A DNA stretch of 60,000 nucleotides from Mobula hypostoma (taxonomy: Eukaryota), in assembly GCF_963921235.1 (NCBI RefSeq), contig NC_086097.1, forward strand, positions 75,704,001 to 75,764,000, written 5' to 3'. Position 1 is the stretch's first letter. Each line of letters opens with the position of its first letter. Of this stretch, positions 1-60,000 are shown piece by piece. The position numbers and the translations under genes were made by a program. The notes under the pieces are model-generated. The model made no database searches and had not been told where the DNA came from. It was given only the letters and a program-made list of their open reading frames with translations.

Positions 1-2466
1 TCACCAGCGGCTGATTATAAACAAGATCTCGCTAAACTGCACGATCTTGCCCATCCTGATGCATTTCAAATTAATTAGCCAGGTCTATTTGAAGAAAACT
101 TTGCTCAGATATCACCAGCATGTAACCTGTTGCACCAGAGGTCCCAATACACCAGACCACTGCTACACTACGATACAGAATGCCAATTGTTCCTTTCTGA
201 GACTGTATTTTGGCAAGTGGAATCACTTGGCTTTACTCCTACTACCTGCATATAGATAGAGCCTAAAGAGCAAGGCTCCAGAGATCAAAACAAACAAGCA
301 GATGTTATGGGAGGCAGAGGAGTGGTTACAGGTTGCCTTGAGTCAGAACTCATCTCAGGACCTGAATGACTGCACCCAGGTCATAACAGACTTTATTAAA
401 AACAGCTGTGGATGAGTTTGTCCCCACAAAATCATTCAAGGCTTTCCCCAATCAGATGCCCTGGATAAATCATGAAATCAAAAATTTGCTGAAAGCCAGA
501 TCAGAGGTATTCAAGTCTGGAGATCAAGAATGCTACAAGAGGTGCAGGTATGATCTCTGGATAGTCATCTCTTGGGTGAAGTGGAGATTCCAGACGAGAC
601 TGGAATCAATGAGGGATGCTCAACAGCTGTGACAGAGTTTGAATGACTTAACCTCCTACAAAGTTAAATCCTGCAACAAAATGGTCAGCAGAACTTTGCT
701 TCCAGATGAGTTCAATGCCTTCTATACTTGCTTTGACTACCAGTACAGGGAGGAATCTTCGCGCATTCCCATGTCTCCCATTGATCCTTTGGTCTCAGCA
801 TCTGAAGATGGCGGGCTACCTTCAAGAGAGTGAATTCAAGGAAAGCATCCGGGCCAGATAGATTACATGGCCAAGTACTGAAGACCTGTGCTGACTAACT
901 GGCTGGTGTGTTCACAGATATCTTCAACCTTTCGCTCTAGCAGTGTGTGGTACTCACCTGCTTCAAGCAGGCTTCAGTCATGCTGGTACCAAAGAGTGTG
1001 GTAACCTGTCTCAATGACTACTGCCCAGTGACACTTGCATCCACAGTGATGAAGTGTTTTGAGAGGCTGCTGTTGAAGCATATCAGTTTCTGTCTGAGTG
1101 GCAACTTGGATCTGCTCCAATTTGCCTAGTGATGTAACATGTCTATATCAGATGCCATCTTATTGGCTCTTCACAGAACCCTGAAATATTTGGACAGCAA
1201 AGATGCATTAATCAGGATGCTCTTTATAGATTACAGCTCAGCATTTAATACCATCATCCCCTCAAAACTAATCAGTAAACTGCCAAGACCTGAGCCTCAA
1301 TACCCATTTATGCAATTGGATTCTGGAATTTCTCACTTGCAGACTCCAGTCAGTTCCGATTGTCAAAAACGTCTCCACAATCTGCATGAGCACAAGAGCA
1401 CCACAAGGATGTGTGCTTAGCCCCCTGCTCTACTCAGTTTATACATATGCTTGTGTGGCTAACTGCAGCTCCCAACACCATATACAAGTGTGCTGATAGC
1501 ACCACTGCTGTGGGCTGTGTCACAGGTGGTGATGAATCAGCGTACAGGAGGGAGATTGATTGAGAATTTGGCTGAGTGGTGTAATAACAACAACCTCTCA
1601 CTCAATGTCAATAAGACTAAAGAACTGATTGTAGACTTCAGGGGAAGGAAGCCAAAAGTCCATGAACCAGTACTCATCGGAGGATCAGAGGAGGAGAGGG
1701 TCAGTAAGACTAAATTCCTGCATGTCACTACTTCAGCGGACCTGTCCTGAACCCATCATATAAATATAATTGCAAAGAAAGCTCAACAGCACCTCTACTT
1801 CCTCAGGAGTCTGCAGAGTATTAGCATGTCACCAAAAGCTTTGGCAAACTTCTATAGATGTGTGGTGGAAAGTGTGCTGACTGGATGTATTATGGCCTGG
1901 TATGGGAACATCAATGCCTTTGAGCAGAAAATCCTACAAAAGGTAGTGAATTTGGCTCAGTACATCACAGGTAAAGCCCTCCCAACCGTTGAGTGCATCT
2001 ACATGAAACACTGTCGTCGGAAAACAGCATCCATCATCAAAAATTCTCACCGCCCAGGCCATGCTCTTTTCTCACTGCTGCTATCAGGTAGATGGTACAA
2101 GTGCCTCAGGACTCGCACCACCAAGTTCAAGAACTGTTACATACCCTCAACCATCAGGTTCTTGAACAACAGGGGTAACTACACTCACTTGCCCAACCAA
2201 GGGGATAACGGCACTCATTCTGTTTCTGGTGTTCCCACAATTGATGGTCTCACTTTTAAGGACTCTTAATCTTGTTATTTCACGCTCTCGTTATTTATTG
2301 CTATTTATTTATATTTGCATTTGCACAGTTTGTTGTTCATTGATCCTGTTTACCGTTACTGCCCTATAGAATTGCTAAGTATGCCTGCAGGAAAAAGAAT
2401 CTCAGGGTTGTATGTGGTGACATGTATGTACTCTAACAAATTTTGCTTTGAACTTCGACCTTTGAA
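1..2466 (+). mobile_element. Rex1/Babar-type LINE, decayed (APE end, RT, C-terminus, 3' UTR); runs off the window start
   Basis: Frameshifted fragments [77 protein letters not shown] and HPGH-like/LLSGRWY; ends in a (CTTTGAA)-like tail. Confidence 0.88.
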
Positions 2467-2745
2467 CATCAGTGTTTAGAATAATTGTGTCAGAGATGTT
2501 GCTGACTAACTTTACTGATTGGGGTGTATTGGTCAGGAAGTCAATGGCCCAGTTGCAGAGGGAGATATTGACTCCCAGGCTCTGGAGTTTGGTGATGAGT
2601 TTGCTTAGGGTTATAGTATTGAAGTCAAAATACCAGTATTTTGAGTGATTTCCAACTGTAGTCAATTGGTGTCTTTACCGTCCAGATGCTCTAGTATAGG
2701 GTCAGGACCTGTTTCACCATTGACAAATTGAATTTGGTGCAGAAT
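2467..2745 (-). mobile_element. Rex1/Babar RT fragment
   Basis: Minus-strand LEHLDGKDT...FDFNTITLSKLITKLQSLG...LCNWAIDFLTNTPQSV. Confidence 0.7.
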
Positions 2746-3484
2746 ATCAGGAGTAAATGTTGTCTGCTATCTCTCATCACCTTTTATTGTATTAAGACAA
2801 ATGGTCACTATTGAAGAGCTGGTCTTCACTAATTAGTTAATTCCATAAAATTCAGCAACACCCTCATGTTTTCTAAAGAATCGTTAGAGTAGACTGTTCC
2901 AGTATAATCCACTGTTATTATCCTTTTGTGAATGTCTTTGGCACTGCGTCGTTTGTCATTATCATTTCCTGTAGGCTGTTTCAGGAACCAGATTTTTTTT
3001 TAGCATTTCTATTTTTACTTTTCATTGTATATAATAAACATGCTGTGACAGTAATGATAATTCTAAGAAGTTGTATCTTCTGATGTCCATAAACAATATG
3101 AACCATTTTCTAGTTTATCAAAGCTACAACTTTCATTTGCTTTTGATTCTGAGCAAGGAAATCTGAGCTGCTGGTGCATTAGACAGTGCTTTTATCAAGT
3201 GAAGCTGAGAAAATAATCCAAACATATATCTAATGGGGAACTCATAAATCTTCACTGTTAGTCAAATGAGTGTGCAATTGTCTTATGGCTAGGGTATAAC
3301 TGGAGGGGTGAATTTAAATCTGCTCTGGTGAATTGGGGATGTGAATGCAATAACTTTTGAAGCAGAAGTAGAGAATTACAGTAAATTCAGACCATTATCT
3401 AAAAAAAATCCAGCAACCTTACTTATGGGAACCCAGCACCCTCAATTAGATTACCATTTGTGATATTATGTGGTTGGCTCTTAA

Positions 3485-4216
3485 AGGCTGATTTATACTT
3501 GTGCGTCGAATGTATGCTGTAGGTACGGCATAGCAGCGCACCCTATGCTGTACTCTACGCAAACCCTACGCCATAGCCTAACGCGCACCTGTCCCAAAAT
3601 GTAACTACGCGTTGCGGCGACGTAGACAGAAACAACTGTGATTGGTCCTCTTGGTAGCATTGTATTTCCTCCTACGCTGCAATAGTTTCCCATTGGGCAA
3701 CTGAAGGGCAGGGAAGGAACTCCGGCTGCAATGTTTTCCATAAATCTTTACGGACCTCTGAAATGTTAGAGGACCCTGTGCTTGATGCCAGTTTGTAGCG
3801 AGCTGCTATAGTTTGTTGACTTGCACCTGAAGCTAAAACTCAAATGGTGATTGCCAGTCTCTGAGTATACTGTGCGTACACTGATGCAAAATAAATGGTT
3901 AGAGACGATGAACCAAATTGTCAAATCTATCTGTTGACATCCGAAAATACTTGAAATGCATTTCCTCGTCCATGTCTCTCAGTGGCCGGACAAGCACAGA
4001 AAATTCACCCTCCTTCAGTTTCAGTCACCATTGTTTGAGTTTCAACACAAAGAAACTCAACACAGTGGCATAGAAACCCCACCGCCAACTAGCGTTTTGG
4101 CAGTTAATTGCAGCACGACGCAGACACACCAACGCATAAGTATAAATGCTCACAACAATGTAGCCCACTTGCGTAGGCTACGGTGCAAGCTAGTACACAC
4201 AAGTATAAATCAGCCT
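3485..4216. mobile_element. Non-autonomous PIF/Harbinger-type DNA transposon (732 bp)
   Basis: Perfect TIR aggctgatttatacttgtg / cacaagtataaatcagcct; TAA TSD at 3482-3484 and 4217-4219; CpG-rich interior; no transposase. Confidence 0.85.
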
Positions 4217-4869
4217 TAAGTCTTTTGACATCTAAGAACTATTATAGCATTGTTTATACTGCTGAAAGAGTTATGCACTTATGAAAAGTTAAATTCTTGC
4301 TTCATCGTGATGCTGAAAAGTATGTGAAGTCTGTTAAGTGGAAGATTGAAGAGAATTGTCAAATCATAACTCCAGAATTCCAAACTTAGCTTGGTCCAAA
4401 ATGAAGGTTGAATAGTCAGGGCAGGAAATGACATTTAGACAAAATTTATTTTTATGCAGAGGTAATGACGGTAAAACTAATTTCAGTACTTTGGCTTTAC
4501 CTTTTGATACGTGAACGTCATGATAGGATTTGTCACCAAAGGAATCTTTTTGAACTTTGACTGAATTCAGAAAGGGCCTCTGTGAATGAGCTTTTTATAC
4601 CAGTATTTTGAGTGATTTCCAAGTTTTGCTGCTATGTTGTGAATGACTGAAATTGAAGCCAGCAGCTCAGAGGAACATCTGGTGTTAAACAGCTCATAAT
4701 CATGTTCACGGAAGAGATGTTTTACCATACCTTAGAATCTTATGAGAAACCTTTAAAGAATATTTCTTCAAAGTTTATTTTTAAATTCTACATCTCGACT
4801 ATTCTGAGTCATTACAATTACAACTAAGATTCAATGTAGAAACAAAATAATGTTGAAATTGAACATAAA

Positions 4870-5132
4870 AGCATCAGCACCCAGGGCGTGACCTTTTCTC
4901 ACTGTTACCATCAGGTAGGAGGTACAGAAGCCTGAAGGCACACACTCAACGATTCAGGAACAGCTTCTTCCCCTCTGCCATCCGATTCCTAAATGGACAT
5001 TGAATGTTTTATTTTATTTATTTTTTTTCTCTCTGTTAGATTATGTACTGTATTGCATTGAACTGCTGCTGCTAAGTTAACAAATTTCATGTCACATGCC
5101 AGTGATAATAAACCTGATTCTGATTCTGATTC
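4870..5132 (+). mobile_element. Rex1/Babar 3' end fragment
   Basis: Encodes LFSLLPSGRRYRSLKAHTQRFRNSFFPSAIRFLN, then AATAAA and a (TCTGAT)n tail. Confidence 0.8.
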
Positions 5133-5134
5133 AG

Positions 5135-6110
5135 TCACAATATGCTGGAGGAACTCAGCAGGTCAGATGGTATCTGTGGAGGAAAATAGTCAATGTTTCA
5201 TATCAGGACCCTTTGTCAGAACTCAAAAGGTATGGGGCAATACCCAGAATAAGAAGGCAGTGGTGGGTGAAGGTTGCATGCTAACTGGTAATAGGTGATG
5301 GGGACCAGTTGACCAGGTTGACTGGGTGGAGAGGGGTGGGGGTGGGGGAAAGATGTGAGAAGCTGGAAGTTGATAGTTGGAAAAGGTAAATGGCTGAAGG
5401 AGGAGAGAGCAGTGGTCCATGGAATAAAGGAAAGGAGGTGGGAAACTAGAGGAAGGTGATGTGGTCATGAGGACAGGGAAGAGGAGTGAGGCCACCAGAA
5501 TGGGGTGGGGCGGGGTTTGGAAATAGATGGTAGTGTTACTAGAAGTTAGAAAAATTGTCATGCCATGATGTTAGAGATACCTAGAAGGAATGTGCAGTGT
5601 GACTTCTCCAACCCATGTTTGGTCTCATCATGACCATGAACAGACATAACAGTATGAGAATGAGTATGCCCACAGGTAAAGAACCCCAGGGTTGAATGTG
5701 GTGACATGTATGTACTCTGACAATAGAATCTATTTTGAACTTTGAAAGTGAATTGAAATGGGTTGCTGCAGAGAATTCAAAGCTTGATGAAGTGAACCCC
5801 CGATAGTTTTAGGTCTTACTGATGTAGCGGAGGTTGCACTGGGAGCTCCAGATACAATAATTGACCCCATAGACTAGCAGGTGAAGTGCTGCCTCACCTG
5901 GAAGGGCTGTTTAGGACCAAGAATGGGTGTGACTGAGGGAGTGTAGATACAGTTGTCTTGGTCGCAGGGATAAATGCCAAGAGGGGATCTGCACTGAGAA
6001 CCAAGTGGATAATGGAGTCACATAGAGAGTGAGGGGTGGGGGGGGGTGCGGATAGTAGTAAATAGGGAAAGATGGACCTGGTTGGAGTATCCTATTGGAG
6101 GTGGCAGAAA
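5135..6110 (-). mobile_element. Decayed Penelope-like element, 3' part with pseudo-LTR; contains a short Rex1 3' UTR insert at about 5664-5746
   Basis: tgctggaggaactcagcaggtcag terminus, purine-rich tract and GIY-YIG-region homology (caggtgaagtgctgcctcacctggaaggg). The insert matches 2380-2455. Confidence 0.7.
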
Positions 6111-6114
6111 TTGC

Positions 6115-6552
6115 TCCTGCTCCTGCCCCACTGAACTAGCGTTCACATATCTCAAGTCCATTTTGTCCTTCATGATTCAGTCCCTTCCTGCCTACATCTG
6201 TGGCATTTTCACTATAGGCATCCAGTCCCTGTATAGTTCCATCCCCCATCAGGAAGGCCTTGAGTCTCTATGCTTTCTGGACAACATGCCTAACCAGTTC
6301 CCCTCTACCACCACCCTCCTCCTTCTGGTGGAACTGATACTTATCCTCAACGATTTCTCTATCAGCTCTTCCAACTTTCTCCAAACCAAAGGTGTAGACA
6401 TGGGTGTTTACTTGGCTCTAACGCTTCCCAAATCTTTTTCACTACATTGATGACTGCATTGGTGCTGCTTCCTGCAGCCGTACTGGACTTAATCGATTTC
6501 ATCAGCTTTCACCCTGCCCTCAAATTTACTTTGTCCATCTCTGACACCTCTG
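6115..6552 (+). mobile_element. Decayed Penelope-like RT fragment
   Basis: IQSLYSSIPHQEGL...NQFPSTTTLLLLVELIL...FLQTKGVDMG...FHPALKFT. Confidence 0.8.
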
Positions 6553-6811
6553 AAATGTTTGTTGAAGTGTATCTTGGGATGCTTTGTTTGATTATGTGTC
6601 TCTGCGAGTGTGATGTGCCAAGTCTTCACTAATCTTGGACCTCTTTGCTGTTGGGTCACTACCTCATTTGGCCAAAACTCTATGCTCTGTCGTTAAACAG
6701 AAGCAACACATAGAATAGATCTTTCACCCCTCAATATTGTGTTTAATTAATTAAATTAGTAATCAAATGCCCAACTAAATTAATCTCTTCTACCTGCAAG
6801 ATGTCTATAGC

Positions 6812-7005
6812 TTTTGGTGCGTGGAATGCACTGCCTGAGTCGGTGGTGGAGGCAGATAAACTAGTGAAGTTTAAGAGACTACTGGACAGGTATATGGAGG
6901 AATTTAAGGTGGGGGGGTTATATGGGAGGCAGGGTTTAAGGGTCGGCACAACATTGTGGGCTGAAGGACCTGTACTGTGCTGTACTGTTCTATATTCTGT
7001 GTTCT
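6812..7005 (+). mobile_element. CR1 LINE 3' end
   Basis: GAWNALPESVVEA..L..FKRLLDRYM C-terminus plus the CR1-type 3' UTR gggctgaaggacctgtactgtgctg. Confidence 0.8.
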
Positions 7006-7009
7006 ATTT

Positions 7010-7770
7010 GCTGCACCTTCATGTGCCTACTAAACAGTCTCCTGAACACCTCAATCCTATTTACCTCTACCACCACCTCAGGCACCCACCATTCTCTGTA
7101 TTTAAAAAAAAGTTGCCCGTGCATCTTTGAATTTACCCCTCTCACCTTAAATGCACGCTTTCTTGTATTAGAAATTTCAGCCCTAGGAAAAAGATATTCC
7201 CTGTCTACTATATCGATGCTTCTCATAATCTAATCATAATCTGATCTCGCCTCAGCCCCGGCCACTCCAGAGAAAACAATCCATGTTTATCCTTATAACA
7301 TGCCCTCTAATGCAGGCAGCATCCTGGTAAACTTCTTCTGCATCCTCTCCAAAGTATCCTGATGGGCTGACCATAACTGAACACAATGTTGTAGATGGAG
7401 CCTAACTTGAGTTTCCAAAAGCTGCAACATAACTTCCCTGCTCTTGAACTCAAAAGGCAAGCATGCCATATGTACCTTTATGAACTATGTAACCAGTAAG
7501 CTAAGGACTTGGACCCTAAGGTCCTCCTGCACATCACCATTGTTAAGGGTCTTGCCATTAACAATGAGTGTGCTGTTGCTTTACATTTGATCTCCCAAAG
7601 TGAAATACTTCACATATTAAACTCCATCTACCATTTCTCCACCCATATCTGAAATTGATCTATATTCTGCTGTATCCCTTGGCACTCTCCTACGCTATTC
7701 ACAGAAGCACCTATCTTCATATAATTTGCAAACTTATTAACCTACCTGATCTGTGCTTTCATCCACATGC
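7010..7770 (-). mobile_element. Decayed CR1 ORF2 3' portion
   Basis: Minus-strand MRSIDIVDREYLFPRAEISNTR...FKVRG; homologous to 34700-35450. Confidence 0.7.
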
Positions 7771-8454
7771 TAAATAATTTATAACCGGTATCTGGCATTT
7801 GTTCAGAACTCAAAAGGAAGCTAGAAGTCCTCAGTCCTAAGGAGCTATTTAAGAAGACACAATACTCAGATTTTCATACTTTGTACAGTTCCAGAATGAA
7901 CTCCCCGTGATGGCTATTGAATCATTCTGTATTCTACTTTATCCACTTCAGCTCCATGCCTTCGTGCAGAAAATCCAATGTTCATGTGTGTTTAGTACCT
8001 ATTCTTTATCATGTATTTCCTCGCCTTATTGGACCCTCAAAACAAAAGTCTCACCTGCCCTCCGCCACACCCCCCCACCTCAAAATCATGGGATGGTACT
8101 TTATGCTCTTCTGTTGAAGGTGGTCATTGTCTACTGCTTGTGTGGCACAAATCTTAGTTCTCACTCAACCTAAACCTGGATTTTAATTCGTGATTTTTGA
8201 CAAGTGGACATGAATCACTTCTTTCATTTTTAAAATGAAATCCATTTTTAAGCATAAGATTTGAGATGGATAAAGGTTAGAAGAAATGTAGATTACTACT
8301 AAAGTAGCAGGCAAGACATAATCTACAGGTCCAGATTTAAGGAACTTTTCACTTCTATTGGCATTTAGTTGGAGCTGTTTGGTTATATTGGAAATTCAAC
8401 TTTGGAGATCTTAATTTGTACTAGCAAGAGTCCAAATTGACACTTCAAAGTGAG

Positions 8455-9213
8455 CAACAGGAATTCTGCAGATGCTGGAAATTCAAGCAACATACATCAA
8501 AGTTGCTGGTGAACGCAGCAGGCCAAGCAGCATCTATAGGAAGAGGTGCAGTCGACGTTTCAGGCCGAGACCCTTTGTCAGGACTAACTGAAGGAAGAGT
8601 GAGTAAGGGATTTGAAAGTTGGAGGGGGAGGGGGAGGGGGAGATCCAAAATGATAGGAGAAGACAGGAGGGGGAGGAATAGAGCCGAGAGCTGGACAGGT
8701 GATAGGCAAAAGGGGATACGAGAGGATCATGGGACAGGAGGTCCGGGAAGAAAGACAAGGAGGGGGGGGGTTGACCCAGAGGATGGGCAAGAGGTATATT
8801 CAGAGGGACAGAGAGAGAAAAAGGAGATGGGCCCCATCTGTTACTCATTTTTATGCACACATTCTTTCACACATTCTTTCTCTCACTCTCCTTTTTCTCC
8901 CTCTGTCCCTCTGAATATACCTCTTGCCCATCCTCTGGGTCCCCACCTCTTGTCTTTCTTCCCGGACCTCCTGTCCCATGATCCTCTCGTATCCCCTTTG
9001 GCCTATCACCTGTCCAGCTCTCGGCTCTATCCCTGCCCCTCTTGTCTTCTCCTATCATTTTGGATCTCCCCCTCCCCCTCCAACTTTCAAATCCCTTACT
9101 CACTCTTCCTTCAGTTAGTCCTGACGAAGGGTCTCGGCCTGAAACGTCGACTGCACCTCTTCCTATAGATGCTGCTTGGCCTGCTGCGTTCACCAGCAAC
9201 TTTGATGTATGTT
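8455..9213. mobile_element. Palindromic Penelope-like pseudo-LTR insertion (two inverted arms of about 330 bp)
   Basis: 8489-8827 is the reverse complement of about 8885-9213; 13-bp TSD acttcaaagtgag at 8442-8454 and 9214-9226. Confidence 0.92.
9117..9152 (+). ncRNA. Minimal type I hammerhead ribozyme motif (PLE-borne), intact core
   Basis: agtc-CTGACGA-agg gtctcgg cct-GAAA-cg-TC-gact: stem I agtc/gact, CUGANGA, stem II agg/cct, GAAA, vestigial palindromic stem III (ACGT), GUC cleavage triplet. Confidence 0.75.
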
Positions 9214-10734
9214 ACTTCAAAGTGAGTTTTGTTTTATGTTGTAATTAGTCAGACTTTTAATAGTGATGTATAACAAATTGAATTAGTTTCAAAGATATCT
9301 TGGGCATGATTATAACTGAACCAGGAATGTTGTGCAATGAAAATAGAATCCAAAGGGAGAGAAGGAGATATTTCATATTTGTGCCATGTAATAACATTGA
9401 TTAGAAGCAAAAAATGCTAAAATGTTCAAAATATCACTATTACATGGAACCATCCAGCAGAGGAAAACACCCTTCAATCCATATCTTTGCTGACCATGAT
9501 GCCAATTTAATCTACACATCTGCCTGCAGGGGATCAATATCCTGACATTCTAAACATCAATATGCCTCTTCAGTGCTGCTATTGAAACTGCTTCACCATT
9601 TCCCTTGTTGTGCTTTCCAAGCACCCACTGCTCTGTGTGTGTGTGTGTACTGTTGAAGAAATTATAGTGCATGTAAACTGCTTACAATAATAGATTATAT
9701 AAACAATACTATAATATTTGGAAGTAAAGATAATCTTTTCATTTGTTTAAAAATTGTAAATTTTTCAAGTTAATTAGTTTGCTAAACGAAATCCTGAAGA
9801 TGCAAACCTCTGCTCATTTTTTTGTTATTTCAGTAAAAGTATTGCTACTAGAAGCAAAGTTTAAATGAAACACAATCATAGCTCTATTTACCATTGGGTT
9901 CTCAATTACAGACCATGATTGATGACCCAAAAGACTGCAGATGCTGGGATCTGGAGCAACACAAGATACTGGAGGACTCAAAGTACTTTAATCACCTTTC
10001 GGTTTCGGGAATTAGCAAAAAACAAAGTGATTGCAGTTACCTTGAAACTTAAGAATAATGTTGCTTCATAAGAATTTGGGCAAAATGGTATTTAATGCCA
10101 TATTTGTTTACATTTAACAATTTTAATCTTTCTTTTGTTTTTGAGATTCTAGTTCCAATAATTACTGGGGAATTTTAATTTATAGGGTCCAGATACCCAT
10201 ATACCTGGCTTGTTAAGGTGCAGGTAGCATCTATAGTAGTGGTTTGTGTTATTTGCAGTTTGAAAACAATGAGAGCTACGGATGATTATCTTTTTTGTCA
10301 CACAACCTCTGCCCCATTCCCACTCCATGTTACAGCACCACCACACCCTGGGCTTAATGCATAAATTTTGTTTTAGACTGAGACATCTCATTGCATTGGT
10401 TTTATTTGTGATCTCCTAATGTGCTCATATGCAGCAATCAGTGGTGTGCTTGAAAGAAACTGAAATAAAAGTTCAGAGCAGGAAATGAATCACAAGGTTT
10501 TCTCAATGGCTGAATTTGAGAAATAATGTTCACTTTAGCATGAGAGATTTGAATTAGGGAACAGTGATATTTAACCACCCCATCAGCAGTTTAGGTGCAA
10601 ACAGTCCTTTTCCAATCAAAAATCTGATTTTCTTTTTTGTAATTTTTCCTTGTTCATCTAAGTGGATAAAGGAAGATGGGACTTTGTCTTAATACCTTGA
10701 GAGAAATAAGGAAGGGGTGAAGATAATAAAAGGT

Positions 10735-10885
10735 AATATTTCCCAGGGCAGAAATGGCTTATACCAGGGGCATAATTTTAAGGTGATTGGGGGAAAATAT
10801 AGGAATGATGTCAGAGGTAAGGTTTTTACACAGAGTGGTGAGTGCTTTGAATGCTCTGCCAGGGGTGATGGTAGAGGCAGAATGA
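10735..10885 (+). mobile_element. CR1 3' fragment
   Basis: GHNFKVIGGKYRNDVRGKVFTQ motif. Confidence 0.7.
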
Positions 10886-11109
10886 AGGCCATGGTGGAAC
10901 CATTTGCCTTTCTGGAAGAACATACAATGCAACTTTATTCTTTTGAGTTGATTATCTCCTGTAGCTTTTGGTTGTTTGCCCATCACTTTAAATTAATGGT
11001 TCTTGATCTATCACTCAGGGTGGTGGTAACAATGTCAACATTCCTGAGCTATAATCACAGAGCAACTGTCAGATTTCTTACTGCTGGGTTGTCCATAAGG
11101 GTTCTAATG

Positions 11110-11400
11110 TTCAAGTGTTCAAAGTAAATTTATTATCAAAGTGTATATATGTCACCATTACAACCCTGAGATGTATTTTCTTACTGGCATGCTCAATAAA
11201 TCCGTAATAGAATAATAGCTATAATAGAATCAATGAAAGACCGCACAAACTTGGCCGTTCAACCAGTGTGCAAAAGACAACAAACTCTGCAAATATAAAA
11301 GGAAAGAAATAATAAATAAATAAACAAACAAACAAACAAGCAAGCAATAAATATCAAGAACATGATATAACTGTTGAACTTCATATTGAGTTGAATGTGC
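11110..11400 (-). mobile_element. Rex1/Babar 3' UTR fragment
   Basis: Reverse complement resembles 2280-2466 (ctcagggttgta..ggtgacat.tat..actttga, tttgaac tail). Confidence 0.65.
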
Positions 11401-11924
11401 TTGTGAATGTTGTCTTTTAATGTGGGATAGCAATTGCATACTAGCCACAGCACTAACTTAATAGGTTGAAGTCTGATCTAGTAGCAGGCAAGTACAAGGT
11501 TATGCTCTGCTGTGGAGTGAGATGGTGTCTGGGTAACAATTGTACAGGTGTAATGTAGCTGAACCTGGCCTTCGACCTGCTTGATGTTCATTAGTATTTT
11601 CAAACAAGCACTAGTAACCAGTTAAGATTAGAAATGTTAACTGAATATATGTTATGATAGGAAAGGGCTAAACTGTTGAAATTCAGTTGTATAAAGGATT
11701 TGACAACAGGGTGACCCATTGGGGCACCCTTTGAGAGAAGGGTAGTGCAGTCTGATGTGACCAGAATGAACATTAAATTTTCCTGAATGCTATTGGTATT
11801 GCTTTGCTTTAGAAACTGAAGTAGTAAACCTCAGTTTATTAAAGAAGAATGACATAGCAAAGCAAATATAGCTCCTCCTCGTTTAACAAAGGACACTTTT
11901 GATGGCATCATTTCTGGCTTATCT

Positions 11925-12261
11925 GCCATCCAGGACATCTCAAATGTCCTCCTTCTTTAAGGATCATGGTTTCCCTTCTGCCGTCGTCAATGATGCCCTC
12001 ACCCGCACCTCCTCCATTTCCCGCACTTCGGCCCTCACCCCATCATCCTGTCACCACAACAGGGACAGAGTTCCCCTTGTCCTCACCTACCACCCCACCG
12101 GCCTCCTGATCCAGCACATTATCCTCCGCAATTTCCGCCACCTTCAACAGGACCCCACCACTAAACACATCTTTCCCTCTCCAGCCCTCTCTGCTTTCCG
12201 CAGGGATCATTCCCTTTGCGACTCCCTGGCCCACACATCTCCCACCCGGCACTTATCCCTG
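11925..12261 (+). mobile_element. Penelope-like element internal fragment (post-RT linker)
   Basis: RTSQMSSFFKDHGFP...RVPLVLTYHP...LSAFRRD; highly similar to 40205-40550. Confidence 0.85.
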
Positions 12262-12515
12262 CGCATGCGTCGGGCTGTCGCATCCCGATTTCCATGATGG
12301 CCGATCGGGTCTCGTGTTAAAAGGGAACCTGTTTATTTTGGCAAATGAGCAATTTTATACAAATATATAACCCTGAACTTTGCCTGCATTCTGTAAGTTA
12401 GTGTATTTTAGTTCGATTTAGCCAAAAAAAGTGCCGCTGTGATGCACCGTTTGTGCTAATTGGAGGTCACAAAATGACAAACAGACAGAGCATGAGAGTT
12501 TTAGTAGTATATAGA
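12262..12515 (-). mobile_element. Possible 5' end of a non-autonomous Helitron
   Basis: Minus strand reads A|TCTATATATACTACTAAAA...CTCTGTCTGTTTGTC, resembling Helitron 5' ends (TC start after A, TCTG repeat). No CTAG 3' end was found adjacent. Confidence 0.4.
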
Positions 12516-14151
12516 TAGGGGGATAGCGAAAACTCCTAGTGAAAGTGGAGTGTGGTTAGAAATGTACGACTAATTGAGAGTGCATAAATGAAGTGATGCT
12601 TGCGTGGTGCCAAAAATTATCCTTTAGATTTGGAAGTTGGTATAGGATGCCATAATAATAGAATGGTATTAGCACAAAGAGAAGTCATTTCTGTCTTTTA
12701 AATCAATGCTAGCTGACTGCAGGAACAGTACAGTTAGTCCCACTCCTCCACCCTTTCTCTTTACCTTTACAATTCATTTTGTTCAGATTCAAATCCAGAA
12801 TTTTTTTGAAAGTCACAATTTAATCTGCCTCTATAACCTTGCATTTAAATGTTAACTACTCACTGCACTTATTTAGTAAGTTTCTTGATAATCACTAATG
12901 GGAACAAGTTCGTTTGCTCTATTGTAACTAGATCCCTAATGAATATCAGTTTTAAAACCCAAAGACTATGTTCAAGTCTCTTGCTCCAGGGGATATATCC
13001 CTTGTTCTCCAGCCATTTTCTCATGCCTGAAACCATTATAATAAATAAGTTTTGTAAACATTTCCTTCACCCTCTCCAATACCTTCACATCCTTGTAAGA
13101 GTACTTTGTCTAGATTTGGTTACATTACTCTATTTGTGACTGAGCCAGTGCTCTATGAAGGAGGCTCATAACTTCTGTTTTTATACTCCCTATATATGTG
13201 AAGCCTGAGATTTTTGACCTTGTAACCAATTTGTCTAACTGCTCTGCCACTTTCCAAAGATTGTAACATCTATCCAGCTCTCTGTTCCTGCAACCCCTTT
13301 AGAATTGTGCTCTTTATATTATTCTGCCCTTCCTTGTTTTTTCCTGTTAGATATCCCCATTTACATTAAAGTTTATCTACATGTTTGCTCATTCTACCCA
13401 CCTATCTGTCCTCTAGAAGTGTATTACTGTTCACTGTTCTTCCAAGCTTAGTGTTGACTGTATGTTTTAAAAAATGCCCCTGTATGTCCAAATTCAGATC
13501 ATTAGTATCAGTGAAAGCAGATCCCAGCAAAGATTTCTGGAAACACTTTATATGTTCCAATCCAAACAACAACCGTTTTCTTTTACTTAGATAATTTCTT
13601 CTCTCTGCTACCATCAACCTTTTTATTCCAAGAGCCCACCTACCACCACCTCCCCCATTCATTGGCACCTCCTCAGATATTACAGATTGGAATATTATTC
13701 TCAATGCCTCTCCATTTAACCTCTTGTGTTTATCAGCAACCTAATGTTCTGACTTAGTAGCATTAAAATACATGGAGCCTGCAGAGTACAGTTTTGTGAA
13801 GGAAATGACTCATAGTTTTCTAGTTGCATTTCAATTAATTGTGGAAGAGAACATTTGATGAAAGAAATGAATCAAGGGTGACAAGAATTTGCATTTTTTG
13901 AAACTATTTCTGTATTCCTTCTGGAGATCTAATCAGAAAAAATAGTGTCAATGATTTTTGGTTTATAAGAAGAGCTTTAGTTGGTGTAGAAACTTAAAGA
14001 ATAAATTTCAGATTGGCTTAGATGGCTGAAAGAATGACTGTCAATTATGGGATGTGATGGGCAGGGTGTGACTGCAGCCCATGTGTATTTTAAGTGGAGT
14101 AGGGTGAGATGTTAACATGTTAGAAGTTCTAAAGCCATGGAAGTTTGAATT

Positions 14152-14348
14152 AAAAATGGACAATGCTGGAAATGCCCAGCAGGTCAGGCAGCATCTGTGG
14201 TAAAATAAATGAAGTTAGTGTTTTAGTTCAAAGGCCTCTAATCAACATACTTAAACCTGCAAAAGGTCTCTGACCTGAAATGTTAGACTGTTTCTCTTTC
14301 TACAAATGTCGTGTAACTTGCTGGGTGTTTTCAACATGTTCCATTTTC
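14152..14348. mobile_element. Old, short palindromic PLE-terminus-derived element
   Basis: aaaatggacaatgctggaaatgcccagcaggtcag... imperfectly mirrored by ...cttgctgggtgttttcaacatgttccatttt; degenerate hammerhead-like cctgcaaaaggtctctgacctgaaatgtt. Confidence 0.6.
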
Positions 14349-16267
14349 ATTGATGAAGGAAAGGTGTAGGGTATTTTCAGTATTGATTGAGATGTGAACC
14401 CCTGTTGGATGATGACACAAGGAGTTCAACTGACTTCCTCGAACTGACACATATATGTTAAATATGGTGTGTTTGATTGAAGTTCAAAATGCTATTTATC
14501 TTGTTGTGAACATGGCTTGTGCTCTATTTAAGTTTTAAAAGCATCTTCTGAGAAAGCTCTTGCCACTAAAAGTGGTAGCAACCATTTGCTTGTAAAGGAT
14601 AGAACACTTAAAAGCAAGATTCCCATGTTAAATGTGTTAAAAAAATAAATTCTAAAGTAATACAAAATAGAAAATGTTGGAAGCATTCATCGGGTTGGGC
14701 AACATCTAATAAGAGTATAGTTGAGTTTTATCAGAAAAGAGAAAGCAAGTTTTATTCAGGAGAGAAAATGAGGGATAGATGGGTAGAACAAAGGGAATAT
14801 CTTTGGGGTGAAACCTGATGACTTAATGTGGCTGTTAAAATCAGATTAAGTTTCTTTGATTGTTTTCTGCATTTATTCTGCAATTTTGTGATTTTTTAAA
14901 AAATTTATAGCAAAATGGGGCAAAACAGTATCTGGCATTTATTTCTTTACCTAACTTTCTGATGAATCATTACAAATGGACATTGTGCATAACTGAATGT
15001 AATAGTTTCATCAACAAACCTTGGTACTACGTTGAAACTATAGTGCAATTATTGTGCTTCAATGTCTGATTTGCTATTGTCTAGAAAGCTCCTGAGGAAA
15101 AATCAGCTTTTAGGCTGTAGTTGAAAGAAGATTGCATACTTGCTTTTTGAAATGATTGATTTGGCTTCTGGGTTTCCTGGACTTGCTGTGAATTGATGTG
15201 ATTCATTTGAATATACCTAGTTTCATTGTAGTGCTACTCGCTCTTTAGGCAGAGCAGCCATGGACACAGTTAAACATAATTCATTATGGAAGGAATGAGA
15301 TACCAATATTAAGTTCTAATGGTTGATACTATTAATTGTATTGAGTGCTTGATGTTATTGTTTCTGGACAACCATGAATAATAATATATAAATTAGACTT
15401 TCAGGAAGAGAGAAATTAATACGAAACGAGTTAGAAAAAGAAACACTTATACCTGCAAGATGTCTTCCAGTGCATCCCCACTAAAAATGTGTTTTATAGT
15501 ATGTGGTCAATCCTGATAATGTTTGAATTGAAGCACAAACTTTTCACCCAAGATCTCAAAAGCAATACATTGATGAACAGATCATTTGATTTAGGTGCCG
15601 TTGATTTAGAGGTAATGATGTGAGAAATCTCTGCAGTAATTATTGGGATGGAGGTAGGTGTTGGAGAAGATAGAGAAATGTTCATGAAATGTAGAGAAGT
15701 GTTTTTATTTCAATCATTTCAGCCTTCCTAGTTCCTTGGCCCTCTACTCAAAGAGGTGTCACGTAGTGTTAACAATGTCATCTGCAGACTCTGCCTTACT
15801 GTTCCTTTCCTTTAATTAATGAAAATGACAGGCTAGAAATGTTCAGTTACTTGCCAAATAAATAGCTTTTCGTTATTGAATTCATTGCTAAACCTGACCA
15901 TATACTGTTATTGAATGTGGACCAAGGAGGCAGCTTGTTTTTCACATTATATAAAATCAGATGGGCAGTAACTACCCCCCTCCCCCGATGAAGTTTTTGG
16001 GGGAAAGATAGATTATTCAGTGGCCATTTGCTTTTTGTGATTTGAAAGTATTTTATGGTTTGAGAATTCCATTGTTTCCAAAGCACTAATTCCATAAGTC
16101 AGTTGCTTGGGTCAGTGTCATGATTTTACTGTAATATGGATTAATGACCAAACAAAACAATGCCTTTAATGTCAATTTGAACACACTAACATGTAAGAAT
16201 GTACAAATACTTGCCAAAAATTAATCATTCCTTGACTTGATATGATTTGTGATAGTCGAAAAAGGAA

Positions 16268-18682
16268 CAGTTGCAAGAGAAGTTTGTGAACTGTTACGAG
16301 AATACACATAAAATTAAGATGTTTGCTGGCCTGGGCTAGCATCAGTGGCATCAGCAGTTGGTCTGCCACCTGCCCTCAGGGGAAGGAGAGATAAGGAACA
16401 ATGGAGCAGCGTCTGGAGATGTGTAATGAAGGGATGTGGGAGGGAGAGCTGTCTGGAGCGGCTCCCCCCTTTGAACCCTGAACTGTTTGAAGTGATGGAC
16501 AGGCGATACCCCAGCAGGGGGATAAAAAGGGACAGGTTCGCTAAGACAGACACACACGCCACCCGAGGTAACGAGACCCTAGAAGCGGTGCGCCTCTCAC
16601 GAATGGGTGAGAAGCATCAGACAACGACAAGGGTGGAAAGGTACGATCAGCGGGAACCCGGTGTGTGTCCGCCCTTGCCTGGGTGCCGGGTTCACTGCAG
16701 AGGATCGACCGCATCTGGAGGAGGGGTCACAGTCGGTGACCTCAGGTGACATCACCAAGGACCCGCCAAAAGTTGCTTGTGAGCAATCTCGCTGATCTGT
16801 GAGTGAAGCCGTTCTGAATGATGAGTTGTTCCTGTTCTCTCTGTCTCTCTTCCCCCACGTTGTCCATCGCCATGGAAACGATTACTGCGAACTGAACTTT
16901 GAGTCATTTTGAAATTTGGTCATTTACCCCTAGACAACGATAGAGCTTGATTGATGCTGTTATCTTAATTCTGTGCACATGTGTGTTTATCATCACTGAA
17001 CTGTTGCATTTATTATCCTTTCGATTACTGTGTTGCTTGTTTCCTTAATAAAACTTTCTTAGTTCTAGTACTCCAGACTCCAACTGAGTGATCCATTTCT
17101 GCTGGTTTGGCAACCCAGTTACGGGGTACGTAACAGAACCCTTTGCAATTACCAGTTTCTCTGTATTAATTACTCATAAAATGTGTTCTCGTCTTCATCT
17201 GAGTCACAATAATTGACAAATATAATCTGCCTAAACTAATAACACGATTTCTCCTCGTCAACACTTAGTACACCATTTAAACAATCACAGTCTTGGTTCA
17301 AAGAAGTATGTGAACCTCTGGGGTAATGCCTTCTACAAGAGCTCTTTGGAGTCAGGTGTTCCAATTAATGAGATGAGAGTGGAGGTGTGGGTTGTAGAAG
17401 TGCCCTGCCCAATTAAAAAAAGATGCACGAAGTCAGGTTACTGACAGAGCCTGCTGTGCACAAGAAAGATCTGTTTACCGTGCTTCGATCAAAACAACTT
17501 TCAGAGGACTTTAAAAAAAATTGTAGAAATGCGATGCATGAAGCTGGAAAAGACTACAGAAGCATTTCTAATGACGTAAGTGTTCATTAGTCCACAGTAA
17601 AAGAAATTGTCTACAAATGGAGGAAATTCAGTAGTGTTGATATCTCCCTAGGACTGGACATTCTGTAAAGATCACACTAAGAGCACAACGTGCAGTACTG
17701 AAGGAGGTAAAAAAGAACTCAAGGGCAACAGCAAAAGAGCTATAGAAATCTCTAGAAATTGATAGTTTCTGTTCATGTGTCCCCTATAAGAAAAATATTG
17801 AACAAGAATGTTGTTCATGGAAGGACACCACAAAGGAAACCACTGCTCTGCAAAAAAAGACATTGCTGCATGTCTCAAGTTAGCAAAATATGTCCTGGAT
17901 GTTCCACAATGCTTTTGGGGCAATATTCTGTGGACAGATGAGACGAAACTTGAACTTTTTGGCAGAAATGGCATACCGCTATGTTTGGAAGATATAGGGC
18001 ACTGCACACCAACACCAACTGTAAAGCATGGTTTGGGGCTGCTTTGCTGCCTCAGGGCCTGGACAGCTTGCAATTGTTGACGGAATAATGAATTCAAAAC
18101 TCATTCAAGACGTTTTATAGGAAAATGTCAGAGTAGAGATCTGTCACCTGAAGCTTAATAGAAGTTGGATAATGCAACAAGATAGTGATCTGAACCACAG
18201 AGTAAATCAACATCAGAATGGTTTAAGAAGAAGAAAATTCATGATTTGGAATGACCAAGTTAGGATCCAGACCTTAACCCAACTGAGATGCTGTGGCATG
18301 ACCTGAAGAGGGCTGTTCATGCAAGGTATCCCAGAAATATTAATGAACTAAAACAGTTTTGTTTGGAGGAATGGTCTAAACTTCCTCCTCACTGTTGTGC
18401 AAGTCTGATCAGCAGCTACAGGAAGCGTTTGGTGGAGGTTATTGCTGCTAGAGGAGGTTTCACCAGTTATTAAATACAAGGGTTCACATACTTTTTTCAG
18501 CCTGGACTGTGAACGATTAAACAATGTGTTCGATAAAGGCATGAAAAGTACAATTGTTTATTATTTGTTTAAGCAGATTATGTTTTTGTTTATTATTTTG
18601 GCTTAGGTGAAGATCAGACAACATTTTATGAGTAATTAATGCAGAAAGCCAGCAAGGTTTCACAAACTTTTTCTTGCAGTTG
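16268..18682 (+). mobile_element. Tc1/mariner IR/DR-type DNA transposon with decayed DD34E transposase (about 17480-18473), interrupted by a solo LTR
   Basis: Long TIRs cagttgcaagagaagtttgtgaac..attactcataaaatgtg / acattttatgagtaat..ttcacaaactttttcttgcagttg|TA; inner DRs aagtatgtgaacc / ggttcacatactt; motifs ILWTDETKLELFG, MQQDSD and PDLNPTEMLWHDLK. Confidence 0.9.
16292..17135 (+). mobile_element. Solo LTR (844 bp), Gypsy/Ty3-like
   Basis: Termini TGTTACG...CGTAACA (7-bp inverted); 4-bp TSD gaac at 16288-16291 and 17136-17139; TATA-like gataaaa at about 16521; AATAAA at 17047-17052. Confidence 0.88.
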
Positions 18683-19901
18683 TACCTAGCAATGCAGTTT
18701 TCACTGAACATTTATCATTGCAAAAGTAAAACATATATTTCAATGAGAGGACATAGGATTAAAGTTATTTGGACCCAAGCTGGGCAAAAATCAAAGGCTA
18801 GAAGAGGGGAGAGGGAGCATACAGAGAATATAATTGGCCATCTCTTCCCCTCCATAGTAGTTAATTCTATTTACTTCGAATGTATCTTTGTTGTTCGGGT
18901 GTCTTGTCATCTGAATGTTACCCAATAATTTAGGAGGCAAAGTAAGAGAAGCAGAAACTGGAAAATGTTTATTGGTGAATGCATTCAAGAATCTGAAAGC
19001 TTGTTTATTCTCATCATTACCACTTCCAGAAATATTAAAATTCCTTTGTTCATTTCAGCTTCTTGTAACTATTAAGGGTTTCAAGTGGTTCATTGAGGCC
19101 CTTGTACTCCTTCACAAATCACATTCTTAGAAATTTGAGGAAATGGATTCATTAGAAGTGTCAGATAGGAAAAGCAAATGGTAAAGGACCTTTCTGTTAA
19201 AATTGAGTATGGTACTGACAATAGTCTGTAGGCATTTTGTAGCTGTTTATGGTATAGGAAGGAATTTTGACTTTGGCAACAAAAATATATTGCTGAATGT
19301 ATAAAGAAATAACTGCATTCCTACTTGCAAAGTTTTAAATGATGGTCAGGTCAACCATTTGTGGGGAGGGAAGTAGATAGCTTTTCACAGTAACAACCAT
19401 TTAAAATGATGAATCTGAAATGTAAACTTAAGCTGTTTGCACAGATTCTTTAGCTTTCATGAAATAATCTCTTAATGTAGAAAATAGTTTGCCAGTATTA
19501 ATTTACAGGTGGAAGGTATGCTAATTTAATGTTGTTTTCTACACCTTTTCAGTTTTATATGAGTACCACATATCAAAATTAGTTACAACTAGTTGGAACT
19601 CTCAGGGCCCCCACGTCTATTCAAATATCAGTTCTTTACGCATGTTTATAATTACTACAAATTATGTCTTAGTCATTGGTTGAATATTATGGTAATCCAC
19701 CATTCTACCAATATCCTGATTTCAGCCATATTTTTCTGAGGAAGTGCATAAGAATAATCGTTTACATTCTTCCCCAACTCTTGATATAGAACTATATTAA
19801 TGGAGACCTTAGTGTCAATAATTATCATTTATGAACTTTGGATGTTAATGGGAAGAAATTGTTGCTGGATATAAGAAAATGAATTTGCTGAGGTAAAAAC
19901 C

Positions 19902-19930
19902 CTAATATTTATTTGGCCTTCTTTTTGCAG
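19902..19930 (+). promoter_or_regulatory. Branch point, polypyrimidine tract and 3' splice site of the SPRED exon
   Basis: CTAAT at 19902-19906, about 25 nt upstream of the AG at 19929-19930, with a pyrimidine-rich tract between them. Confidence 0.7.
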
Positions 19931-20105
19931 TGATAGTTACTTTGCACGAGTGCGAGCAGTGGTGATGACCCGTGATGACTCGAGTGGAGGATGGGTACCA
20001 CTGGGAGGGGGCGGACTCAGCTGTGTCACTGTTTTTAAAGTTCATCTGGATGACTGTGCTCGCGATGATTTTCTTATCCATGGGGAAAGGCTCCGGGACA
20101 AAACA
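19931..20105 (+). CDS. SPRED1: SPRED-family internal coding exon (EVH1 domain N-terminal half), most similar to SPRED1 exon 2
   Basis: After 1 nt completing the upstream codon it reads [58 protein letters not shown], matching the SPRED signature [16 protein letters not shown]...GERLRDK. Acceptor ttggccttctttttgcag| and donor ACA|gtagga. Length is 175 nt (1 + 58 codons), the length and phase I recall for human SPRED1 exon 2. Confidence 0.93.
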
Positions 20106-20559
20106 GTAGGAAATACATTTTTTTTTACAATTTGTTTTAGTAACTTGTTGAAGCCAATGTTTAAATGATTATTAACATTGGGCAAAGGATGGAATAAAAT
20201 TATCCATACAACTTCATTTTTGTGTGGGTTGAATATTTCTGCACATATGAATATAATATTTGTGTATGTTCTGTGTTTATTTAATGCTATTTTGTTCCTC
20301 CCCTCCCCCGTTAAGTTATGGTTCCTCATCTTTAAAAAAAATTAAATGCTCAATGTTTTCAGAATTTTAATAAAACAACAAAAAGATTGTGTTATTTTTA
20401 ATATCTATACTGAACAGATGCAGAATATGCATTGCATGTTTTACTTGAGCTGAGCTTCCCTGCTGTGATCTTGGATTTCAATTTAGGATACTCTGATGCA
20501 GCATACTGTCAAAACCTCCTTCAGTTTCTTGAATGATTTGTTTTTTCACTTGGTTAAAA

Positions 20560-20825
20560 ATGAGCTTTATTCATCACATGTACATTGAACCATATAGTGA
20601 AATCTATCATTTACGTCAAATCAAATGGTCGCCACACTTCTGGCGTTGTCATAGCACCTCCACAACTCAGTAACTCTGACTGTGCATCTTTAGAATGTGG
20701 GAGGAAACCGGAGCACCCAGAGGAAACCCACATAGTCATGGGCAGAAAGTACAAACTCCTTACAGGCAGCAGCGGGGTCTGTCAGCTGGTGCTATAAAGT
20801 GATAAACAAATGCTACCATGCTGCA
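20560..20825 (-). mobile_element. V-SINE (HE1-like) copy
   Basis: Reverse complement has the V-domain-type gtgggtttcctctgggtgctccggtttcctcccacattctaaaga. Confidence 0.7.
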
Positions 20826-20984
20826 AACTAGGCTCAATACACCCAGTTTCCGGGAAAAAAATGCTTGTTATGAATTTTGCAGCACCTCACTGGGCGACCA
20901 TTATGCCAACAAAAGATTTTCAGATTTTGTTACCGATTTTTCAGCATCGTCCAGCCATCACCACTTTTTTTTTGTTATTTGGAC

Positions 20985-21560
20985 ATTGCCCATCACCTCT
21001 TGCACTTGAGAAGGTGACGATGAACTATCATTGTGAACCACTGCTGCCTTGCTTGTGAAGGTAATCACTGTAATAAAAGAGAGTGAGTTAATGCTTTCAA
21101 CGTGGCAATAATGAAGGAATGGCAAGACATTTCCAGGTCAGGTTGGTGTGTGACAGGGGAACCTCAAGAGGGTGCTATTGTCATGCCCCTGGAGATCTTT
21201 TCTCAATGTTAGAGGTTGCTGTTAAAGTAGCAAAGTGAATAACTGCAGTGCATTTTGTAGATTGTATACAGTCAAACCATTTTGTATAGTAGTAGAGGGA
21301 ATAAGCTTCCAAGGTGGCAGTGTCCTTGATTGGTGTAGAGCTTCCTAGTTGTCTGTACACCTTCATTCATTGTAGATGATATAAAGGTATTGAGTTGTCA
21401 GGTGGTGAGTTATTCATCACAGGATGCCTAGCTTCTGGCCCATTCCTGCAATATCGTCAGCAGTGAGCCCAAGATATTGTTACCAGCAGGCTCAATAATG
21501 GTGCCAACGGATGTCAATGATAGGTAGCTATGTTGTGTTATTGCAGAAGATGATGTCTGA
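20985..21560 (-). mobile_element. Highly decayed LINE-like remnant
   Basis: tgcccatc..ttgagaaggtg..tgaaccactgc pattern resembling the reverse complement of shark LINE 3' regions; no clean ORF. Confidence 0.35.
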
Positions 21561-22245
21561 CCAATTTACTGTGATTAATTCATTAATACCAAGCTTCTGT
21601 GTTAATTTAGTTTGATCGTTACTTTTTATTGAATTGTACCCTGTTCCCAGAAATTAGGCTCTTACTAATAAACAGTAGGATAGGTTGGGGTGGGGGTTGG
21701 GTTTATGAAGCAGTTGGTGAATGAGAAAGGTTCCACTCAACACTTATACATTATTATATTGATTTTTAATTTGGATTTTTGGTTTAAAATCATGGTCTTG
21801 ACAATGATTCCCGTGTCCTCTAAATGAGTGGGGAAAAATATCAGACTGGAGGTCTGTTCTGTTTAATTACTTTCATGATCCCATTCTACATAAATATAAA
21901 TCCCCATCCTGCTGATGGTTGATCTTTAACTTCCTAAACTTTTTCCAAGGTTAAAGTCCACTTAATTTTCTTACATCTTTGTTGTTTCACAGCTGTTTAA
22001 GATTTGTTAGTTTGCTTAAAGGTATCCTTGTAGCTGATTTTTGTGCCTCCTATTTACTAGGTATTCTTTTTGTTGTGCATAATGCTTGGTTTTCCACTAA
22101 ATTGCTATTTATTTTGAAAGAGTTTCATTCATCTTGTATAAAATAACTACTCGAGATACTCAGCAGGCCAAGTTACAGTGTTTTTTTTTCTTAACCTCTT
22201 CTCCTTCTATGATGTCCTAAACACTGAGCCCCTGCTACTTCTTCA

Positions 22246-23345
22246 TCAAGTCAAGTCAAGTCACTTTTTATTGTCATTTCAACCATAGCTGCTGGTACAG
22301 TACACAGTAAAAACGAGAGAACGTTTTTCAGGACCATGGTGCTACATGAACAATACAAAAACTACACTGAACTACGTAAAACAACACAAAATCTAACTAG
22401 ACTACAGACCTACCCAGGACTGCATAAAGTGCACAAAACAGTGCAAGCATTACAATAAATAATGAACAATAGGCACAGTAGAGGACAGTAGGTTGGTGTC
22501 AGTCCAGGCTCTGGGTATTGAGGAGTCTGATGGCTTGGGGGAAGAAACTGTTACATAGTCTAGTCATGAGAGCCCGAATACTTTTGCCAGATGGCAGGAG
22601 GGAGAAGAGTTTGTATGAGGGGTGTGTAGGGTCCTTCATAATGCTGTTTGCTTTACAGATGCAGCGAGTGGTGTAAATGTCTGTAATGGTGGGAAGAGAG
22701 ACCCCGATGAGCTTCTCAGCTGACCTCACTATCTGCTGCAGGGTCTTGCGATCCGAGATGGCGCAATTTCCGAACCAGGCAGTGATGCAGCTGCTCAGGA
22801 TGCTCTCAATACAACCTCTGTAGAATGTGGTGAGGATGGAGGGGTGGGAGATGGACTTTTCTCAGCCTTCACAGAAAGTAGAGACGCTGCTGGGCTTTCT
22901 TTGCTATGGAGCTGGTGGTGGGGGACCAGGTGAGATTCTCCGCCAGGTGAACACCAAGAAATTTGGTGCTCTTAACGATCTCTACGGAGGAGTCGTCGAT
23001 GTTCAGCAGAGAGTGGTCACTCCGTGTCCTCCTGAAGTCAACAACCATCTCTTTTGTTTTGTTCATATTCAGAGACAGGTTGTTGGCTCTGCACCAGTTC
23101 ATTAGCTGCTGCACCTCCTCTCTGTATGCTGACTCATCATTCTTGCTGATGAGACCCACCAAGGTCGTGTCATCGGTGAACTTGATGATGTGGTTCGAGC
23201 TGTGTGTTGTAGCACAGTGGTGGGTCAGCAGAGTGAACAGCAGTGGACTGAGCACACAGCCCTGGAGGGCCCCCGTGCTCAGTGTGATGGTGTTGGAGAT
23301 GCTGCTTCCAATCTGGACTGAATGAGGTCTCCCAGTCAGGAAGTC
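22246..23345 (-). mobile_element. Rex1/Babar LINE, 5'-truncated
   Basis: [60 protein letters not shown]; (TTGAC)n tail at 22246-22264. Confidence 0.9.
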
Positions 23346-23669
23346 ATATCCATTTATATGTGTAATTTCATTTGTTTCCAATATATTGTACATAGTCCCT
23401 CTCCCATTTCAAATGTGAGACTTTCATTTTACCTTGCTCATTCCCAGATTCTTCCCTTTGCACAACAGCTAGCCCATATTCTATATAGTCATTGCCTTCC
23501 TCCTTCCAACCCAGTACTCAAATCTATCACTTCTCTCAGTACTTATTGCCCTCAGTAATTTATCTAACTCTTGTATCCCTTACCATTTTCCTGTTGTTAA
23601 CCACAATTTCTTATTACTTCCACTATAATTTGTCCATGTCATAGAATTATAGATACAACACAGTAGCAG

Positions 23670-24060
23670 TCCCATTAAAAAGCATGCAAAAGAGATTTAT
23701 CTGGATATTCCCTGGAATGGAGGGCTGTTATGAGGAGAGATTAGATAGGCTGTGTATATTCTCAATGGAATGTAGGAGGCTGAGGGATGGCTTTGTAAAG
23801 TTTTATAAAATTATGAGGCATAAAAATAAAGCAGAATAGTCTTCTCCCTAAGGTAAGGCAGGGGCATCAGGATCAAGCACAGTTTAAGATGGAAGAGAAA
23901 TTTAAAGGAGAAGAGAGGATATGTTTTTCACACAGATAATGGTGGGCATCTGAGGCTAAAGGCAAATGTCATGTTGAAAAGGTACTGAGATAGGAAACGC
24001 CTCACAGTCAGCGTGGATGGACAAGGTGGGACTAAAGGGCCTATTTTTGTGCTGTGTGAT
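23670..24060 (+). mobile_element. Decayed CR1 3' end
   Basis: Homology to the CR1 ORF2 C-terminus (YEERLDRL..FSMECRRLR) and 3' UTR aagggcctatttttgtgctgt. Confidence 0.6.
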
Positions 24061-24069
24061 TTGTTTTGG

Positions 24070-24248
24070 GCAATTTGTAGTGGCAAGTTGACCTACCAGC
24101 TTGGATGTCTGTAGGATGTGGGTGAAGCCACACCACCCAGAGGAAACCCATGTGATTGTAGGGAGAATGTGGAAGCTCTACATGGACAGCACCCTTGGTG
24201 AGCATTGAACGCAGGGCCTTGGTGTTGTGAGGCAGCATCTGCGCCACA
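24070..24248 (-). mobile_element. V-SINE fragment
   Basis: cccagaggaaacccatgtg V-domain motif; tRNA-like head at the right end. Confidence 0.6.
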
Positions 24249-24405
24249 TTTTATACTAGCTATTGTGATGCTCCAGATATACTCAAACCACAAAATTCCT
24301 TAGCCTTTAATGACTCATCAGACATTATTTTGTTTCAATCCACTTCATGATCCATTCCCCTAAATCGTTTCATAACAATGTAAAACCTGCACCCATCCTG
24401 ATAAT

Positions 24406-25050
24406 AAGCACAGGAGACTCTGCAGGTATTGGAAATTCAGAACAACACACACAAAATGCTGGAGGAACTCAGCAGGTCAGGCAGCACCTTTGAGAATCAA
24501 TAAACTGTCAACTTTCAGGCCGAGGCCCTTCATCAGTATTGAAAAGGAAATGAGAAGAAGCCAGGCCACGATGAGCTGGAGCAGCAGCACCTCATATTCT
24601 GCCTGGGTAGCCTCCAACCTGAGGGCATGAACAACGATTTATCTTAACTACCAGTAATTTTTCCTCCTTCCCCTTCCCTCCTCAATGCCCCACTCTGCCC
24701 CTACCCCACCTCTTCTCTTCTCCTAATCTGCCTATTACCTACCCCTGGTGTCCCTCCTCCTTCCTTTTCTCCCATTGTCCACTTTTCTTTCCTATCAAAT
24801 TCCTTCTTCTCTAGCCCTTTACCTTTTCTCCTCTCAGCTTCTTACTTTATTTCCCCTGTCCCCCATCCACCTGGCTTCATCTATCGCCATCTAGCTTGTG
24901 CTCCTTCCCCTCCCGCCACCTCCTTAATCTTGCTTCTTCCCCCTTCCTTTCCAGTCCTGATGAAGCGCCTCAGCCCAAAATATCGACCGTTTATTCATTT
25001 CCATGGTAGCTGTTTGACCTGCTGAGTTCCTCCAGCTTATTATGTGTGTT
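24406..25050 (+). mobile_element. 5'-truncated Penelope-like element with inverted 5' pseudo-LTR
   Basis: 15-bp perfect TSD acccatcctgataat (24391-24405, 25051-25065); inverted terminus 24406-24565; direct part encodes LEQQHLIFCLGSLQPEGMN; hammerhead-like motifs at about 24505-24540 (-) and 24952-24990 (+, degenerate). Confidence 0.88.
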
Positions 25051-25769
25051 ACCCATCCTGATAATTTGGTCATTTGAGATGAGAGTGTCATGCCTGTTTG
25101 CTATAAAACCCTCCAGTATACACTGGTAGACTAATGAATGATCAATTGGTTATGTATTAGAAGCTTTGCACATAGAAATCTATTTTTGTGTCGCTTGCCT
25201 TGTATAGCAGTTTGTGTGCCTCACTACAAACAGGATAGTCATTTAAGTCAACAAATGTTAAGGCCTGGAGAAAGGTCATTTAACCTATTGAATCCAGTCC
25301 AGCTCTCTGGAAAGACATTTCTGATCAATTTCATTTCTTGGCAATTTTCAATGGACCCTGTGTTTCTTTTTTCTTCTCTGTATCACTTGAAAATGTTGTT
25401 TAAGTCTCCTTAAGGAGGTACTTGCTGTGTGAAAATATTTCCTCATGTCAGCTCTGGCTGTTTAGCCAATCACTGTAAATTCGTGTCCTTTGGTTCTCAA
25501 CACTTCTGCCAATAGAGTGATCACTGTTTGGAACATTTCCATCAATTCACCAGTCAGACCGCCCTACTAAAGAGAGAGATTCAGCTTTTCAAGTCTATTC
25601 AGATTACTGAAGACCACATAGCCGTACAGAAATATAGCTCAGCAACAGGCCTTTGGGCCCTTTGAGCCTCCACTGATAGTCATTTATTTTATAGTAATTA
25701 TATGTTAATCCCATTTTTTTATTTTTCCCATATTCCTTCAACATCCCACCCCGAACATATTTTACTGCT

Positions 25770-25950
25770 CATCTACACTCTAGGGGTAGTTTAGAGTGAT
25801 TAATTAAATTACTGACCTGCATATCTTTGGGATGTGGGAGGAAATTGGGCCACCTGGAGGAAACTTGCATCACAGTGAGAATGTGCAAACCACACACAAG
25901 TACCCAAGTTCAGGATGTATCCAGCTGTGAGGCAGGGATACTAACCACTG
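25770..25950 (-). mobile_element. V-SINE fragment
   Basis: tctttgggatgtgggaggaaattgggccacctggaggaaac V-domain motif. Confidence 0.6.
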
Positions 25951-26084
25951 TACTAATGATGACCATTCTACTAACTCTTTACATTATGCTTTCTTGTTCT
26001 TCCTGCAATGTGATACCAAAATGGTTTGCAGACCCTCATTCCATCTGCAGTATTTTACAGATCAGTATAATGATCTTGTGTCCT

Positions 26085-27262
26085 CATGCCTCAACTCCAT
26101 TCTATTCCCCCTTGGTTCAGTCCCTTCCCACCTACATCCCCAACACTTCCTGTGCTCTCAATCTCCTCAGTAACTTTCGATTCCCTGGCCCTGACTGCCT
26201 CAGTTTCACCAAGGATGTCCAGTCCTTATACACTTCTAGCCCCATCAAGAAGGCCTTAAAACTCAACGCTTCTTTCTCAATAAAAGAACCAACAATTCCC
26301 CTCCACGACCACCCTCCTCCATCTGCCTGAACTGGTCCTCACCCGCTAAAATGTTTCCTTTGACACCTTCCACTTTTCTCCAGACTCAAGGGGTAGCCAT
26401 GGACACCTGCATGGATCCCAGCTATACCTGCCTCTTTGTTGGCTATGTAGAACAGTCCATTTTACAAGCCTTCCCCAGTAATACTCTTGAACTCTTCCTC
26501 CGCTATATTCATGACTGCATTGGTGCTGTTTCTTACACCCATGCTGAGCTTATCTATTTCATCAACTTTGCCTCTAACTCCCACCCTGCCCCTTAAATTC
26601 ACTTAGTCTCTTTCTGCCCCCCCCTTCTCTATCTCTGTTGGCAAACTGTCGACCGATATCTTTTATAAAACTAGAGATTCCCACAGCTATCTTGACTATA
26701 CCTTTTCCACCCTATCTCCTGTAAAAATCCTATTCTGTTTTCTCAGTTGCATCATCGGCACTCATTTATTCCCAGGATGCAACTTCCCTCTCCAGGACAT
26801 AATAGTTGGTTTCCCTTCCTCCAGCATAGATTCTCCCCTCATCCATATCTCCCCCATTTCCCGAATATCCACACTCACCCCACCTTCCCGCCACTTTAAC
26901 AGCAATACTGTTCCTCATGCCTTTACCTACAACCCCATGAGCCCTCGCATCCAACATATCCTCCTATGCAACTTCTGCCATCTCCAAAGGGATCCTACTA
27001 CAAAATCTACCTTTACTTCCTCCTCCCCTTTCCGCACGGACCACTTCCTCTGTGATTCACTTGTTCATTCACTCCTCCCTACTCATATCCCTCCTAGCAC
27101 TTATCCCTGCAAGTGGCCAAAGTGCTACACATGCTTATTCACCTCCATTCAAGACCCCAAACAGTCCTTTGAGGTACGGCAATACTTCATCTGCAAATCT
27201 GCTAGGGTCGTCTATTGTGTTTGGTGCTTCCGATGCGGCCACCTCTACATTGGTGAGATGTT
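26085..27262 (+). mobile_element. Decayed Penelope-like element (RT + GIY-YIG start)
   Basis: DVQSLYTS, QTQGVAMDTCMDPSYTCLF, RYIHDCIG, VVYCVWCFRCGHLYIGE. Confidence 0.85.
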
Positions 27263-27639
27263 GGATTGTGTAGCAGGAGAGACAGTTCAAAAGAAGCAAC
27301 CAAAGGCTGTCAGGACATTTGGCATGCCACAAGTCCCGAGGAACTGTTGGATTGCATAACGGGAGCGAGAGTTCAAAGGAAGTGAGCGGAGGCAGTGTGG
27401 ACATTCTGCATGCTACAGTTCCTGAGTAGATGTTGGCTTGTACGTAATTAGATACTTGACAAGGGTCAATGAAAAGAAGTAAGGTTTAAGTGGTGGCCAT
27501 TGTGTGAGTGGGCCAGTGTTAGAGTAGGGAGCTGAGGCTTTGGCTCCTAGAGGTTCCGGCATGGAGTGGTGAAAGCTGTAAGTCAGTTTCTCATTTAATT
27601 TTTACTTCCTTCCTTCCTTTCTTCCTTTCCCCTCCCGTC

Positions 27640-28585
27640 CTCCCGCAGTGGGGATTCCAGGCAGATCAGTGGAATACTCCTCATGCGTGATATGTAAAAG
27701 TAGGGCGACCTTGAGTGCCTCTGACAACTACACCTGCAAGAAGTTTATCCAGCTGCAGTTTTTTTCAGTCCATGAATTGGAGCTGGAACTAGATGAACTC
27801 TGGATCGTTCGGGAGGCTGAGTGGTTGGTCGACAGGACATACAAAGAAGTAGTTATACCCAAGGTGCAGGACCCAGGGTGACCATCAAGAGGGAGAAAGG
27901 AGATAAGCAACCAGTGCAGATTACCCCTGTGGCTGTTCCCCTCAGCAACAGGTATACCACTTCGGAAACTGTTGGTAGGTGATGGGGGGTGGTGGAATAA
28001 CATAGTAGAGGAAAGCTACAGCTGTCAGGTCTCTGGCACTGAGCTGGCTCTGTGGCTCAGAAGGGAAGGGGGGATAAGAGGACTGCAGTAGTGATAGCGG
28101 ATTCCATAGTTAGAGGAGTAGACATGATATACTGTGGATATAAAGGAGACGTCCAGATAATACGTTGCCTTAGGTGCCAGGGTCAGGGATATCTCGGATC
28201 AGGTCCACAGCATTCTAAAGCAAGAGAGTGAACAGCCGAAAGTTGAGGTACATAATTTGTACTAATGACATAGTTAGGAAAAGGGAGGAGGTTCTGAAGG
28301 TAGAATATACTGAGTTAGGTGAAAAGCTGAAAAACAGGATTTCCAGGGTAGAAATCTCTGGATTGCTGCCTGTACCATGTGCCAGTGAAGGTAAGAATAA
28401 GATGATTTGGCAGTTGAATGTGTGGCTGAGAAATTGGTTCAGGGACAGGTTTTCAGATTTCTGGATTATTGGGATCTCTTCTGGGGAAGGTATGACCTCT
28501 ACCAAAAAGATGGGTTACACCTAAACCAAGGGGGATAATATGCTTGTGGGTGGGTTTGCTAGAGCTGATGGGCAGGGTTTAAACC
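27640..28585 (+). mobile_element. CR1 ORF1 remnant (zinc finger/coiled coil + SGNH esterase)
   Basis: C..C..YTCKKFIQLQ..ELELELDELWIVREAE; AVVIADSIVRG; TNDIVRKREEVLK..ISGLLPVP; paralogous to 38395-38950. Confidence 0.85.
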
Positions 28586-29303
28586 ATTTTGTGCGTATCT
28601 TTGTCATGGTGGACTGAACTACCTGGTGGCCGGAGGCTGTTCCTCCAGTATCGATAACGGCTGTGGACGTGGCTCTTGAGTTCATCAGCTCTGGGTCAGT
28701 TGGTTCACTCCATCTGATATTTCTTCCAACCACAGTCCCCAATTCATGTCAGACCTCTGGGCCACAATGGCCAGAACCTCAACCTTAATTGCATCACTCC
28801 ATAGCATATCACCTGCAGTCCAATGGCCTTTGCTAATGGTTTCACCATTCCTTAAGGGCTGTTCGGAGGGCCTCCCTGATGGGAGTGTTTGTCTCCCGTC
28901 GGTCGTGCTGGGGCTCAGAGCAGCTCCAAAAAGAGGACCTATAGTCCTCCACAGCTGAGTTGGCATATGGGCAGCTGCTGCGAGTGCTGGGTGATTTTAT
29001 TCCTGGTCGGTGTCCCAGCAGTGTTCCACCCTCCTCAGTAAACTCAGTTTTTTTACACCTGTTACACCTCTCATCGTAGTGTACCTGTGGTTGGCACTCC
29101 ATCTAATATTTCTTGCATTCCAGTTGACCTGCGTTCGTGTTAGTCTGCCGTGTTACACATCAGCACCCCCTTAAGCCCCCCTTACAATGATCTGTTCCAT
29201 GTTTTGGAACAGTGTGAAAAGACTTTTATTATAGATAGGCAGGGTAAACCTGAATCTATTTCTGTAAGCTGGCTCACCAAAACCTGTAAGGCATTGATCG
29301 TGT

Positions 29304-29632
29304 GATAGCCGGAGGCTTTTTCCTAGGGCTGAAATGGCTAACACAAGGGGTCATAGTTTTAAGGTGCTTGGAAGTAGGTACGAGGAGGATGTCAGAGGTA
29401 AGTTTTTCACACAGAGTGTGGTGGGTGCGTAGAATGCACTGCCAGCGAAGGTGGGCGAGGCAGATATAATAGGGCCTTTTAAGAGACCCTTAGATAGGTA
29501 CATGGAGCTTAGAAAAATAGAGGGCTATGCGGTAGGGAAATTCTAGGCAGCTTGAAGAGTAGGTTACATGGTCAGCACAACATTGTGGGCTGAAGGGCTT
29601 GAAATGTGCTGTAGATTTTTATATTTCTCTGT
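29304..29632 (+). mobile_element. CR1 3' end
   Basis: LFPRAEMANTRGHSFKVLG..DVRGKFFTQSVVGA; 3' UTR as at 6940-7000. Confidence 0.8.
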
Positions 29633-31175
29633 TCCACTACCATACTCCCAGCATCACGGCATGAACATGTGCGTGTCAGCACACCCCTGGACGAGCCAGA
29701 GGCACCTGCTGTTACTCCAGCCAAGTCACATAGCACCCGAACTGGGCGGCTTATATGGTCTCCAGACAGACTCAGAGTGCCAGTTTTGGTAACTTCTGGG
29801 ATGGTGGGGGTGTGGTGGGTCTACATAAGGTAATATAATGGGTGGCAGGTGACACATTGTTTAAAATAAAAACTGTTTTACATCATTCACAAACTCCATC
29901 TTTGAGTTGTTGTATTCACTTTACGAGACGGTGTCTGACATATTGACATCAGTGTATAGCAACTGCTTTTGGTTTATTTGTAATGGAAGTAAAGGGCTGC
30001 CGCTTTTGTTAAGCACATAATATGACTCTCCTGTCTACCTCCTTTTCCCCCTCATGTCCTAGGTAGTGTTAATCTGAATGTGGCTGTGTGTACATTTTTT
30101 TCCTAAAATTTGACAATTCCGTTTTTATTTTTCTTGTTTAAATTTTTCAATCAGATTTCAGACCAAGGTATTCTGCCAAAAGAACATGTTAATATTATAA
30201 TCGCGAAAGTGTTAATTGTCTTTGTTATATTTTTACTATTGAGCTTTATTTTTACAGATTTTCTTAAGCCTTGAAGTAAATTCTGTCAGAAGGTTTCCTT
30301 TTCTCATCCCATGATCTATTTTCTTTGCTTGTTGATGTCCCAGATACTTAAATGCTTCCTATCCGTCCATTGATTGTAATGTATCCTGCTCCTCTGTTTT
30401 ATATTCTACTAGCTCTATTGCACCTTTTTTATGTTCAATGTTCTGCACTTATCTAGTTCAAAGTTCATGTTTATATCTTTTGAAAATAGTTCTACTATTT
30501 GAATTAAATGGATGAAGGAGCATATAATTTCAAATGTATTGAAGGTGTGTCAAGGTATAATTCATTTGGTTGTCTCTGATTTGATACTGTACTCTAGTTT
30601 TCTCTGATAGAATAAGTTAGAGAGCAGGTTTAAAGTTAGACAAAATCGTAGTGGGCTTAGAGAGTCGCCCTGGAAATGTTCTTTATTATTATTTAATTTT
30701 TTCTCTGCTCAAGCTGATAAAACCTGAGGTACAGGCATAGTTAAGCACACTCATTTCTCAATTCCTCTGATCTTTCAGATTATTCTAGTTGTGGTTTGGT
30801 ATTGTGGCCTTCTGGAGATTTACATAAATATTGCTATGTAGGCCTAATTGTTTATTGCTGTTGTGTTGTGACTTTGAAATGATACCAGTTGTAGATACTA
30901 ATGTTGGGACAATGTTTACCCTGTTCCTGTTCCATCATCTTTCAACATCCTGTTTTAGTTCAGCGTATTTCTGGTGTTTTTCCACTTACTGAATTCTATA
31001 TTTTGCCCAACACCATCCCCCTAGGCCTGAGTCGATGTTGTAGTAGTAGTAGAATTCTATATGATGTGTGCTTGGAATGGCTATATCTATTGTTCCTGCT
31101 TTTTATCCTGTAATATTATACCCAGATAGTTATTATGGATTGTCCAATTTGTAATAATGGATCGATCATAATATA

Positions 31176-32018
31176 CAGTTGGTCCTCCTTATCCGCGAGT
31201 TCCGCATGCGCGAATTCAACCAACCGCGAATCGAGAAAACCCGGAAGTGCTCTTCCAGTACTTGTTTTTCGAGCATGTACAGACTTTCTTTCTTGTCATT
31301 ATTCCCTAAACAATGCAGCATAACAACTGTTTTACGTAGCATTTACATTATATTATGTATTATAAGTAATCTAGAGATGATTTAAAGTATACGGGAGGAT
31401 GTGCGTAGGTTATCGTGTATCGGGATCGAAAAAAAACGTAAGTTCTCTTACTAAGTAAATCGGAACAGATACATCCGGTATTATTTACGTCCGTTAGTCA
31501 AACGTTTGTCTTAGTATATAGTATATATTTTATCTTTCTATGCACATAAAACACTTACCACGTATGTTTCAGCGCCGGGCTCAGGAATGGAAGTTCCCAA
31601 GTTCAATCCAGTGACAGATCGCTCCCGCGCGCGCTCTCCATCTGTGCTGGGTTGATGTGGAGGATCAAAAACCCAAAACCCAATAATTAAACCACTGCAT
31701 TGCTTAGTAATAATTGTAGCTTTCATCGGGGCAGGTCCTTTCTCACTTTATCCTTTAAAATTGTGCCGATTGCTTTATTATTTCCACTTTATTTTCGGTC
31801 GTGATTATTTTCGTGAACAGAAACACTGCGGATTCAGAGCTCCGCCGCCGGGTCCGAATGTCCACCACACTGAAACAGGTTAAATAAGATCCGGGTTCCG
31901 CTGGGTCCTAAGGTCTACCACATTGAGACAGGTTGAATGAGGGACTTGAGCATCCGCGTTTTTTGGTATCCACAAGGGGTCCCAAAACCAATCCCTCGCG
32001 GACAAGGATGGCCGACTG
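31176..32018. mobile_element. Non-autonomous TcMar-Tigger (MER2-like) DNA transposon
   Basis: TIRs cagttggtcctccttatccgcgag / ctcgcggacaaggatggccgactg; TA TSD on both sides; CpG-rich; internal ~50-bp imperfect duplication at about 31850-31945. Confidence 0.85.
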
Positions 32019-33419
32019 TAATTTGACTCTAACTCTTAAAAAAAGGATCAGGCTTGTACTTATAGTAAGATATGGTGTCTCTTATGAGTTTGTATTTTAA
32101 TGTAAGCTTTTGAAGAATGATGTTTGCGATTTGATTGAGTCTGTCATCCATCCATTCTCAGTACATTCCCTGCTATGCTTTCAATTTCTGCAGTAATCTA
32201 TTACGTGACACCTTATCAAATGCCATCTGAAAATGTGAGGGTCTGCCTAATCCATAGGGATACCTTATCCACTACAAATGTTACTACTTCAAAGCTGAAC
32301 ATGATTTCGCTTTTCACATAATGGTGCTCACTTTGTCCAATTTTTTTGTATTTAAAGTTCTTCGTTCTAATGTTTTTGTAATAGCTTCAAGCATTTCCCC
32401 TTAACATAGATATTCAGCTAACTGACTTGCAGATTCCTGTTTTGTGACTTCTTCCTTATTTGAATAAAAGAGTTACATTTGCTGTTGTTTGATCTAATGG
32501 AAACTTTTGCAAACCTAAGGAATTTTGGAAATTTTAAGCAGCACAGTACCTGTTTCTCTGGTCACATAAGATGCAATCATGACATGGTGATTGTAATTTT
32601 CCTGAGTTTGAGCCTTCCTTTTGAGTTCCTGATCTTAGAGCTGTATCTGGAATGTTATTCTATCCTTTATATTGGAGATAAATTCAAACCACTTGCTTAA
32701 CTTTTCTGTCCACTTTACATAGCAGTCAAGACTCTGGAATTAACTGGAGGATCAGTGTTGTGAATTTTTAAAATCTACACAAACTCCTGTTTTTATTTTG
32801 TATAGCTTTATTATGTACACTTTTATTCATTCATATTAATCATATGATGCATTGCTTTTCTCTATTCAGTTTGTGCAATTGTATGTTTTTTTCTTAATTT
32901 ATGCTTGATACATTTTTTAACTACAGTATTTTCTTCCAAATCACTTCTATGTTATGGCTCCCTGAACTTGAGTTATCCTTCTTTATTACTCTATCATTAA
33001 TTAATAAAGCCACTTAATAAATAGAGCCAATAATTGATAAAACCATTTTTGTTCTGGCATATGTTTTTTTTGAATGCCACTAACTTTCATGTTTATTTCA
33101 TCTTTTTTCATCTCTGACACAACTCTGTAATGACTTTTGGGTCATATTTATGGAAAACTGTATTTTCTGGGAACAAAGCATAAAAATTCTCCCTGTTGTT
33201 TAGATGGAAATCAATGCCAAGAAGAGTGCACTGCTTCGCTCAGACAAATACACTTGCTCAACTTGCCATTCTATATTGCACAAGTAAGGGACTTCTAGAA
33301 ATGTGGCTCCATCACTCTTTGACTATTATTCCTGTTGTATATTTACTATCATGAATAAGTGGGTTGATGCATGGAATTCACTTGAAAGCATTCATGAATA
33401 TTTGGACAGCGTGAGGGTT

Positions 33420-33690
33420 AAGTAGATAATGTAGCGGTTATTACAGCTTGGGACATTCCGGAGTTCGGCGTTTAATTCTTGTAAGAAGTCTCTATACATC
33501 CTCCCCACGGGATGCATGGGCTTTCTCCAGGTCCTCTGATTTCCTCCCACGTTCCAAAGATGAGCCAGGTAGGTTAATTGGTCAGCGTAAATTGTCCCAT
33601 GATTAGGTTGGGGTAAATTGGGTTTGTCAGGTTGCTGGGGCAGCGTGTCTTGAAGAGCTAGAAGGGCCTACTTGCTAAATATAATTAATA
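33420..33690 (+). mobile_element. V-SINE copy
   Basis: tgggctttctccaggtcctctgatttcctcccacgttccaaaga..ggttaattgg..taaattgtccc. Confidence 0.6.
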
Positions 33691-34531
33691 AATAAAGACA
33701 GTTGGAAAGAAGTAGTATTATTAGGATAAACTTTCAATTTGTTTTCCAAAGACCTTCAAATGTGTTATGAATTTGAGATATGCCAAAGTATCTTTTGCTG
33801 ATGAAGGGACGTTGTGATATAATATCCCTATTGTAGAGCAGCAAGCATTTTGATAACAATATCATGAAGTTACAGCTATAGGTGAAACATTCATCACTAT
33901 CAGGTTAACATTTCACAATGGATAGCATTATGCTTTATTAGATTGTATTATCAGGTACACTAATATGTTGCCTTGATATGTTTTTTCTTTAAATAATAGC
34001 ATTCCACAATTTTTCTTGATTTTTTGAGATTGATATATTAGATTACTTTATGAAAACTAAGAAGTAACTATCAGGATGGTGATACAAACAGGGTTTTAAG
34101 TAGTTTGGGAATAGTGATAAATTAACACAACGCATTGTTTCCAAGAAGAGTCCTAAATCTGAGGTCTGGAGGATTTTAGGAATTTGCAGCAGATCCCTGA
34201 TTATTTGATGGCAAAGATGTGACAAGATATTATCAAAAAATGAAGTATTTCTGCAACATTGTTAAATAAAAAGGTAGGCAAATGTAGGAGAAATTATGAT
34301 GGGGAGTGGATCACCAAGGTGAAAAAAATCTAATTAAACAAATATGTATGTCATTACTATAGAGAACTGTGGGTATACTGGAAATAACGAAAAAATAAAG
34401 ATCTAATAGCAAGGATCATAAAAATAATAAATTGATAATCCAGTACATGAGGAACTTTGCTGCCTCAGCAGAATTTCATTAGGATATTATAGGATATTAT
34501 TCCTATTAATACCTAATACTTTTCACTTTTT

Positions 34532-36632
34532 TAGATAGAAACCATAGAAACTACAGCACAGAAACAGGCCTTTTGGCCCTTCTTGGCTGTGCCGAACCAT
34601 TTTCTGCCTAGTCCCACTGACCTGCACATGGACCATATCCCTCCATACACCTCCCATCCATGTATCTGTCGAATTTATTCTTAAATGTTAAAAAAGAACC
34701 CGCATTTACCACCTCATCTGGCAGCTCGTTCCATACTCCCACCACTCTCTGTGTGAAGAAGCCCCCCCCCAATGTTCCCTTTAAACTTTTCCCCCCTCAC
34801 CCTTAACACATGTCCACTGGTTTTTTTCTCCCCTTGCCTCAGTGGAAAAAGCCTGCTTGCATTCACTCTATCTATACCCATCATAATTTTATATACCTCT
34901 ATCAAATCTCCCCTCATTCTTCTACGCTCCAGGGAATAAAGTCCTAACCTATTCAACCCTTCTCTGTAACTGAGTTTCTCAAGTCCCGGCAACATCCTTG
35001 TTAACCTTCTCTGCACTCTTTCAACCTTATTTATATCCTTCCTGTAATTTGGTGACCAAAACTGAACCCAATACTCCAGATTCGGCCTCACCAATGCCTT
35101 ATACAACCTCATCATAACATTCCAGCTCTTATACTCAATACTTTGATTAATAAAGGCCAATGTACCAAAAGCTCTCTTTATGACCCTATCTACCTGTGAC
35201 GCCACTTTTAGGGAATTTTGTATCTGTATTCCCAGATCCCTCTGTTCCCCTGCACTCCTCAGTGCCTTACCATGTATGTTCTACCTTGGTTTGTCCTTCC
35301 AACATGCAATACCTCACACTTGTCTGTATTAAACTCCATCTGCCATTTTTCAGCCCATATTTCCAGCTGGTCCAAGTCCCTCTGCAGGCTCTGAAAACCT
35401 TCCTCACTGTCTACTACACCTCCAATCTCTGTATCATCAGCAAATTTGCTGATCCAATTTACCACATTATCATCCAGATCATTGATATAGATGACAAATA
35501 ACAATGGACCCAGCACTGATCCCTGTGGCACACCACTAGCCACAGGCCTCCACTCAGAGAAGCAATTCTCTACTACCACTCTTTGGCTTCTTCCATTGAG
35601 CCAATGTCTAATCCAATTTACCACCTCTCCATGTATACCTAGCGACTGAATTTTCCTAACTAACCTCCCATGCGGGACCTTGTCAAAGGCCTTACTGAAG
35701 TCCATGTAGACAATATCCACTGCCTTCCCTTCATCCACTTTCCTGGTAACCTCCTCGAAAAGCTCCAATGGATTGGTCAAACATGACCTACCACGCACAA
35801 AGCCATGTTGACTCTCCCTAATAAGTCCCTGTCTATCCAAATGCTTGTAGATTCTGTCTCTTAGTATTCCCTCCAATAACTTACCTACTACCGACGTTAA
35901 ACTTACTGGCCTATAATTTCCCAGATTACTTTTCGATCCTTTTTTAAACAATGGAACAACATGAGCCACTCTCCAATCCTCCGGCACCTCACCCGTAGAC
36001 AGCGACATTTTAAATATTTCTGCCAGGGCCCCCGCAATTTCAACACTAGTCTCCTTCAAGGTCCGAGGGAACATCCTGTCAGGCCCCGGGGATTTATCCA
36101 CTTTAATTTTCCTCAAGACAGAAGCACCTCCTCCTTTTCAATCTGTACAGTTTCCATGATCTCACTACTTGATTCCCTTAATTCCATAGACTTCATGCCA
36201 GTTTCCTTAGTAAATACAGATGCAAAAAACCTATTTAAGATCTCCCCCATTTCCTTTGGTTCCGCACATAGCTGACCACTCTGATCTTCAAGAGGACCAA
36301 TTTTATCCCTTACAGTCCTTTTGCTCTTAATATACCTGTGAAAGCTCTTTGGATTATCCTTCACTTTGACTGCCAAGGCAACCTCATGTCTTCTTTTAGC
36401 CCTCCTGATAACTTTCTTAAGTATTTTCTTGTACTTCTTATAGTCCTCAAGCACCTGATTTACTCCCTGTTTCCTATACACATCATACAACTCCCTCTTC
36501 TTCTTTATCAGAGTTGCAATATCCCTTGAGAACCAAGGTTCCTTATTCCTATTCACTTTGTCTTTAATCCTGACAGGAACATACAAACTCAAAATTTTTC
36601 CTTTGAAGGCTTCCCACCTACCAATCACATCT
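34532..36632 (-). mobile_element. CR1 LINE, 5'-truncated, well-preserved ORF2 RT
   Basis: KSPGPD, NYRPVSLTS, QHGF, YMDFSKAFDKVPH, GVPQGSVLGP, FADD, LVRPNLEY; TTTCTATGG-like tail at the left end. Confidence 0.95.
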
Positions 36633-36819
36633 TACAATATTGTATAAAAATTTTTCAGTGAATCTGATAAATATAAAGGGAGCTCAGGAATGGGAGTGTA
36701 GGTTCATTGAATGAAATCTTAGCAGACATCATCTAGAAAGCCAAGTGCTAAACTAACAGGATTTCTGAATAGTTGGACAGTAGACCTTCTTGTCTCACAG
36801 AATCCCCACCACTCACTTT

Positions 36820-38290
36820 TCATGACTGATGTTGGACTCATCAGCCTACAGTTTTCTGGCTTGTTCTTCAATAAAAGCATAACATTAACTACTCTTCAGT
36901 TTTGTACCTCACCTGTGGCAAACAATAGAACTTTCTCTGCCAGGGCCCCAGCAAATTCTTCCCTAGCTTTCCACAGTGACCTAGGATACACTTGGTCAGG
37001 TATGGGGATTAATCTACCCTTATTATCTTTACACATATCTGCTGTCTGCCTACACATTTGCTCATCTAATTCCTGCTGGCTACTCAAGGTCCAGTTGCAC
37101 AATCCCATAAAAATAATTACTCCCTTTTTATTTCAGAGCTCCGACTATATAACATCATTGGATGATCCCACAGCAATATCCTCTCTAACTACTACTGTGA
37201 TGTTCTCCTTAATCAAAAAATAAAACTCCTCCTCCTGTCTTACCTCCATGCCTGCCACATCTGTAGCATCTTTACCCCAGAAATCTGAGCTCAGTGCTGC
37301 CTATCTCTCAACCATATTTCTGTCATAGTTCATAATATTCACACTCCCATGTACCTATTGATGACTTGAGTTCATCTGCCTTACTTGTCAGCCTTTTTTG
37401 CATTAAAGTAAATGCAGTTTAGTATATCAAACGTTCCTTGCTCCTTGTCTTGCTCCTGCCTTCTGAACTTGCTCGCATTAACTTAGACGTCTACCTCAGT
37501 AAATTCATCTGCCACATTGGCATTTCTTGTCCCAACCGCATGCCAATGTCATTCAAACTGTCCTGAGTTACACTGGCAGATTTTCTTGCCAGGATACTGG
37601 TCCCACCCAGCTTGGGTGCAATACATCCTTCATATAGAGCTGTCCTCAGCCCCAGAAGAGTTTCCAATGACCCATCCCGTTGGTCCTGCCCTCACCAGCA
37701 CATGACACTGAGAGTAACTGATAGCCTTTGAGGTTCTGCCTGTTAACCTTCTGCCTAGGTACCTATATTCATTCTGCAGGATTTTGTTCCATTTTCTATT
37801 GACATTGTTGGTACCAAAGTACTCAACGATTGCTGCTGCTTACCCTGCCTGATGAGAATGTTTTGCAACCCCACAGGGACTTTTGCACCCAGGAGACAAC
37901 ATACTATCTTGGAGTCTTACTTTTCTCTTGTCTTTCTCTTTAATTGTCAAGATTTCTGTCATTCCAGCTCTTCTTGTTTCTATCCTTTCCTGCTGTGTAT
38001 CCCCTTCAAATGCCTGATTTTTCAGTTAAGGGAATGGCCTCAGGGGAATCCTAATCTCATCCTGATCCCTCTCTCTCTCCTAGTGGTCAGGCTATTACTA
38101 GCTGCTTGCACCTTTGTGACCATCTCACTAATGTTCCTGCCTATGGTTCTCTCAGCATCACTGGTGATCCAGCTGTACCTCTAGCCACTGAAGATGCTCA
38201 TCCAGGAGTTGCAGTCTCAGTACTTGCACCTCAAGCACAGTACTTCACTTCAATAACAGCAACTGTCACAATGGCTGCTTCACTGTAGCT
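36820..38290 (-). mobile_element. Heavily decayed CR1 (ORF1/ORF2 pieces)
   Basis: PDQVYPRSLWKAREEFAGAL..ATGEV; esterase-region homology near 37700-37915. Confidence 0.55.
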
Positions 38291-39171
38291 CATCTGCTTT
38301 TAAATAATCAACATTTTCTTGAATTAGTGTGCACATGTAATTATAGCACCTCCTTGCACAGTGGAACACAGAAATATTGCAAGGAAATGTTGATTTCAGG
38401 CACTGAGCCTGGCGCTGTTGTGCAGGAGGGAAGGAGGGAGAAGAGGAATGCGGTAGTCATAGGGGATTCCATAGTCAGGGGAACAAACAGGAGATTCTGT
38501 GAGCCTGATAGAGATACCCACGTGGTGTGTTACCTCCCAGGTGCCAGGGTACGGGATGTCTCGGATCGGGTCCAGAATATTCTGAAGGGAGAGGGCGAGC
38601 AGCCAGCTGTCTTGGTACATGTTGGTACCAATGACATAGATAGGAAAAGGGAGGAAGTCCTGAAGAGAGATTTCTGGGAGTTAGGAAGGAAGCTGAGAAG
38701 CAGGACCTCCAGGGTAGTAACCTCAGGATTGCTACCTGTGCCACGTGCTAGCGAGGGCAAGAATAGTAGGATCAGGCAGATGAATGCATGGCTGAGAGAC
38801 TGGTGCAGGGGAAGGGCTTCAGATTCTTGGATCATTGGGATCTCTTCTGGGGAAGTATGACCTGTTCAAAAAGGATGGGTTGCACCTGAACCCGAAGGGG
38901 ACCAATATCTTGGCGGGAAGGTTTAATAGAGCAGTTAGGGAGGGTTTAAAGTAATTTGGCAGGGGGATGGGATCTGGAATGATAGAGCAGAAGAGGGGGA
39001 AAACAGAAATAGATCTAAGATAGTGAGTAGTAAAGATGTCAGGAAGGTCAGGCAGGTGATGGGGCAAATTTGCAGCCATTGGGATGAGTTGCAGTGCAAT
39101 CAAAGCAAAGAGTACCAAATACTGGACTTAAGGTGTTAAACTCAAATGCACGCAGCATAAGGAATTAGGTG

Positions 39172-41338
39172 CTGTAGTAGTCTGGCGCACAGACCTCTAC
39201 CTTACTGAGGCCAAACGGCAGCTCTCTGACACCACATCTTACGTACCCCTGGAACAGGTCCCCACCAAAAAACATCAAACCATTGTCTCCCGTACCATCA
39301 CTGCCCTTATCAACTCCGGAGACCTTCCCTCCTCAGCCACTAAACTCATTATTCCCACACCCCATACCGCTCAGTTTTACCTCCTCCCCAAGATCCACAA
39401 GTCTGACTGTCCCGGTAGACCCATAGTTTCTGCCTGCTCCTGTCCCACCGAACTTGTATCTGCCTACCTGGACTCCATTTTGTCACCCATAGTTCAGTCC
39501 CTCCCCACCTACATCCGGGATACAACCCATGCCCTCCACCTCTTCAATAACTTCCAGTTCCCTGGTCTCAACCGCTTCATTTTCACTATGGATGTCCAAT
39601 TCCTATACACCTCCATTCCCCATACACCTCCATTCCCCATCACGTAGGCCTCAAAGCCCTCCGCTACTCTCTGGATAATAGACCTCACCAGTTCCCCACC
39701 ACCACTACCCTCCGGTTGGCGGAACTAGTTCCCACACTCAATAACTTCTCTTTTGGCTCTTCCCACTTGCTTCAGACTAAGGGTGTAGCTATTGGAACTC
39801 ACATGGGCCCTAGCTATGCCTGCCTCTTCGTTGGTTATGTGGAACAGTTTGTGCTCCAAACCTATTCTGGTACTGCTCCCCAACTTTTCCTTCAGTACAT
39901 TAAGAAATACATTGGTGCTGCTTCCTGCACCCATGCTGAGCTCGTCAATTTCATCGACTTTACTTCTACATTCCACCCAGCCCTCAAATTCACTTGGTCT
40001 ATCTCGGACACTTCTCTCCCCTTTCTCGATCTCTTGGTCTCCATCTCTGGAGACAGACTGTCCACTGTCATCTTCTACAAGCCCACTGACTCTCATAACC
40101 ACCTCAGCTATACCTCTTCCCACCCCGCCACATGCAAAAATGCCATTCACTGTTCCCAGTTCCTCCATCTCTGCCGCATCTGCTCCGAGGATGAGGTTTT
40201 CCATTCCAGGACATCTCAAGTGTCCTCTTTCTTTAAAGATGGTGGTTTCCCTTCTGCTGTCATCATTGATGCCCTCACCCGCATCTCCTCCATTTCCCGC
40301 ACTTCGGCTCTCACCCCATCCTCCCGCCACCACAACAGGGACGGAGTTCCCCTTGTCCTCACCTATCACCCCACCAGCCTCTGGATCCAGCACATTATGC
40401 TCCACAACTTCCGCCACCTTCAACAGGACCCCACCACTAAGCACATCTTTCCCTCTCCACCCCTCTCCGCTTTCCGCAGGGATCGGTCCCTCCATGACTC
40501 CCTGGTCCACACGTCCCTCCCCATGGATCTCCCACCTGGCACTTATCCCTGTAAGCGCAAGTGCTACACCTGTCCCTACACCTCCTCTCTTGTCACCGCT
40601 CAGGGCCCCAAACAGTCCTTCCAGGTGAGGCAACACTTGTGACTCTGTTGGGGTCATCTATTGCATCCGGTGCTCCCAATGCAGCCTCCTCTACATCGGT
40701 GAAACCCGACGCAGATTGGGGGACCGCTTCGTCGAGCACCTCCGCTCCATCCGCCAAAACAGACAGGATCTCCCAATAGCCACCAACTTCAACTCTGGTT
40801 CCCATTCCCATTCAGATATGTCCATACATGGCCTCCTCTACTGCCATGATGAGGCTAAACTCAGGTTGGAGGAGCAACTCCTCATATACCGTCTAGGTAG
40901 TCTCCAGCCCCTTGGTATCAACATAGAGTTCTCCAACTTCTGGTAATTCCCTGCCCCTCCCTTCCCCTATCCCTATGTCACTCTGCCCCCCTCCCCCAGC
41001 TGCCTATCACCTCCCTCATGGTTCTGCCTCCTTCTACTACTCATTGTGTTTTCCCCTATTCTTTCTTCACCTTTCCTGCCTATCACCTCCCTGCCTCCCC
41101 TCCCCCACAGCTTTATCTTTCCCCTTACTGTTTTTCACCTGGAACCTACCAGCCTTTTCCTTCCCACCCTCCCCCCACCTTCTTTATAGGGCCTCTGCCC
41201 CTTCCCCCTACAGTCCTGGCGAAGGGTTCCAGCCCGAAACGTCGACCGATCTTTACACGGATTCTGCCCGACCTGCTGAGTTCCTCCAACGTGTTGTGAG
41301 TGTTGCTTTGACCCCAGCATCTGCAGATTATTTTGTGT
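39172..41338 (+). mobile_element. Penelope-like element, 5'-truncated (RT, GIY-YIG, pseudo-LTR), inserted in CR1
   Basis: FYLLPKIHK..GRPIVS, GVAIGTHMGPSYACLF, VIYCIRCSQCSLLYIGETRRRLGDRFVEH; 15-bp TSD ataaggaa(t/t)(t/a)aggtg with one mismatch (39157-39171, 41339-41353); variant hammerhead at about 41212-41248 (CTGGCGA). Confidence 0.93.
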
Positions 41339-42964
41339 ATAAGGAATAAGGTGGATGATCTTGTCATACAGCTACAGATTGGCAGGTATGGGCCATCACT
41401 GAGATGTGGCTAAAGGGTGCATGTCTCTGGGAGTTGAACATCCAAGGATACACGGTGTATCGGAAGGATAGGAAGGTAGGCAGAGGGAGTGGCGTGGTTT
41501 TATTGGTAAGAAATGATATTAAATCATTAGAAAGAGGTAACATAGGATTGGAAGGTACAGAATCTTTATGGGTTGAGCTAAGAAATCGCAGGGGTAAAAG
41601 GACAGTTATATGCAGGCCTCCTAATAGCTGCAGTGGTGTGGACTACAAATTACAACAGGAAATAGAAAAGGCTTTTCAGAAGGGCAGTGTTATGATTATT
41701 GTGGAGGATTTTAACATGCGAGTGGATTGGGAAAATCAGGTCGGCACTGGATCTCCAGAGAGAGAATTTGTAGAATGTCTACGAGGTGGCTTTTTAAAAC
41801 AGCTTGTTGTTGAGCACATAGGGGATCGGCTGTACTGGATTGGGTATTATGTAATGAACCAGAGGTGATTATAGAGATTGAGGTGTAGGAACCTTGAGGA
41901 GGCAGTGATCATAACATGATTGAGTTCACTGTGAAATTTGAGAAAGAGAAGCCGAAATCCAATATGTCGGTATTTCAGTGGAGTAAAGGAAATTACAGTG
42001 GCATGAGAGAGGAACTGGCCAAAGTTGACTGGAAAGGGACACTGGCGGGAAGGACGGCAGAGCAGCAGTGGCTGGAATTTATGCGAGACATGAGAAAGGT
42101 GCAAGACAGGTATATTCCAAAAAAAGAGGATATTTTTGAATGGAAAAAGGATGCAACCGTGGCTGACAAGAGAAGTCAAAGCCAAAGTTAAAGCAAAAGA
42201 GAGGGCATACAAGGAAGCAAAAATTAGCAGGAAGACAGGATTGGGAAGTTTTTAAAAGCTTGCAAAAGGAAATTAAGAAGGTCATTAAGAGGGAAAAGAT
42301 GAACTCTGAAAGGAAGCTAGCAAATAATATCAAAGAGGATACTAAAAGCTTTTTCAAGTATATAAAGAGTAAAAGACAGGTGAGAGTAGATATAGGACCG
42401 ATAGAAAATGATGCTGGAGAAATTGTAATGGAAGATAAGAAGATTGCGGAAGAACTGAATGAGTATTTTGCATCAGTCGTCACTGAGGAAGACATCAGCA
42501 GTATACTGGACACTCAAGGGTGGCAGGGAGAAGTGTGCGCAGTCACAATTACGACAGAGAAAGTACTCAGGAAGCTGAATAGTTTAAAGGTAGATAAATC
42601 TCCCAGACCAGATGGAATGCACCCTCGAGTTCTGAAGGAGGTAGCTGTGGAGATTGCAGAGGCATTACCAATGATCTTACAAAAGTCAATAGATTCTGGC
42701 ATGGTTCCGGAGGACTGGAAGATTGCAAATGTCACTCCGCTATTTAAGAAGGGGGCAAGGAAGCAAAAAGGAAATTTATAGACCTGTTAGCTTGACATGG
42801 GTGGTTGGGAAGTTGTTCGAGTCGATTGTCAAGGATGAGGTTACGGAGTACCTGGAGGCATATGACAAGATAGGCAGAACTCAGCATGGTTTCCTTAAAG
42901 GAAAATTCTGCCTGACAAACCTATTGCAATTTTTTGAGGAAATTACAAGTAAGCTAGACAAGGG

Positions 42965-43258
42965 TTAAGGCATTGGACTAGTGACCCGAAGGTCGTGAGT
43001 TCGAGCCCCAGCCGAAGGAACGTATTGTGTCCTTGAGCAAGGCACTTAATCACACATTGCTCTGCGACGACACTGGTGCCAAGCTGTATGGGTCCTAGTG
43101 CCCTTCCTTTGGACAACATTGGTGTCGTGGAGCGCGGAGACTTGCAGCATGGGCAACTGCTGGTCTTACATACAACCTTGCCCAGGCCTGCGCCCTGGAG
43201 AATGAAGACTTTCCAGGCACAGATCCATGGTCTCGCAAGACTAACAGATGCCTTTACA
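42965..43258 (+). mobile_element. tRNA-derived SINE inserted in the CR1 RT
   Basis: 10-bp TSD tagacaaggg (42955-42964, 43259-43268); B box gagttcgagccc; CORE-like gtgtccttgagcaaggcacttaa. Confidence 0.85.
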
Positions 43259-45315
43259 TAGACAAGGGAGATGCAGTGGATGTTGTGTATTTGGATTTTC
43301 AGAAAGCCTTTGACAAGCTGACACACATGAGGCTGCTTAACAAGATAAGAGTCCATGAAATTACGGGAAAGTTACATACGTGGATAGTGCGTTGGCTGAT
43401 TGGCAGGAAACAGAGAGTGGGAAAAAAATAAAGGGATCCCATTCTGGTTGGCTGCCGGTTACTAGTGGTGTTCCACAGGGGTCCGTGTTGGGGCCGCTTC
43501 TTTTTACTTTGTACATCAACGATTTGGATTATGGAATAGATGGCTTTGTGGCCAAGTTTGCAGATGATACAAAGATAGGTAGAGGGGCCGGTAGTGCTGA
43601 GGAAACAGAGAGTCTGCAGAGAGACTTGGATGGATTGGGAGAATGGGCAAAGAAGTGGCAAATGAAATACAATGTTGGAAAGTGTATGGTTATGCACTTT
43701 GGTAGAAGAAATAAACGGGCAGACTATTATTTAAATGGGGAGAGAATTCAAAGTTCTGAGATGCAACGGGACTTGGGAGTCCTTGTGCAGGATACCCTTA
43801 AGGTTAACCTCCAGGTTGAGTTGGTGGTGAAGAAGGCGAATGTAATGTTGGCATTCATTTCTAGAGGAATAGAGTATAGGAGCAGGGATGTGTTGTTGAG
43901 GCTCTATAAGGTACTGGTAAGACCTCATTTGGAGTACCGTGTGCAGTTTTGGGATCCTTATTTAAGAAAGGATGTGCTAACGTTGGAGAGGATACAGAGA
44001 AGATTCACTAGAATGATCCTGGGAATGAGAGGGTTAACATATGATGAATGTTTGACCACTCTTGGACTGTATTTCTTGGAGTTTAGAAGAATGAGGGGAG
44101 ACTTTATAGAAACATTTCGAATGTTGAAAGGCATGGACAGAGTGGATGTGGCAAAGTTGTTTCCCATGGCGGGGGAGTCTAGTACGAGAGGGCATGAGGA
44201 TTGAAGGGCGCCCATTCAGAACAGAGATGTGAAGAAATTTCTGTAGCCAGAGGGTGGTGAATCTGTGGAGTTTGTTGCCACGGGCAGCAGTGGAGGTCAA
44301 ATCATTGGGTGTATTTAAGGCAGAGATTGATAAGTATCTGAGTAGCCAGGGCATCAAAGGTTATGGTGAGAAGGCGGGGGAGTGGGACTAAATGGGAGAG
44401 TGGATCAGCTCATGATAAAATGGTGGAGCAGACTCAATGGACTGAATGGCCGACTTCTGCTCCTTTGTCTTATGGTCTTATTTCATGTTAAAGCATTAAT
44501 TGAACAGCTTATTGGTGTGAGCATCCGACAGAAACAAAAACCTGAATATCTTTTGTTTATGCTCAAGGACCTCAACTTTGAGTTAGAAATTAACAGAATT
44601 TATCAACATTTGGAAGATTCAAAGTAAATCTTAAGAATATTATGTGGGTCAGAGCAGTAAATTGCAGAAGAACATTCACTCTGCAAATGAGCAAAATTTT
44701 GGCAGATGGCATCAACGCAACTAGGCTTGAATTTGTCCCATAATCTTAATCACTCTGTAATTCTAGTTCATGTTTTTCAATTTAGGTTGTATACTCTTAG
44801 TTAAAAATTCTTTTTACAATGAGTATATGATGCTCCAGGTATTTACTGCAACATTTAGAAGAACTTAAAGACAGACTCCATTGTATAAAAATGCTTAGTA
44901 AAGCCATAAAGTCATGAAATGCGCAATGCAAATTTCAAATACAGGTTGAGTACCCCTTATCTGATATGCTTGGAGCTGGAAGTATTTCAGATTTTGGAAT
45001 ATATAATATCTTGGGATCATCGTCATTTCCAACTCTGTATTATGTACTACCAGTAAGCAGTCTTTGTCTTACAGTTGTTCATCATTCATATGTACTTAAC
45101 AGTTTAGCTTATTATATACCGTTAATATAATGAAAACGTAATGTGTGCAGTGTTACAAAAGCAGCATGGCAGCATGGGGAGAATACCTAAGTCAGCTGTT
45201 GAACGAACAACAAACAAAAGCAGGCTTTCCGTCTCCTCCTAAGATGTCATGTTTTGATTGGAAGGTTACAGTACACTGTTTTTGTATTTTACTTTTTTTT
45301 AGGTTTTATGTAAGG

Positions 45316-47645
45316 TAGTGGTGGCCAACCGTCGATCGCGATCGACAGGTCAATCTTTGAGACTTCCTCAGTCGATCCCAAAAAAAATCAAAAATAAGTT
45401 GACAAATACTGTTGTAATGTGAGCATTATAAGAGTAAGTAATACTAATTAGGATTATGGTAATATAGCAATACTTTCGCTATGAAAAGTTGTTTGTAAAG
45501 AGAGATTGTTTCCGGGTTGCGGGGTTTTAGTTCTGTTCTTTCTGCCCATTGCGCATGTGTGTGTAGCTCCCCTGCCATGCACCGTGTTTTCAGCGTAGCC
45601 TGTGCTGCATCAAAGTGACCAATCAGATTAGATGAGAGTACAGACTGTCACAAACATCAATATACGGCAGTGGTCCCCAGCCTCCGGGCCGTGAGGAATG
45701 CAGTGGTACAGCGGTAGTCAGAACGCACCCAGCATATCTTTAAGAAAAAAAGCCAAAATAAGCAAGCTAATTAATTAGGTGCCACCTGGCATGTAAATGT
45801 CGGCCCAGATCAGAGGCGACGCAATCGGCAATCGTTCGCGATATCCTGATAGCATGGCGGAGGCTCCATGAAAGGTGGCAAAAACATACATATTCCATCC
45901 ACAGTGGAAAGAGGAATTTCTGTTTACCTTGGTGAAAGACAAGTGTGTATGTATGTTGTGCCACCAAACACAAGCACTGACTAAAAGAGGGAATCTGGAG
46001 CGGCACCACAATACCAACCACCAGAAATTTAAAGACACCTACCCCCCAAAGAGCACAATCCGTGCCAGGAAAGTTGAGGAGCTCAAATCGGGGTTAAAGG
46101 CCCAGCAGTTGTTTTTCACAAAACATGCTGCTCAAAATAAGGCTGCTATTGAAGCATCATTTCGTGTAGGTCATCTTTACGCTAAACACAAGAAGCCTTT
46201 TACAGATGACGATTTATTCAAAGAAGCAATGGTCATTACTGCAGAGACTGTTTTTAATGACTTTAAAAACAAAAACAGCATCACAACCGCAATACATAAT
46301 ATACCGCTTGGCCCTGCAACAGTGACAAGGAGGGTAGAGTCACTGTCAAGAGGATGTGGATATTTTTCACTACAGTTCGATGACTCCCTGGATGTAATGC
46401 AAACAGCTCAGCTTGTTGTATTTGTCAGAATGGTTTTCCAGGATTTTACAACAAAGGAGGACTTCCTCAGTCTTTTGCAATTAAAGGAGAGAACGCGAGC
46501 TGGGGATATTGACAATGAGTTAAAAAAAATATGTCCGTGAAAATGACATCCCCATTCATAAACTGGTGGCAATTACTACTGATGGGGCCCTAGCAATGCA
46601 CGGTGTGCGCGTTGGTTTTATAGCACTAAAAGTCAGTGCCTACTTCGGGTCAACATATCTATGTGAAATTGCATTTTCACAGATGAAAATTATTAAATCT
46701 AAGTACAGGAGCTGACTTACTGACAGACACCTCACTAGGGTTGCTAACTTTCTCACTCCCAAATAAGGGACAAAAGTAGCAGTCAAATCCCAGGACACTT
46801 GTGTTTACCCCGAGAAAGACTAACATGACCATGAAGCCTTGCGTGGGCACTTGTGTGCGCATGTGCGTACGTGCTGATTTTTTTCCACGGATCAATTTTG
46901 GTTTAATCTTCATTATTTTTACTTTATATAGGCTGTGTATTTATCATATCATTCCTGCTTTTACTATATGTTAGTGTTATTTTAGGTTTTATGTGTTCTT
47001 TTGTATAATTTGGTAGTTTTGGGTCTGGGAAGGCTCAGAAATTTTTCCCATATAAATTAATGGTAATTACTTACTTGCTTCACGCCATTTCGGCACGAAA
47101 TGTTTCATAGGAACGCTCTACCTTAGCGGGGGAAGTACGGGACAAAGGCTGCCCTGTATGGGACAAACCAATTTAGCCCAATATACGGGATGTCCCGGCA
47201 AATACAGGACAGTTGGCAACCCTACACCTCACAGACTGTCTCAGACTGGCTGTCTGTAGTTATGAGCCAAATTTCAGGGAACTAGCAGAAAGTATTCAGC
47301 CCCAGTCATCACACTGAGTGCAAGTCAATTTTTATTCATTTATTTTTCATGTTGAAATAAAATTAAATAATGAAACTTAGAATTAAAGGTGTGAAGTATT
47401 GTAATATTCTTAAAGACAGCTATGGCCTGTTTGATATGCTAGTTACAGTGTTTTCTTGTTTGAATTAATTTGAAAGTTTGACAAAAGTATTTTGTGTTAT
47501 TCAAATACAGTTAGCCCAAATAAAAGGCCTCAAATTGGAAGTACAATCTGAGCGGTTTTTTCTCTAAATGATTTAGTAGGCAGATCTTGCCTTTCACTAA
47601 GGTCGAGGTAGGGGATCTTGGGCTTAAAGAGGTTGGTGACCACTA
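45316..47645 (+). mobile_element. hAT (Charlie/SPIN-like) transposon with internally deleted, decayed transposase
   Basis: TIR tagtggtggccaacc / ggttggtgaccacta; 8-bp TSD at(g/a)taagg; zinc finger CVCMLC..NLERHHNTNH, FSLQFDDSLD, ITTDGA, then the dimerisation motif FGSTYLCEIAFSQMKIIKSKYRS. Confidence 0.9.
46736..47224. mobile_element. hAT MITE (489 bp)
   Basis: TIR tagggttgctaact / agttggcaacccta; perfect 8-bp TSD cacctcac (46728-46735, 47225-47232); subterminal gggaca repeats. Confidence 0.9.
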
Positions 47646-50600
47646 ATATAAGGTATTAAAACAATCAGCATTGTGGACTTCCGATGGTGCTAGACTTTTA
47701 GCAGCAACAATCTTGGCAAACTCATCAATAAATTTCTCTGTTACTTCATGATCAGGATATGCTTTAAAAATAAAATTTCTGCAACCAGCCTGCTGAGTGT
47801 TAACAACTACCTTCAATTTTTAGTTTGTTAAAGTAGATCTTTGCTTGTTTCATGATTGGCCTACTGTTAAGCGACATATGTTCACTCCACTGATGAATCC
47901 ACTCTTTCAATACACAATTGAGATCTTCATTTCTCACTTTATGCTGTGTTTTTCTATTTTTCATTAACTTTTGTTCATTACGTATGTGAGGTCATTTCTC
48001 AAATCTGTCTGTGGTACGCTGAGATCTGTGCATCGCCTGGAACCTTCCCAGCACTTTGTGGAATTTTCCATTTGAAATGTCATGTCAGTGCTCAAAAAAA
48101 TTTCAGCATTCGAAGGTTTTTGGATTTTGGATTTTCAGATAAGGGTACTCAATCTGTACTGAAAACCACCAGTGTTATTGGGACTCTCTGAAAATCCACA
48201 TGCAGCTTGTCACTCTCGTTCCATTGATGCTATTCTTGACTAATTCATATTTTTAAATGATTACTGAATTCGTGTTGAATTATAGTCAAAACTATACAGT
48301 AATTACCTCGCTTCTCAGTGTTTTTTTTCTCACTGGGAATATACGCTCTTGTTTCCAGGCTTAGTCTGTATATTTAAGGTATGTCAGAAGCTTGAACTTT
48401 TTAAATAGATTGTACAGGTGAAGGAAATGCAGTTCAGGGAAGATATCAATTCAAATAATCATGGATTCAGGGAATGATAAAGAGCACAGGACAAGGTATT
48501 TTGCTCTATTTTACACTGTAAATTTGTTTTTCCTGAAGGTCACTTCCGAGTCTTTCTATTACTTGCGTTCAATCCCTTCCATAGACTACAAATTATTATA
48601 TACGGTTTTTTTTTGACTGGCCAATCATCTTAAATATGTGACCCCTGGCCTTCACTGGTGGTAATTATTTTTATTTGCTCTAACAAAACCATTCATGATT
48701 TTGGATATCTTTTTCAAATCTTCTTTTGACTTTACACCAGAGTGCATAAATTGAGATTGGAAGTGAAAAATATCAAAACTGGTGAAACAAAATTAGAGAC
48801 AGATTAAAAGGGCAGTGCTTACAGTGTAGGTGGATGAACAATGATCAGCACTGAAATGTGTGAAGAGTTTAAGTGGAAGAGTGGAAAAAAAATATAGCTT
48901 AAATGATGCTCACATTTGGAACAGAAGGAACAGTGAAGAATTTAAGAGAGAATGCTTTTTTTTAAAAAAGAAAGGCCATATTGAAAAGAAACAACTTTTC
49001 TTCTTGTCTAATGTGAGGCTTAATTTCATAATGCTTGAAACGTTCAGCTTCTGTGGAGAGGGGGGGAAATTAACATTGTTAACAGCTATTTTTCAGAACT
49101 GGCCAACTCAGATTTTAAACTGGAAAGGCTTATTGAATCTAAATTTTAAGTCCAGAAGGCTGTATTAGGCTGAGCATATTGATCCTGAAGAAAGCACAAA
49201 TAAAATGTATATGTTAAACTCTGGTAATGGTTTAAGAATTGGGCAACCATTCCTGAAAAATATTCAGTTAAATTACATCTTTCCAGTCAAGATTTGTAAA
49301 TATTGGCATTCACCAAAATTAAGTGTAATAATTGTGCAAATGAGCTTGCGATTCAGAACCACTGTTTTATAAGTTTTCATTGATGAAAGAATAACAGCAA
49401 AAGCTGGTAATACTACTGATCTGTTCTTAATACTGGAGAGCTATAGATAATTTGCCTGACTACATGTTCTTATCTTTCATATGGATATTCAAACACTGTT
49501 CAAAGTAGTGCAATAATCAGAATGAGCACTTCTTTAGTTTGCCACCTTAAATTGTCATGAATTGGAAATAAAATACTCAATGTGTCCTTTCATGGAAGAT
49601 TATGCTTATATTGTAGCATTTATTTTTAATCAGTTTTCATATCAATGATTAGCAACAGACTATAAGTAGCTATGATCAATCAAGTTTCTGTGCGGAGGTG
49701 AGCTGTAATTGTGCTGGTGATACATGTTCAGATTTATGTATGATTAAGTTTTGAAAGGGGAACTACTTGGAATTGCACAAATACATTACAGTCCAAACAT
49801 TCAATACTTGATTGTACTTTTAAAACAAAATCCAACATTTGCAACACTGATTAAGTTTCCTCTTTTCAGTATTGATGCACATAATCAAATATCGCTATGA
49901 TGATTGTATGTTCTAATGTCAATTGTTTGGTGGCAATACAGTATCAAGTATAAAGTAAGTATAAAGTATAATCTCGTTTCACTATTTTAAAGATCTGGCA
50001 ACAGAACCAAGTAACAAAATGTAATGACCTGGGATTGGGGAGTAGCCATCAATTGCACAACAGATGGTTGTGTTGTGTGGAACCAAGAGCTTCTCTAAAT
50101 TACTTCAAAAACTTGGTCATTTTCCTGATTGTATCCTTCTTCTTCATATCTCTATAAGAGAGAACTGGGAAATATTGACCAAAACTTTAATATTTTTTGC
50201 TTGATGAGGGGTAGATAATGTGAAAGTGAATTGATTTTGTAACAACAGTTAATTAACTAATGTTCATAATGCTCAACTTATTTTTAATTTTATTTCTGTT
50301 AATGCTTTTGCTGTCATCTTTGCAACTTGTTTCTGGTTGCACCATTTTTGAAAACCTGCATGGTTTATGTATGTTTTGAGTGACCAACTCATTCATTGTT
50401 GTTTATCTCCCTCTTGATCCCATCCCCTTACAAACAAACTGTTGACTCAGCCAGTCCCTTCATGCCCTTGCGTTTTAGTTAAACTTTGAAATCCCATGTA
50501 CTGGCAATCCATAGTACATTACTGTGCTCTGCATCTGGCCTGCAGTTGGAGCCTTTGATGTGGCCTCAAGTCATTTCCTATGAGAGGCTGGAGTCAGGAA

Positions 50601-50986
50601 GCTCATCTTAAAATCAAATGTAAAGGAAACATACATGAGTTCCAGGTGAAGCATGCTTGGGTTCATGGATATTATCTTTCACCATAAAGTTTGCATTCCT
50701 TTATTTTAACCTAGTTTATAAGGTTTGGTAGGGGTGGCATGTGCTTGAAGTAAATCAACTATTTGGGTTGATCCAAGTGACTTTCTTGATAAGAGAGGGA
50801 AATTGGAAAATAATTAGGAAGTATGAAAAGATGAATGGTGTGAACTGAAATCTAATGCAATGGTTGGCTTGTACACAGCTGTAAAGCCTTTCAAATTTGC
50901 CACTCAGGCAGCAAGCTTTGCAAACAACACACACAAAAAGTGCTGGTGAACATAGCAGGCCAGACAGCATATGTAGGAAGAGGTAC

Positions 50987-51022
50987 AGTCGACGTTTCAG
51001 GCTGAGACCCTTCGTCAGGACT
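50987..51022 (-). ncRNA. Minimal type I hammerhead ribozyme motif, intact core
   Basis: Reverse complement agtc-CTGACGA-agggtctcagcct-GAAA-cg-TC-gact. Confidence 0.72.
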
Positions 51023-51361
51023 AACGGAAAGTAGAGATAGTAAGAGATTTGAAAGTGGGAAGGGGAGGGGGAGATCTAAAATGATAGGAGAAGACAGGAG
51101 GGGGAGGGATGGAGCTAAGAGCTAGAAAGTTGATTGGCAAAAGGGATACGAGGCTGGAGAAGGGAGAGGATCATGGAACAGGAGGCCTAGGGAGAAAGAA
51201 AGGGGGAGGAGCCCAGAGGATGGGCGAGGTGTATAGTGAGAGGGACAGAGGGAGAAAAAAGAGAGAGAATTTTAAAAAAAAATAATTAATAAATAAATAA
51301 ATAAATAACGGATGGGGTAGGAAGGGGAGGTAGGGCATTAACGGAAGTTAGATAAGTCAAT

Positions 51362-53928
51362 TTAAAAACGCAAACACGAGGAATTCTGCAGGTGCTGGAA
51401 ATTCAAGCAACACACATCAAAGTTGCTGGTGGACGCAGCAGGCCAGGCAGCATCTCTAGGAAGAGGTACAGTCGACGTTTCGGGCCGAGACTCTTTGTCA
51501 GGACTAACTGAAAGAAGAGATAGTAAGAGATTTAAAAGTGAAAGGGGGAGGAGGAGATCCGAAATGATAGGAGAAGACAAGATGGGGAGGGATGGAGCCA
51601 ACAGCTGGACAGTTGATTGGCAAAAGGGATATGAGAGGATCATGGGACAGGAGGCCTAGCGAGAAAGAAAAGGTGGGGGGGACCCAGAGGATGGGCAAGG
51701 GGTGTAGTGAGAGGGACAGAGGGAGAAAAAGGAGAGAGAGAAAAAGAATGTGTGTATATAAATAAATAAATAAATAACAGATGGGGTACGAGGGGGAGGT
51801 GGGGCATTAGCAGAAGTTTAAGAATTTAATGTTCATGCCATCAGGTCGGAGGCTACCCAGACGGAATATAAGATGTTGTTCCTCCAACCTGAGTGTGGCT
51901 TCATCTTTACAGTAGAGGAGGCCGTGGATAGACATATCAGAATGGGAATGGGATGTGGGATTAAAATGTGTGGCCACTGGGAGATCCTGCTTTCTCTGGC
52001 GGCAGAGCGTAGGTGTTCAGCAAAACGATCTTCCAGTCTGCGTCGGGTCTCGCCAATATATAGAAGGCCATGGATGTTTTCACCATGGATGTCCATTCCC
52101 TATATACTTCCATCCCCCATCAGGAAGGTCTCAAAGCTCTCCGCTTCTTTTTGGATTCCAGACCCAATCAGTTCCCCAATAGCACCACTCTGCTCCATCT
52201 AGCGGAATTAGTCCTTACTCTTAATAATTTCTCCTTTGGCTCCTCCCACTTCCTCCAAACTAAAGGTGTAGCTATGGGCACCCGTATGGGTCCTAGCTAT
52301 GCCTGCCTTTTTGTTGGCTTTGAGGAACAATCTATGTTCCAAATCTATTCTGGTATCTGTCCCCCACTTTTCCTTTGCTACATCGACAACTGCATTGGCG
52401 CTGCTTCCTGCACGCATGCTGAGCTCGTTGACTTCATTAACTTTGCCTCCAACTTTCACCCTGCCCTCAAGTTTACCTGGTCCATTTCCGATACCTCCTT
52501 CCCCTTTCTAGATCTTTCTGTCTCTATCTCTGGAGACAGCTTATCTACTGATGTCTACTATAAGCCTACTGACTCTCTCAGCTATCTGGACTATTCCTCT
52601 TCTCACCCTGTCTCTTGCAAATGCCACCCCCTTCTCGCAATTCCTCCGTCTCTGTCACATCTGCTCTCAGGATGAGGCTTTTCATTCCAGGACAAGGGAA
52701 ATGTCCTCTTTTTTTAAAGAAAGGGGCTTCCCTTCCTCCACCATCAACTCTGCTCTCAAACGCATCTCCCCCATTTCACGCACATCTGCTCTCACTCCAA
52801 CTAGAAATAGGGTTCCCCTGGTCCTCACCTACCACTCCACCAGACTCCGGGTCCAACATATTATTCTCCGTAACTTCGCCACCTCCAACGGGATCCCACC
52901 ACTAATAAGCACATCTTTCCCTCACCCCCTCTCTCTGCTTTCCGCAGGGATCGCTCCCTACGCGACTCCCTTGTCCATTCGTTCCCCCCATCCCTCCCCA
53001 CTGATCTCCCTCCTGGCACTTATCCCTGTAAGCGGAACAAGTGCTACATATGCCCTTACACTTCCTCCCTTACCACCATTCAGGGCCCCAGACAGTCCTT
53101 CCAGGTGAGGCGACACTTCACCTGTGAGTCGGCTGAGGTGATATACTGCGTCCGGTGCTCCCGATGTGGCCTTCTATATATTGGTGAGACCCGACTCAGA
53201 CTGGGAAATCGTTTTGCTGAACATCTACGCTCTGTCCGCCAGAGAAAGCAGGATGTCCCAGTGGCCACACATTTTAATTCCACATCCCATTCCCATTCTG
53301 ATATGTCTATCCACAGCCTCCTGTCCTGTAAAGATGAAGCCATGCTCAGGTTGGAGGAACAACACCTTATATTCCATCTGGGTAGCCTCCAACCTGATGG
53401 CACGAGCATTGACTTCTCTATCTTCCGCTAATGCCCCACCTCCCTCTCCGTTATTTATTTTTATTCACACATTCCCTCCCCCTCCTGTCTTCTCCTATCA
53501 TTTTGGATCTCCCCCTCCCCCTTCTCCCCCCCCCCACTTTCAAATCTCTTACTAACTCTTCCTTCAGTTAGTCCTGACAAAGGGTCTCGGCCTGAATTGT
53601 TGACTGTACCTCTTCCTAGAGATGCTGCCTGGCCTGCTGCGTTCACCAGCAACTTTGATGTGTGTTGCTTGAATTTCCAGCATCTGCAGAATTCCTGTTG
53701 TTTGCGTTTAAATTCACTACTGCGAAGCCTCTTCCGGTGATGCCTACACCGAAGAAGTTTAGATCCTCTCTTCGACGGGAGTTCAGTGAAACCATCTCTC
53801 ACTGCTCCCCATCTGTAATTTCTTCGGCTCTTCAACTTTTCGACCACACTTTGACTCAAACTCGCTATCACAGCCATGTATCCTTTCTTGGAAGGTGCCT
53901 CCGTCGCCAACTTACTCCAGTAAGTAAC
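51362..53928 (+). mobile_element. Nested Penelope-like element: inverted 5' segment (51362-52069), RT/GIY-YIG body, pseudo-LTR and start of the next tandem ORF
   Basis: MDVHSLYTSIPH, GVAMGTRMGPSYA, YIDNC, VIYCVRCSRCGLLYIGET; 16-bp TSD with one mismatch; 3' extension encodes TRYHSHVSFLGRCLRRQLTP. Confidence 0.9.
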
Positions 53929-54284
53929 AGTTAGAGAAGTCAATGTTCATTCCATCAGGTTGAAGGCTACCCAGATGGGAAATAAGGTGTTGTTCCTCCA
54001 ACCTGAGTGTGGGTTCATCTTGACAGTAGAGGAGGCCGTGGATAGACATATCAGAATCCGAATGGGACATGGAATTAAAATGTGTGGCCAGGGTTGAGGG
54101 GGATCTAAGATTTTTGAGTTAAATTTTTAATTAGTTTATCACTAATAACTTCAGTAAGTGAGTGATATAATTTCCAAAGTAAGGAGCAGAGGAGTGTTGC
54201 AGAACGGTGACTTAGTATTTATAGGTACATAGTCCTTTGAAAGTAGCCCCATTAGGAAGATGCTGGCACTCCACTTATTTCTAG

Positions 54285-55590
54285 ATAGCTATTTCCCCTC
54301 CACCACTTGTGTCTGGCAGAACTGATACTGCTTACCCTCAATAACTTATCTATCAGTTCCTGCCTCTTCCTTCAGACCAAAGCTGTAGCTGTGGGCACTT
54401 GCATGGGTCCCAGTTATGCTTACCAACTTTCCCAGTTGCCAAACATACATTGGCAAATGCATTGGTGCTGCTTCTTGCATCAATTTCATCAACTTCGCTA
54501 GCAATTTCTACCCCATCCTCAAATTCACTTGGTCTACCTTCAATACTTCTCCCTCTTTTGATCTCCCTGCTTCCAGCTCGGGAGACAAGTTAACCAGAGA
54601 TGACACGTACAAACACACTGACTGTCCCAGATACTTCACCTACACCTCTTCCCACCCTATCACTTGCAAGTATGTAATTCCCTTTTTTCAGTTTCTCTGT
54701 TTCTGCTGCATCTGTTTTCATGATAAGGCTCTCCATTACAGTATAAGCTGAGCTCTCTTTTCAGAAAATGTGGTCTATTTACCCCCCCCTGCCCCCCCGC
54801 AATCTAAGCAGTCTTTGTGCATCTCTTCGACTTCCCATAATTGCGCCCTAACCTTATTTCGCCTTCATCCCATTTCACCATTCCTCTCCCCCCCCAGTCA
54901 TAACAGAGATGGAGTTACCCTTTCTCCTTACCAACCACCCTATAAGCCTTTGCATCCAACATACACTCTGCAACATCCACCATTTTAAATGAGATCCCAC
55001 CACCAGGTACACCTTCCCGTTCCCTCTCCGTTTTCTGCAAGTATCATTCTGTCTCTCTGACTGTCTTGTCCAGTTTCTGCCGACATGTCTGTCAACAGAC
55101 TTCTCTGCTTCCAGTTGATGTGCAGATTAGAGGAAGAGAATCTTGTATTCTAGCTCAGTAGTCTCCATTATGATGACAAGAACATTGATTTCTCTAGCTT
55201 TTGGCAACCACTCCTCTCTGTCCCCCCTTTTTTTCTTATCCTATTGACAACCGTATTCTCCCCTGCTCTTTTAATCTGCCCATCATCACACTTTTTTCTT
55301 GCAGTTCCTCACCTCACCTCTGTTTTATTCACAGGTCTACTGTCCTCTCCTATATGCCTCCTTCTTCAGTCCTTTGTCACTTGCATCTATCACCTCCCAA
55401 CTTCTTGTATCGTTCCCTTTCTTCCCCCTCCCACACCTAGATTCACTCACCAGCTCTTGCCCCACTTCTCCACCCCCTCCACCTCAACATTTTATACTGG
55501 CTGTCTCCCATCCCCTTTTTCTTGATGAAGAGTCTGTCCATTTTCCTCCATAGATATACCTGACCTGCTGAGTTCCTTCAGCTTTTCGTA
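54285..55590 (+). mobile_element. Decayed Penelope-like element
   Basis: FLQTKAVAVGTCMGPSYA, FASNFYPILKFTW; pyrimidine tract; terminus cctgacctgctgagttcc. Confidence 0.8.
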
Positions 55591-55604
55591 GGCTACCTTT
55601 GACT

Positions 55605-56165
55605 ACAGGTGTTGGGATGTCATGTTACAGCTATACAAAATGCCAGTGAGGTTGCATTTGGAGTACTGCGTATAGCTCTGATCAACTTGCTATAGGAAAA
55701 ATGTCATTTATCTGGAAAAGGTGAGAAAAGATTTACAAGGATCTTACCAGGACTGGAAGGTTTGAGTTATAGAGATAGGCTGGATAGGCTTAGACTCTTT
55801 TCCTTCAAGTATTGTAGGTGAGGCATGACCTTATGGAGGCTTATAAAAACACAAGGGGAACAGTCTTTTCACTAGGATAGGGTGTCCAAAACTAGAAGGC
55901 ATAGGTTTAAAGTGGAAGAGGAAAGATTTAAAAGGGAGCTGAGAGGCAACTTTTTCATGCAGAACTTTGTGTTGCAGCTGCAAGAGGAGGTTCGACAGAC
56001 AAGTACAATTACAGCATTTGAAGGGCATTTATATAACTACCTGGGTAGGAATATTTTAGAGGGATATAGGCCAAATGCAGGCAAATGGGACTACCTCAGT
56101 TCGATAACTTGATTAATATCTGCAAGATGGGCTGGAGCATATTTCTGTGCTGTTTACCTCTGTAG
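55605..56165 (+). mobile_element. Decayed CR1 3' portion
   Basis: MLQLYKMPVRLHLEYC, SKTRRHRFKVEEERFKRELRGNFF. Confidence 0.75.
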
Positions 56166-59100
56166 TTCTGACCAATAATCTTTTGATGTTGGATTTTTTT
56201 AAATGTTTAATTTTTGCTTAATCCTTTGCTTCATTGTTTTGAAATCCACTTTGCCTCCTCCCTCATCCGCCATTCATTCACCTTTGTGGTCTGCATATCT
56301 TTGCAGTCATTGCTTTGACTGCTATTTCCCATTTCTGTTCTGTGCTACTCAGTCATATTGATTCAGGAGATTGTGGTTCATACTGGTTCCTGATCTGCTT
56401 TTCAACTTGGCTGACAATAAAAATTCATATTGAATCCAGATATAATGAAAGACTGGTGACGTTTAGCCATAAGGAACCATAAAGCATACTGAATTGTATC
56501 CAGTTCCATTGACTGAGAAATGAGAGCCATTGTATATTGAATCAGTTGCAGAATGTCACAAATCTGCATTGGAAGTAAATATTTTAAAGAAGCCGCAGTT
56601 TTAAGAATCTTGCCTATAATAGAGATTAATGGTACCAAAAAAAGAACAATATTAAGATCTCTCCCAGTTATTGCAAGCCCAAAATGGCTGCTTTCGTTTG
56701 TGATTTGGAGATGTTTTGAATAGTTTCTACTTTTTCAAAGGAGATCTAGACAAATAATTTTAACATTAATTTAGTGGCCCTTCAAAGTTGATCATCAATA
56801 CATTTACAGCCACTAATCTCCGGTTACTGAAGAGGTTAAGTACCAAAAGAGACATCGTTGCACAAAATTTGTGTGGCTGGAGAATGTTAAACCCTTAACT
56901 TGGACAGGAGATACCAATTGTGGATGATAAAAAAATTCAGAAGCTGGACAATTTTCTCCCAGTAGGGATACATAAACCGGGGACAAACCCAACCTGTTTT
57001 GACAAAGTGAAACACAACGGCTGAAATTTAAGTCATTCATCCAGTGGTTGTTGCTGCCAGATGAAAGAGCACAGGTATTTGAGAGGCTTATTTCCGTATT
57101 TTAAATAGCCTGTTTATTTCACACACTCCTTATTAACCCAATCAAAAAAAACTGTTAAATGCTATTTTTTATGACCTGTGTTTGAAAATCATTCTCTAGT
57201 TGTGTTCTTTAGCCTTCATTGTAGTGGATGAAACTGTCATTAAGGGACAAATTAAATAAAGCCCTTTGTTGATGCGATGATTCATTTGAGTGAATATCTG
57301 CTAACTAAAATAGAGCTATCCAGGAAAATTAAACAGGTGTTAAGTCCATATTGTGTATTTGATGGGTAAAATTAAATGTGCCTGCCTTTTATTCTTGCCT
57401 TATTGGTGACTTTCTTACATTAATATGTTCCACTGAGCTATTAATTTTTAGTTTTTTTGAGTAAATTATTGTGGTCTTCCTCATTCAATCCTGATACTTG
57501 TTGAATTTGGTTAGTTAACATAAACATATATGATCATTTTTAAAATCTTATTGCACTTAGAGCCTCAAATAATTTTAGCGTCATTAAATAGATTAGTCAG
57601 TTGTTAAGTCTTAAAATTATCAGTGTACACTCTGGAATGTTATCAGCAGATCATTCATTACCCTGGATAAGACAAAATCAAAATGTACCTTTTTTTCCCC
57701 AAAATTTTATTTTATACTGTATTTAACTATGGGAACCATTTTTAAATAATGTAGTACATGTTATTTTAAACAGACAATTCCAGTTATTTGAGGATGTACT
57801 CTAAAACTTTCGAATTTTGAAATTTTGAAATTTTTTTCACTGAAGTGGAATTTGGTTATACTTAACTGGTTTTACTTAGCTATTCTAATTTTTGTCAGAA
57901 AACAATACTGAACTTGCTACAGGACGTAGTTGTACAATGTTTTACAATTGCATGACATAATAGTTATTAAGACAGGTTTTATTTCCTTGCCTTTTTGTTT
58001 TCTGTGGACGTTATGACCTGAAAGGATGCAGTGTGGAGATAACACAATTGCATTTAATTTACTCTGGTAATTAAATTGTATTTTATTACACTTAGTGATT
58101 AGCATGCTGAGTATATCTTAAACAATCAGTTCAGTGCCACTAACCTTTACCTTTATGTTTTGAAATATCATCTGCATTAATTATGATAGCATCCTCCTCT
58201 GGAAATCTCAATTTCCACCTCTCCCCATCCTTGAACCATTTAAAGAATTATTAGTAGATTGCTTCTTTGATATCCATTTTTGGATAAAGTTGTCTGCTGT
58301 AGTTGAATGTTGACCAGTCTACTAACTTAATTCTGTTTTAGAATTATCTAGATTATTTGAGCTCAGCATTCCATACAAACATTTGATTTTCAGTATACCA
58401 TAGCAAAGGCCATTTACTTCCATGACTGTATTAAAAAAAAGTACTGCTTCCATTTAACTTTATTCTGTCATAAATGGAAACATCAAGTACAGTTATTTCC
58501 AGCCTTAACAGTTCCACCTCTCACCCAGTCAATTGTCCATTCTCTAGCAAGCCCCAATTCATCAAAAACTACTTTTATTCTGCCAGTCACGCAGTGACAT
58601 TAAGTTGTTCTGTATATTCCTGATCTACAGTTCCTTGTGATTTTTAGAATTCCCATTATTGTGCTTAAGTTACAGTTAAGCTTTGGCCTTGTGCATCTCC
58701 TCCATTACCTTCACCTTACTTTGGTCCAAGTTTCTTTTAACCATATTTGAGGAAATCTCTAAAATATCACCCATAAAACACCCTAAAAATGTTTATCTGG
58801 AGCTTAAAGACCAGAAAAGATGCAGGAAATTGAATATTTAACATTGTCAAATCCTTCCTTTACTGTGGGAAATCTCAAGCTTTTATAGCCAATGAAGTAC
58901 TCTTGAGATTGCCATTTCTGTTGTAATGTTAGAAACATTGCCACTAATTTGCGCACAGCAAGGTTCCATAAATAGCACTAAGATTAACAACCAAGTAATC
59001 TGCAAATTTTGAGGATGTCATTCATGGATTTTAAAAAGTTGTTAATCATTTTACGTATGTTTCCTATTTGCTTTCCATAATGGCAGATTCGGCCTTTAGT

Positions 59101-59779
59101 TCCATTTTCATTATTGCCTTCAGAAAGGTTAATATTTTTGTTTTCCATTTTACTTTTCATCTGTGAAGTTCTGTCATCTAATATTTTTGTGACTGCATTT
59201 TGAAAGATTCCTGGCCAGTTCTGGTATTCTGTTTTGGAAGATATCCTTAAACTGTCTTGACCCCTTTGAAGCCTGTCCACATCAGCACATTATGGTTTAC
59301 CCTTAGCTTTTTACTAAAACAAGGCCTTAAATATATGATGCACAAGATTTTGCACATGTTTATTTTACATGAAAGTTTAACATGAAACACAAACAGTGAT
59401 TCCTGTTTGATTTGTCAGAAAATTCTTTTGGTTCTTGGTCTGATTGAATTTGTGTTAAATTGCTCATAGGTGTACGTTGGTATAGTATATGTGATCTGAA
59501 GAATGTATTGATGCAATTTTCTGTCAGCTTCAAATTTGATTGTTAAAAGAAGCTTTTGTTTCATGAATTTTGATTTGCCCATCTCTTTTTTGGTCTAGTC
59601 ACTGAACGTCAAAGAGCAGTAAGTGGGCAGTGTACATGCAAAAGCAATTTGCAAGCCAAAGACGTGAAACTTCAGTTCTTAGCAACAGAAGCATGCTGCA
59701 AAGTAGTCTTGCATAAAATATTTGAAATTTGATACTTTTAGACAATGATATTTTGCAATACTGAAAATAAATTTAACCA

Positions 59780-60000
59780 AACAGCGGGAATTCTGCAGAT
59801 GCTGGAAATTGAAGCAACACACATCAAAGTTGCTGGTGAACGCAGCAGGCCAGGCAGCATCGCTAGGAAGAGGTACCATCGACGTTTCAGGCCGAGACCC
59901 TTCGTCAGGATTAACTGAAGGAAGAGTTAGTAAGAGATTTGAAAGTGGGAGGGGGAGGGGGAGATCCAAAATGATAGGAGAAGACAGGAGGGGGAGGGAT
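59780..60000 (-). mobile_element. Penelope-like pseudo-LTR, running off the window end
   Basis: Near-identical to 8455-8680. Confidence 0.9.
59877..59912 (-). ncRNA. Minimal type I hammerhead ribozyme motif, intact core
   Basis: Reverse complement aatc-CTGACGA-agggtctcggcct-GAAA-cg-TC-gatg. Confidence 0.68.

What the first reader, a model, noticed from the sequence alone, without database searches (positions are those of the whole stretch)
8550..59912. Hammerhead ribozyme motifs scattered through the SPRED introns by Penelope-like elements
Seen: the motif [stem I]-CTGANGA-[stem II]-GAAA-CG-TC-[stem I'] recurs in PLE termini. Cores are intact at 9117-9152 (+), 50987-51022 (-) and 59877-59912 (-). 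Variant or broken copies lie at about 8550-8585, 24505-24540, 24952-24990, 41212-41248, 51470-51505 and 53570-53606, with remnants near 5190-5222 and 14256-14290. Established: PLE pseudo-LTRs encode minimal type I hammerheads whose vestigial palindromic stem III suggests cleavage as dimers. Inference: about ten copies in 60 kb implies a very large genomic load of ribozyme motifs in this lineage, which standard annotation would miss.
Basis: partly seen in the sequence, partly recalled or inferred. Interest (0 to 1): 0.72.

Follow-up and report, generated by a model that had tools for sequence, protein, structure and literature searches.

The report
Penelope retrotransposon ends carrying hammerheads
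These are real copies of a tiny, predicted self-cutting RNA motif carried at the ends of a known kind of jumping gene in a ray genome, present in about 60,000 intact copies, and the ones in the SPRED1 introns are likely inert passengers.

Summary
Confirmed and ordinary in kind. All 11 sites exist. They are minimal type I hammerhead motifs in the 3' pseudo-LTR of Penelope-like elements (RT plus GIY-YIG, Neptune-type linker) inside spliced introns 1-2 of SPRED1 in a ray. They match the published metazoan PLE consensus (Cervera 2014). Related PLE families show stem covariation and 17 of 17 palindromic stems III, which supports the dimer model. The load is large: 59,673 exact intact motifs in 3.48 Gb, and about 0.4-0.8 million termini extrapolated; axolotl already has 126,247 hammerheads in print. 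The window's 13 motifs come from about 8 insertions, mostly head-to-head fold-backs. The only intact sense copy (9117) is predicted to be locked in a 740-nt hairpin with its own antisense twin. Copies decay at CpG sites with no sign of selection. No copy ends at the cut site (0 of 77), and an apparent pile-up of 5' ends there vanished after a microhomology control. Cleavage itself was not tested. The scan has reported this family before, in this genome and at least 16 genomes.

The parts
9117..9152 (+). Intact minimal type I hammerhead: stem I AGUC/GACU, core CUGACGA, extra A, short stem II with G10.1-U11.1, GAAA, palindromic ACGU, predicted cut after 9148. Only intact sense copy in SPRED1.
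8550..8585 (-). Inverted twin of 9117 with G8A (CpG decay)
8455..9213 (.). One fold-back PLE insertion (arms about 90% alike); 13-bp target duplication at 8442-8454 and 9214-9226
   Evidence: hairpin predicted
5132..5239 (-). Old PLE terminus with decayed motif (5188-5223)
14162..14340 (.). Old fold-back pair of termini (14162-14239 minus, 14253-14340 plus), motifs decayed
19931..20107 (+). SPRED1 exon 2 (host gene), the only exon in the window
24406..25050 (.). Fold-back PLE insertion with broken motifs at 24505-24540(-) and 24953-24988(+); 15-bp target duplication at 24391 and 25051
39168..41341 (+). 5'-truncated PLE: RT, linker, GIY-YIG (40629-40946), 3' UTR, motif at 41212-41247 with A6G
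   Evidence: 92% to tandem unit L084
50921..51365 (-). PLE terminus with intact motif 50987-51022, antisense to SPRED1, 483 nt from the dead same-strand copy at 51470
51379..53934 (+). PLE with inverted 5' arm (51379-52070, motif 51470-51505 G8A), RT and GIY-YIG (52064-53431), broken motif 53570-53605, running on into the start of the next unit's ORF
55523..55590 (+).
   Evidence: 29.5 bits
59770..60000 (-). PLE terminus with core-intact motif 59877-59912 (weak stem I); its inverted partner lies just outside the window near 62.1 kb

Best explanation
The motifs are minimal type I hammerheads in the 3' pseudo-LTR of a very abundant Penelope-like retrotransposon of a ray; they would cut only as dimers in tandem element transcripts, and the truncated intronic copies in SPRED1 are likely inert passengers that decay at CpG sites. 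Shown: the motif lies on the element's sense strand behind the RT/GIY-YIG ORF. Inserted copies end about 65 or 100 nt past the cut site, so the 3' motif was read through uncut or re-ligated. Most insertions are 5'-truncated, and many are head-to-head fold-backs. Inferred from published PLE work: two same-strand motifs pair through the ACGU palindrome, probably with protein help, to process the tandem RNA. Predicted: a lone motif folds into an inactive hairpin (G5-G8 with CGUC), and a fold-back copy is locked in double-stranded RNA.
For: GIY-YIG above the Pfam cutoff at 40629 and 52874; RT and GIY-YIG matches in near-full ORFs. All 20 long-ORF loci carry motifs, typically one on the ORF's strand a few hundred nt downstream, and two loci have tandem motifs 3.55 kb apart. 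All 30 pattern hits examined continue into the same terminus. 3' ends fall in two clusters, 126 of 138 at +58..75 or +95..114, like the published 30-40-bp tail. 76 of 77 young copies chosen by the 5' half of the motif run 40 nt or more past the cut site. In 80 metagenome loci of related PLEs there are 17 sense motifs, 1 antisense and 0.05 in shuffles. Stem III is palindromic in 17 of 17 though this was not required. Eight of 10 pairs change on both sides across 14 sequences. CpG loss is equal at the catalytic and the stem III dinucleotide (11.6% each). 9117 pairs with 8550 at probability 0.9996. Monomer misfold 0.43 against 0.0006 for the open hammerhead. SPRED1 mRNA is spliced in 4 of 4 runs.
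Against: No cleavage assay. The sequences were chosen by a descriptor that demands stems I and II, so their pairing is partly built in. Within this genome the stems barely vary between subfamilies, and the region 3' of the motif is as conserved as the core. The commonest variant has G10.1-U11.1 and only a 3-4 bp stem II. A related group of 12 of 150 termini carries A6C, a change with low activity in print, so the element may spread without a good ribozyme. Same-strand neighbours within 4 kb do occur (10 of 37 adjacent pairs), so some intronic dimers are possible. Clade assignment rests on the linker motif, not on a tree.
Confidence: 0.82

Rival explanations
1. The motif no longer needs to cut. 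It is kept in this family as a structural signal in the pLTR (promoter, protein binding, or reverse-transcription boundary), or simply hitchhikes.
For: Anole PAc hammerhead mutants insert normally in vitro, and no RNA-seq reads end at the cut site (PMC11167929). Naiads spread without hammerheads. No cleavage footprint here. A6C subgroup. Eight of nine Xenopus retrozyme dimers did not cleave. 5' ends of young copies rise from about -60 onward across the motif (24 of 52 in -60..+29 against 5 in -200..-61).
Against: Catalytic core, stems and the palindrome are kept across families whose proteins are only 26-48% identical. That is hard to explain without selection for a dimeric ribozyme.
Confidence: 0.12
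2. Intronic copies do cut host pre-mRNA at a low rate, alone, in trans or as chance tandem pairs, and affect splicing or expression of genes such as SPRED1.
For: About 60,000 intact motifs. Terminus sequence is abundant in contigs of runs guessed to be RNA. Domesticated intronic hammerheads exist in amniotes.
Against: No strand depletion in SPRED1 (12 sense, 12 antisense; core-intact 3 and 4). No excess of dead copies (G8A 1,565 against tolerated C7U 2,601). The one fully intact sense copy is in a fold-back. mRNA is spliced.
Confidence: 0.05
3. The short copies are an independent non-autonomous retrozyme or SINE family, not PLE debris.
For: Many copies are only 100-250 nt. Retrozymes derived from pLTRs are described in vertebrates, including one chondrichthyan.
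Against: No tandem arrays of short units in the window. 5' ends vary while 3' ends are fixed. 23 of 52 young copies run more than 200 nt upstream, toward the 3' UTR and ORF.
Confidence: 0.01

Closest known systems
[quoted passage not shown]
   Same: U-rich lead, 3-5 bp stem I, CUGANGA plus one extra nucleotide, G at 10.1, GAAA, palindromic vestige of stem III (the same ACGU as in Ixodes, sea urchin, lamprey, fugu), mostly single truncated copies, some close inverted pairs.
   Different: Stem II is shorter (3-4 bp against about 5-8). The count is higher than the 4,000 (coelacanth) and 9,000 (Xenopus) reported. No cartilaginous fish was found in the searched supplement.
Endonuclease-positive PLEs with a CX2-5CxxC linker (Neptune/Nematis type; Craig et al. 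2021, PMC8557442, passages read)
   Same: RT, linker, C-terminal GIY-YIG; pLTR tandems, inverted 5' copy, 30-40-bp tail.
   Different: Not placed on a tree with named references.
PAc Poseidon element of Anolis (Frangieh et al. 2024, PMC11167929, main text read)
   Same: Two 3' ends about 35 nt apart downstream of the hammerhead; uncut RNA as template.
   Different: Other clade. There the ORF starts inside the hammerhead; here the likely start lies about 135 nt after the cut site (inferred).
Axolotl and other non-LTR retrozymes (PMC7229834, passages; bioRxiv 10.64898/2026.07.22.740005, parts 1-3 read)
   Same: Type I hammerheads with weak stem III at very high copy number (126,247 in axolotl).
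   Different: Those are short tandem non-coding repeats with shown cleavage and circles. These are dispersed ends of a coding element, about one intact motif per 58 kb against roughly one per 220 kb.

Membership tests
Minimal type I hammerhead of PLEs | Core CUGANGA, GAAA, NUH with stems I and II | tested here: met
   3 copies in the window, 59,673 in the genome
Minimal type I hammerhead of PLEs | Extra nucleotide after A9 and G10.1-C11.1 | tested here: met
   Extra A present; G-C in one variant, G-U in the commonest; G-U also in published fish motifs
Minimal type I hammerhead of PLEs | Palindromic vestigial stem III | tested here: met
   ACGU here; 17 of 17 palindromic in relatives
Minimal type I hammerhead of PLEs | Covariation across families | tested here: met
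   with descriptor bias for stems I and II; none within this genome
Minimal type I hammerhead of PLEs | Self-cleavage as a dimer | not testable with these tools
   No assay; only contigs, no raw reads
Rfam hammerhead families | Match to a curated model | tested here: not met
   None among 19 matches at E<=5
EN+ Penelope-like element | One ORF with RT and C-terminal GIY-YIG | tested here: met
EN+ Penelope-like element | pLTR tandem, inverted 5' copy, 30-40-bp tail | tested here: met
   L084 635-bp and L089 about 370-bp direct repeats
Neptune clade | CX2-5CxxC linker | tested here: met
   CKRKCYTC and CKRNKCYIC before the endonuclease; definition
Neptune clade | Phylogenetic placement with named references | not tested
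   No named reference sequences were at hand; the linker is shared with Nematis
Non-LTR retrozyme | Short non-coding tandem units each with a hammerhead | tested here: not met
   Dispersed, mostly inverted, continuous with the PLE 3' region

The most novel reading that the evidence does not exclude
This ray family carries the densest hammerhead load found for a vertebrate in the papers read, and its copies record that the ribozyme is held off in single units by a built-in G5-G8/CGUC misfold. It fires only in tandem RNA, to make a unit-length circle that the reverse transcriptase copies through the re-ligated site. That would explain why no copy ends at the cut site and why tandem copies run hundreds of bases past the upstream site.
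Probability: 0.15. Interest if true: 0.6.

Novelty: new member of a known kind. Interest (0 to 1): 0.25.

Why it matters
The role of PLE hammerheads in vivo is still open. A family with 36,060 identical motifs and young, nearly intact ORFs gives unusual statistical power to ask whether cleavage shapes insertions and whether hosts select against sense-strand intronic ribozymes. The tests done here point to neither. The count also shows how much predicted catalytic RNA Rfam-based annotation misses in ray genomes. As a discovery it extends a known class to a thinly studied lineage.

Tried and rejected
Cleavage footprint in 5' ends: forced-mismatch patterns gave 245 copies starting at +1 against 147 at +6 (about half of the 100 listed looked like small indels, by eye) and 35 at -8. 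In the first 100 of 533 junctions near the site, spreading each over its microhomology left a flat profile (inverted class 7.0 at +1, range 2.9-7.7). Rejected as evidence; a small excess is not excluded. Selection for function from C7U exceeding G8A (2,601 to 1,565): rejected, because flanking context differs on the two strands (own knowledge of CpG mutation), and the symmetric stem III site goes slightly the other way (1,985 to 2,207). Rfam microRNA hits at 8765-8950 are below gathering scores and reflect the fold-back. Sequencing runs: no RNA holder listed on record, only contigs guessed to be RNA, so RNA ends and circles were not readable. Lunse et al. on PLE hammerhead dimers could not be read; it is known here only through a review. 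Literature searches for hammerheads or Penelope elements in sharks and rays found only the preprint that samples one chondrichthyan; its supplementary tables were not seen and may hold counts. A preprint on batoid repeats has no mention of PLEs or ribozymes in the terms searched.

Full report
Observation. Ten 36-nt copies lie within 11 mismatches of the copy at 9117-9152, and none appears at that distance in 50 shuffles. A descriptor that demands the core and at least 3 bp in stems I and II finds three copies in the window (9117 plus, 50987 minus, 59877 minus) and 11 in 260 kb around it, against 0.15 in shuffles. A profile finds 13 termini in the window, two more than listed. The loose core pattern alone is within chance. 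Rfam reports no hammerhead family.

Host gene. The exon at 19931-20107 is SPRED1, identical to a protein cluster named for the ray Hypanus sabinus, so the genome is a batoid's. Exon 1 lies 28 kb before the window, exon 3 near 66.4 kb and the last exon near 86 kb, all on the plus strand. Contigs from 4 of 4 runs of this or related organisms join exons 1, 2 and 3. All motifs are therefore in introns 1 and 2, and spliced mRNA is made.

The element. GIY-YIG domains pass the Pfam cutoff at 40629 and 52874. Longer genomic copies show RT and GIY-YIG in one frame with a CX2-5CxxC linker, which Craig et al. give for Neptune and Nematis. All 20 long-ORF loci fetched carry motifs, typically one on the ORF's strand a few hundred nucleotides past its end. 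L084 and L089 are partial tandems with motifs 3.55 kb apart. All 30 pattern hits examined continue into the same terminus. 3' ends form two clusters about 35 nt apart (126 of 138), the PLE tail that Frangieh et al. tie to two internal RT start sites. In the window the 13 motifs reduce to about 8 insertions. 8455-9213 and 24406-25050 are single fold-back insertions with 13- and 15-bp target duplications.

Is it a hammerhead? The motif fits the published consensus for metazoan PLEs point by point. Within this genome the stems hardly vary, so they give no covariation, and the downstream region is equally conserved. For an outside test I took 80 metagenome loci encoding relatives of the RT. They hold 17 sense-strand motifs, one antisense, against 0.05 in shuffles; 11 of 35 loci with a complete ORF end and flank have one within 1 kb downstream. 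Stem III is a palindrome in 17 of 17, of six different sequences, though the search did not ask for it. In an alignment of 12 of these with two window copies, 8 of 10 pairs change on both sides (stems I and II were preselected).

Load. Exact counts in 3.48 Gb: 36,060 identical 34-mers, 45,476 for the main subfamily and 59,673 with any loop II, with reversed-pattern controls of 0. Forty evenly picked 10-kb stretches hold 67 termini, 14 with an intact core, which extrapolates to about 580,000 termini (370,000-800,000). Published counts are about 4,000 in coelacanth, 9,000 in Xenopus and 126,247 type I motifs in axolotl. The ray is denser, one per 58 kb against roughly one per 220 kb in axolotl, but of the same order.

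How it likely works. From published work, minimal PLE hammerheads cut weakly and as dimers; the anole one needs protein and is dispensable for insertion in vitro. Here a lone motif is predicted to pair G5-G8 with CGUC (0.43 against 0.0006 for the open hammerhead). Of 77 young copies picked by the 5' half of the motif (some loci overlap), none ends at the cut site and 76 run 40 nt or more beyond it. The copied RNA was therefore uncut or re-ligated there. The two tandem copies also extend 300-530 nt past their upstream cut site. Both a read-through tandem RNA and a circle fit; these data do not separate them.

Are intronic copies active? The only fully intact sense copy in SPRED1 is 9117. It follows its own reverse complement and is predicted to be fully paired (0.9996). 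Sense and antisense termini are equal in the gene (12 and 12; core-intact 3 and 4), a small sample. Decay looks neutral: 11.6% of the master count is lost at both the C7-G8 and the stem III CpG, with no excess of dead forms. Against a strict need for catalysis, 12 of 150 termini carry A6C, most of them from one related group.

A test that failed. Copies seemed to start at the first base after the cut more often than nearby (245, 147, 35). Thirty such loci were mostly inversion junctions. In 100 of 533 junctions near the site the excess disappeared once microhomology, which the ribozyme's own complementarities supply, was allowed for. Earlier scan notes report 5' ends piling just before the motif. 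In my unbiased sample ends rise from about -60 but spread across the motif (24 of 52 in -60..+29), so this is only partly reproduced.

Verdict. A real and correctly read feature, a new member of a class described in 2014, at a high but not unprecedented copy number. No paper on it in rays turned up in seven searches, apart from a preprint that samples one chondrichthyan and whose supplements were not seen. Interest 0.25.

Noticed in passing
L129, L065, L087, L134, L089, L064 and others: An older PLE subgroup with a shared upstream sequence carries A6C in the hammerhead core (12 of 150 termini have A6C), so a weakened core seems to have been amplified.
   Followed up: partly
L171-L270: About 13-17 of 100 junctions near the cut site join the inverted arm through the CGTC/GACG complement, the same pairing as the predicted misfold.
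   Followed up: partly
L084:2847-3716: Contigs from three runs skip 868 nt of the element's 5' region; an internally deleted subfamily or an intron.
   Followed up: no
L089:3463-4141: A tandem array with a unit of about 76 bp sits directly at the element's 3' end.
   Followed up: no
L182/L183: A 31-bp tandem duplication begins exactly at the first base after the predicted cut site.
   Followed up: no
(P0124, P0224): PLE protein pieces appear inside database isoforms of ray host genes (divergent protein kinase domain 1C, chitinase domain-containing 1): exonisation or annotation error.
   Followed up: no
window 34714-36631, 41359-44204, 38192-38860, 22499-23408, 1133-2269: Other decayed non-LTR retroelements with RT, one with a GDSL esterase-like frame.
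   Followed up: no
window 45872-46540: Open frame with a Spin-doc zinc finger, likely a DNA transposon remnant.
   Followed up: no
window 53659-53934: The insertion runs about 220 nt past the usual tail into the start of the next unit's ORF, so its template was a tandem or circular RNA.
   Followed up: partly
window 5812-6551, 11929-12261, 26072-27256, 54293-54741: Further PLE body fragments without a nearby scored motif; PLE-like sequence covers about 7.6 kb of the window and 3.7% of 400 kb sampled.
   Followed up: partly
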